NCBI GenBank assembly: GCA_030390025.1
Contig: CM059427.1
Span: forward strand, 196,664,001 to 196,728,000
Direction of reading: 5' to 3'
Source: Squalus acanthias
Lineage: Eukaryota
Length of the DNA: 64,000 bases
A model generated the notes under the pieces. That model ran no database searches and was not told the origin of the DNA. It was given only the letters and a program-made list of their open reading frames with translations. Positions 1 through 64,000 of the stretch are shown here, one piece after another (position 1 is the first letter of the stretch; every line of letters starts with the position of its first letter). The position numbers and the translations under genes are program-made.

Positions 1-230
1 TCAACTTAATGGTAAAACAATATGAACGCACCGAAGCACAAAATATTGAATAGCACAGGAGCTGGTCCAGGAATAGCGACTGGGAATTCAGATAGCAAAG
101 GAAATTGAAAGGACTGACTCTTAGGCATCTCCTAAATCCGATCTCCATGATCGATAGGCTTTCGGTGAACATTTGTACATCCAAATCAAACCCATGAGGT
201 GTTCTTTTCGCCCTCGAATAAGAACCTCAC

Positions 231-2681
231 CTCATTATTTACAGTGATCTTGTACTGCGCAGAGTTTGGTGTTCGTGGGGTATCTCCATCCCCCAGAATG
301 CCACTCGGGGCGTTATTCTTACGCGTAGACATACTGCACCTGTTGGAAAAGGTGAACTCTCTCTTGGTGGAATGTGAAGTTGAGCAGGTATCGTAGCGGA
401 AACTCTGAGAAAGAGGATCACCCCCAAATACTTCAACATAGTTGGGTGGTATCTGCAGGTTTCTACCGCCTCTTTGAATTCCATGCAGCGAGTTTCTTGC
501 TGTAAAACAGCCACACGTGTCTCGAGAAGAGCTTTTGTGAACCTTAATAGCGAGGATAATCAAAATCACCAGGAAAATGGACGAGATGACCCCTAAAGTT
601 ATGACCACGTAAAAGCTGGTTTCCGAAACGAACCCGGGGTCTTCAGACAAACTGCTCACATCGGAGAGCATTTGTTTATCGGTTCCCGCCACAGACAAGA
701 TGAATGTGGCTGTGGCTGTAAGTGGCGGCGATCCGTTGTCTTTAACACCGATTACCAACCTTTGCTTAGTGGCGTCATTATTCACAATACTGCGGATTGT
801 CCAGATTTCTCCCGTGTCTGGGGAAATAGTGAAGAGGCCAGCGTCAGTAGCTTGGAGAATCTGGTAGGTAAGCCGAGCATTCTGGCCAGTGTCGCCATCA
901 GTGGCAGAGACTTTGGCAACCAGGTAGCCTGGCTCTGCGAACCGGGATAACGTCTCTAACACCGTGGAGCCGAACTCGGGCAATGGGTGCACGATCACGG
1001 GGGCGTTGTCATTCTGATCCAGGATAATTACATCCACTGAAGCGTTGCCAGAAAGTGGTGCGACGCCAGAGTCCCGGGCCTGAACTTGGATCTGAAAGTT
1101 TTTGAGTTGCTCGTAGTCGAAAGTGCTCTGAGAAAATATGACCCCGCTGTGCGAGTTAATAGAGACGTAAGTGGACACGGACTTGCCCTGAATCAAAGTC
1201 TCTAAGATGAAGTAGGACAGGCGAGCGTTCTGACTTAAATCTGGATCGAAAGCAGTCACCGAGAATATGGACGCGCCGACAGCGTTGTTCTCCATCACGT
1301 AAGCTGTATAGAAAGGCTGCGTAAAGTGTGGCGAGTGGTCATTTATGTCTGAAACCTCCACCCGGATGGTTTTGTTGGATGTGAGAGGAGGGATTCCGCC
1401 ATCACTGCATACGATAGCGACGCTGTAGTTTGACACACGCTCGCGATCCAGTGCCTCCCGGGTAACGAGCCTGTAATAGTTATTTGAGGATGAATCTAGT
1501 TTAAAAGGAAGTTCATTTGGGATTTGACAATGCACGTGTCCGTTTCCCCCCGAGTCTTTGTCTGTTGAGCTGATCAGCGCCACCACCGTCCCGGGGAGGG
1601 AGTCTTCGCCGATAGGACTGAATAAAGATGTTAGTGTCACCTCAGGTGCGTTGTCATTCACATCAACGATGTCAACCACCACATGACAATACACAGGAGT
1701 TGCGTAGGGACCCTTGTCCTTTGCTTGTACATTAATCTCAAAAACACTGTTTTCTTCATAGTCCAAATTGTTCTTAATTCTGATTTCACCAGTTTTTGAG
1801 TCCAGCCCAAACAGTTCACGGACTCGATTCGAAGTATGACTGCTAAACGAATACACTACCTGCCCATTGAGACCAACATCCAAATCAGAGGCGTCTACTT
1901 TGATCACCAAGGTTCCTGTGGGTACATTCTCCCGCAAGCTGACCCTATAGACCGACTGGGGGAAAACAGGTGCGTTGTCGTTGGCGTCCTCCACTGCAAT
2001 CACTATTTGGGCAGTGCCAGATCGCTCAGGGATCCCTCCGTCCCTAGCAATTAACACTAACCTGTGGGTGTTTTCCTTTTCTCTGTCCAGAGGTCTTTCC
2101 AAGACCAAGACCGGCAGCTTTCCGTCCCCGCCGCGCGTCTCGACATCCAGGGCGAAATAGCCGTTGGCCAGTAGCTGGTAGCTTTGCACGGAGTTGCTTC
2201 CAACGTCCGGGTCGTGCGCGCACTCCAGAGCAAAGCGCGTTCCCGGGGCAGCCACCTCCGAGATCTCCAGACGGAACTGGCTCTCTGGGAAACTCGGAGC
2301 GTTGTCATTCACATCCAGAATCTCCACCTGACAATGGTACACATTCAAGGGATTTTCGATCACGGCTTCCAAGGACAATGTGCAAGTGAGGCTCGGCCCA
2401 CAGAACCGTTCTCTGTCCATTTTTTCCTTCAAAAACAGAATCCCACTGTCTAAATTTACGTCCATATACTGCTTACTGGGACCAGACACAATCTGAAAGC
2501 CGCGAGCCGAGAGCTCTTTTATATTCAAGCCCAAATCCTCTGCGATATTCCCAACAAAGGCACCCACATTCAATTCTTCAGGAATCGAGTATCGTATCTG
2601 TCCAGAAACTGGTTCCCAGGAAGAGATGATACAATATAAAAGTTGCCATTTCAATAACCAATATATTTTACAATACTCCAT
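231..2681 (-). CDS. Clustered protocadherin variable exon 1 (SP-EC1-6-TM-variable cytoplasmic part; Pcdh gamma/PCDH10-like)
   Basis: ORF with [11 protein letters not shown]1 CX5C (CGPSLTC), repeated DxNDNAP/LDRE/LDYE/AxDxG Ca-binding motifs and a TM helix. First ATG at 2681 (the ORF track starts at GTG). Donor AATGAG|GTGAGG at 231/230; the read-through frame stops at 186. Confidence 0.95.
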
Positions 2682-2899
2682 TTCCAGCACAAAGCATTTC
2701 AAGAGATTGAGCACAACGCGGCGTCGTTGAATAATTCCTGGGAAAAAGAGTCCATTATGTTTCCATTTTAACTAAAACGGTTAGATTGTCTAAAAAAACA
2801 AACGCACTTTTAAAAAATCTGCGTAATTATTTCTGACAAACCTTCTTATTTCTTCTAAAATCGCCAATGGCTGAACGTAGAGAAGCTAATGTAGCGACA

Positions 2900-3110
2900 C
2901 GCAGCTCGACCCAATGTTACCCGGTATCTGGTCGTATATAATGGCGGAAGGGGAGGGTAAGGCAGTAAGGATCTCCAGTCGCATTACAGCTTCTCATTGG
3001 TGAAAAAAGGCTGACTTTCATTCAGCCAATCACTGCACTGAGCATTTCTTAAAGCTGGACTGCGTTCCTAAACCTTTGCGCAACATTTACATTTATTGTT
3101 GTGCAATGTA
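2900..3110 (-). promoter_or_regulatory. Promoter of variable exon 1
   Basis: Block conserved among all paralogs: GGG-rich box, GATCTCCAGTC, ATTGG-N25-CCAAT (2996-3030), CATTTCTTAAAGCT, ACATTTATTGTTGTGCAA. Confidence 0.75.
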
Positions 3111-3910
3111 AAATGTAACCGGCCCTTTCTTTCACTATGTTGGAGTTGCCTTCACTCTGTTACAACTAATGATTACATTTTGAAGTAGATTTGAGACTTC
3201 ACTGACACTTTATCAGAACACTGATCAAACGATACACTACACTGAAAGCGACATTGCTGACCCATTGGTTTGATTCACAAAGCTCAGGCTTTCTGATTCA
3301 TTTCTCCATTAAACATGTCTAATTCACTTGCACATTACCTGTAATTATATTCGGCAATGCTACATGATGTGGCTATCTGATGGCTAAAATACAATCGAGA
3401 GAAAGATAGGAAGTGTGAATTTTAATGAACTCTCTCTGAAAAAAAGAACCCATTTCCACGTGTCGCCCCCCATCGAGTTGCAACGGGGTCTTTGCAACCG
3501 TGCTAGTACCCCACATTATGGACCTTGGATTCTCAACTGAAAAATGGGAACAGGAATGAAAAAATGCTGTTAAAGACAATTACCGAGGCAATTGCAATCT
3601 TACATATTTAGTCCTATAACCTACAGATGTTTTAGCTGCAATAGTGATGCACCTAAACGAGTTTATGGTCCACTGTGTTGTAATGGGGGCGGGGGGGGGG
3701 GGGGAGGGGGTGCAGTACAGTGGCAGCTGCAACTGCTATTTAACTGTTAACGAATGTTAAAGTGACTATTTGACACCACACGTCTGGCTGGTCTGTAAAT
3801 GATGATAAAGTGTTGCACAGTAAGTAAAACAAGAGTTCTAACTCCCTGATACCATTCTATCTGCATTTGTTCGATTAAGATTGACTTGTCTTTCCAGTCA
3901 GGCGCCTCAC

Positions 3911-6376
3911 CTCACTATGTACAGAATTCTCAGAATTTGAGAATGATGCTTTTCCTCCGTTTGCAATGCTTTCACTCTTGACTTGATTCTTCCCTGTCGA
4001 CGAACTGCACGTGTTGGGGAACAAGAAGTCTCCCTTTATCGAACGTGACGTTGAACATGTCTCATAGCGGAAACTTTGGGAAAGCGGATCGCCTCCAAAT
4101 ACTTCAACATAGTTGGGAGGGATCTGAAGGTTCCGGCTGGCTTTCTGAATTCCATTCAGCGAATGCCTTGATTCAAAGCAGCAACACGGACCCAAAGCAC
4201 AGTTGCGGCCACCAAAGGCATTTCTGTTTTTATGAACTTTAACAGCTAGAATGATTAAAACCACCAGAAAAATGGACGAGATTATTCCTAAAGATATGAC
4301 TAAGTAAAGGCTTGTATCAGAAGCGAAGTCAGAGTTTTCCGACAAACTGCTTTTGTCGGACAGCATTTCTGCATCGCCCTCTATTACTGACAATGTGATA
4401 GTCATTGTAGCAGAAAGTGCTGGTGCTCCATGGTCATTTACCAGGATGACCAACCTCTGCTTGGTTGCATCTGTCTTTGCAATACCACGGGTTGTCCATA
4501 TTTCGCCCGTGTCCAGTGAAATGGTAAAAAGTCCCGAGTTAGTAGCATGGAGGATCCGGTAGGAGAGGCGAGCATTTTGTCCAGAGTCGGCATCAGTGGC
4601 CGTCACCTTGGCCACCAGATACCCTGGTTCCGCGAATCGCGATACCGTCTCTGTCGTTGTTGACCCATGCTCGATTAATGGATACACAATCACTGGGGCA
4701 TTATCATTCTGGTCAAGGATAATGATGTCCACGGCAACGTTGCTAGCGAGTGGTGGGACTCCAAGGTCATGTGCCTGAACTTGGATCCGAAAGTTTTTTA
4801 ATTGTTCATAGTCAAAAGATCTATAGGAATATATAATGCCATTCTCTGAATTAATATAGATGTAATTGCTTACTGATTCACCCTGAACCCGACTGTCCAG
4901 GATGGCATAGGATAGCCGAGCATTCTCGTCAATGTCCGCATCAACTGCTGTCACTGAGAAAATGGAGGCACCAATATTATTGTTCTCCATCACGTATGCT
5001 GTAAGGACCGGTTGCGGAAATTGTGGTGCGTTGTCATTTCTGTCTGAAACCTCAACCGGGATGGTTTTGTTGGCTGTGAGAGGCGGGGTTCCTCCATCAC
5101 TGCAGGTGACAGTAATGTCATATGTGGAGGCGTGTTCGCGGTCCAGCAGGTCCTGCGTGAGCAATCGTAAGTACTTCTTCGAGGACGAATCCAGCGTGAA
5201 AGGAAGATTATGTCCGATTTGACATTGCAGCTGCCCATTTTCACCGGAATCTCTGTCTGACGCACTGATCAGAGCCACGACAGTCCCAGGCAGCGAGTCT
5301 TCAGGCACTGGGCTAGATAACGAAGTCAGTGTCACCTCAGGCGCATTATCATTTTCATCAATAATGTTCAATAAAACGTGGCAGTACACTGGGTTGGCGT
5401 TAAGCCCCTTGTCCTTTGCTTGTATAATAATCTCAAAAACACTGTTATCCTCATAGTCCAAATTCGCTTTAACTCTTATTTCACCACTTTTGGAATCCAA
5501 ACTAAACAGTTCACGGACTCTCGCAGATGTATGGCTACTGAAAGAGTACGCGATCTCTCCATTCGGACCATCATCCAAATCAGTGGCATTTACCTGCAGT
5601 ACCACGGTCCCTTTGGTCACGTTTTCGGGTAGGTCGATCCTGTAAACCGATTGAGGGAAAACCGGCGCGTTGTCGTTGGCATCTTCCAGTACGATGTTGA
5701 TCTGAGCAGTGCCAGACCTTTCGGGGACCCCGCCGTCTTTGGCCAATAACAGTAATCGGTGGGTCGATTGCTTCTCTCTGTCCAGAGGCTTTTCCAGCAC
5801 TAACACTGGCAACTTCCCATCTCCAATACCCGCCTCAACATTAAGCACGAAGTATTCATTTGCAACCAGCTGGTAGGTTTGCACGGAGTTGGTTCCAACG
5901 TCCGGATCGTGCGCGCACTCGAGGGCGAAGCGGGCTCCCGGCGCAGCAACCTCGGAGATTTCAAGGCGGAACTGGCTCTTTGGAAAACTGGGTGCGTTGT
6001 CATTTATATCCAGAATATCCACTTCGATTTGATAGAGGTTAAGAGGATTTTCAAGCACGGCCTCCAAAGACAAGACGCAAGTGAGGCTCAGCCCACAGAG
6101 CACTTCTCGGTCAATTTTTTCCTTTACAAACAGAATCCCATTGTCGAAATTTACTTCCAAATACTGCTTTTTTGGACCTGACACAAGCCGAAAATTCCGA
6201 CCCGAAAGCTGCTTTACATCTAATCCCAAATCGTCCGCAATGTTCCCAATAAAGGCGCCCAGTTGCAATTCTTCAGGAATCGAATAACGAATCTCTCCTG
6301 AAACTAGTTCCCAGGAGATAAACATGCAATATAGCAGTTCCCATTTTAAAAAACAAAATATGTTATAACATCTCAT
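3911..6376 (-). CDS. Clustered protocadherin variable exon 2
   Basis: Six cadherin repeats plus TM; ATG 6376; donor GAG|GTGAGG at 3911/3910; read-through stop at 3875. Confidence 0.95.
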
Positions 6377-6579
6377 TGCCAGTGTTAAACATTCCAAATG
6401 CTTCAGCGCGGCTCCGTGGCGTTCGGTTTAACCTTAGATTAAAATTATTTACGCCTAATTCCTTCACCAGAAAGGCTGCAGTGTAGAAAAATACCTTTGC
6501 TTTTTAAGAAATCGTCAGAAAAGTCTCCATTTTGCGGCTAAAATCCCCAATAGATGCAACCGCGAAAGCTGCTGCTACC

Positions 6580-6780
6580 CTACGTAGCTCGCTATCCAAT
6601 TGCACATTGTTTCGGGTCCTTTGTGATGGTGGATGGGAAGGGAAGGGGCAGTCAGGATCTCCAGTCACATACTAGCTTCTGATTGGCCAACCCATATTCA
6701 GCCAATCAGAATACTGTTCATTTCTTAAAGCTAGCATGTCCTGCTAAAGCGTTATTATTTACATTTATTGTTGTGCAACC
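6580..6780 (-). promoter_or_regulatory. Promoter of variable exon 2
   Basis: GCTCGCTATCCAA, GAAGGGGCAG, ATTGG-N15-CCAAT (6682-6706), ATTTATTGTTGTGCAA. Confidence 0.75.
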
Positions 6781-6984
6781 AAAAATGTAAAGAACTTTTT
6801 TTTTATGTTTTGGATTTTTTTTTCTCTCTACAAAACTATTTTTATAGAGTTGTTTTCCAATGATATCTTAAAAGTCACCCTGTTCATAGACTGAGGTAAG
6901 AAACACATTTTCTAAGGTACTTAATTTCTGAGACACCGAGGGCACTCTCTGATGTTATTGTTCGTTAAATAGATTTAATTGACA

Positions 6985-7370
6985 AAAATCTTGGCTGACA
7001 CTCCAGTGCAGTACTGAAGGAGTGCTGCACAGTTGGAGGTGCCATCTTTCAGATGAGACGTTAAACCGAGGCCCCGTCTGCTCTCTCAGGTGGATGTAAA
7101 AGATCCTGTGGCACTATTTTGAAGAAGAGCAGGTGAGTTATCCCTGGTGTTCTAGGCCAATATTTATCGCTCAATCAACATCACAAAAAAAAAACAGATT
7201 ATCTGGTCATTATCACATTGCTGTTTGTGGGAGTTTGCTGTGAATTGGCTGCTGCGTATTCTACATTACAACAGTGACTACACTTCAAAAAGTACTTCAT
7301 TGGCTGTAAAGCACTTTGGGACTCTGGTGGTCGTGAAAGACGGTATATAAATGCAAGTCTTTCTTTTTTT
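6985..7370 (+). mobile_element. 5'-truncated Deu-domain SINE (SacSINE1/AmnSINE1-like)
   Basis: Deu-core-like GCCATCTTTCAGATGAGACGTTAAACCGAGG...AAAGATCCTGTGGCACT; tail ends TATATAAATGCAAGTCTTTCTTT; paralogous to 8308-8780. Confidence 0.75.
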
Positions 7371-7411
7371 ATCTTATCTTTGCTAATCTGTAGGCTTATG
7401 ACAAGATAGTA

Positions 7412-7487
7412 ATAAGAACATAAGAAATAGGAGGAGGAGTAGGCCATTCGACCGTTTGAGCTAGCTAGCTCCGCCATTTAATAAGAT
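7412..7487 (-). mobile_element. CR1 LINE 3'-terminal fragment
   Basis: TAAGAACATAAGAAATAGGAG..GAGTAGGCCATTCG matches the 3' end of the CR1 at 60236. Confidence 0.65.
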
Positions 7488-7697
7488 ACACATTTGAGAT
7501 TCTGGAGGGAAAGAACACATCACTGGGTTAGCACTAACTTTTTTTTAACCTTTGAGACATGGATCTGAGTCCTGTCTAGACTGATAGCATATGGATCCCT
7601 CACTGTTTGGGAACGACATGCAATACGTTTAAGCAGAGTGAACCCAGTTCCTAATAGGTGCACCAATGGAGCTAAGGCTCATGCAACTTGGCAGAAA

Positions 7698-7962
7698 AAT
7701 CACAGAAACGTACAGCACAGAAGGAAGTCATTTGGCCCATCATGCCTGTGCTGCCTATTTGAAAGAGCTATCCAATTAGTCCCACTCCCCTGCTCTTTCC
7801 CCACAGCCCTGCAGATGATTCCTTTTCAAGTATATTTCCAATTCTCCTTTGAAATTCACTATCAAAACTGCTTCCACCACCCTTTCACGCCGTGCATTCC
7901 AGATCATAACAACTTGCTGCATAAAAAAACTCTTCATCTTTCCCCTGGTTCTTTTTCCCAAC
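7698..7962 (-). mobile_element. CR1 LINE 3' fragment (ORF2 C-terminus)
   Basis: Translation FFMQQVVMIWNARRERVVEA...FKGELEIYL resembles the CR1 ORF2 end (FFTQRVV.IWN.LP..VVEA). Confidence 0.75.
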
Positions 7963-8307
7963 TGTAGCTGTAGTGTACAGGTGGCTGTGCAATACCTAAT
8001 GTAAGAGTACTTGATACTAACACTGGATTGTTTAAATGCAATGTTGATCTAATCCCTAGCACTCAAGGCACTCAGAGGAACATAAGACATTTTAGGAACA
8101 TAAAATGGCTACTTAACATAACAGGGTTGTTCATCTTCATATGTCAACACCACCTACCACTTTGTCACTATATATTTCAAACTCTTCTCTTTATGCACTG
8201 TATTGCCTCTTGAGTCTATTCATGCATCTACTTTATTGTCCATCCACGCGGTAGTACACCCACAATTCCTCTACCATTTGCCTGACTTTCTTTCTGACTT
8301 TCAACAA

Positions 8308-8780
8308 GTGTCAGCTGTGGCTCAGTTGGTAGCACTCTCGCCTCTGAGCCAGAAGATGGTGTCTTCATAGTCCCACTCCAGAGGCCTGAGCACAAAAATA
8401 TAGGCTGACACTCCAGCAGAGTACTAGAGGGAGTGCTGCACTGCCAGAGGTGCTGTCTTTCGGATGAAATGTTAAACCAAGGCCCTGTCTTTTCTTTCAG
8501 GTGGACTTAAAAGACCTCATGGCAGTATTTTGAAGAAGAGTAGGGGGGTTATCCCCAGTGTCCTGGCCAATATTTATCCCTCAATCAACATCACTAAAAA
8601 ATATAGATTGTCTGGTCAATATCACATTGCTATTTGTGGGAGCTTGCTGTGCGAAAATTGGCTGCCACATTTCCTTCATTACAACAGCTTCAAAAAGTAC
8701 TTCGTTTGCTGTAAAGCGCTTTGGGACATCCGGTGGCCGTGAAAGGCGCTATATAAATGTAAGTCTGTCTTTCTTTTCTT
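8308..8780 (+). mobile_element. Near full-length tRNA-derived Deu-domain SINE (SacSINE1-like)
   Basis: A box TGGCTCAGTTGG, degenerate B box, Deu core GGTGCTGTCTTTCGGATGAAATGTTAAACC, tail GCGCTATATAAATG..TCTTTCTTT. Confidence 0.8.
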
Positions 8781-8789
8781 TTAACGTTA

Positions 8790-9400
8790 AATTTTTAACA
8801 TGAGTGTCCTGGTTTTTGAAGCTATCTTCATAATAAACAATTTACCTAGATTATGTTTGTCAAGTTCCTTCACAACCTCGAAAACTTCAGTTTGGTCACC
8901 TCAAAATCCTTTTATTTCCAAAAGTAACGCGCTTAAATTTATTAGCCTTTCTTTATAACTTCAACTCCCATTGCCCCAAATCTTCTCGTTTGATGACTCT
9001 GCACTGTTCTAAAGGCAATAGTATCCTTCCTATGATCAGGTGCCCACAACTACACATGACATTCCAGATAGAATATAGCCAATACCCTTTATGCACAATA
9101 TTTTCCTTTCTATGACTATCCAACCCAACACGTTTTTGCATGGTTAAACTGAAGCTAAACACCAGACTGTCCGGTTATAGATTTATTCACCATTACACCG
9201 AGATATTTTTTTCTGATCAGCACATTGTTCCACAGTTTCAGTCAGCACGCACTCCTTTCGTCTTCTTTCTCCTATTACAATTATTTTACACTTATTAACA
9301 TTGAACTGCACCTGCCACCTGTAGCTCCAGTTACTAAAAATATATTTTAATCCTTCTGAATACATGCTATAATGCTGTTTGTTATTTGCCTTGTCTTCTA
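8790..9400 (-). mobile_element. Old degenerate CR1/L2 reverse-transcriptase fragment
   Basis: Translated remnant WSYRWQVQFNVNKCKII resembles CR1 WA..WQM.FNV.KC.V. Confidence 0.55.
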
Positions 9401-9403
9401 TTT

Positions 9404-9779
9404 NNNNNNNNNNNNNNNNNNNNNNNNNNNNNNNNNNNNNNNNNNNNNNNNNNNNNNNNNNNNNNNNNNNNNNNNNNNNNNNNNNNNNNNNNNNNNNNNN
9501 NNNNNNNNNNNNNNNNNNNNNNNNNNNNNNNNNNNNNNNNNNNNNNNNNNNNNNNNNNNNNNNNNNNNNNNNNNNNNNNNNNNNNNNNNNNNNNNNNNNN
9601 NNNNNNNNNNNNNNNNNNNNNNNNNNNNNNNNNNNNNNNNNNNNNNNNNNNNNNNNNNNNNNNNNNNNNNNNNNNNNNNNNNNNNNNNNNNNNNNNNNNN
9701 NNNNNNNNNNNNNNNNNNNNNNNNNNNNNNNNNNNNNNNNNNNNNNNNNNNNNNNNNNNNNNNNNNNNNNNNNNNNNNN
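9404..9779. other. Assembly gap (376 N)
   Basis: Run of N. Confidence 1.
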
Positions 9780-10295
9780 AACACGCCTTCACCAAAACGA
9801 ATTTAAACTAATCAAAACTAAACAGCATTCCTTAATATAGCACATATTATCAAGCTGTGAATTGTTTTTGGATACATCAAATATAGATCAGTAATATTTT
9901 GATATCACGTTTAATTCTGACCAGTAAGTAGCCGCTGGTTGGACATCTACCCTCTGTCTGATAGCAGTGCAACTTTATCTTACATGTACAACGAATTGAT
10001 GTCAAGTACAATGCACAGTGACCAATTCATGGGAGCTATAACGGTGGGGCAAAGCACGTAAAGAGCCACAAATATTTCACCTTACGGAAGCTTTCTGACG
10101 GATGCCACACAAAATATGGAGTTTGCTCTCCACATTACGATTAGAAACCAGAAGAGCAAAGTGAGATTTAAGAAGCTTACTTATCTATTGCAACTCAGCG
10201 CTACCACAGAAACAGACAGTACACTTCGATGAAGTTTACCGTAGATATTTGTGGACTCAGATATAACCGATCAAGTTATATTACAACTGTCTCAC

Positions 10296-12746
10296 CTCAC
10301 TAATGTTCCTACAATTGGGAGAATGTGATGCTTGTGGCTTTTTATTCGATGTAGTTGCGTTGCCGACATTCTTGCCGGTAGATGAACGGCACCTGTTGGA
10401 GTACAAGAACTCTCCTTTGGTCGAATCTGAAGTCGAACAGGTCCCATAGCGGAAACTTTGGGAAAGTGGATCGCCCCCAAATACTTCAACGTAGTTCGGA
10501 GGGATCTGAATATTCCTACTGGCTTTCTGAATCCCATTCAGCGAGTTCCTAGCTCGAAAGCAACAGCACATATCCAGGGCACAGGTAGAGCCACCAAAAC
10601 CATTCCTGTTTTTGTGGACTGTAATAGCAAGAACAATTAAAACGACAAGAAAAATGGACGAGATTATCCCTAAAGATATAACTAAGTAAAAGCTTATATC
10701 ATGAGTCAACCCAGGATCTTCAGATAAATTGCTCATATCAGAGAGCATGTCTGTATCGCCCTCCACCACTGACAAGAGGAGTGTCATTGTAGCAGAAAGC
10801 GTCGGTGCCCCATTGTCGTTGACCACGACAACCAACCTCTGCTTATTCGCATCTCTGCCCGCGAAGCCACGGATTGTCCAGATTTCTCCTGTATCAGATG
10901 AGATAGTAAACAGTCCAGGGTCAGTCGACTGGAGAATCTGGTAAGAGAGCCGAGCATTCTGGCCCGAGTCAGCATCGGTTGCCGTTACCTTAGTAACCAG
11001 GTAGCCTGGCTCGGCAAACCTGGATACTGTCTCCAACGCTGTCGAGCCGTACTCGGTGAAAGGATGCACGATCACCGGGGCATGGTCATTCTGATCCAGG
11101 ACAATTACATCCACCGAAACGTTGCTGGTGAGTGGTGGGACTCCAGAGTCCCGGGCCTGGACCTGGATCTGAAAGCTTTTGAGTTGCTCGTAATCAAATG
11201 TTCTCTGAGAAAATATGACGCCATTTTTGGAATTGATGTTGACGTAGGTGGACACCGGCTCGCTCTGAACCTGGCTCTCGAAGATAGAGTAGAATAATCG
11301 GGAGTTCTGGTTTAAATCTGGATCAAGAGCCGTCACTGCGAAAATTGAAGTCCCAATCACGTTGTTCTCCATCACGTAAGCTGTATAGGAAGTCTGCGTA
11401 AAGCGTGGCGCGTTGTCATTTATATCCGAAATTTCCACTGGGATGGTTTTCCTGGATGCGAGAGGAGCAGACCCTGAATCAGTGCAGATGATAGAAATGT
11501 CATACTTTGAGATATTTTCTCGATCCAGCAGCTGCTTAGTGAGCAATCTGTAATAGTTCCTCAATGAAGAATCTAGGCTGAAAGGCAGGTTGTTTGCGAT
11601 TTCACATTCTACCTGCCCATTCTGTCCCGAATCTTTGTCCGATACACTGACCAGAGCAACCACAGTCCCGGGCTGGGCGTCTTCACTGACAGGACTGAAC
11701 AAAGAAGTCAGTGTCAGCTCAGGTGCGTTATCATTGACATCGATAATGTTTACCAGAATGTGACAGTATCCGGGAATTGCATTAGGGCCCTGGTCCATTG
11801 CTTCTATGTTAATCTCAAAAACACTGTCTTGTTCATAGTCCAAATTTCCTTTAACTCTGATTTCACCAGTTTTAGAATCCACACTGAACAACTCACGGAC
11901 TCTAACAGAGGTATGACTGCTGAAAGAATACAATATCTCTCCATTGGGGCCATCATCTAAATCGGTGGCATTTAATTTGATAAGCAAGGTTCCTTTGGGT
12001 GCGTTTTCTAACAGACTAATTCGGTAAACTGAATTTGGGAAGACGGGCACGTTGTCGTTTGCATCCTGCACTCCAATTATTATTTCAGCAGTGCCCGACT
12101 TTGCAGGAATCCCGCCGTCCTTGGCAATTAGACCTAACCTGTGGGTCGCTTGCTTTTCTCTGTCCAAGGGCCGTTCCAGCACTAATACTGGTAACTTTCC
12201 GTCCCCACCGCGCGAATCAATATTTAAAGCGAAATATTCGTTAGCAACCAGCTGGTAGGTTTGCAGGGAGTTGGTTCCAACGTCCGGATCGTGCGCGCAC
12301 TCCAGGGCGAAGCGCGCTCCCGGTGCAGCAACCTCCGAGATTTTAAGGCGAAACTGACTGTTCGGAAAACTGGGAGCATTGTCGTTTACATCGAGAATCT
12401 CTACTTCAATGTGATACACGGTCAAGGGATTTTCGACCACGGCCTCCAAAGACAACATGCATGCGAGGCCCGACCCACAGAGCTCTTCCCTGTCAATTTT
12501 TTCTTTCACAAACAAAATCCCATTGTCCAAATTTACCTCCAAGTACTGCTTCCGGGGACCGGGCACAATCCGAAAATTGCGAGCCGAAAGCTGTTTTGCC
12601 CGTAATCCCAGATCGTCTGCGATATTTCCAACAAAGGCGCCTAGTTGCAGCTCTTCAGGAATCGAATAGCGAATCTGTCCAGAAACCACAACCCAGAAGA
12701 GGAACATACAATACAACAGTTGCCAATGTATTTGATAATATCCCAT
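10296..12746 (-). CDS. Clustered protocadherin variable exon 3
   Basis: Six cadherin repeats plus TM; ATG 12746; donor GAG|GTGAGA at 10296/10295; read-through stop at 10281. Confidence 0.95.
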
Positions 12747-12954
12747 CGCCAGCACAAAGCATTCCAACTGCCTCAGCGCTGTACGGCGCCGTTGATTCAA
12801 TCCTGAAAATTAAGTTCTTTATATACCATTTTCTTGGAGAAGAGGAGCTACGATGCATAAAAACACCCGCACGCTCTGCGCCTCGCTGAGATTATTTCCA
12901 ACAATCCTTCTTATTTCTCTGAAAATTCTCAGCAGTCGCATAGACCTAACATAC

Positions 12955-13170
12955 GTTACGCCGTTCGCCATTCAGTTTTACACTGTATCTGATGGTGTGT
13001 GATGGTGGATGGGGAGGGAAGGGGGCAGTCAAGATCTCCGGTCACATTTCAGCTTCTGATTGGTTAACGGAGTCCTCGCACGTTCAACCAATCACTGTAC
13101 TGAGTATTTCTTAAAGCTAGAATGTCTTGGCAAATCTTTTGGTTAAAATTAACATTTATTGTTGTGCAAT
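12955..13170 (-). promoter_or_regulatory. Promoter of variable exon 3
   Basis: GAAGGGGGCAG, ATTGG-N24-CCAAT (13059-13092), ATTTATTGTTGTGCAA. Confidence 0.75.
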
Positions 13171-13679
13171 TAAAAATCTGGTCATCCTTTTCGTTCATAA
13201 TTTTAATTATCTCTGCTAAAGTGTTCCTTGTGAAATGTTTTGCAGTGAATATCCCAAGGAACAATTCCATCTCTATCTACAAAACCCATTTTTTTGGAAA
13301 CTTTACTTGTTATGTGAACCCTTCATTTTTCTGCTTTATTCTCCATTAAATGCAATTAATTCAATTTAACCTTACACATAATATTTAGTGTATGCTCAAC
13401 CACAGTGGTAGAATTTTATGACTTAATAATGGGATTGCTTCGAAAAGAGGAAAGGTTGAGGAGTATGATTTCAGTGGCTGATCCCAGACCAAGGTGGATC
13501 TTGGGTGGCATTGTATACGCTACAGAAGGAGCGATGGGCCAGTTAGAAAATGTAGAGTACATCATTTGTGAGCACATGGTGTAATTCCTCTATCGTTCTT
13601 GTTATTATTTGACAAATATGAAATAGATGGATGCACTGCCACCAAAAGGACCTGCATTTACATAGAATCCCATCAAGTG

Positions 13680-14020
13680 GGTCTGGTACCATTGTGGATA
13701 TGTTACTGGACTAGTAATCCTAGAGGCCTGGACTTATGATCTGGGAGACGTGTGTTCAAATCCCACCACAGCAGCTGGGGAATTTAAATTCAGTTAATTA
13801 AATAAATAAATAATGGTTTGTCATAAAACCCATCTGGTTCACTAATGTCCTTTAGGGAAGAAAACCTAACGTGAGCGGTTTAACTGAACACCCGGGATTC
13901 AATCCTGATCATGAGCCTTTCCTTGGTTCAAGAAGTTGGCTCACCACCACCTTCTCAAGGGCAATTAGGGGTGGGCAATAAATGCTGGCCTTGCCAGTGA
14001 TGCCCACATCCTAATAGAAA
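13680..14020 (+). mobile_element. tRNA-derived SINE-like repeat
   Basis: tRNA-like head with B box GTTCAAATCC (~13754); tail GGGCAATAAATGCTGGCCTTGCCAG..GCCCACATCC followed by an A-rich end. Confidence 0.55.
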
Positions 14021-14421
14021 AAAAATCAAGTTTTTTAGGAAACGTCTCAAAGTACTACATACACTCCCAGGTGTAGTAACTTCATTTATGGAGGCAAAAC
14101 GGTAACCTATTTATGCATAAGAGGATCCCACATGAATAAGATAAGTTATTTTTTTTGCGGTACTACTGGTGGGGAGCGGAATGTTAGTCAGGTTCCTCCA
14201 AAACTTCCAGATTGTTTTTTATTGGTTCTACACCAGGTCCAGCTATTAGGTAGCCTATTTATAAGCCCTGCTTGGAACTGCAATTCTGCTGCCAGGGGAA
14301 ATGCTCTGCACTTGCTTGGTATCATACATGCTCAGAGTTCCTCATTAAGTAATTAAAATGTAAATGTTTAGAGAGTGAGGGACAACGCCTACACTTTCTA
14401 TACATTTAAATAGAAACTTCA

Positions 14422-14473
14422 TCGAAATTTACGGAACAGAAGGAGGCCATGCAGTCCATCGTGTATGTGCTGG
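14422..14473 (-). mobile_element. ~50-bp CR1 3'-tail micro-insertion with TSD
   Basis: ACGGAACAGAAGGAGGCCATGCAGTCCATCG flanked by AAATAGAAACTTCA / AAATAAACTTCA; absent from paralogous spacers. Confidence 0.55.
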
Positions 14474-14773
14474 AAATAAACTTCAGTGGGTGTGAAAAGT
14501 ATTTAAGGGTTCATGTGGACCTGCTGAACACTTGTTAAACCTGATTTTACAATGCATTCGAGTTACACGTAAATGCAAAGGAGTGTAGAGATATACAGGG
14601 AGATAACAGTGCATAACAATGACTCGAAATGGAAAAGGCAGAGAAAACTGAAAATTGTGCCTTTAAGGTATCACTCCCTTCCCTCGTTTACAAGTGCTAT
14701 ATTTTCCTTACTATATCTGCAACTTCCGAATCAAACCTGTGAGGATTTTCTCCTCTTTTTAGAAGCGCCTCAC

Positions 14774-17242
14774 CTCATTGTTTACAGTGTTGTTGTAATT
14801 TACAGAATACATCATTCCTGGATTTTCTTTCCCGGTAGATTCATTCTGGACATAATGCGTGTCTGTAGATGATTTGCAGGTGTTGGGGGTGATAAAGTCT
14901 CTTTTCGTCGACTGCAATGTTGAACATGACTCGTAGCGGAAACTCTGAGAAAGTGGATCACCCCCGAATACCTCAACGTAGTTTGGTGGTATCTGAAGGT
15001 TTCTACTGGCCTTTTGAATTCCATTCAGAGAATTTCTCGTTGCAAAGCAGCAACAGACACCCAGGGAACAGTGCTGTCCTCCCGAACCATTTCTGCTTTT
15101 ATGAATCTTAACAGCCAGGATAATCAAAATTACTAGAAAAATGATAGAAATTATCCCTAAGGCGATGACCAAGGAAAGGCTCATATCAGGATGGAATCCA
15201 GGGTTTTCAGGTAAACCACTAACATTAGAAAACATTTCAGTAGCGCTTCCCACTACAGATAGGATGATAGTCACAGTGGCAGAAAGGGATGGTGTTCCAT
15301 TGTCTCTTACCACAATCACCAATCTTTGCTTAAAGGCATCTTTATTCGCAATACGACGGATAGTCCAAATTTCTCCAGTGTCTTGTGAAATAGTAAAAAG
15401 GTTATGATGGGTAGCCTGAAAAATCTGATAAGAAAGACGAGCATTCTGACTGGCGTCAGCATCAGTGGCCGATACCTTGGCAACCAAGTAGCCTGGTTCT
15501 GCAAGCCTGGATATTGTCTCTGTTGCTGTCGACCCATACTCGGGTAATGGGTGCACGATCACTGGAACATTGTCATTCTGATCAAGGATAACAACATCCA
15601 CTGAAACGTTACTGGCGAGTGTTGGGACTCCAGAGTCCTGGACCTGAACTTGGATCTGAAAGATTTTCAATTGCTCGTAGTCAAAAGATCTCTGAGCAAA
15701 TATGACACCATTCTCCGAGTTTATAGACACGTAAGTGGCAACTGAGGCGCCCTGAACTTGAGTGTCCAGGATAGTATAGTTCAGTCGAGCGTTCTGTCCT
15801 ACATCTGGATCGACGGCTGTCACTGAGAATATAGAAGTCCCAATGAGGTTGTTCTCCATCACGTTTGCCGTGTATAAATGCTGCGTAAACCTTGGTGCGT
15901 TGTCATTTATATCCGAAACCTCTACCCGAATGGTTTTCTTGGATGTGAGAGGAGAGTTTCCTGCATCCCTGCATGTTATAGTAACGTCATACCTGGAGGT
16001 ATGTTCGCGGTCCAGTAGATGCTGAATCAGCAGTCTATAATAGTTCTTCAAAGATGAATCTAGTTTAAAGGGCAGTTTGTTTGAAATTTGACATTGTACC
16101 TGTCCGTTTTGTCCCGAATCTTTGTCTGTTGCACTGAACAGAGCCACTACAGTCCCAAGCGGAGCATCTTCTGACACTGTACTTGACAAAGACCTCAACA
16201 TCACTTCAGGTGCGTTATCATTCACGTCAATAATGTGCACCAGCACATTACAATGCTGGGGCATTGCATCAGAACCCTTGTCCATTGCTTGTATATTAAT
16301 CTCAAAAATATTGCTTTCTTCATAGTCCAAATTCCCTTTCACTCTGATTTCGCCAGTTTTGGAATCTACGCCAAACAGTTCACGGGCTCTAGCGGCAGTA
16401 TGGCTACTGAGCGAGTACATTATCTCCCCATTGGAATCATCGTCCAAGTCGGTGGCGTTTAATGTGATTATCAGGGTTCCTGTGGGTGCAGTTTCCAACA
16501 GGCTGACCCTATAAACCGACTGGGAGAAAACCGGCGCGTTGTCGTTCGCATCCTTTACTACGATTCTAACCTGAACAGTGCCCGATCTTACAGGGACCCC
16601 GCCGTCCTTGGCTATTAGCGTTAACCTGTGGGTGGATTCCTTTTCTCTATCCAAGGATCTCTGCAACACCAACACTGGCAACTTTCTTTCCCCGCTGCCC
16701 ATCTGTACATCGAGAATAAAATGATCGTTCGGGAGGAGCTGGTATGTTTGTACTGAGTTGTTTCCAATGTCCGGATCGTGCGCGGACTCGAGGGGGAAGC
16801 GCGCTCCCGGCGCAGCAAGCTCGGAGATTTCAAGGCGGAACTCGTCCTTTGGAAAACTGGGAGCATTGTCATTTACATCGAGAATCTCCACTTCAACCTG
16901 ATACAGATTGAGGGGATTTTCAAGCACAGCATCCAAGGTTAACACACAAGTCAGGCTCGGCCCGCAAATCTGTTCTCTGTCAATTTTATCCTTGATAAAC
17001 AAAATTCCATTGTCTAAATTTACGTCCACATACTGTTTGCTGGGCCCGGCCACAATCCGCAAACTGCGAGCCGAGAGCTGCTTTACATCTAAACTCAAAG
17101 CGGCGGCGATATTCCCAACAAAGGCGCCCAGTTGCAGTTCTTCAGGAATCGAATAATGAATCCTCCCAGAAACGAGATTCCACGAGGAGAATACACAGAA
17201 CAATAGTTGGCATTTCAGCAACCAATATATTTTAAATCTCAT
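14774..17242 (-). CDS. Clustered protocadherin variable exon 4 (amplified subfamily)
   Basis: 823 codons MRFKIY...NNE; donor GAG|GTGAGG; read-through stop at 14759. Confidence 0.95.
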
Positions 17243-17439
17243 TTCCAGCGTGAAACATCCCAATTGTTTGAGTACGTTTCTGCACCATTAATTATGCTTT
17301 TTACAGTTATTTGGATGTTTTTAACTCGACGTCCTACGATGTACCAAATACCTGCACATTTTGCGAATCGCTCGGCATATTTCATTTAAATCTTCCCATT
17401 TTGTCTACAATTGCCACTGGATTCTTGCACAAATCCTTC

Positions 17440-17650
17440 GGAGCTGCTCGCTATCCAAGTTTACACTGCGTCTGATCTTACGTGTTGGTGGCTGGGTAGT
17501 GAAGGGGGTAGGCCGGATCACCAGTCACATCTCAGCATCTGATTGGTGAACAGAGGCACACTGAAATTCAACCAATCAGAATACCGTTCATTTCTTAAAG
17601 CTGGAAGGTCTCAAACCAGCGCAGATATTTATATTTATTGTTGCACAATT
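17440..17650 (-). promoter_or_regulatory. Promoter of variable exon 4
   Basis: GCTCGCTATCCAA, G-box, ATTGG-N25-CCAAT (17542-17576), TTGTTGCACAA. Confidence 0.75.
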
Positions 17651-17777
17651 AAAAATTGAATTAAATTTTTCTTTCAGTCTGTATATTTCTGTCTGTTGCG
17701 AGAAGTTAGCTCTAGAACTGAATTACAACGAATATCTTAATGGTCAGCTATGAGGAATCTGCATACAAGAAATAAAA

Positions 17778-19400
17778 ACATAAGAACGGAAGGAGCCAGC
17801 ATAACACTTTTGGCCCATCAATACAATTCCATTTATAATTCATCTATGATTATTCCTTCATGGTTTTCCAACTCCAAACAGCTGTTGATTCCTACTTAAG
17901 GAAGATTAAATTTTATCCGCATCCTCCCATAAAGATCAATCGACATTTTTCAGATTTCTATAATGCTCCGCCTCTCTTCCAAACAGAAATCCAGCTAGCT
18001 GTCTTATTAAGATGTTATGTCACCTAGAATAAACTCCATTTTCTGCGCCACACGATCACTAACCTGTGAAAAATGCATTTTCTAATCTCTAAGGGTGCTT
18101 GATCATTGCGAATGTTATGCTTAACTTCCCTATTCTTACACTCAGGTCCAAGTTAAGCAGTTTGTTGTCTTCAGTTTTATATATAGCTTTCAACATTTTA
18201 AAGGCTTGCATGCGTAAACCCCTCTATCTTCATTTCTAAAGTGCAAAGAAATGCAGTTATCTAAGCTGTTAGTCAAAACTTAATGCCAAAGGCCTAAAGT
18301 CATCCTGGTCACCCTTCAAACTCTTTCTAATGCAGGTATGATATTTTTGACCAACACTGCAGGCCATACTCCGGAATTGGCCGTAAACTTATTTGTACAA
18401 TTTCAGCATAAGTTGTCATGACTTAAAAACCAGTACTTTTCAGTTAATGTGCCATTCTCAATTTTCATATTACAACCCCTTTCCCATTGACTAGACGCAT
18501 TCAGGGTATAATCCACGATCACTCCCATATCTTTTTAAAAACCTTTTCAGCCTATGCCGGTGGAGATTTTTTCTCGTTGTACACATGCTTGCTGATATTG
18601 ATGATATATAAGATAATCTTACTTTTATCCACATTAAAAAACATATTTCAATTTTCATCACTGGTAAATGTCATTCTGCAAATACTCATGTTTCTTCCAC
18701 CTCACCACCTGCATACACACACCTTTGTGTCACTAGGAAAAGTAATAACACGACTACACCATGTCCATATGATTTACAAACATTGTTAAAGGTAGAGATC
18801 CAAGAAAGGATCCTTGAAGAATATGCCAGGAAATAGTAACCACCGACTTCTGTCTTCTGGCACTAAGTCAATTCTCATTCCATCTAGATAATATGTCATC
18901 TATTCCATGAGCCTTAAACTCCTCTACCAGTCTAACGTTTGGACTGTTGTCACTTGTCCATTGCAAATCTAAGTAAACTACATCTATTGATATAATCTAG
19001 ATTAGTTACCTCTCAAAGAATTTCATTATAGTGGTAAGGTGCGGCCTTTCATTTCTAAAACAATTTTAAGGATACCTGTGCTCCCTGGCTCTCAAATGGA
19101 GCATCCTGCAAATGGTTGTGAAGTGTCTTCCCACTTTGGACGTTAGGTGAACTGTTGTGTTATTACCAGTATAGTGCCTTACTTCTTTTTGTAATGTTGA
19201 AATTGCATTACTTATCCTTAGGTCCCTAGGTGCTGTATTTATAGAATTCAGAAAAGTATCAACAGGTCTCAATGAACTTAGATTCAGCCAAACCTTTAAT
19301 CTCCTGTTCTAATTGCCCACTTTGAATTTAGCTGTGCAAACGTTGGATGGTATTTTCAATATTTGCTTACTAAAATTCAAATCCAGGAGAGAAGATTGGC
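17778..19400 (-). mobile_element. Fossil CR1 LINE ORF2/3' end in spacer (copy A)
   Basis: 3' tail CATAAGAACGGAAGGAGCC..TTGGCCCATC; RT remnant TLQKEVRHYTGNNTTVHLTSKVGR resembles LFKKG...GNYRPVSLTSVVGK. Confidence 0.7.
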
Positions 19401-20342
19401 ATATTGCATGAACACACTGGACTTTTTGCTCTCGTGCATGGGCCTCAATTCCGCCCAGACTAAGTGGCTGACATTATCATATCTGTTTTAGCTGTCACTG
19501 GCCAGAAATATATAGGTACCAATCTCCTACCATATCTATAGAGCACGATGAGGTGTGAGGGAGTGACTGGAGTTGGACGGTGGTCTCCCCTGCAGTCTTT
19601 CCAGACACAGGGATATATTTCCCATGTTGGTACACATCTGGACAGAACTCCATTCACTGGTATCTAAATATGACTTAGAAGAGATCTGACGTACACACCG
19701 ATTCCCTGTTGACATTAAAAAGATTCAAAATGAATATTTTTAAGATATTTAACCGATCTAACATAAGTTTTTCTGCAATTTGTGTGAAGCCCAACAATAC
19801 AAGACGACCTGATTAATTTAGGATGATCTGAAACTCAGAAACCTACTGATATTAATTAGTTGGAACTAAGACGCTGACACCATGGCAACTAGGATGTAAC
19901 CAACAGTTACAGTACCTGTCTAGAACTCTTATTCTACTGCCAAGGAAAGGACTTGCACAGTTTCTCGCAAGATAGTTAAATATAAACGTTTAGAGAATGT
20001 GGGACAATTTCAAACTTCCTATACGTTTAAATAAACTCCATTTGGTTTGGAAAGTGCCAACAGTATCATATGGGGCTCCAGCATACTTTTAAACCCGGGT
20101 TGACAAGGCATTGGAGTTACATAAAATCAAAAAGAAACATAAACACATCCTAGGAGATAACACTATATAGCAACGCGACAGGCTTGTTGGCTAGAAATAG
20201 AAATAGTGCAGGAAACTGAGAATTTTGCCATTAAGATATTACTTGCATTCTATTCATTTGCATGAGCTGGCTTTTCCGAAATGTATCTGTACACCCAAAT
20301 CAAACCTGTGGGGAACTTCTTCTAATTTTAGAAGCACCTCAC

Positions 20343-22811
20343 CTCATTGCTCACAGTGCTGTTGTAATTTTCAGAATTCATCATGCCTGGGTTTTCTTTC
20401 CCGGTAGATTCATTCTGGACATAACGTGTGTCTGTAGAAGTCCTGCAGATGTTGGGGTTGATGAAGTCTCTCTTCGTCGACTGCAATGTTGAACATGATT
20501 CGTAGCGGAAACTCTGAGAAAGTGGATCACCCCCGAATACCTCCACATAGTTCGGAGGTAACTGAAGGTTTCTACTGGCCTTTTGAATTCCATTCAGAGA
20601 ATTTCTTGTTTCAAAGCAGCAACAAACACCCAGGGAACAGTGCTGTCCTCCTAAACCATTTCTGCTTTTATGAATCTTAACAGCCAGGATAATCAAAATT
20701 ACTAGAAAAATGATAGATATTATCCCTAAGGCGATGACCAAGGAAAGGCTCATATCAGGATTGAATCCAGGGTCTTCAGGTAAACCACTCACATTAGAAA
20801 ACATTTCAGTAGCGCTTCCCACCACAGATAGGATGATAGTCACAGTGGCAGAAAGGGATGGTGTTCCATTGTCTCTTACCACAATCACCAATCTTTGCTT
20901 CGAGGCATCTTTATTCACAATACGACGGATAGTCCAAATTTCTCCAGTGTCTGGTGAAATAGTAAAAAGGTTATGATGGGTGGCCTGAAAAATCTGATAA
21001 GAAAGACGAGCATTCTGACCGGCGTCAGCATCAGTGGCCGATACCTTGGCAACCAAGTAGCCTGGTTCTGCAAACCTGGATATTGTCTCTGTTGCTGTCG
21101 ACCCAAACTCTGGTAATGGGTGCACGATCACTGGAACATTGTCATTCTGATCAAGGATAACAACATCCACTGAAACGTTACTGGCGAGTGTTGGGACTCC
21201 AGAGTCCTGGACCTGAACTTGGATCTGAAAGTTTTTCAATTGCTCGTAGTCAAAAGATCTCTGAGCAAATATGACACCATTCTCCGAGTTTATAGCGACA
21301 TAACTGGCTGCTGAGGCGCCCTGAACTTGAGTGTCCAGGATAGAGTAGTTCAGTCGAGCGTTCTGTCCTACATCTGGATCAATGGCTGTCACTGTGAATA
21401 TGGAAGTCCCAATAATGTTGTTCTCCATCACGTTTGCCGTGTATAAATGCTGCGTAAACCTTGGTGCGTTGTCATTTATATCGGAAACCTCTACCCGAAT
21501 GGTTTTCTTGGATGTGAGAGGAGGGTTTCCTGCATCCCGGCATGTTATAATAACTTCATACCTGGAGGTATGTTCGCGGTCCAGTAGATGCTGAATCAGC
21601 AGTCTATAATAGTTCTTCAAAGATGAATCTAATTTAAAGGGCAGTTTATTTGAGATTTGACATTGTACCTGCCCGTTTTGTCCCGAATCTTTGTCTACTG
21701 CACTGAACAGAGCCACTACAGTCCCACTTGCAGCATCTTCTGAAACTGTACTTGACAAAGACGTTAACGTCACCTCAGGTGCGTTATCATTCACGTCAAT
21801 AATGTTCACCAACACATCACAGTGCCCAGACATTGGGTTTAAACCCTTGTCAATTGCTTGTATGTTAATCTCAAAAATATTGCTGTCTTCATAGTTCAAA
21901 TTCCCTTTCACTCTGATTTCTCCAGTTATAGAATCTACACCAACTAGTTCACGGGCTGTAGCAGAACTATAGCTACTGAGCGAGTACATTATCTCCCCAT
22001 TGGGACCATCGTCCAAGTCAGTGGCGTTTACCGTGATTATCAGGGTTCCTGTGGGTGCACGTTCCAACAGGCTGACCCTATAAACCAACTGAGGGAAAAC
22101 AGGCGCGTTGTCGTTTTCATCCTTTACTATGATTGTAACCTGAACAGTGCCCGATCTTACAGGAACCCCGCCGTCCTTGGCTATTAGCACTAACCTGTGG
22201 GTGGATTCAGTTTCTCTATCCAAGGACCTCTGCAACACCAACACTGGCAACTTTCCTTTCCCACTGCGGATTTGTACATCGAGAATAAAATAATCGTTCG
22301 GGAGGAGTTGGTAGGTTTGTACTGAGTTGGTTCCAATGTCCGGATCGTGCGCGGACTCGAGGGGGAAGCGCGCTCCCGGCGCAGCAAGCTCGGAGATTTC
22401 AAGGCGGAGCTCGTCCTTTGGAAAACTGGGAGCATTGTCATTTACATCGAGAATCTCCACTTCAACCTGGTACAGATTGAGGGGATTTTCAAGCACAACA
22501 TCCAAGGTTAACACACAAGTGAGGCTCGGCCCGCAAATCTGTTCTCTGTCAATTTTATCCTTGACAAAAAAAATTCCATTGTCTAAATTTACGTCCACAT
22601 ACTGTTCGCTGGGCCCGGCCACAATCCGCAAACTGCGAGCCGAGAGCTGCTTTACATCTAAACCCAAATCGGCGGCGATATTCCCAACAAAGGCGCCCAG
22701 TTGCAGTTCTTCAGGAATCGAATAATGAATCCTCCCAGAAACGAGATCCCACGAGGAGAATACACAGAACAATAGTTGGCATTTCAGCAACCAATATATT
22801 TTAAATCTCAT
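20343..22811 (-). CDS. Clustered protocadherin variable exon 5
   Basis: Intact 823-codon paralog of exon 4; donor GAG|GTGAGG. Confidence 0.95.
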
Positions 22812-23009
22812 TTCCAGCGTGAAACATCCCAATTTTTTCAGTACGTTTCTGCACCATTAATTATGCTTTTTACAGTTATTTGGATGTTTGTTTAACTCGA
22901 CGTACTAGGATGTACCAAATACCTGCACATTTTGCGAATCGCTCGGCATATTTCATTTAAATCTTCCCATTTTGTTTCAAATTGCCACTGGATTCTTGCA
23001 CAAACCTTC

Positions 23010-23220
23010 GGAGCTGCTCGCTATCCAAGTTTACACTGCGTCTGATCTTACGTGTTGGTGGCTGGGTAGTGAAGGGGGCAGGCCGGATCACCAGTCACAT
23101 CTCAGCTTCTGATTGGTGAACAGAGGCACATTGAAATTCAACCAATCAGAATACCGTTCATTTCTTAAAGCTGGAAGGTCTCAAACCAGCGCAGATATTT
23201 ATGTTTTCTGTTGCACAATT
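23010..23220 (-). promoter_or_regulatory. Promoter of variable exon 5
   Basis: Same module; CCAAT pair 23112-23146. Confidence 0.75.
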
Positions 23221-23347
23221 AAAAATTGGATTAAGCTTTTCCTTCAGTCTGTAGGTTTCTGTCTGTTGCGAAAAGTTAGCTCTAGAACTGAATTACAACG
23301 AATATCTTAATGGTCAGCTATGAGGAACCTGCATACAAGAAATAAAA

Positions 23348-24980
23348 ACATAAGAACGGAAGGAGCCAGCATAACACTTTGGGCCCATCAATACAATTCC
23401 ATTTATGATCCATGTATGATTAATCCTTCATGGTTTTCCAACTCCAAACAGCTGTTGATTCCTACTCAAGGAAGACTAAATTTTTTCCGCATCCTTCCAT
23501 CAAGATCAATCGACACCATTCAGATTTCTGTAATCCTCCACCTCTATTCCAAACGGAAATCCAGCTAGCCATCTTATTAAGGTGTTATGTCACCTATAAT
23601 AAACTCCATTCTCCGCGCCACACAACCACTAACCTGTGAAAAGGGTGTTTTCTATTCTCAAACGTTGCTTGGTCATTGCGAATTTTATGCTTAACTCCCC
23701 TATTCTTATGCTCAGGTCCAAGTTAAGTACTTTGTTATCTTCAATTTTATCTACAGCTTTCAATATTTTAAAGGCTTACATGCGTAAACCCCTCTATCTT
23801 CTTTTCTAAAGTGCAAAGAAATGCAGTTATCTAAGCTGTTAGTCAAAACTTAATGCCAAAGGCCTAAGATAATCCTGGTCACCCTTCAAACTCTTTCTAA
23901 TGCAGGTATGATATTTTTGACCAACACTGCAGGCCATACTCCGGAATTGGCCGTAAACTTATTTGTACAATTTCAGCATAAGTTGTCATGACTTAAAAAC
24001 CAGTACTTTTCAGTTAATGCTCCATTCTCAATTTGTCATATTACAACCCCTTTCGCATTGACTGGACGCATTCAGGGTATAATCCACGATCACTGCCATA
24101 TCTTTTAAAAAACCTTTTCAGCCTATGCCGGTGGAGATTTTTTCTCGTTGTACACATGCTTGTTGATATTAATGATATATAGATGATCTTAATTTTATCC
24201 ACAATAAAAAACATATTTCAATTTTCATCACTGGTAAATGTCATTCTGCAAATACTCATGTTTCTTCCACCTCACTGCCTGCATTCACACACCTTTGTGT
24301 CACTATGAAAAGTAATAACACGACTGCACTATGCCCATATGATTTACAAACATTGTTAAAGGTAGAGATCCAAGAAAGGATCATTGAAGAATATGCCAGG
24401 AAATAGTAACCACCGACTTCTGTCTTCTGGCACTAAGTCAATTCTCATTCCATCTAGATAATATGTTATCTATTCCATGAGCCTTAAACTCCTCTACCAG
24501 TCTAACGTTTGGACTGTTGTCACTTATCCATTGCAAATCTAAGTAAACTACATCTATTGATATAATCTAGATTAGTTACCTCTCAAAGAATTCCATTATA
24601 GTGGTAAGGTGCAGCCTTTCATTTCTAAAACAATTTTAAGGATACCTTTGCTCCCTGGCTCTCATTTGGAGCATCCTGCAAATGGTTCTCAAGTGTCTTT
24701 CAACTTTGGACGTCAGGTGAACTGTTGTGTTATTACCAGTATAGTGCCTTACTTCTTTTTGTATTGTTGAAATTGCATTACTTATCCTTAGGTCCCTAGG
24801 TGCTGTATTTATAGAATTCGGAAAAGTATCAACAGGTCTCAATGAATATTTCATTGGGACCATGTTGTGGTGATTTAGCCAAACCTTCAATCTCCTGATC
24901 TAATTACACACTTTGAATTTAGCTGTGCAAACGTTGGATGGTAGCTTCAATATTTGCTTACTAAAATTCAAATCCAGGAG
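23348..24980 (-). mobile_element. Fossil CR1 in spacer (copy A')
   Basis: Paralog of 17778-19400. Confidence 0.7.
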
Positions 24981-25882
24981 AGAAGATTGGCACATTGCAT
25001 GAACACACTGGCCTTTTTGCTCTCGTGCATGTGCTTCAATTCCGCCCAGACTAAGTAGCTGACATTATCATTTCTCTTTTTGCTGTCACTGGCCAGAAAT
25101 ATAAAGTAACTAATCTCCTACCATATCTATAGAGCGCGATGGGGTGTGAGGGAGTGACTGGACTTGGACGGTGGTCTCCCCTGCAGTCTTTCCAGACACA
25201 GGGATGTATTTTCCATGTGGTTACACCTCGGGACAGAACTCCATTCACTGGTATCTAAATATTACTTAGAAGAGATCTGATGAACACACCGAATCCCTGT
25301 TGACACTAAAAAGATTCAAAATGAATATTTTAAAGATATTTAACAGATCTAAAGTAGGTTTTTCTGCAATTTGTATGAAGCCCAAGAATACAAGAGGACC
25401 TGATTAATTTAGGATGATCTGAAACTCAGAAACCAACTTATATTAATTAGTTGGAACTAACACACTGACACCATGGCAACTAGGATGTAACCAACAGTTA
25501 CAGTACCTGGCTAGAACTCTTATTCTGCTCCCAAGGAAAGGACTTGCACAGTTACATGTATGCTCAGAGTTTCTCGCAAGATAGTTAAATTTAAACGTTT
25601 AGAGAGTGTGGGACAATGTCAAACTTCCTATATGTTTAAATAAACTCCATTTGGAGTTATTTATTATCAAAAAGAAACATAAACACATCCGAGGAGATAC
25701 CATTATATAGCGAAGCGACAGGCATGTTGACTAGAAATAGAATAAGTGCAGGAAACTGAGAATTTTCCCATTAAGATATTACTTGCATCCTATTCATTTG
25801 AATGAGCTGGCTTTTCCTAAATGTATCTGTACACCCAAATCAAACCTGTGGGGATCTTCTTCCAATTTTAGAAGCGCCTCAC

Positions 25883-28351
25883 CTCATTGCTCACAGTGTT
25901 GCTGTAATTTTCAGAATTCATCATGCCTGGGTTTTCTTTCCCGATAGATTCATTCCGGACATAGTTCTTGCTTGTTGATGACCTGCAGGTGTTAGGGTTG
26001 ATGAAGTCTCTCTTCGTTGACTGCAATGTTGAACATGATTCGTACCGGAAACTCTGAGAAAGTGGATCACCCCCGAATACTTCAACATAGTTCGGAGGTA
26101 TCTGAAGGTTTCTACTGGCTTTTTGAATTCCATTCAGAGAATTTCTTGTTTCAAAGCAGCAACAAACACCCAGGGAACAGTGCTGTCCTCCAAAACCATT
26201 TCTGCTTTTATGAATCTTAACAGCGAGGATAATCAAAATTACTAGAAAAATGATAGAAATGATCCCTAAGGCGATGACCAAGGAAAGGCTCATATCAGGA
26301 TTGAATCCAGGGTCTTCGGACAAACTACTGACACTGGAGAAGGTTTCAGTATTACTGTCTACCACAGATAAAACTATAGTCACAGTGGCAGAAAGGGATG
26401 GTGTTCCATTGTCTCTTACCACAATCACCAATCTTTGCTTAGAGGCATCTTTATTCGCAATACGACGGATAGTCCAAATTTCTCCAGTGTCTGGTGAAAT
26501 AGTAAAAAGGTTATGATGGGTGGCCTGAAAAATCTGATAATAAAGACGAGCATTCTGACCGGCGTCAGCATCAGTGGCCGATACCTTGGCAACCAAGTAG
26601 CCTGGTTCTGCAAGCCTGGATATTGTCTCTGTTGCTGTCGACCCATACTCGGGTAATGGGTGCACGATCACTGGAACATTGTCATTCTGATCAAGGATAA
26701 CAACATCCACTGAAGCGTTACTGGCGAGTGTTGGGACTCCAGAGTCCTGGACCTGAACTTGGATCTGAAAGATTTTCAATTGCTCGTAGTCAAAAGATCT
26801 CTGAGCAAATATTTCACCACTCTCTGAGTTTATAGACACGTAACTGGATGCCAAGGCGCCATGAACTTGAGACTCCAGAATAGAGTAGTTCAGTCGAGCG
26901 TTCTGTCCTACATCTGGATCAAAGGCTGTCACTGAGAATATAGAAGTCCCAATAATGTTGTTCTCCATCACATTTGCCGTGTATAAATGCTGCGTAAACC
27001 TTGGTGCGTTGTCATTTATATCCGAAACCTCCACCTGAATGGTTTTCTTGGATGTGAGAGGAGGATTTCCTGCATCCCGGCATGTTATAGTTACTTCATA
27101 CCTGGAGGTATGTTCGCGGTCCAGTAGATGCTGAATCAGCAGTCTATAATAGTTCTTCAAAGATGAATCTAGTTTAAAGGGCAGTTTATCTGAAATTTGA
27201 CATTGTACCTGCCCGTTTTGTCCCGAATCTTTGTCTGCTGCACTGAACAGAGCCACTACAGTCCCAAGCGGAGCGTCCTCGGAAACTGTAATTGATGAAG
27301 ACCTCAACATGACCTCAGGTGCGTTATCATTCACATCAATAATGTCCACCACAACATCACAGTGCTGGGGTATTGCGCCAGAACCCTTGTCCATTGCTTG
27401 TATGTTAATCTCAAAGACACTGCTTTCTTCATAGTCCAAATTCCCTATCACTCTGATTTCACCATTTTTGGAATCAACTGCAAACAGTTCACGGGCTCTA
27501 GCGGCAGTATGGCTACTGAGCGAGTACATTATCTCCCCATTGGAACCATCGTCCAAGTCAGTGGCGTTTAATGCGATTATCAGTGTTCCTGTGGGTGCAG
27601 TTTCCAACAGGCTGACCCTATAATTCGACTGGGGGAAAACAGGCGCATTGTCGTTTTCATCCTTTACTATGATTGTAACCTGAACAGTGCCCGATCTTAC
27701 AGGGACCCCGCCGTCCCTGGCTATTAGCGTTAACCTGTGGGAGGATTCCGTTTCTCTATCCAAGGACCTCTGCAACACCAACACTGGCAACTTTCTTTCC
27801 CCGCTCCGCATTTGTACATCGAGAATAAAAGAATCATTTTGAAGGAGCTGGTAGGTTTGTACTGAGTTGGTTCCAATGTCCGGATCGTGCGCGGACTCGA
27901 GGGGGAAGCGCACTCCCGGCGCTGCAAGCTCGGAGATTTCAAGGCGGAACTCGTCCTTTGGAAAACTGGGAGCATTGTCATTTACATCGAGAATCTCCAC
28001 TTCAACCTGGTACAGATTGAGGGGATTTTCAAGCACAACATCCAAGGTTAACACACAAGTGAGGCTCGGCCCGCAAAGATTTTCTCTGTCAATTTTTTCC
28101 TTAACAAACAAAATTCCATTGTCTAAATTTACGTCCACATACTGTTTCCTGGAGCCGGGCACAATCTGCAAACTGCGAGCCGAGAGCTGCTTCACATCTA
28201 AACCCAAATCAGCTGCGATATTCCCAACAAAGGCGCCCAGTTGCAGTTCTTCGGGAATAGAATAATGAATCATCCCAGAAACTAGATTCCACGAGGAGAA
28301 CACACAGAACAATAGTTGGCATTTCAGCAACCAATATATTTTAAATCTCAT
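25883..28351 (-). CDS. Clustered protocadherin variable exon 6
   Basis: Intact 823-codon paralog; donor GAG|GTGAGG. Confidence 0.95.
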
Positions 28352-28551
28352 TTCCAGCGTGAAACATTCCAATTTGCTCAGTACGAGACCGCACCATTCA
28401 TGTTCCTTTTAAAAGTTATTTGGATATTTAAAAAAAATAGGTTAGCGACGATGTACCAAATACCTGTATGTTTTGCGAATCGCTCGAATGATTTCATTTA
28501 AATCTGCTCATTTCGCCGAAAATTGCCAGTGTAATCGTCAACAAAACCTAT

Positions 28552-28762
28552 GGAGCTGCTCGCTATCAAATTTTACACTGCGTCTGATCTTACGTGATGG
28601 GGGCTGGGTAGTGAAGGGGGCAGGCCGGATCACCAATCACATCTCAGCTTCTGATTGGTAAACAGAGGCACATTGAAATTCAGCCAATCAGAATACCGTT
28701 CATTTCTTAAAGCTGGAAAGTCATAAACCAGAGCAGAAGACTTACATTTATTGTTGCACAAT
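28552..28762 (-). promoter_or_regulatory. Promoter of variable exon 6
   Basis: Same module; CCAAT pair 28654-28688, plus an extra CCAAT at 28633. Confidence 0.75.
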
Positions 28763-30056
28763 TAAAATTGTATTAAGCCTTTTTACAGCTTTATGGATAT
28801 TTCTGTCTGTTGCGAAAAATGTATCTCTAGAACAGAATTACAATGAATAGTTTAAGATCAGATAAAAGGGGGGGAATTTTTCCGGGGGTCAGCGGGCGTG
28901 TTTGGTGGCGGGGTCGGTAGGGAACCCGCTGTCAACCCACCACCACTTCAGTTTCCCAAATGTTGGGTCTGTCATCGCTGAACAGACCCGACACCAAGCA
29001 GCGGAGGAGGCAATTTAGATGAGTAAGAGCTCGTTAACAGGCACTTAAAACTATTTTGAGCTCACATTTAAATTTTACCAGGTCACCCACGGGTTCCCCG
29101 CTGCTTGGGAATCACGTCAGGTAAGCAGGTTGGGAGTTATGTCACCATGATACCATTTCATTACTTGACAGCTGCAAATGTGCTATAAAAGCCTCCATCT
29201 CATATTTGTTCACTTTCTAAGGCCAGAAGCTGTTGCTTACTGCATTTGGAAGACAGATTGAACTTTATGCAGGTTGCAAGTGTTTGGAGCAAACTCTCTA
29301 TCCAGTGTCCCCTCATTGGAACAAACTCTCTCACCACTGACAGATCACTTCTGTCATCTCAATTTCAACTGCCATCAATTACATCAGCATCAGTGCCCTC
29401 GAAACTATCTCACCTTGGTCCTCAGAATCCCACCACGATCAGCCACATCACCAGGCACACCAGCAGCACCAACAACAACACCAAACTTCTCGCAATCAAC
29501 TGATGCTGCACAGGACACAGGGCATCAGCTCCTGATCACATTTCTGCCCGGGAGGCCAGGGACGGCCTTACCATGGCCACATTTACTTCACTTGACTCTG
29601 TACACCCTAGCTACCACATGATGCACCAGGTTGACACCACGCCACACCAACACCATAAAGCATCCCTACAATGCCCAAGCCATTCCTTCCACACTCATCA
29701 CCATTGCGGGGGTGGGGTGGTGGGGGGGGGGGGGGGGGGGGGGGTGAGGGGGCGGGGGTGTGGTACCGTTGTGTCTCATCATTCACTACAACTCACTAAG
29801 CCACTTCCAAAGGTGCACACAAATCTGTCCAAGAACGCAAAGTGTTGAAAATAAATATTTCAATTTTGACAGCACATTAACAAAAACTTCACATGAAAAT
29901 TGGCTAAACACCCAACTGCCTACCCTTATGTGTTGTTAGTTGGTATGATTGGACTAGGATGAGGATGGGTGTGAGGGGTGGCTGGTGAGATGGGGAACTG
30001 TAAATGTAGATATAGAGGAATGGGTGGAGGTGCAAGGTTAAGTTGATATGATTAAG

Positions 30057-30992
30057 ACAATAGCAAAATACTGCAGATGCTGGAAATCTGAAATAACAAC
30101 AGAAAGTGCAGGAATCACTCAGCAGGTCAGGGAGCATCGAGGAGAGAGAAACCGAGTCAACGTTTCAGGTCGAACCCTTCATCAGAACTGGAAAAGGTTA
30201 GGGAGGAGAGATTTTTAAGCAGGGGCAGGAAGGAGGGGAGGAAAGAACAAAGAGACGATCTGTGATGGGATGGAAGGCAGGAGAGATGGAATGACAAAAG
30301 GGATGATAGTGTAAGGCAAAAGGAGAGGTAATGAGACAAGTTAAGAAACAAAAGATGGCTCTAGATGATGTGTGGATGATGATGGCAGCAACATTAACAG
30401 CTACCATGTGAGGAAACAAGAGGAAAAGAAAGAACTACAGGGACCAATTTATAGTCTGAAATTGTTGAGCTCGATGTTATGTCCAGAAGGCTGTAAAGTG
30501 CCTAATAGAAAGATGAGGTGCTGATCCTCGAGCTTGCGTTGAGCTCCATTGGAACAGTGTAAGAGGCCGAGGATGGAGAGATCAGAGTAGGAGTGGAGGG
30601 GAGAATTAAAGTGACAGATGACCGGAAGCTCGGGGTCACGCTTGCAGACTGAATGGAGGAGTTCCGCAAAGAGGTCACCCGATCTGCGTTTGGTCTCCCC
30701 AATGTAGAGGAGACCACATCGTGAGCAGCGAATACAGTATACTAAATTGTAAGAAGTACAAGTAAATCGCTGTTTCACCTGGTAGGAGTGTTTGGGGCCC
30801 TGGACGGTGGGAAGGGAACAGGTAAAAGGGCAGGTATTGCATCTCCTGTGCTTGCATGGGAAGGTGCCAGGCGAAGGGGAAGGGGTGTTGAGGGTGATAG
30901 AGGAGTGGACCAGGGTGTCGCGGAGGGACCGGTCCCTTCAGAATGCTGAAAGGGGGGGGCGGAGGGGAAGATGTGTTTGGTGGTGGGCGGTA
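30057..30992 (-). mobile_element. Penelope-like retroelement 3' fragment (GIY-YIG endonuclease + hammerhead-bearing end)
   Basis: ORF 30449-30778 NLVYCIRCSRCGLLYIGETKR..HFN..GTLQPSGHN; 13-bp TSD TGATATGA(T/G)TAAG at 30044-30056 and 30993-31005. Confidence 0.85.
30155..30189 (-). ncRNA. Minimal type I hammerhead ribozyme motif (Penelope)
   Basis: AGTT CTGATGA AGG-GTTCGA-CCT GAAA CG TT GACT. Confidence 0.65.
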
Positions 30993-31589
30993 TGATATGA
31001 GTAAGGATGTGCAGGAGTAGGGTAGGGAAGGCAGAGTGATGGGGATGTGATGAGTGGCACAGCAGGATAAGGTTGAGTGTGGCTTTGCAGTAAAATTTCC
31101 TGATCTACTGAAATCATTGAAAGGTTTGCGCCACTTCAGCCTGGTCCTCCGAACGACATCCCTGCTTGTGTCCTCCTGTGCAATGTGTAACCAGGCTGTG
31201 TTGGTCTCCTGGGGAGGTCTCTTCCGCCCATGTGAAGGGAGTCATGGAAGAGCCTGGGTGCAGGGGTGCAACTTTGTGCAGTGCTTGTCAGTGTTTGCCG
31301 CACCTCAATGCTACAGAACACTGGCAGTACACCTGTCAAAATAAATTTGCCCATGGTCCCTTTAAGGAAAACGGCTGAGGACGCGTCATCACGTGACGTC
31401 ATCAGACCGCTTCGTTCAATTGGCCGGTAAAAGCGCTGGGTGGGCTTAACAAGCCCAATTAACGTAAGATCACTTTGGACGGCGGGCTGGAGCCAACAGC
31501 CAGGTCGCACCCCGCCACCGACTCCGGCCGCACCGGCCCGCCGAGGTAGGGGAAATCACGGCCAAATAATCTGCTTAGAAGAAATAAAG

Positions 31590-33150
31590 ACACAAGAACG
31601 TAAGGAGCCAACATAACTCGTTGGGCACATCAGTTCAATTCCATTTATACTCCAGCTATGATCATTCCATCATGGCTTTCCAAACCCCCACCACCTGCTG
31701 ATTGCTACTTAAGGAAGACTAAATTATTTCTCCGTCTTGCCATAAAACAATCAATTGGTACTATTAAAATTTCTATAATTCTCCGCCTCTATTCCAGAGA
31801 TCCGTTCAGCCGCCTTATAAAATTGTTCTTTGACCTTGAATCAACTCCTGTCTCTGCGCCGCGTATCCACTAACCTGTGAAATAACTTTTTTTCTAATCT
31901 GTAATCTTGCCCAATTATTGAGAACTTTATACTTACCTCACCTCATCTTACAATCAGTGCCAAGTTAAGGAGCTTGTTATCTTCAATTTTATCAATAGCT
32001 TTCAATATTTTAAAGACGTACATGCATGTATAAAAAATATTCTGGTGTCTTTAATTAAAACGTACTCCAGAAGGTCTAAAATCATGTTCACCCTTCAAAC
32101 ACTTTCTAATGCAGGAATAGCTTTTGATGAAATCTGCAGGCCGTTCTCCAGAGCTGGCCATAGGATTAATTTGTACAATGTCAGTACAACTTGTCATGAC
32201 TTCAAAAAGTACCTTCCAAGCACTTCTGCATTCCCAATTTACCTTATTACTAACGCTTTCGTAATGGCTGGGTGCTTTCAGGGTATAATATATGATCACT
32301 CCCATGACTATTTTTGTTTGCTTTTTCAGCCTAGGCCCGTGGAGAACTTTATTTTTTGTTGTATACTGGCTTACTGATACCTGTTAATGTATGTATTATC
32401 TTACTTTTAATCCACATTAACATGCATATTTCATACCTCATCACAACTTCTGTAATTGGTACCTGTCACTCTGAAAATAATCATGTTTCTTCCAACTCAA
32501 CACCTGCCCACATACCACAAAAAGTAATAACACTACAACACCGTGTCAATATGATTTGCAAACTTTGTGAACGGTAAGGATCCAGAAAAGATCCTTGAAA
32601 AATGCGCCTGGAAATAGTAACCAACTTCCTCTGTCTTCTGGCACTAAGTCAATTCTCATTCCATCCAGATAATGTGGCATCTATTCCATGAGCCTTAAAC
32701 TCCCAAACCAGTCTCACTTGTGGACTGTTGTCAAAAGTCCATTAAAGATCAAAGTACACTACATCTATTGAATTACCCGAGCTTAGTTATCTCTCACAGA
32801 ATTACATTATATTGGTAAGGCGCAGCTTTTCATTTCTAAAACAATTTTAGGATACCTGTGTTCCCTGGCTGTCATTTGGAGCATCCTGCAAATGGTTCTC
32901 AAGTGTTTTCTCACTTAGGGCGTTTGGGGGACTGTTGTTTTACCAGTATAGTGCTTTACCTCTTTTTTGAATATTGAAACTGAATTAGTTGCCTTTAGGT
33001 CCCTCGATGCTATATTTATAGAACTCGGAAAGGTATTAACATGTCTGATTTTATATTTCATTACGACATGTTGTGGTGATTCAGCCAAACCTACAATCTC
33101 CTGTTCTATTTGCCTTAGATTCAAGATGTGCTGATTAAAATTCAAATCCA
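31590..33150 (-). mobile_element. Fossil CR1 in spacer (copy B)
   Basis: Paralog; remnant SIFKKEVKHYTGK. Confidence 0.7.
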
Positions 33151-34112
33151 CGAGAGTAGGTTGACACATTGCATTAGCACACTGCCCTTTTTGCCCGTGT
33201 GCATGAGCTTCAATTCCGACCAGATTTATTGGTAGACATTATCATTTATCTTTTTGCTGTCAATGGTCAGATATTACAAGTACCAGGCTCCTACCGTATC
33301 TATAGAGTGTGCTGGGTTGTGCGGGAGTGACTGGAGTTGGACGGTGCAGTCTCTCCAGAAAGATTGAGATTTTTTGCACATTTTTACGCACATGCACAGA
33401 AGTCCATCGACGGGTATCTAAATATCAGTCAAAAGAGATCCGATGTAGCTACCGATTCACTGTTGACAGTAAAATTATTCAAAACGAATGGTTTTAAATA
33501 TTGAACTGACCTGAGCTAAGTAATCTGCAACTTGTGTGAAGCCCAAAGATACAAGACGACCTGTTGAATTTAGTTTGATCTGGAACTCATTAATTAATTA
33601 ATTGCAGCGAATGGGCTGATATCGAAACAACTGAGAAGCAACCAATCTGTTTACAGCACCTGGCTGAACTCCTATTTTGCTACCAAGGAAAGTGTTATAT
33701 AATTCCACGGATATACATGTTTGCTCAGAGTTCCTCTCCAGATTGTTAAAATGTAAACCTTTAGAGAGAGTGGGGGACAATGTCAACACTTCCTATATAT
33801 TTAACTAAACTCCAGTGAGTTTAAAAAGTGTCCACAGAATTCTCTGGGCCTCCAGGACACTTGTTAAAGCCAATTGAACAATACATTGCAGTTACGTTTA
33901 TACGCAAAGGAACGTAAACACAGCCGGGGACTAGACTACATAGCAATGGCGCAGGCATGTTGGCTGGAACTAGAAATATGGCAGAAATCTGCCAATGATG
34001 TGTTTAAGATATCACTCCCTTCCCCTCATTTCACTGTGCTGGATTTCCCCAAAGATAACTGTACATCCGAATCAAACCTGTGAAAATTTCCAATTTTTTA
34101 GAAGCGCCTCAC

Positions 34113-36581
34113 CTCATTGTTTACAGTGTTGTTGTAATTTATAGAATTCATCATTCCTGGGTTTTCTTTCCCGTTAGATTCATTCTGGACATAAGGCTTC
34201 TCTGTCGATGACCTGCAGGTGTTGGGGTTGATGAAGTCTCTCCTCGTCGATTGCAATGTTGAACATGATTCGTAGCGGAAACTCTGAGAAAGTGGATCAC
34301 CCCCGAATACCTCAACGTAGTTCGGTGGTATCTGAAGGTTTCTACTGGCCTTTTGAATTCCATTCAGAGAATTTCTTGTTTCAAAGCAGCAACAAACACC
34401 CAGGGAACAGTGCTGTCCTCCCAAACCATTTCTGCTTTTATGAACCTTAACAGCCAGGATAATTAATATCACTAGAAAAATGATAGAAATTATCCCTAAG
34501 GCGATGACCAAGGAAAGGCTCATATCGGGATTGAATCCAGGGTCTTCAGGAAAACCACTCACATTAGAAAACATTTCAGTAGCGCTACCCACCACAGATA
34601 GGATGATAGTCACAGTGGCAGAAAGGGATGGTGATCCATTGTCTCTTACCACAATCACCAATCTTTGCTTAGAGGCATCTTTATTCGCAATACGACGGAT
34701 AGTCCAAATTTCTCCAGTGTCTGGTGAAATAGTAAAAAGGTTATGATGGGTAGCTTGAAAAATCTGATAAGAAAGACGAGCATTCTGACCAGCGTCAGCA
34801 TCAGTGGCCGATACCTTGGCAACCAAGTAGCCTGGTTCTGCAAGCCTGGATATTGTCTCTGTTGCTGTCGACCCATACTCGGGTAATGGGTGCACGATCA
34901 CTGGAACATTGTCATTCTGATCAAGGATAACAACATCCACTGAAACGTTACTGGCGAGTGTTGGGACTCCAGAGTCCTGGACCTGAACTTGGATCTGAAA
35001 GTTTTTCAATTGCTCGTAGTCAAAAGATCTCTGAGCAAATATGACACCACTCTGTGAGTTTATAGCGACATAACTGGCTGCTGAGGCACCCTGAACTTGA
35101 GACTCCAGGATAGAATAGTTCAGTCGAGCGTTCTGTCCTACATCTGGATCGACGGCTGTCACTGAGAATATGGAAGTCCCAATAACGTTGTTCTCCATCA
35201 CGTTTGCCGTGTATAAATGCAGCGTAAACGTTGGTGCATTGTCATTTATATCCGAAACCTCTACCCGAATGGTTTTCTTGGATGTGAGAGGAGGGTTTCC
35301 TGCATCCCGGCATGTTATAGTAACGTCATACCTGGGGGTATGTTCGCGGTCCAGTAGATGCTGAATCAGCAGTCTATAATAGTTCTTCAAAGATGAATTT
35401 AATTTAAAGGGCAGTTTATCTGAAATTTGACATTGTACCTGCCCGTTTAGTCCCGTATCTTTGTCTGCTGAACTGAACAGAGCCACTACAGTCCCAACCG
35501 GAGCATCTTCGGAAACTGTACTTGACAAAGACCTCAACATGACCTCAGGTGCGTTATCATTCACATCAATAATGTCCACCAACACATCACAGTGCTCCGG
35601 TATTGCGAAAGGGCCCTTGTCCATTGCTTGTATGTTAATCTCAAAGACACTGCTTTCTTCATAGTCCAAATTCCCTTTCACTCTGATTTCACCAGTTTTA
35701 GAATCCACGTCAAATAGTTCACGGACTTTAGCGGAATTATGGCTACTGAGCGAGTACATTATCTCCCCATTGGGACCATCGTCCAAGTCAGTAGCATTTA
35801 ATGTGATTATCAGGGTTCCTGTGGGTGCACTTTCCAACAGGCTGACCCTATAAACCGACTGGGGGAAAACAGGAGCGTTGTCGTTAATATCCTTTACTAT
35901 GATTGTAACCTGAACAGTGCCCGATCTTACAGGGACCCCGCCGTCCATGGCTATTAGCGTTAACCTGTGGGTTGATTGTATTTCTCTGTCCAAGGATCCC
36001 TGCAACAGCAATACTGGCAACTTTCTTTCCCCTCTGCCCATCTGTACATCAAGAATAAAATAATCGTTCGGGAGGAGCTGGTAGGTTTGTAGGGAGTTGG
36101 TTCCAATGTCCGGATCGTGCGCGGACTCGAGGGGGAAGCGCGCTCCCGGCGCAGCAAGTTCGGGGATTTCAAGGCGGAGCTCGTCCTTTGGAAAACTGGG
36201 AGCATTGTCATTTACATCGAGAATCTCCACTTCAACCTGGTACAGATTGAGGGGATTTTCAAGCACAGCATCCAAGGTTAACACACAAGTGAGGCTCGGC
36301 CCGCATAGATTTTCTCTGTCAATCTTTTCCTTAACAAACAAAATTCCATTATCTAAATTTACGTCCACATACTGTTTCCTGGAGCCGGGCACAATCCGCA
36401 AACTGCGAGCCGAGAGCTGCTTCACATCTAAACCCAAATCGGCGGCGATATTCCCAACAACGGCGCCCAGTTGCAGTTCTTCAGGAGTCGAATAACGAAT
36501 CTGTCCAGAAACGAGATTCCACGAGGAAAATACACAGAGCAATAGTTGGCATTTCAGCAAGAAATAAATTTTAAATCTCAT
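34113..36581 (-). CDS. Clustered protocadherin variable exon 7
   Basis: Intact 823-codon paralog; donor GAG|GTGAGG. Confidence 0.95.
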
Positions 36582-36783
36582 TTCCAGCGTAAAACATCCC
36601 AAATTTTTCAGTACGAGACCGCACCATCCATTATCCTTGAGCAGCTCTTTGGATATATATTTTTAAAACTCGAAGAATTACGATGCACCAAATACCTGCA
36701 CGTTTTGTGAATCTCTCGGCTTATTTCATTCAAATCTTTTCATTTTGTCGAAATTTGCCACTGGATTCTTGCACAAATCGTTC

Positions 36784-36992
36784 GGAGCTGCTCGCTATCC
36801 AATGTTACAGTGCGTCTGATCTTACGTGATGGTGGCTGGGTAGTGAAGGGGGCAGGCCGGATCACCAGTAACATCTCAGCTTCTGATTGGTGAACACAGG
36901 CATATTGAAATTCAACCAATCAGAATATATTCGTTTCTTAAAGCTGGAAGGTCATAAACCACAGCAGAACACTTACATTTATCGTTGTACAA
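36784..36992 (-). promoter_or_regulatory. Promoter of variable exon 7
   Basis: Same module; CCAAT pair 36886-36920. Confidence 0.75.
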
Positions 36993-37114
36993 TTAAAATT
37001 GTACTACGATTTATTACAGCATTGTGGATATTTCTGACTGTTGCGAAAAAATTATCTCTGGAACAGAATTACAATGAATAGTTTAAGATCAGATATAAAG
37101 AATCTGCTTGGAAG

Positions 37115-38750
37115 AAATAAAGGCATATTAACGCACGGAATCAGCATAAATCGTTGGGTCCATCAATTCAATTCCATTTATACTCCATCTATGATTATTC
37201 CATCATGGCTTTCCAAATCCCCACCACCCGTTGATTACTAATTAAGGGACACTAAATTATTACCCCGCCTTGCCATAAAACAAACAATCGGTGACATTAA
37301 TATTTCAATAATTCTTCGTCTCTCTTCCAAACATCGATCCATTCAGCCTGCTTATAAAATTGTTCTTCGACCTCGAATCAACTCCTGTCCCTGTGCCACA
37401 CATCCACTAACCTGTGAAATAACTTTTTTTCTAATCTGTATTCTTGCTCAATTATTGAGAACTTTCTGCTTACTTCGCCTCGTCTTACAATCAGTGTCCA
37501 AGTTAAGTCACTTGTTATCTTGAATTTTATCGGTAGCTTTCAATATTTTAAAGACATGCATACAGATATCCCTCTATCTTCCTTTGTAAAGTGAAAATTA
37601 ATGCAGGTCCCTTTCAATCAAAACGTGCTATACTACCTAAAAGCATCCTGTTCACCCTTCAAACTCTTTCTAATTAAGGTTTAACCCTACTGACCATGCT
37701 CCAGAACTGGCCATAGGATTAATTTGTATAATGTCAGTATAACTTGTCATGATTTGAAAACCATTACTTCCAGACTCTTCTCTATTCTCAATTTGCCTTA
37801 TTACTAACACTTTTACATTCACTACATGCTTTCAGGGTATAATATATGATCATTTCCATAATTATTTATATTTACTTTTTCAGCTTAGGCCAGTGGAGAA
37901 CTTTATTTGTTTATTTTATACAGGCTTACTGATACCTGTTAATATATGTACTATCTTATTTTTAATCCACATTAACATGCATATTTCATACATCAACGCA
38001 ACTTTTGTAATTGGTACATGTCACTCTGAAAATAATCAAGTTTCTTCCACCTCACTACCTGCCCACATACCTCCGTGTCACTAGAAAAAGTAATAACACT
38101 ACTACATCGTATCCATATGATTTATAAATTTTGTGAAAGGTGGGAATACAAATGGATCCTTGAAAAAATAACGGCAGGAAATAGTAACCAATGCTTCTAG
38201 CACTGTGCCAATTCTCATTCCACCTAGACCATGTGCCATCTATTCCATGAGTCTTGAACTCCAGAACCAGTCTCACTTGTGGACTGTAGTCAAATGTCCA
38301 TTGAAAATCTAAGTAAACTACATCTAATGATTTAACTTAACTTACTTACCTCTCAAATAATTCCAATATATTGCTAAGTTGCAGCCTTTCATTTCTAAAA
38401 CCTTTTTAGGTTACCTGTTCTCCCCAGCAATAATTTGTACCATTCTACTAATGGATATCAAATACTTTCTCTCATTGGATGTTGGGTGAACTGTTGTGTT
38501 ATTACCAGTACAGTGCTTCACCCTTTTTTTGAATATTGAAACTGCACGTTGTCCTTAGGTCCCTAGGTGCTGTATTTATAGAACTCGGAAAGTATTAACA
38601 GGTCTCAATTAATGTTTCATTATGACACTTTGTAGTGATTCAGCGAAACCTACAATCTCCTATTGTAATTCCCCACTTTGATTTTAGTTGTGCCAACGTT
38701 CATCCGTAGATTCAGGATGTGCTGATTAAAATTCAAATCCGGGAGAGAAT
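37115..38750 (-). mobile_element. Fossil CR1 in spacer (copy C)
   Basis: Remnant RLVLEFKTHGIDGTWSRWNENW resembles RLL.KIKAHGIGG....WIENWL. Confidence 0.7.
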
Positions 38751-39702
38751 TTTGGCACATTGCATCAGCACACTACCCTTTTTGCTCTCGTGCTCGAGCC
38801 TCAATTCCGACCAGACCAATTGGCTGAAATTAACTTCTCTCATTTTGCTGTCAAGGGCCAGATATTACTGGTCCCAGTCACCTCCCATAGAGAGTGATGG
38901 GGCGTGAGGGAATGGCTGGAGTTGGAAGGTGCAGTCTCTCCAGAAATGGCGAGATTTTTTGCACATTTTTACGCATATGCACGGAAGTCCATTCACTGGT
39001 ATCTAAATATCAGTTAAAAGAGATCCGATGTAGGTGCCAATTCTCTGTTGACACTAATATGATTCAAAATGAATAGTTTCAAATATTGAACTGACATGAA
39101 CTCAGTAATTCTGCAAATTGTCTGAACGCCACCAATACAAGGCAACCTGATCAGTTAGGTTATTCTGGAACTCAGAAACCTCCTGATATTAATTAATTAC
39201 ATCTATCTGTCTGAGACCAGAAGAACGTAGAAGTAAGCAACCTGTTTACCATACCTGACAGCACTAAAATTCTGCTGCCAAGGAAAGTGTCCTGTACTTG
39301 CATGGATATACATGTATGTTCAGTTACTCTCCAGATAGTTAAAATATAACCGTTTAGAGAGTGGGGGACAATATCAACACTTGCTATACATCTAAATAAA
39401 CTCTAGTGGGTTTAAAATTGTCCACAGAATCCTGTGGGCTTCCAGGACACTTGTTAAACCCAATTGAACAATGCATTGGAGTTACCTACATTCGCAAAGG
39501 AACGTAAACACATCCTGGGAAATACCACTAAATAGCGGTGACGCTGGCATGTTGACTGGAAGTGAAATAATAAGAAAACTACGAATGATGCATTTAAGAC
39601 ATCAGTCCCTCCCCTCATTTCAATGTGCTGGATTTCCCCCCAAAATCTGTACATGAGAATCAAATCTTTGAAGATTTTCACCTCTTTTCAGAAGCGCCTC
39701 AC

Positions 39703-42171
39703 CTCATTGTTTACAGTGTTGCTGTAATTTATAGAATTCATTATTCCTGGATTTCCTTTCCCGGTAGATTCATTCTGGACATAATGCGTGTCTGTAGATG
39801 ACCTGCAGGTGTTGGGGTTGATGAAGTCTCTCTTCGTCGTCTGCAATGTTGAACATGACTCGTAGCGGAAACTCTGGGAAAGTGGATCACCCCCAAATAC
39901 CTCAACGTAGTTCGGTGGTATCTGAAGGTTTCTACTGGCCTTTTGAATTCCATTCAGAGAATTTCTTGTTTCAAAGCAGCAACAAACACCCCGGGAACAA
40001 TGCTGTCCTCCCAAACCATTTCTGCTTTTATGAACCTTAACAGCCAGGATAATCAAAATCACTAGAAAAATTATAGAAATTATCCCTAAGGCGATGACCA
40101 AGGAAAGGCTCATATCAGGATTGAATCCAGGGTCTTCAGGAAAACCACTCACATTAGAAAACATTTCACTATCGCTACCCACCACAGATAAGATTATAGT
40201 CACAGTGGCAGAAAGGGATGGTGTTCCATTGTCCCTTACCACAATCACCAATCTTTGCTTCGAGGCATCTTTATTCACAATACGCCGGATAATCCAAATT
40301 TCTCCAGTGTCTGGTGAAATAGTAAAAAGGTTATGATGGGTAGCCTGAAAAATCTGATAAGAAAGACGAGCATTCTGACCGGCGTCAGCATCAGTGGCCG
40401 ATACCTTGGCAACCAAGTAGCCTGGTTCTGCAAGCCTGGATATTGTCTCTGTTGCTGTCGACCCATACTCGGGTAATGGGTGCACGATCACTGGAACATT
40501 ATCATTCTGATCAAGGATAACAACATCCACTGAAACGTTACTGGCGAGTGTTGGGACTCCAGAATCCTGGACCTGAACTTGGATCTGAAAGTTTTTCAAT
40601 TGCTCGTAGTCGAAAGATCTCTGAGCAAATATGACACCACTCTCTGAGTTTATCGCGACATAACTGGCTGCTGGGGCGCCCTGAACTTGAGACTCCAGGA
40701 TAGAGTAGTTCAGTCGAGCGTTCTGTCCTACATCTGGGTCGACGGCTGTCACTGAGAATATAGAAGTCCCAATAACGTTGTTCTCCATCACGTTTGCCGT
40801 GTATAAATGCTGCGTAAACCTTGGTGCATTGTCATTTATATCGGAAACCTCTACCCGAATGGTTTTCTTGGATGTGAGAGGTGGGTTTCCTGCATCCCGG
40901 CATGTTATAATAACGTCATATCTGGAGGTATGGTCGCGGTCCAGTAGATGCTGAATCAGCAGTCTATAATAGTTCTTCAAAGATGAATCTAGTTTAAAGG
41001 GCAGTTTATCAGAAATTTGACATTGTACCTGCCCGTTTTGTCCCGAATCTTTGTCTGCAGCACTGAACAGAGCCACTACAGTCCCAAGCGGAGCGTCCTC
41101 GGAAACCGTGCTTGACAAAGACGTCAATATCACGTCAGGTGCGTTATCATTCACGTCAATAATGTCCACCAACACATCACAGTGCTCCGGTATTGCGCCA
41201 GTACCCTCGTCCATTGCTTGTATGTTAATCTCAAAGGCATTGCTTTCTTCATAGTCCAAATTCCCTTTCACTCTGATTTCACCAGTGTTAGAATCCAGGT
41301 CAAAATGTTCACGGACTTTAGCGGAAGTATGGCTACTGAGCGAATACATTATCTCCCCATTGGGACCATCGTCCAAGTCAGTGGCATTTAATGTGATTAT
41401 CAGGGTTCCCGTGGGTACACTTTCCAACAGGCTGACCCTATAAACCGACTGGGGGAAAACAGGCGCGTTGTCGTTAATATCCTTTACTATGATTGTAACC
41501 TGAACAGTGCCCGATCTTACAGGGACCCCGCCGTCCTTGGCTATTAGCTTTAGCCTGTGGATGGATTCCGTTTCTCTGTCCAAGGACCTCTGCAACACCA
41601 ACACTGGCAACTTTCTTTCCCCTCTGCCCATCTGTACATCGAGAATAAAATAATCGTTCGGGAGGAGCTGGTAGGTTTGTACTGAGTTGGTTCCAATGTC
41701 CGGATCGTGCGCGGACTCGAGGGGGAAGCGCGCTCCCGGTGCTGCAAGCTCTGAGATTTCAAGGCGGAGCTCGTCCTTTGGAAAACTGGGAGCATTGTCA
41801 TTTACATCGAGAATCTCCACTTCAACCTGGTACAGATTGAGGGGATTTTCCACCACAACATCCAAGGTTAACACACAAGTGAGGCTCGGCCCGCATAGAT
41901 TTTCTCTGTCAATCTTTTCCTTAACAAACAAAAATCCATTGTCTAAATTTACGTCCACATACTGTTTGCTGGGCCCGGCCACAATCCGCAAACTGCGAGC
42001 CGAGAGCTGCTTCACATCTAAACCCAAATCGGCGGCGATATTCCCAACAAAGGCGCCCAGTTGCAGTTCTTCAGGAATCGAATAATGAATCCTCCCCGAA
42101 ACTAGATTCCACGAGGAGAACAGACAGAGCAATAGTTGGCATTTCAGCAAAAAATATATTTTAAATCTCAT
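39703..42171 (-). CDS. Clustered protocadherin variable exon 8
   Basis: Intact 823-codon paralog; donor GAG|GTGAGG. Confidence 0.95.
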
Positions 42172-42373
42172 TTCCAGCGTAAAGCATCCCAAATTTTTCA
42201 GTACGAGACCGCACCATTCATTATCCTTGAGCAGTTCTTCGGATATATATTTTTAAAACTCGAAGTTCTACGATGTACCAAATACCTGCACGTTTTGTGA
42301 ATCGCTCGGCTTATTTCATTTGAATCTTCTCATTTTGTCGAAAATTGCCATTGGATTCTTGCACAAATCGTTC

Positions 42374-42582
42374 GGAGCTGCTCGCTATCCAATGTTACAG
42401 TGCGTCTGATCTTACGTGATGGTGGCTGGGTAGTGAAGGGGGCAGGCCGGATCACCAGTCACATCTCAGCTTCTGATTGGTGAACACAGGCATATTGAAA
42501 TTCAACCAATCAGAATATATTCGTTTCTTAAAGCTGGATGGTCATAAACCACAGTAGAACACTTACATTTATCGTTGTTCAA
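42374..42582 (-). promoter_or_regulatory. Promoter of variable exon 8
   Basis: Same conserved module. Confidence 0.75.
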
Positions 42583-42699
42583 TCAAAATATACTACGATT
42601 TATTACAGCCTTGTGGATATTTCTGATTGTTGCGAAAAAATTGTCTCTAGAACACAATTACAACGAATAGTTTAAGATCAGATATAAAGATTGTGCTTA

Positions 42700-44320
42700 G
42701 AAGAAATAAAGGTATATTAGCGTAAGGACCCAGCATAAATCGTTGGGCCGATAAATTCAATTCCATTTATACTCCATCTATGATTATTCCATCATGGCTT
42801 TCCAACCCCCACCACCTGTTGATTACTACTTAAGGGACACTAAATTATTACCCCGCCTTGCCATAAAACAAACAATCGGTGACATTAATATTTCTATAAT
42901 TCTCCGCCTCTCTCCGAAACAGCGATCCATTCAACCTGCTTATAAAATTGTTCTTTGACCTCGAATCAACTCCTGTCCCTGCGCCACGCAACCACGAACC
43001 TGCGAAATAATTTTTTTTCTAATCTGTAATCTTGCTCGATTTTTGAGAACTTTCTGCTTACTGCGCCTAATCTTACAATCAGTGTCCAAGTTAAGGTCAT
43101 TGTTATCTTCAATTTTATCTACAACTTTCAATATTTTAAAGAATTACATGCATGTATAAAAAATTATTTTGGTGTCTTTAATCAAAACGTACTCCAGACA
43201 GTCTAAAATCATGTTCACCCTTCAAACTCTTTTTAATGCAGGAATAGCTTTTGATGAAATCTGCAGGCCGTTCTCCAGAGCTGGCCATAGGATTAATTTG
43301 TACAATGTCAGTACAACTTGTCATGACTTGAAAAAGTACCTTCCAAGCACTTCGACATTCCCAATTTACCTTATTACTAATGCTTTCGTAATGACTGGGT
43401 GCTATTAGGGTATAATATATGGTCACTCCCATGACTATTTTTGTTTGCTTTTTCAGCCTAGGCCCGTGGAGAACTTTATTTTTTGTTGTATACTGGCTTA
43501 CTGATACCTGTTAATATATGTATTATCTTACTTTTAACCCACATTAACATGCATATTTCATACCTCATCACAACTTCTGTAATTGGTACATGTCACTCTC
43601 AAAATAATCATGTTTGTTCCACCTCACCACCTGCCCACATACCTTTGTGTCACTAGAAAATGTAATAACACTACAACACCGTGTCAATATGATTTGCAAA
43701 CTTTGTGAATGGTAAGGATCCAAAAAAGATCCTTGAAAAATGCGCCTGGAAATAGTAACCAACTTCCTCTGTCTTCTGGCACGAAGCCAATTCTCATTCC
43801 ATCCAGAAAATGTGGCATCTATTCCATGAGCCTTAAACTCCCTAACCTGTCTCACTTGTGGACTGTTGTCAAAAGCCCATTAAAGATCAAAGTACACTAC
43901 ATCTATTGATTTACCCTAGCTTAGTTACCTCTCACAGAATTACATTATATTGGTAAGGCGCAGCTTTTCATTTCTAAAACAATTTTAGGATACCTGTGTT
44001 CCCTGGCTGTCATTTGGAGCATCCTGCAAATGGTTCTCAAGTGTTTTCTCACTTAGGGCGTTAGGGGAACTGTTGTTTTACCAGTATAGTGCTTTACCTC
44101 TTTTTTGAATATTGAAACTGAATTAGTTGCCTTTAGGTCCCTCGATGCTATATTTATAGAACTCGGAAAGGTATTAACATGTCTGATTTTATATTTCATT
44201 ACGACATGTTGTGGTGATTCAGCCAAACCTACAATCTCCTGTTCTAATTGCCATTTTGATTTTAGTTGTGCCAACGTTCATCCGTAGATTCAAGATGTGC
44301 TGATTAAAATTCAAATCCAG
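42700..44320 (-). mobile_element. Fossil CR1 in spacer (copy B')
   Basis: Remnant FKAHGIDATFSGWNENWLRARRQRK...FQGSFLDP. Confidence 0.7.
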
Positions 44321-45279
44321 GAGAGAAGGTTGACACATTGCATTACTCACTGCCCTTTTTGCCCGTGTGCATGGGCTTCAATTCCGACCAGACATATTGG
44401 TAGACACTATCATTTCTATTTTTGCTGCCTATGGTCAGATATTACAAGTACCAGGCTCCTACCGTATCTATAGAGTGTGCTGGATTGTGCGCGTGTGACT
44501 GGAGTTGGACGGTGCAGTCTCTCCAGAAAGATTGAGATATTTTGCACATTTTTATGCAAATGCATAGAAGTCCATTGACGGGTATCTAAATATCAGTCAA
44601 AAGAGATCCGATGTGGCTACCGATTCTCTGTTGACACTGAAATGATTCAAAACGAACAGTTTTAAATATTGAACTGACCTGAACTAAGTAATCTGCAACT
44701 TGTGCGAAGCATAACGATACAAGACGACCTGCTGAATTTAGTTTGATCTGGAACTGATTAATTAATTAATTGCAGCGAACGGGCTGATAGCGGAACAACT
44801 GAGAAGCAACCAACCTGTTTACAGCATCTGGCTGAATTTCTGTTGGGCTACCAAGGAAAGTGTTATATAATTCCACGGATATACATGTTTGCTCAGAGTT
44901 CCTCTCCAGATTGTTAAAATGTAAACGTTTAGAGAGAGTGGGAGACAATGTCAACTTCCTATATATTTAACTAAACTCCAGTGGGTTCAAAACGTGTCCA
45001 CATAATTCTCTGGGCCTCCAGGACACTTGTTAAACCCAATTGAACAATGCATTGCAGTTACGTTTATACGCAAAGGAACGTAAACACAGCCGGGGACTAG
45101 TCTACATAACAATGACGCAGGCATGTTGGCAAAAAAAGAAATATTGCAGAAATCTGCCAATGATGTGTTTAAGATATCACTCCCTTCCCCTCATTTCACT
45201 GTGCTGGATTTCCCCAAAGATAACTATACATCCGAATCAAACCTGTGAGGATTTCCCCCTCTTTTTAGAAGCGCCTCAC

Positions 45280-47748
45280 CTCACTGTTTGCAGTGTTGCT
45301 GTAATTTAGGGAATTCATCATTCCTGGGTTTTCTTTCCCGTTAGATTCATTCCGGACATAAGGCTTCTCTGTAGATGACCTGCAGGTGTTGGGGTTGATG
45401 AAGTCTCTTTTCGTCGACTGCAATGTTGAACATGACTCGTAGCGGAAACTCTGGGAAAGTGGATCACCCCCGAATACCTCAACATAATTCGGTGGTATCT
45501 GAAGGTTTCTACTGGCCTTTTGAATTCCATGCAGAGAATTTCTTGTTTCAAAGCAGCAACAAACACCCAGGGAACAGTGCTGTCCTCCTAAACCACTTCT
45601 GTTTTTACGAACCTTAACAGCCAGGATAATCAAAATCACTAGAAAAATGATAGATATTATCCCTAAGGCGATGACCAAGGAAAGGCTCATATCAGGATTG
45701 AATCCAGGGTCTTCAGGTAAACCACTCACATTGGAAAATATTTCAATATCGCTTCCCACCACAGATAGGATAATAGTCACAGTGGCAGAAAGGGATGGTG
45801 TTCCATTGTCTCTTACCACAATCACCAATCTTTGCTTAGAGGCATCTTTATTCGCAATACGACGGATAGTCCAAATTTCTCCAGTGTCTGGTGAAATAGT
45901 AAAAAGGTTATGATGGGTAGCCTGAAAAATCTGATAAGAAAGACGAGCATTCTGACCGGCGTCAGAATCAGTGGCCGATACCTTGGCAACCAGGTAGCCT
46001 GGTTCTGCAAGCCTGGATATTGTCTCTGTTGCTGTCGACCCATACTCGGGTAATGGGTGCACGATCACTGGAACATTGTCATTCTGATCAAGGATAACAA
46101 CATCCACGGACACGTTACTGGCGAGTGTTGGGACTCCAGAGTCCTGAACCTGAACTTGGATCTGAAAGTTTTTCAATTGCTCGTAGTCAAAAGATCTCTT
46201 AGCAAATATGACGCCACTCTCTGAGTTTATAGCGACGTAACTGGCTACTGAGGCGCCCTGAACTTGAGTGTCCAGGATTGTGTAGTTCAGTCGAGCGTTC
46301 TGTCCTACATCTGGATCAAAGGCTGTCACTGTGAATATGGAAGTCCCAATAACGTTGTTCTCCTTCACGTTTGCCGTGTATAAATGCTGCGTAAACCTTG
46401 GTGCATTGTCATTTATATCGGAAACCTCTACCCGAATGGTTTTCTTGGATGTGAGAGGAGGGTTTCCAGCATCCCGGCATGTTATAGTAACGTCATACCT
46501 GGAGGTATGTTCGCGGTCCAGTAGATGCTGAATCAGCAGTCTATAATAGTTCTTCAAAGATGAATCTAGTTTGAAGGGCAGTTTATCTGAAAGTTGACAT
46601 TGTACCTGCCCGTTTTGTCCCGAATCTCTGTCTGCTGCACTGAACAGAGCCACTACAGTCCCAAGCGGAGCGTCCTCGGAAACTGTACTTGACAAAGACC
46701 TCAACATGACCTCAGGTGCGTTATCATTCACATCAATAATCTCCAGCAACACATCACAGTGCTCCGGTATTGCGCCAGTACCCTTGTCCATTGCTTGTAT
46801 GTTAATCTCAAAGGCATTGCTTTCTTCATAGTCCAAATTCCCTTTCACTCTGATTTCACCAGTTTTAGAATCCACGTCAAATAGTTCACGGACTTTAGCG
46901 GAAGTATGGCTACTGAACGAGTACATTATCTCCCCATTGGGACCATCGTCCAAGTCAGTGGCATTTAATGTGATTATCAGGGTTCCCGTGGGTGCACTTT
47001 CCAACAGGCTGATCCTATAAACCGACTGGTGGTAAACAGGAGCATTGTCATTCACATCCTTTACTATGATTGTAACCTGAACAGTGCCCGATCTTACAGG
47101 GACCCCGCCGTCCTTGGCTATTAGCTTTAGCCTGTGGGTGGATTCTGTTTCTCTATCCAAGGACCTTTGCAACACCAACACTGGCAACTTTCTTTCCCCT
47201 CTGCCCATCTGTACATCGAGAATAAAATAATCGTTCGGGAGGAGCTGGTAGGTTTGTACTGAGTTGGTTCCAATGTCCGGATCGTGCGCGGACTCGAGGG
47301 GGAAGCGCGCTCCCGGTGCTGCAAGCTCTAAGATTTCAAGGCGGAGCTCGTCCTTTGGAAAACTGGGAGCATTGTCATTTACATCGAGAATCTCCACTTC
47401 AACCTGGTACAGATTGAGGGGATTTTCAAGCACAGCATCCAATGTTAACACACAAGTGAGGCTCGGCCCGCATAGATTTTCTCTGTCAATCTTTTCCTTA
47501 ACAAACAAAATTCCATTATCTAAATTTACGTCCACATACTGTTTCCTGGAGCCGGGCACAATCCGGAAACTGCGAGCCGAGAGCTGCTTCACATCTAAAC
47601 CCAAATCGGCGGCGATATTCCCAACAAAGGCGCCCAGTTGCAGTTCTTCAGGAATTGAATAACGAATCTGTCCAGAAACTAGATCCCACGAGGAGAATAC
47701 ACAGAACAATAGTTGGCATTTCAGCAGAAAATATATTTTAAATCTCAT
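45280..47748 (-). CDS. Clustered protocadherin variable exon 9
   Basis: Intact 823-codon paralog; donor GAG|GTGAGG. Confidence 0.95.
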
Positions 47749-47949
47749 TTCCAGCGTAAAACATCCCAATCTTTTCAGTTCGAGACCGCACCATTCATTA
47801 TCCTTGAGCAGTTCTTTGGATATATATTTTTAAAACTCAAAGAATTACGATGCACCAAATACCTGCATGTTTTGTGAATCGCTCGGCTTATTTCATTTAA
47901 ATCTTCTCATTTTGTCGAAAATTGCCACTGGATTCTTACACAAATCGTT

Positions 47950-48160
47950 CGGAGCTGCTCGCTATCCAATGTTACAGTGCGTCTGATCTTACGTGCTGTT
48001 GGCTGGGTAGTGAAGGGGGCAGGCCGGATCACCAGTAACATCTCAGCTTCTGATTGGTGAACATAGGCACACTGAAATTCAACCAATCAGAATACTATTC
48101 GTTTCTTAAAGCTAGAAGGTCATAAACCACAGCAGAACACTTACATTTATCGTTGTACAA
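47950..48160 (-). promoter_or_regulatory. Promoter of variable exon 9
   Basis: Same conserved module. Confidence 0.75.
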
Positions 48161-48937
48161 TTAAAATTGTACTACGGTTTATTACAGCATTGTGGATATT
48201 TCTGACTGTTGAGAAAAAATTGTCTCTAGAACAGAATTACAATGAATAGTTTAAGATCAGATATAAATAATCTGCTTGGAAGAAATAAAGGCATATGAAC
48301 GTAAGGAGCCAGCATAAATCGTTGGGCCCATCAATTCAATTCCATTTATACTCCATCAATGATTATTCCATCATAGCTTTCCAAATCCCCACCACCTGTT
48401 GATTACTACTGAAGGGACACTAAATTATTACCCCGTCTTGCCATAAAGCAAACAATCGGTGCCATTAAGATTCCAATAATTCCACGCCTCTCTTCCAAAC
48501 ATCAATACATTCAACCTGCTTCTAAAATTGTTCTTCGACCTCGAATCAACTCCTGTCCCTGTGCCACGCATCCACTAACCTGTGAAATAACTTTTTTTCT
48601 AATCTGTGATCTTGCTCCCATTATTGAGAACTTTCTGCTTACTTCGCCTAGTCTTACAATTAGTGTCCAAGTTAAGTCACTTGTTGTATTCAATTTTAGC
48701 AGTATATTTTAATATTTTAAAGACTTGTATACATTTATCCCTCTATCTTCCTTTCTAAAGTGAAAATTAATGCAGGTCCCTTTAATCAAAACGTACTGGA
48801 TGGCCTAAAATCATCCTGTTCACCCTTCAAACTCTTTCTAATTCAGGTATAACCCTACTGACCATACTGCAGAACTGGCCATAGGATTAATTTGTACAAT
48901 GTCAGTATAAGTTGTCATGATTTGAAAACCAGTACTT

Positions 48938-49669
48938 GCTTTACTTCCTGCAATTTAGTATACTGTATTCGCTGCTCACGATGTGGTCTCCTCTACATTG
49001 GGGAGACCAAACGCAGATTGGGTGACCGCTTTGCGGAACACCTCCGTTCAGTCCGTAAGGGGGACCCCGAGCTTCCGGTCGCCTGTCACTTTAATTCACC
49101 GCTTCACTCCCACTCTGACCTCACCGTCCTCGGCCTATTACACTGTTCCACGGAAGCGCAGCGTAAGCTCGAGGAACAGCACCTCATCTTTCGTTTAGGC
49201 ACGCTACAGCCCTCTGGACTCAATATCGAGTTCAACAATTTTAGATCATAACCTCAGCTCCAATCACATTTATATTTTATTTTTTCCACCCTTTTATTTG
49301 CCCCCCCCCCCACCTTTTTTTTCCTCCTAGAAGCTGGCAGCTGTCCTTCATTCTGCCAGTTGATTTCACACTTCTTTCAGCCTTAATCTGTCATATTAAC
49401 ACCCCCTCTAGCCTTGCATATCTCTTAATGTCTCTTAATGTCTCTTCATCTCCCCCTTTGTTCTTTTATCCCCTCCCCCTTTTCCCAGCTTTACCCTGGC
49501 CTTAAATCTATTTGATTTCCGGCTCTTCCCAGTTCTGACGAAAGGTCATCGACCTGAAACGTTAACTCTCTTTCTCTCTCCACGGATGCTGCCTGGCCTG
49601 CTGAGTTTTTCCAGCGTTTTCTGTTGTTATTTCAGATTTCCAGCATCCGCAGTATTTTGCTATCGTATC
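48938..49669 (+). mobile_element. Penelope-like retroelement 3' fragment (GIY-YIG + hammerhead end)
   Basis: NLVYCIRCSRCGLLYIGETKRRLGDRFAEHLRSV...GTLQPSGLNIEFNNF; absent from spacer C at TACTT^CCAGACTC. Confidence 0.88.
49531..49567 (+). ncRNA. Minimal type I hammerhead ribozyme motif (Penelope)
   Basis: AGTT CTGACGA A AGGTC-ATC-GACCT GAAA CG TT AACT. Confidence 0.65.
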
Positions 49670-51411
49670 CTTCCAGACTCTTCTCTGTTCTCAATTTGCC
49701 TTATTACTAACACTTTTACATTCACGACATGCTTTCAGGGTATAATATATGATCACTTCCATAACTTGATTTTTTTATTTTATACTGGCTTACTGATACC
49801 TGTTAATATATGTATTATCTTATTTTTAATCCACATTAACATGCGTATTTCATACATCAACGCAACTTTTGTAATTGGTACATGTCACTCTGAAAATAAT
49901 CATGTTTCTTCCACCGCACTATCTGCCCACATACCTCCGTGTCACTAGAAAAAGTAATAACACTACTACATCGTATCCATATGATTTATAAACTTTGTGA
50001 ACGGTGGGAATACAAAAGGATCCTTGAAAAAATAACGGCTGGAAATAGTAACCAATGCTTCTAGCACTGTGCCAATTCTCATTCCACCTAGACCATGTGC
50101 CATCTATTCCATGAGTCTTAAACTCCAGAACCAGTCTCACTTGTGGACTGTTGTCAAATGTCCATTGAAAATCTAAGTAAACTACATCTAATGATTGTAC
50201 TTAACTTACTTACCTCTCAAATAATTCCAATATATTGCTAAGTTGCAGCTTTTCATTTCTGAAAACATTTTAGGATACCTGTGCTCCCCAGCAATCATTT
50301 GTAGCATCTTACAAATGGTTATCAAGTGCTTTCTCTCTTTGGATGTTGGGTGAACTGTTGTGTTATTACCAGTACAGTGCTTCACCCTTTTTTTGAATAT
50401 TGAAACTGCACGTTGTCCTTAGGTCCCTAGGTGCTGTATTTATAGAACTCGGAAAGTATTAACAGGTCTCAATTAATGTTTCATTACAACATGTTGTGGT
50501 GATTCAGCTAAACCTACAATCTCCTGTTGTAATTCCCCACTTTGATTTTAGTTGTGCCAACGTTCATCCGTAGATTCAGGATGTGCTGATAAAAATTCAA
50601 ATCCAGGAGAGAAGGTTGGCACATTGCATTAGCACACTGCCCTTTTTGCTCTCGTGCATGAGCTTCAATTCCGACCAGACTAATTGGCTGAAATGGTCAT
50701 CTTTCCTTTTGCTGTCAAGCGCCAGATATTACTGGTCCCAGTCACCTACCATATCTTTAGAGTGTGATGGGGTGTGAGGAAGTGGCTGGAGTTGGAAGGT
50801 GCAGTTTCTCCAGAAAGGGCGAGATTTTTTGCACATTTTAACGCATATGCACAGAAGTCCATTCACTGGTATCTATACATCAGTTAAAAGAGATGGTACC
50901 AATTCACTGTTGAAACTAATATGATTGAAAATGAATAGTTTCAAATATTGAACTGACATGAACTCATGAATTCTGCAAATTGTCTGAAGGCCACCGACAC
51001 AAGACAACCTGATCAGTTAGGTTATTCTGGAACTCAGAAACCTCCTGATATTAAATAATTACATCGATCTATCTGAGACCAGAACAACTTAGAAGTAAGC
51101 AACCTGTTTACAGTACCTGGCAGGAGTAAAATTCTGCTGCCAAGGAAAGTGTCCTGTACTTGCATGGATATACATGTATGTTCAGTTCCTCTCCAGATAG
51201 TTAAAATGCAACCATTTAGAGAGTACGGGACAATGTCAACACTTGCTATACATCTAAATAAAATCCAGTGGGTTTAAAAGTGTGCACAGAATCATGTGGG
51301 CTCCCAGGACACTTGTTAAACCCAATTGAACAATGCATTGGAGTTACCTACATTCGCAAAGGAACGTAAACATATCATGGGAGATACCACTAAATAGTAA
51401 TGATGCTGGCA

Positions 51412-51558
51412 TAAAAAGAGAAAATGCTGGAAATACTCAGCAGGTCAGGCAGCATCTGTGGAGAGGTAAACAGAGTTAACGTTCAAGGCCGAGGACCCTT
51501 CGTCAGAACTGAAAAAAGTTGGAGAATGAGCAGGTATTTAAGCAAGTGAAGGGACAAG
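51412..51558 (-). mobile_element. Short Penelope 3'-end insertion with degenerate hammerhead
   Basis: Similar to 49530-49630; TSD GATGC(T/A)GGCA at 51402-51411 and 51559-51568. Confidence 0.75.
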
Positions 51559-51724
51559 GATGCAGGCAGGTTGACTGGAAGTGAAATAGTGCAGAAAACT
51601 GTAAATGATGCATTTACGATATCAGTTCCTTACCCTCATTTCAATGTGCTGGATTTCCCCAAAGAAATCTGTACATCGGAATTAAACCTGCGAGGATTTT
51701 CCCCTCTTTTTAGAAGTGCCTCAC

Positions 51725-54193
51725 CTCATTGTTTACAGTGTTGCTGTAATTTATAGAATTCATCATTCCTGGATTTCCTTTCCCGATAGATTCATTCTGG
51801 ACATAACGCATGTCTGTAGAAGTCCTGCAGGTGTTGGCGTTGATGAAGTCTCTCTTCGTCGACTGCAATGTTGAACATGACTCGTAGCGGAAACTCTGAG
51901 AAAGTGGATCACCCCCGAATACCTCAACATAGTTCGGTGGTATCTGAAGGTTTCTACTGGCCTTTTGAATTCCATTCAGAGAATTTCTTGTTTCAAAGCA
52001 GCAACAAACACCCAGGGAACGGTGCTGTCCTCCAAAACCATTTCTGCTTTTATGAACCTTAACAGCCAAGATAAGCAAAATCACTAGAAAAATGATAGAT
52101 ATTATTCCTAAGGCGATGACCAAGAAAAGACTCATATCAGGATTGAACCCAGAATTTTCATGAAAAGCACTCACATTAGAAGACATTTCAATATCGCTAC
52201 CCACCACAGATAATACTATAGTCACAGTGGCAGAAAGGGATGGTGTTCCATTGTCTCTTACCACAATCACCAATCTTTGCTTAGAGGCATCTTTATTCGC
52301 AATACGACGAATAGTCCAAATTTCTCCAGTGTCTGGTGAAATAGTATAAAGGTTATGATGGGTAGCCTGAAAAATCTGATAAGAAAGTCGAGCATTCTGA
52401 CCGGCGTCAGCATCAGTGGCCGATACCTTGGCAACCAAGTAGCCTGGTGCTGCAAGCCTGGATATTGTCTCTGTTGCTGTCGACCCATACTCGGGTAATG
52501 GGTGCACAATCACTGGAACATTGTCATTCTGATCAAGGATAACAACATCCACGGTCACGTTACTGGCGAGTGTTGGGTCTCCAGAATCCTGGACCTGAAC
52601 TTGGATCTGAAAGTTTTTCAATTGCTCGTAGTCAAAAGATCTCTGAGCAAATATGACACCATTCCCCGAGTTTATAAACACGTAAGTGGCAACAGAGGCG
52701 CCCTGAACTTGAGACTCCAGGATAGAGTAGTTCAGTCGAGAGTTCTGTCCTACATCTGGATCAAAGGCTGTCACTGAGAATATGGAAGTCCCGATAATAT
52801 TGTTCTCCATCACGTTTGCCGTGTATAAATGCTGCGTAAACCTTGGTGCGTTGTCATTTATATCGGAAACCTCTACCCGAATGGTTTTCTTGGATGTGAG
52901 AGGAGGGTTTCCTGCATCCCGGCATGTTATAATAACGTCATACCTGGAGGTATGTTCGCGGTCCAGTAGATGCTGAACCAGCAGTCTATAATAGTTCTTC
53001 AAAGATGAATCTAGTTTAAAGGGCAGTTTATTTGCTATCTGACATTGTACCTGCCCGTTTAGTCCCGAATCTTTGTCTGCTGCACTGAACAGAGCCACTA
53101 CAGTCCCAAGAGGAGCATCTTCCGAAACGGTACTTGACAAAGACGTCAATACCACCTCAGGTGCGTTATCATTCACATCAATAATGTCCACCAACACATC
53201 ACAGTGCTCCGGTATTGCGCCAGTACCCTTGTCCATTGCTTGTATGTTAATCTCAAAGACACTGCGTTCTTCATAGTCCAAATTCCCTTTCACTCTGATT
53301 TCACCAGTTTTAGAATCTACCTCAAATAGTTCACGGACTTTAGCGGCAGTATGGCTACTGAGCGAGTACATTATCTCCCCATTGGGACCATCGTCCAAGT
53401 CAGTGGCATTTAATGTGATTGTCAGGGTTCCTTTGGGTGCACTTTCCAACAGGCTGATCCGATAAACCGACTGGGGAAAAATAGGCGCGTTGTCGTTAAT
53501 ATCCTTTACTATGATTGTAACCTGAACCGTACCCGATCTTACAGGGACCCCGCCGTCCTTGGCTATTAGCTTTAGCCTGTGGGTGGATTCCGTTTCTCTA
53601 TCCAAGGACCTCTGCAACACCAACACTGGTAACTTTCCTTCCCCACTGCGCATTTGTACATCGAGAAAAAAATAATCGTTCGGGAGGAGCTGGTAGGTTT
53701 GTACTGAGTTGGTTCCAATGTCCGGATCCTGCGCGGACTCGAGGGGGAAGCGCGCTCCCGGCACAGCAAGCTCGGGGATTTCAAGGCGGAGCTCGTCCTT
53801 TGGAAAACTGGGAGCATTGTCATTTACATCGAGAATCTCCACTTCAACCTGGTACAGATTGAGGGGATTTTCCACCACAACATCCAAGGTTAACACACAA
53901 GTGAGGCTCGGCCCACATAGATTTTCTCTGTCAATCTTTTCCTTAACAAACAAAATTCCATTGTCTAAATTTACGTCCACATACTGTTTGCTGGGCCCGG
54001 CCACAATCCGCAAACTGCGAGCCGAGAGCTGCTTCACATCTAAACCCAAATCGGCGGCGATATTCCCAACAAAGGCGCCCAGTTGCAGTTCTTCAGGAAT
54101 CGAATAATGAATCCTCCCAGAAACGAGATTCCACGAGGAGAATACACAGAACAACAGTTGGCATTTCAGCAACCAATATATTTTAAATCTCAT
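51725..54193 (-). CDS. Clustered protocadherin variable exon 10
   Basis: Intact 823-codon paralog; an in-frame TAG 7 codons upstream supports ATG 54193 as the start; donor GAG|GTGAGG. Confidence 0.95.
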
Positions 54194-54394
54194 TTCCAGC
54201 GAAAAACATCCCTAATTTTTCAGTTCGAGACCGCACCATTCATTATCCTTGAGGAGTTATTTGGATATATATTTTAAAAACTCGAAGAACGACGATGTAC
54301 CAAATACCTGCACGTTTTGTGAATCGCTCGGCTTATTTCATTTAAATCTTCTCATTTTGTCGAAAATTGCCACTGGATTCTCGCACAAATCGTT

Positions 54395-54605
54395 CGGAGC
54401 TGCTCGCTATCCAATGTTACAGTGCGTCTGATCTTACGTGATGGTGGCTGGGTAGTGAAGGGGGCAGGCCGGATCACCAGTCACATCTCTGCTTCTGATT
54501 GGTGAACACAGGCACATTGAAATTCAACCAATCAAATACTATTCGTTTCTTAAAGCTGGAAGGTCATAAAACACAGCAGAACACTTACATTTATCGTTGT
54601 ACAAT
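54395..54605 (-). promoter_or_regulatory. Promoter of variable exon 10
   Basis: Same conserved module. Confidence 0.75.
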
Positions 54606-54714
54606 TTAAATTGTACTACGATTTATTACAGCCTTGTGGATATTTCTGACTGTTGCGAAAAAATTGTCTCTAGAACAGAATTACAATGATTAGATATAAA
54701 GAATTTGCTTAGAA

Positions 54715-56310
54715 TAAATAAAGGCATATGAACGTAAAGAGACAGCATAAATCGTTGGGCAGATCAATTCGATTCCATTTATACTCCATCTATGATTATT
54801 CCATCATGGCTTTCCAAACCCCCACCACCTGATGATTACTTGCCATAAAACAAACAATCGGTGCCATTAAGATTTCTATAATTCTCCGCCTCTCTTCCAA
54901 ACCACGCTCCATTCAGCCCCCTTATAAAATTGTTCTTTGACCTCGAAATAACTCATGTCCCTGAGCCACGCATTCACTAACCTGTGAAATAATTGTTTTT
55001 CTGATCTGTAATCTTACTCGATTATTGAGAACTTTCTGCTTACTTCGCCTAGTCTTACAATTAGTGTCCAAGTTAAGTCACTTGTTATATTCAATTTTAT
55101 CGGTAGCTTTCAATATTTTAAAGGCTTGCATACATATATCCCTCTATCCTCTTTTCTAAAGTGTAAATTAATGCAGCTCCCTTTAATCAAAACGTACTAG
55201 ATGGCCTGAAATCATCATGTTCACCCTTCAAATTTTTCTAATTCAGGTATAACCCTATTGACCATACTCCAGTACTGGCCATAGGATTAATTTGTTTAAT
55301 GTCAGTATAAATTGTCATGACTTGAAAACCAGTACTTCCGGGCTCATCTCCATTCTCAATTTGCCTTACTACTAACACTTTTACATTCACTACATGCGTT
55401 CAGGGTATAACATGTGATCACTCCCATAACTATTTTTATTTACTTTTTCAGCCTAAGCTAGTGGAGAACTTTATTTGTTTATTTTATACTGGCTTACTAC
55501 TACCTGTTAATATATGTATTATCTTATTTTTAATCCACATTAACATGCATATTTCATACATCAACGCAACGTTTGTAATTGGTACATGCCACTCAGAGAA
55601 TAATCATGTTTCTTCCACCTCACCAGCTGCCAAATACCTCCGTGTCACTAGAAAAATTAATAACACTACAGCACCGTGACCATGTGATTTATAAACTTTG
55701 TGAACGGTGGGAATACAAAAGGATCCTTGACAAAATAACGGCTGGAAATAGTAGCCAATGCTTCTAGCACTGAGCCAATTCTCATTCCACCTAGACCATG
55801 TGCCATCTATTCCATGAGTCTTAAACTCCAGAACCAGTCTCACTTGTGGACTGTTGTCAAATGTCGATTGAAAATCGAAGTAAATTACATCTAATGATGT
55901 AACTTAAATTAGTTACCTCTCAAATAATTCCAATATATTGGTTAGGTGCAGCCTTTCATGTCTATAACATTTTTAGGATACCTGTGCTCCCCTGCAATCA
56001 TTTGTAGCATCTTACAAATGGTTATCAAGTGCTTTCTCTCATTGGATGTTGGGTGAACTGTTGTGTTATTACCAGTACAGTGCTTCACCCTTTTTTTGAA
56101 TATTGAAACTGCACGTTATCCTTAGGTCCCTAGGTGCTGTATTTATAGAACTCAGAAAGTATTAACAGGTCTCAATTAATGTTTCATTACGACACGTTGT
56201 GGTGATTCAGCCAAACTTACAATTTCCTGATGTAATTCTCCACATTGATTTTAGTTGTGCCAACGTTCATCCGTAGATTCAGGATGTGCTGATTAAAATT
56301 CAAATCCAGG
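54715..56310 (-). mobile_element. Fossil CR1 in spacer (copy D)
   Basis: Paralog of copy C. Confidence 0.7.
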
Positions 56311-57247
56311 AGAGAAGGTTGGCACATTGCATCAGCACACTACCCTTTTTGCTCTCGTGCATGAGCTTCAATTCCGACCAGACTAATTGGCTGAAATGAT
56401 CATCTCTCCTTTTACTGGTCCCAGTCACCTACCATAGAGTGTGATGGCGCGTGAGGGAATGGCTGGAGTTGGAAAGTGCAGTCTCTCCAGAAAGGGCGAG
56501 ACTTTATGCACATTTTTACGCATATGCACAGAAGTCCATTCACTGGTATCTAAATATCAGTTAAAAGTGATCCGATGTAGGTGCAGATTCTCTGTTGACA
56601 ATAATATTATTCAAAATTAATAGTTTCAAATATTGAACTGACATGAACTCAGTAATTCTGCAAATTCTTTGAAGGCCACTGATACAAGTCAACCTGATCA
56701 GTTAGGTTATTCTGGAACTCAGAAACCTCCTGATATTAAATAATTACATCGATCTATCTGAGACCAGAACAACTTAGAAGTAAGCAACCTGTTTACAGTA
56801 CCTGGCAGTAGTAAAATTCTGCCAAGGAAAGTGTCCTGTACTTGCATGGATATACATTTATGTTCAGTTCCTCTCCAGATAGTTAAAATGCAACCGTTTA
56901 GAGAGTGGGGGAAAATATCAACACTTGCTATACATCTAAATAAACTCCAGTGGGTTTAAAAGTGTCCACAGAATCCTGTGGGCTTCCAGGACACTTGTTA
57001 AACCCAATTGAACAATGCATTGGAGTTACCTATATTCGCAAGGGAACGTAAACACATCCTGGGAGATACGACTAAATAGCGGTGATGCTGGCATGTTGAC
57101 TGGAAGTGAAATAATAAGAAAACTGCGAATGATGCATTTAATACATCAGTCCCTTCCCCTCATTTCAATGTGCTGGATTTCCCCCAAAATCCTCTACATC
57201 TGAAGCAAACCTGTGAGGATTTTCACCTCTGTTTAGAAGCGCCTCAC

Positions 57248-59716
57248 CTCATTGTTTACAGTGTTGCTGTAATTTATAGAATCCATCATTCCTGGATTTT
57301 CTTTGCTGATAGACTCATTCTGGACAGAATGCGTGTCTGTAGAAGTCCTGCAGATGTTGGGGTTGATGAAGTCTCTCTTCGTCGACTGCAATGTTGAACA
57401 TGATTCGTAGCGGAAACTCTGGGAAAGTGGATCACCCCCGAATACCTCAACATAGTTCGGTGGTATCTGCAGGTTTCTACTGGCCTTTTGAATTCCATTC
57501 AGAGAATTTCTTGTTTCAAAGCAGCAACAAACACCCAGGGAACAGTGCTGTCCTCCTAAACCATTTCTGCTTTTATGAATCTTAACAGCCAGGATAACTA
57601 AAATCACTAGAAAAATGATAGAAATTATCCCTAAGGCGATGACCAAGGAAAGACTCATATCGGGAATGAACCCTGGGTCTTCAGGTAAAGCACTCACATT
57701 AGAAAACATTTCACTATCGCTACCCACCACAGATAGGATGATAGTCACAGTGGCAGAAAGGGATGGTGTTCCATTGTCTCTTACCACAATCACCAATCTT
57801 TGCTTAGAGGCATCTTTATTCTCAATACGACGGATAGTCCAAATTTCTCCAGTGTCTGATGAAATAGTAAAAAGGTTATGATGGGTGGCCTGAAAAATCT
57901 GATAAGAAAGACGAGCATTCTGACCGGCGTCAGCATCAGTGGCCGATACCTTGGCAACTAAGTAGCCTGGTTCTGCAAGCCTGGATATTGTCTCTGTTGC
58001 GGTCGACCCAAACTCCGGTAATGGGTGCACGATCACTGGAACATTGTCATTCTGATCAAGGATAACAACATCCACTGAAACGTTGCTGGCGAGTGTTGGG
58101 ACTCCAGAATCCTGGACCTGAACTTGGATCTGAAAGTTTTTCAGTTGCTCATAGTCAAAAGATCTCTGAGCAAATATGACACCGCTCTCTGAGTTTATAG
58201 CGACATAACTGGATGCCAAGGCGCCCTGAACTTGAGTGTCCAGGATAGAATAGTTCAGTTGAGCGTTCTGTCCTACATCTGGATCAAAGGCTGTCACTGT
58301 GAATATGGAAGTCCCAATAATATTGTTCTCCATCACGTTTGCCGTGTATAAATGCTGCGTAAACCTTGGTGCGTTGTCATTTATATCGAAAACCTCTACC
58401 CGAATGGTTTTCTTGGATGTGAGAGGAGGGTTTCCTGCATCCCGGCATGTTATAATAACGTCATACCTGGAGGTATGTTCGCGGTCCAGTAGATGCTGAA
58501 TCAGCAGTCTATAATAGTTCTTCAAAGATGAATCTAATTTAAAGGGCAGTTTATTTGAGATTTGACATTGTACCTGCCCGTTTAGACCCGAATCTTTGTC
58601 TGCTGCACTGAACAGAGCCACTACAGTCCCAAGCGGAGCATCTTCTGACAGTGTACTTGACAAAGACGTCAATATCACCTCAGGTGCGTTATCATTCACA
58701 TCAATAATGTCCACCAACACATCACAGTGCTCCGGTGTTGCGCCAATACCCTTGTCCATTGCTTGTATGTTAATCTCAAAGGCATTGCTTTCTTCATAGT
58801 CCAAATTCTCTTTCACTCTGATTTCACCAGTTTTAGAATCCACGTCAAACAGTTCACGGGCTCTAGCGGCAGTATGGCTACTGAGCGAGTACATTATCTC
58901 CCCATTGGGACCATCGTCCAAGTCAGTGGCATTTAATGTGATTATCAGGGTTCCTTTGGGTGCACTTTCCAACAGGCTGACCCTATAAACCGACTGGGAG
59001 AAAACAGGCACGTTGTCGTTAATATCCTTTACTATGATTGTAACCTGAACAGTGCCCGATCTTACAGGGACCCCGCCGTCCATGGCCATTAGCTTTAGCC
59101 TGTGGGTGGATTCCGTTTCTCTGTCCAAGGATCCCTGCAACACCAACACTGGCAACTTTCTTTCCCCTCTGCCCATCTGTACATTGAGAATAAAATAATC
59201 GTTCGGGAGGAGCTGGTAGGTTTGTACTGAGTTGGTTCCAATGTCCGGATCGTGCGCGGACTCGAGGGGGAAGCGCGCTCCCGGCGCAGCAAGCTCGGAG
59301 ATTTCAAGGCGGAGCTCGTCCTTTGCAAAACTGGGAGCATTGTCATTTACATCGAGAATCTCCACTTCAACCTGGTACAGATTGAGGGGATTTTCAAGCA
59401 CAACATCCAAGGTTAACACACAAGTCAGGCTCGGCCCGCATAGATTTTCTCTGTCAATCTTTTCCTTAACAAACAAAATTCCATTGTCTAAATTTACGTC
59501 CACATACTGTTTCCTGGAGCCGGGCACAATCCGCAAACTTCGAGCCGAGAGCTGCTTCACATCTAAACCCAAATCGGCGGCGATATTCCCAACAAAGGCG
59601 CCCAGTTGCAGTTCTTCAGGAATCGAATAATGAATATTCCCAGAAACGAGATTCCACGAGGAGAATACACAGAACAATAGTTGGCATTTCAGCAACCAAT
59701 ATATTTTAAATCTCAT
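57248..59716 (-). CDS. Clustered protocadherin variable exon 11
   Basis: Intact 823-codon paralog; donor GAG|GTGAGG. Confidence 0.95.
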
Positions 59717-59917
59717 TTCCAGCGTAAAACATCCCAATCTTTTCAGTTCGAGACCGCACCATTCATTATCCTTGAGGAGTTATTTGGATATATATTTTAA
59801 AAACTCGAAGAACTACGATGTACCAAATACCTGCACGTTTTGTGAATCGCTCGGCTTATTTCATTTAAATTTTCTCATTTTGTCGAAAATTGCCACTGGA
59901 TTCTTGCACAAATCGTT

Positions 59918-60128
59918 CGGAGCTGCTCGCTATCCAATGTTACAGTGCGTCTGATCTTACGTGATGGTGGCTGGGTCGTGAAGGGGGCAGGCCGGATCAC
60001 CAGTCACATCTCAGCTTCTGATTGGTGAACACAGGCACATTGAAATTCAACCAATCAGAATACTATTGGTTTCTTAAAGCTGGAAGGTCATAAACCACAG
60101 CAGAACACTTACATTTATCGTTGTACAA
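59918..60128 (-). promoter_or_regulatory. Promoter of variable exon 11
   Basis: Same conserved module. Confidence 0.75.
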
Positions 60129-60235
60129 TTAAAATTGTACTACGATTTATTATAGCCTTGTGGATATTTCGGATTGTTGCGAAAAAAAATTCTCTCGAAC
60201 AGAATTACAATTAATTGTTTAAGATCAGATATAAA

Positions 60236-61512
60236 TTGACATAGGCATCGAAGATAGGAGCAGGAGTATGCCATTCGGCCCCTCGAGCCGGCTCCGCCAT
60301 TTAATGAGATCATGGCTGATCATCCAAAATCAGTACACTGTCCCTGCTTTCTCCCCATATCCCTTGATCCCTTTAGCCTTCAGAAATATATCTATCTCCT
60401 TCTTGAATATATTTAATGAATTGGCCTCAACTGCCTTTTGTGGTAGAGAATTCCACAGGTTCACCACTCTCTGGGTGAAAGAAATTCCTCCTCATCTCAG
60501 TCCTAAATGGCTTACCCCTTATCCTTAGACTGTGACCTCTGGTTCTGGACTCGCCCGCCATCGGGAACATCCTTCCTGCATCTAGTCTGTCTAGTCCTGT
60601 TGGAATTTTATAAGTTTCAATGAGATCCCCTTTCATTCTTCTAAACTCTAGCGAATATAAGCCTAATCGATCCAATCTCTCTTCATATGTCATTCCTGCC
60701 ATCCCATGTATCAGTCTGTTAAATCTTCGCTGCACTCCCTCCATGGCGAGAACATCCTTCCTCAGATAAGGCGACCAAAACTGCACACAATACTCAAGGT
60801 GTGGTCTCACCAAGGCCTTGTACAACTGCAGCAAGACATCCTTGCTCCTGTACTCGAATCCTCTCGCTATGAAGACCAACACACCATTTGCCTTCTTAAC
60901 CGCCTGCTACACCTGCATGCTTACCTTCAGCAACTGGGCACAAGGACTCCCAGATCTCGTTGCACTTCCCCTTTTCCCAATCTATTGCCATTCAGTTAAT
61001 AATCTGTCTTCCTGTGTTTGCTCCCAAAGTGGATAACCTCGCAGTTATCCACATTTTACTGCATTTGCCATTCATCTGCCCAATAACCCAACCTGTCCAA
61101 ATCATACTGGAGTTTCTCTGCATCCTCCTCACAGCACACACGCCCACCCAGCTTTGTGTTGGCTGCAAACTTAGAGATATTACATCTAGTTCCCTCGTCT
61201 AGATCATTAATATATATTGTGAATAGCTGGGGTCCTAGCAGCCATCCCTGCGGTACCCCACTAGTCACTGCCTGCCAATCGGAAAAAGATCAGTTTATTC
61301 CAACTTTTTGCTTCCTGTCTGCCAATGAGTTCTCTGTCCAAATCAGTACCTTACCCCCAATCCCATGTGCTTTAACTTTGCACGCTAATCTCTTATGCGG
61401 GACCTTATCGAAAGCCTTCTGAAAGTCCAAATACACCACATCCACTGGTTCTCCCTTATCTATTTTACCAGTTACATCCTCAAAAATTCCAATAGGTTAG
61501 TCATTAGTCATT
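60236..61512 (-). mobile_element. Young 5'-truncated CR1 LINE (RT C-terminal half + 3' UTR)
   Basis: VTSGVPQGWLLGPQLFTIYINDLDEG..ISKFAANTKL; LYKALVRPHLEYCVQFWSPY; absent from the paralogous spacer D. Confidence 0.92.
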
Positions 61513-61524
61513 AGAATTGGCTTA

Positions 61525-63120
61525 GAAGAAATAAAGGCATATGAACGTAAAGAGACTAGCATAAATCGTTGGGCAGATCAATTCGATTCCATTTTTAATC
61601 CATCTATGATTATTCCATCATGGCTTTCCAAACCTCCACCACCTGATGATTACTTGCCATAAAACAAACAATCGGTGCCATTAAGATTTCTATAATTCTC
61701 CGCATCTCTTCCAAACTGCGATACATTCAGCCCCCTTATAAAATTGTTCTTTGACCTCGAATCAACTCACGTCCCTGAGCCACGCATTCACTAACCTGTG
61801 AAATAATAGTTTTTCTAATCTGTAATCTTGCTCGATTATTGAGAACTTTCTGCTTACCTCGCCTAGTCTTACAATTAGTGTCCAAGTTAAGTCACATGTT
61901 ATATTCAATTTTATCGGTAGCTTTCAATATTTTAAAGACTTGCATACATATATCCCTCTATCTTCTTTTCTAAAGTGAAAATTAATGCAGCTCCCTTTAA
62001 TCAAAACGTACTAGATGGCCTAAAATCATCATGTTCACCCTTCAAACTCTTTCTCATTCAGGTATAACCCTATTGACCATACTTCAGTACTCTCCATAGT
62101 TTGTTTAATGTCAGTATAAATTGTCATGACTTGAAAACCAGTACTTCCAGGCTCATCTACATTCTCAATTTGCCTTACTACTAACACTATTACATTCACT
62201 AGATGCTTTCAGGGTATAATATATGATCACTCCCACAACTATTTTTACTTACTTTTACAGCCTAGGCCAGTGGAGAACTTTATTTGTTTATTTTATACAG
62301 GCTTACTGATACCTGTTAATATATGTATTATCTTATTTTTAATCCACATTAACATGCATATTGTATACCTCAATACAACTTCTGTAATTGGTACATGCCA
62401 CTCAGAGAATAATCATCTTTCTTCCACCTCATCACCTTCTCACATACCTCTGTGTCGCTAGAAAAAGTAATAACACTACAGCACCGTGTCCATATGATTT
62501 ATAAACTTTGTGAACGGTGGGAATACAAAAGGCTCCTTGAAAAAGTAACGGCTGGAAATAGCAACCAATGCTTCTAGCACTGAGCCAATTATCATTCCAC
62601 CTGGACCATGTGCGATCTGATCCATGTGACTTAAACTCCAGAACCAGTCTCACTTGTGGACTGTTGTCAAATGTCCATTGAAAATCTAAGTAAACTGCAT
62701 CTAATGATTTAGCTTAACTTAGTTACCTCTCAAATAATTCCAATATATTGGTAATGTGTAACCTTTCATTTCTATAACCTTTTAAGGATACCTTTGCTCC
62801 CCAGCAATCATTTGTAGCATCTTACAAATGGCTATCAAGTGCTTTCTCTCATTGGATGTTGGGTGAACTGTTGTGTTATTACCAGTACAGTGCTTTACCC
62901 TTTTTTTAAATATTGAAACTGCACGTTGTCCTTAGGTCCCTAGGTGCTGTATTTATAGAACTCGGAAAGTATTAACAGGTCTCAATTAATGTTTCATTAC
63001 GACACGTTGTGGTGATTCAGCTAAACCTACAATCTCCTGTTGTAATTCCCCACTTTGATTTTAGTTGTGCCAACGTTCATCCGTAGATTCAGGATGTGCT
63101 GATTAAAATTCAAATCCAGG
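61525..63120 (-). mobile_element. Fossil CR1 in spacer (copy D')
   Basis: Paralog of copy D. Confidence 0.7.
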
Positions 63121-64000
63121 AGAGAGGGTTGGCATATTGCATTAGCACACTGCCCTTTTTGCTCTCGTGCATGAGCTTCAATTCCGACCAGACGAATTGG
63201 CTGAAATGATCATCTCTCCTATTACTGGTCCCAGTCACCTACCGTAGAGTGTGATGGGGTATGAGGGAATGGCTGGAGTTGGAAAGTGCAGTCTCTCCAG
63301 AAAGGGCGAGAATTTTGCACATTTTTACGCATATGCACAGACGTCCATTCACTGGTATCTAAATATCAGTTAAAAGTGATCCAATGTAGATACCGATTCT
63401 CTGTTGACATTAATATTATTCAAAATGAATAGTTTCAAATATTGAACTGACATGAACTCAGAAATTCTGCCAATTCTCTGAAGGCCACTGAAAGAAACAA
63501 CCTGATCAGTTAGGTTATTCTGGAACGCAGATACCTCCTGATATTAAATAATTACTTCTATCTATCTGAGACCAGAACAACTTAGAAGTAAGCAACCTGT
63601 TTGCAGTACCTGGCTGCACTAATATTCTGCTGCCAAGGAATGTGTCCTGTACTTGCATGGATTTACAATATGTTCAGCTCCTTTCCAGATAGTTAAAATG
63701 CAACCGTTTAGAGAGTGGGGGACAATGTCAACACTTGCTATACATCTAAATAAACTCCAGTGGGTTTAAAAGTGTCCACAGAATCCTGTGGGCCTGCAGG
63801 ACACTTGTTCAACCCAATTGAACAGTGCATTGAGTTACCTATATTCGCAAATGAACGTAAACACATCCTGGGAGATACGACTAAATAGCGGTGACGCTGG
63901 CAGTTTGACTGGAAGTGAAATAATGCAGAAAACTGCGAATGATGCATTTAAGATATCAATCCCTTCCCCTCATTTGAATGTGCTGGATTTCCCCCCAAAA

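Follow-up and report, generated by a model that had tools for sequence, protein, structure and literature searches.

Nearly all Pcdh-nu variable exons of Squalus acanthias carry, at position -16 relative to the Pcdh start codon, an out-of-frame ATG. This leader triplet is under constraint at the nucleotide level, and neither reading frame's peptide is under constraint. From sequence comparison, we give roughly even chances to the reading that the -16 ATG dampens nu translation through leaky scanning and an overlapping uORF.

The window, a stretch of 64,000 nucleotides, contains 11 Pcdh variable exons, all on the minus strand and all from the chondrichthyan Pcdh-nu subcluster. Each consists of one large exon that encodes a signal peptide, cadherin repeats and a TM and has a 5' donor. 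The closest named proteins belong to the nu subcluster of Callorhinchus milii (nu8, 9, 13, 15 and 17, with best matches of 71-73% to this clade's exons vs. 54-56% to other exons), and shared nu-type constant exons are found 3' of the variable exons, as in C. milii. The cluster of this genome comprises 92 exons, of which 29 are nu (26 that have a start codon and 3 that are degenerate) and 63 are not. The variable exons of the window are as follows.

231..2681, minus strand, CDS of variable exon 1
3911..6376, minus strand, CDS of variable exon 2
10296..12746, minus strand, CDS of variable exon 3
14774..17242, minus strand, CDS of variable exon 4
20343..22811, minus strand, CDS of variable exon 5
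25883..28351, minus strand, CDS of variable exon 6
34113..36581, minus strand, CDS of variable exon 7
39703..42171, minus strand, CDS of variable exon 8
45280..47748, minus strand, CDS of variable exon 9
51725..54193, minus strand, CDS of variable exon 10
57248..59716, minus strand, CDS of Pcdh-nu variable exon 11, with signal peptide, cadherin repeats, TM and probable donor GAG/GTGAG

All 11 exons have the -16 ATG, in frame -1, and its ORF runs across the Pcdh ATG. Exons 4-11 have a further ATG at -46, with an open 18-codon frame in all eight. The earlier note had reported both ATGs, the uORF coordinates and a Pcdh-frame TAG in exon 10, and on the minus strand it was correct in each respect.

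2668..2697, minus strand, exon 1, overlapping uORF from the -16 ATG, MLCAGNGVL then stop (9 aa), stop ending at +14
6363..6392, minus strand, exon 2, overlapping uORF from the -16 ATG, MFNTGNEML then stop (9 aa)
12655..12762, minus strand, exon 3, overlapping uORF from the -16 ATG, 35 aa, in a frame that is open already from the ATG at -112 (position 12858)
17232..17288, minus strand, exon 4 uORF, ATGs at -46 (17288) and -16 (17258), stop ending at +11, translation MVQKRTQTIGMFHAGNEI then stop
22801..22857, minus strand, exon 5 uORF, ATGs at -46 and -16 (22827)
28341..28397, minus strand, exon 6 uORF, ATGs at -46 and -16 (28367)
36571..36627, minus strand, exon 7 uORF, ATGs at -46 and -16 (36597)
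42161..42217, minus strand, exon 8 uORF, ATGs at -46 and -16 (42187)
47738..47794, minus strand, exon 9 uORF, ATGs at -46 and -16 (47764)
54183..54239, minus strand, exon 10 uORF, ATGs at -46 and -16 (54209), TAG at -21 in the Pcdh frame
59706..59762, minus strand, exon 11 uORF, ATGs at -46 and -16 (59732)

These uORFs have the layout of an overlapping uORF (oORF), with an upstream out-of-frame ATG and a stop past the main ATG. Of the 23 nu exons with the uATG, 19 have a stop that ends at +11 or +14, and in three it ends at +29, +92 and +104; in the frameshifted L014, the -16 uORF continues in frame into the Pcdh ORF.

The uATG had been taken to be cluster-wide, but it is present in 24 of the 92 exons, nearly all of one subcluster. 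It occurs in 23 of the 26 nu exons with a start codon (12 of the 15 outside the window), in none of the three degenerate nu copies, which have lost both ATGs, and in 1 of the 63 others. Three full-length nu exons, L016-L018, are without it, and there the whole leader element is relaxed, not the ATG alone. The distant L019 keeps the -16 ATG and the bases that follow, not the 5' half of the element. The -46 ATG is restricted to one young clade (9 of 26 nu exons) and reads GTG in a paralog of two related organisms; it is merely inherited within that clade and adds little. A separate out-of-frame ATG at -25 is found in a non-nu subfamily, L034-L036 (3 exons).

Exons 4-11 are so alike (93% identity in the CDS, 88% in -30..-1) that the window amounts to about four independent lineages, not eleven. 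Over the tree of the 26 nu exons (L010, L011 and L013, which have no start codon, are excluded), the -16 triplet has 3 parsimony changes, compared to a base-matched neutral mean of 12-14 (P = 0.0001-0.003), in a comparison that uses the CDS tree and assumes that the leader shares it. The 15 nu exons outside the window alone give 3 changes vs. 10 expected (P = 0.0025), so the proposal that the uATG is conserved beyond neutral expectation holds out of sample as well. The ATG is second-lowest in changes among the 28 triplets in -30..-1. As to the claim that it is better kept than the bases around it, the immediate neighbours do change more (5, 4 and 7 changes at -18, -17 and -13), but 8 other sites of -30..-1 are as slow as the ATG.

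It might be argued that the ATG of one ancestral exon was simply copied by duplication, and kept by neutral inheritance or gene conversion. Such copying accounts fully for the -46 ATG and for the 8-fold repeat in exons 4-11, and shark sequences are slow. The earlier note held that the uATG persists in exons 1-3 although their 5' flanks have otherwise diverged; the uATG is indeed retained, but the flanks of exons 1-3 still align over 400 nt, with 64% identity in -400..-31 and 69% in -30..-1 among exons 1, 2, 3 and 11. However, a neutral site on this tree changes about 4.5 times, and the out-of-sample count further weakens the neutral account. Fast and slow sites alternate within 30 nt, unlike conversion tracts, the adjoining signal peptides remain ortholog-specific across species, and conversion in the elephant shark is reported to be low (PMC2764143). 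We regard neutral copying as improbable.

The slow sites define a nu-specific leader element, listed here for exon 11 and lying at the same offsets in every exon.

59717..59749, minus strand, nu-specific conserved leader element, about -33..-1

Eleven of the 30 positions in -30..-1 are slow (-30, -29, -27, -20, -16, -15, -12, -11, -5, -4 and -3), and -21 and -14 have 2 changes each. Two other subfamilies have just 3 and 2 slow positions among the same 30. This density would also fit a nu binding site, either on DNA (for a downstream promoter factor or transcription factor) or for an RNA-binding protein, in which the ATG is incidental. Sites -30, -29 and -27 are too distant from either AUG for a role in start context, and the missing CGCT box of nu promoters means that other inputs are needed. 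On the antisense strand, -34..-26 resembles the left half of the NRSE with 0-3 mismatches in 25 of 26 exons, by the half-site consensus quoted in PMC2926608, whose supplements give elephant-shark NRSE positions that could bear on this point. However, the right half has 6-10 mismatches and no full NRSE occurs at the canonical spacing, nor do the known extended spacings give an NRSE/RE1 with both half sites; this identity was rejected. Many nu copies read TGGAATG, which we take to be a TEAD-like core. Its GGA changes 4-5 times per site and the ATG does not, which argues against such a core as the conserved thing. An out-of-frame ATG this near the start is normally selected against (PMC7889888), which does not favor an incidental ATG. 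We consider a binding site a real possibility, though on the unlikely side.

The Pcdh CSE, or CGCT box (a CTCF site; PMC7811963), is likewise conserved across paralogs at a fixed distance from the start codon. It differs in that it acts as DNA in the promoter, where it lies about 215-375 nt ahead of the non-nu exons here, and was found in 52 of 60 non-nu promoters vs. 0 of 26 nu promoters. A matrix made from the non-nu element scores <= -1 at -33..-1, with better nu matches at the CCAAT near -320; the leader element thus does not match the CSE, and this counts against the binding-site reading too. What the nu exons have upstream is illustrated by exon 11.

59950..60090, minus strand, probable promoter of exon 11, putative role, with a conserved GCTTTAAGAAA block at about -365

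This region has a reverse CCAAT at about -340, a forward CCAAT at about -310 and a C-rich block at about -275, and no CGCT box. The two CCAAT boxes suggest that transcription starts near -250 to -200.

Could the leader instead be coding? An in-frame N-terminal extension that begins with the CTG at -30, or what is left of a once longer signal peptide, would fit the Pcdh-frame pattern L..L.CF.L.M, with 2.8 and 2.9 changes at codon positions 1 and 2 vs. 4.6 at position 3, and a stingray protein, P0065, has M exactly at the -30 codon. However, the Pcdh frame upstream of the ATG has stops in 6 of 26 nu exons (5 of the 6 full-length), compared to 7.5-7.9 expected without coding constraint, with a probability of about 0.01 for zero stops. 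This lack of depletion bears out the earlier view that there is no hidden extension. Moreover, the CTG loses its G in 5 of 26 exons, and a relic alone cannot account for ongoing constraint. Relative to the LKWQ motif, the nu ATG is in register with the start codon in the non-nu L079, and thus looks ancestral. The Pcdh-frame codon that contains the TG of the uATG is Cys, Trp or stop, which suggests that the letters matter and not the residue. An extension or relic is accordingly quite improbable.

The uORF peptide fares no better. Among the nu exons no conserved uORF peptide was found: codons 2-3 vary and the length ranges from 8 to 39 aa. The stop-free state of the -16 frame is not significant (P = 0.35-0.44), and the slow site -5 is a four-fold site of this frame, which is not what a conserved peptide would give. 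The remaining alternative is a conserved hairpin in the leader, spanning -34..-5, whose loop has the ATG at its edge. L001, L002, L003, W03 and L006 form a similar stem-loop of -8 to -12 kcal/mol, but RNAalifold does not arrive at a consensus structure, only one pair varies and 8 of 16 lineages keep it, z is below -2 in only 3 of 26 exons and the window has zero Rfam matches. We consider the hairpin very improbable.

Homologous proteins point to the same leader element in rays and chimaera. The sequences of 13 such proteins, of sharks, rays and chimaera, continue through the leader. At residue -5, 11 of them have C and 2 have W; at residue -6 they have E, K, G or Q and never D, N or H, fitting xxA/TG, a protein-level comparison that cannot show the A of the -16 ATG directly. 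Seven of these proteins were retrieved by a query that lacks the extension, and all seven have C at -5. P0127, P0001, P0110 and P0119, with an extension too short, are left out of the tally, and the counts also omit the single match on contig C2. When the extension of one exon was used as the query for homologs, 1 protein was found; a search of representatives gave 7 matches, including two repeat proteins that are unrelated. Two related organisms have three short records between them that are identical to -22..+13.

The leaky-scanning reading would work as follows. The cap would lie upstream of the -16 AUG; ribosomes starting there would read 8-9 codons and terminate just past the Pcdh start, and so would be lost to Pcdh. 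The -16 AUG is presumably used, and its context, which is middling (21 of 23 exons have a purine at -3, and G is absent from +4), would let part of the ribosomes through. In this reading, the constrained element of about 30 nt, centred on this ATG, goes back to a single ancestral nu exon, probably older than the split of chimaeras and elasmobranchs, and tandem duplication spread it. A search for matching sequencing runs gave 15, none of them recorded as RNA, which is no evidence about expression. In 3 studies, contigs of runs that are guessed to be RNA extend from the uATG into the CDS; those of two such runs end at about -173 and -124 and two others pass -400, but contigs cannot show starts, and the exons are also intronic in upstream isoforms. 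A 5'-UTR mini-intron (GT near -114, AG near -57) was rejected, since it would be only about 57 nt and no contig shows the joint.

Such a damper would lower the ceiling per transcript and would not make isoforms equal. The suggestion that the uATG equalises isoform dose is unsupported: the nu leaders contain 1-6 uATGs in -200..-1 (some in better context than -16), the main-ATG context varies among exons, and three full-length exons lack the uATG. The -16 ATG may be one of many leader uATGs; among those 3' of the promoter blocks it is the best kept, present in 23 of 26 exons where the next ones are present in 10.

oORFs are common and their mechanism is ordinary. They share with the nu case an upstream out-of-frame AUG read by leaky scanning, an end inside the main CDS, and conservation of the start codon and not of the peptide (PMC7889888 and PMC11685710), and they repress in zebrafish reporters (PMC11685710). 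The nu case differs in being kept in parallel over a tandem subcluster of 26 paralogs, and is known here from sequence. In yeast reporters, out-of-frame uAUGs at -30 to -3 reduce main-ORF output, and the 16-nt nu spacing stands at the limit of about 17 nt for competing AUG pairs (Li et al. 2022, PMC9743702); that limit was measured in yeast and for downstream ATGs, and 16-nt tuning is unsupported. In literature searched by title or abstract start, with most subscription papers outside its coverage, we found no description of the nu uATG or leader element, nor of a uORF or translational layer for clustered Pcdh.

The diversity of clustered protocadherins is put down to the choice of promoter. 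A working uATG would add, in each neuron, a damping of the nu isoforms after transcription. It would be a rather doubtful, speculative step further that nu lost the CGCT/CTCF box and has had a tuned translational brake since before the chimaera split, that L034-L036 gained their own -25 ATG, and that clustered protocadherin dose was repeatedly set at translation in cartilaginous fishes. What is unusual is the paralog-wide, probably very old retention of a uATG together with the missing CGCT box in the same subcluster. If the uATG works, the losses in L016-L018 are natural built-in controls.

The minus strand carries a head-to-tail array of eleven ORFs of 830-860 codons (window ORF scan), each with a signal peptide and a probable donor site (GAG|GTGAG), and cadherin repeats are shown for exon 11. 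A protein search identified their homologs as chondrichthyan clustered protocadherins. Of the delta, epsilon, mu and nu subclusters described for the elephant shark, all but delta are reported to lack orthologs in bony vertebrates, and gene conversion there is described as low (PMC2764143). Since five named Callorhinchus nu proteins matched the window clade at 71-73% vs 54-56% for other exons, and constant exons of nu type are found 3' of the window at a distance of 25-80 kb, the ORFs are, by sequence, Pcdh-nu variable exons. Other features are as follows.

Source contig (G000:C3), ~196.639, 196.600 and 196.583 Mb: nu-type constant exons
Source contig, 196.58-198.68 Mb (~2.1 Mb): Pcdh cluster, in which 92 or more variable exons were matched
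Window 9404-9779: stretch of 376 N in the interval from exon 2 to exon 3, away from every upstream ATG (uATG)
Window 60427-60906 and 30449-31241, minus strand: ORF fragments resembling retroelement remnants, which we take to be CR1-like and GIY-YIG-like; no Pfam match for either
Window, near 60250: start of a high-copy repeat

The own-genome search gave 93 matches, 92 of them within this single 2-Mb cluster. One or two frameshifts were seen in L004, L007, L008, L014, L019 and many upstream exons, with an in-frame stop also in L019; such exons may be pseudogenes or may reflect long-read indel errors.

The uORF coordinates and peptides of the earlier note were all correct on re-check, as was the in-frame TAG upstream of the exon 10 start. 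An out-of-frame ATG 16 nt before the Pcdh start codon (-16 ATG) is present in 11/11 window exons, and a second at -46 in all eight of exons 4-11. CDS identity among exons 4-11 is 93%, so the window represents about four independent lineages. We therefore retrieved 81 cluster exons outside the window and built a tree with the window exons. The -16 ATG was found in 23 of the 26 nu exons having a start codon (12/15 outside the window), the full-length exons L016, L017 and L018 being without it; three degenerate nu copies have lost both ATGs. Among non-nu exons it occurs in 1/63 (60 + three scored), the neighbour L019. The feature was thought to be cluster-wide, but is subcluster-specific (24/92 exons). 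The -46 ATG is confined to one young nu clade (9/26); in two related organisms, one paralog apiece has GTG at this place. The annotated start of Scyliorhinus canicula protein P0020, MVPRQT, is similar to the peptide of the -46 uORF and seems to have moved into the Pcdh frame, which suggests that the -46 ATG arose before this species did. Just past the homologous start codon, L014 has a 1-nt deletion, which brings its -16 ATG into the Pcdh reading frame, and L012 a 2-nt deletion; because related organisms have the undeleted form, decay or assembly error is likely.

Parsimony on the 26-tip nu tree (length 2.97) counted 3 changes in the -16 triplet, as compared to an average of 13.4 for three four-fold sites (P = 0.001). 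Base-matched nulls gave P = 0.0001 (four-fold sites), 0.003 (third positions) and 0.0003 (leader). Because the triplet was picked on window exons, the 15 outside exons were retested alone, with 3 changes vs 10 expected (P = 0.0025). The -16 ATG is real and constrained, and its neutral inheritance is improbable. Its comparison with flanking bases cuts both ways: the triplet is slower than the adjacent -18, -17 and -13 (5, 4 and 7 changes), but equally slow sites occur elsewhere in -30 to -1, where it is the second most conserved of 28 triplets. In this interval 11/30 sites have 0-1 changes, namely two in the -16 ATG (its G has 2 changes), three in the main start context, and -30, -29, -27, -20, -12 and -11. 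Two other subfamilies have 3/30 and 2/30 such sites; thus there is a nu-specific leader element of ~30 nt in which the -16 ATG is embedded. A less favored reading is that the element is bound at the DNA or RNA level and that the ATG is incidental to it. The element has only left-half likeness to NRSE, the two-half-site element (site comparison; PMC2926608), and does not match the CSE, or CGCT box (PMC7811963), in a comparison with the CGCT element of this cluster.

Three short records from two related organisms match -22 to +13 exactly. Thirteen annotated proteins (from catsharks, sevengill, whale, basking and saw sharks, sawfish, stingray, electric ray and chimaera) read through the leader in the Pcdh frame; four others, with extensions too short to score, were left out. 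Residue -5 is C in 11/13 and W in 2/13, and residue -6 is E, K, G or Q in 13/13; both fit xxA|TG. Six proteins came from a profile containing the motif and are biased; the seven from a motif-independent search all have C at -5. The feature is probably ancient, and the leader element likely predates the chimaera split, as judged by a protein-level fit in which the A of ATG is not directly read.

Could the leader be coding? The Pcdh-frame pattern L..L.CF.L.M looks so, but stops occur in -30 to -1 of 6/26 exons (5 full-length), near the 7.5-7.9 simulated from observed site rates with no coding constraint. This bears out the view that it is not a hidden N-terminal extension, which we consider very improbable. 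A relic of a longer signal peptide was rejected for nu, whose start shares register with that of non-nu exon L079. The uORF peptide showed no constraint: both its sequence and its length vary, and the absence of stops from its frame was not significant. A leader hairpin has the slimmest chance: five exons share a similar fold, but a consensus fold is absent and z < -2 in 3/26. Rfam had no match in the window.

We predict, at about even odds, that the -16 ATG opens an overlapping uORF (oORF) damping Pcdh translation, a role limited to the subcluster and exerted from inside the larger element. Conserved CCAAT boxes lie at about -340 and -310 in nu leaders, and from typical CCAAT-to-cap spacing the cap would sit near -250 to -200. 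Contigs of runs guessed to be RNA, from three studies, join uATG to CDS, which is compatible with an upstream cap but does not prove it. Ribosomes scanning from there would encounter the -16 AUG 16 nt ahead of the Pcdh start. Its context has a purine at -3 in 21/23 and no G at +4, and that of the Pcdh start is similar or better. In yeast reporters, out-of-frame uAUGs at such positions are reported to lower output, with AUG-AUG competition fading at ~17 nt (PMC9743702). Because U- and G-rich start contexts are described as weak in zebrafish (PMC11685710), the slow TT at -21/-20 could serve as a leaky context. Typically uORF start codons are reported to be conserved and peptides not, oORFs being the more depleted class (PMC7889888). 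The proposal that the uORF equalises isoform dose is unsupported, since nu leaders have 1-6 uATGs in -200 to -1 and differing start contexts. At title and abstract level, we found no description of uORFs in clustered protocadherins; the oORF mechanism is already known, and nu leaders would be a further instance.

The promoters also differ. A CGCT box was found in 52/60 non-nu exons (L020-L077 at -215 to -375) vs 0/26 nu exons. Nu promoters (e.g. window 59950-60090) keep CCAAT at the place matching the non-nu CGCT region, and 25/26 have a near-invariant GCTTTAAGAAA block. In antisense, the CGCT element of L021-L033, L079 and L080 (-300 to -400) is NRSE-like, with a 7-9-nt spacer and 2-4 mismatches. 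Exons L034, L035 and L036 (G000:C3 197.32-197.37 Mb), a subfamily distinct from nu with short 19-codon signal peptides, have an out-of-frame ATG at -25 (3/3), whose uORF overlaps the Pcdh CDS to +77 or +116; this ATG may be an old start shifted out of frame.
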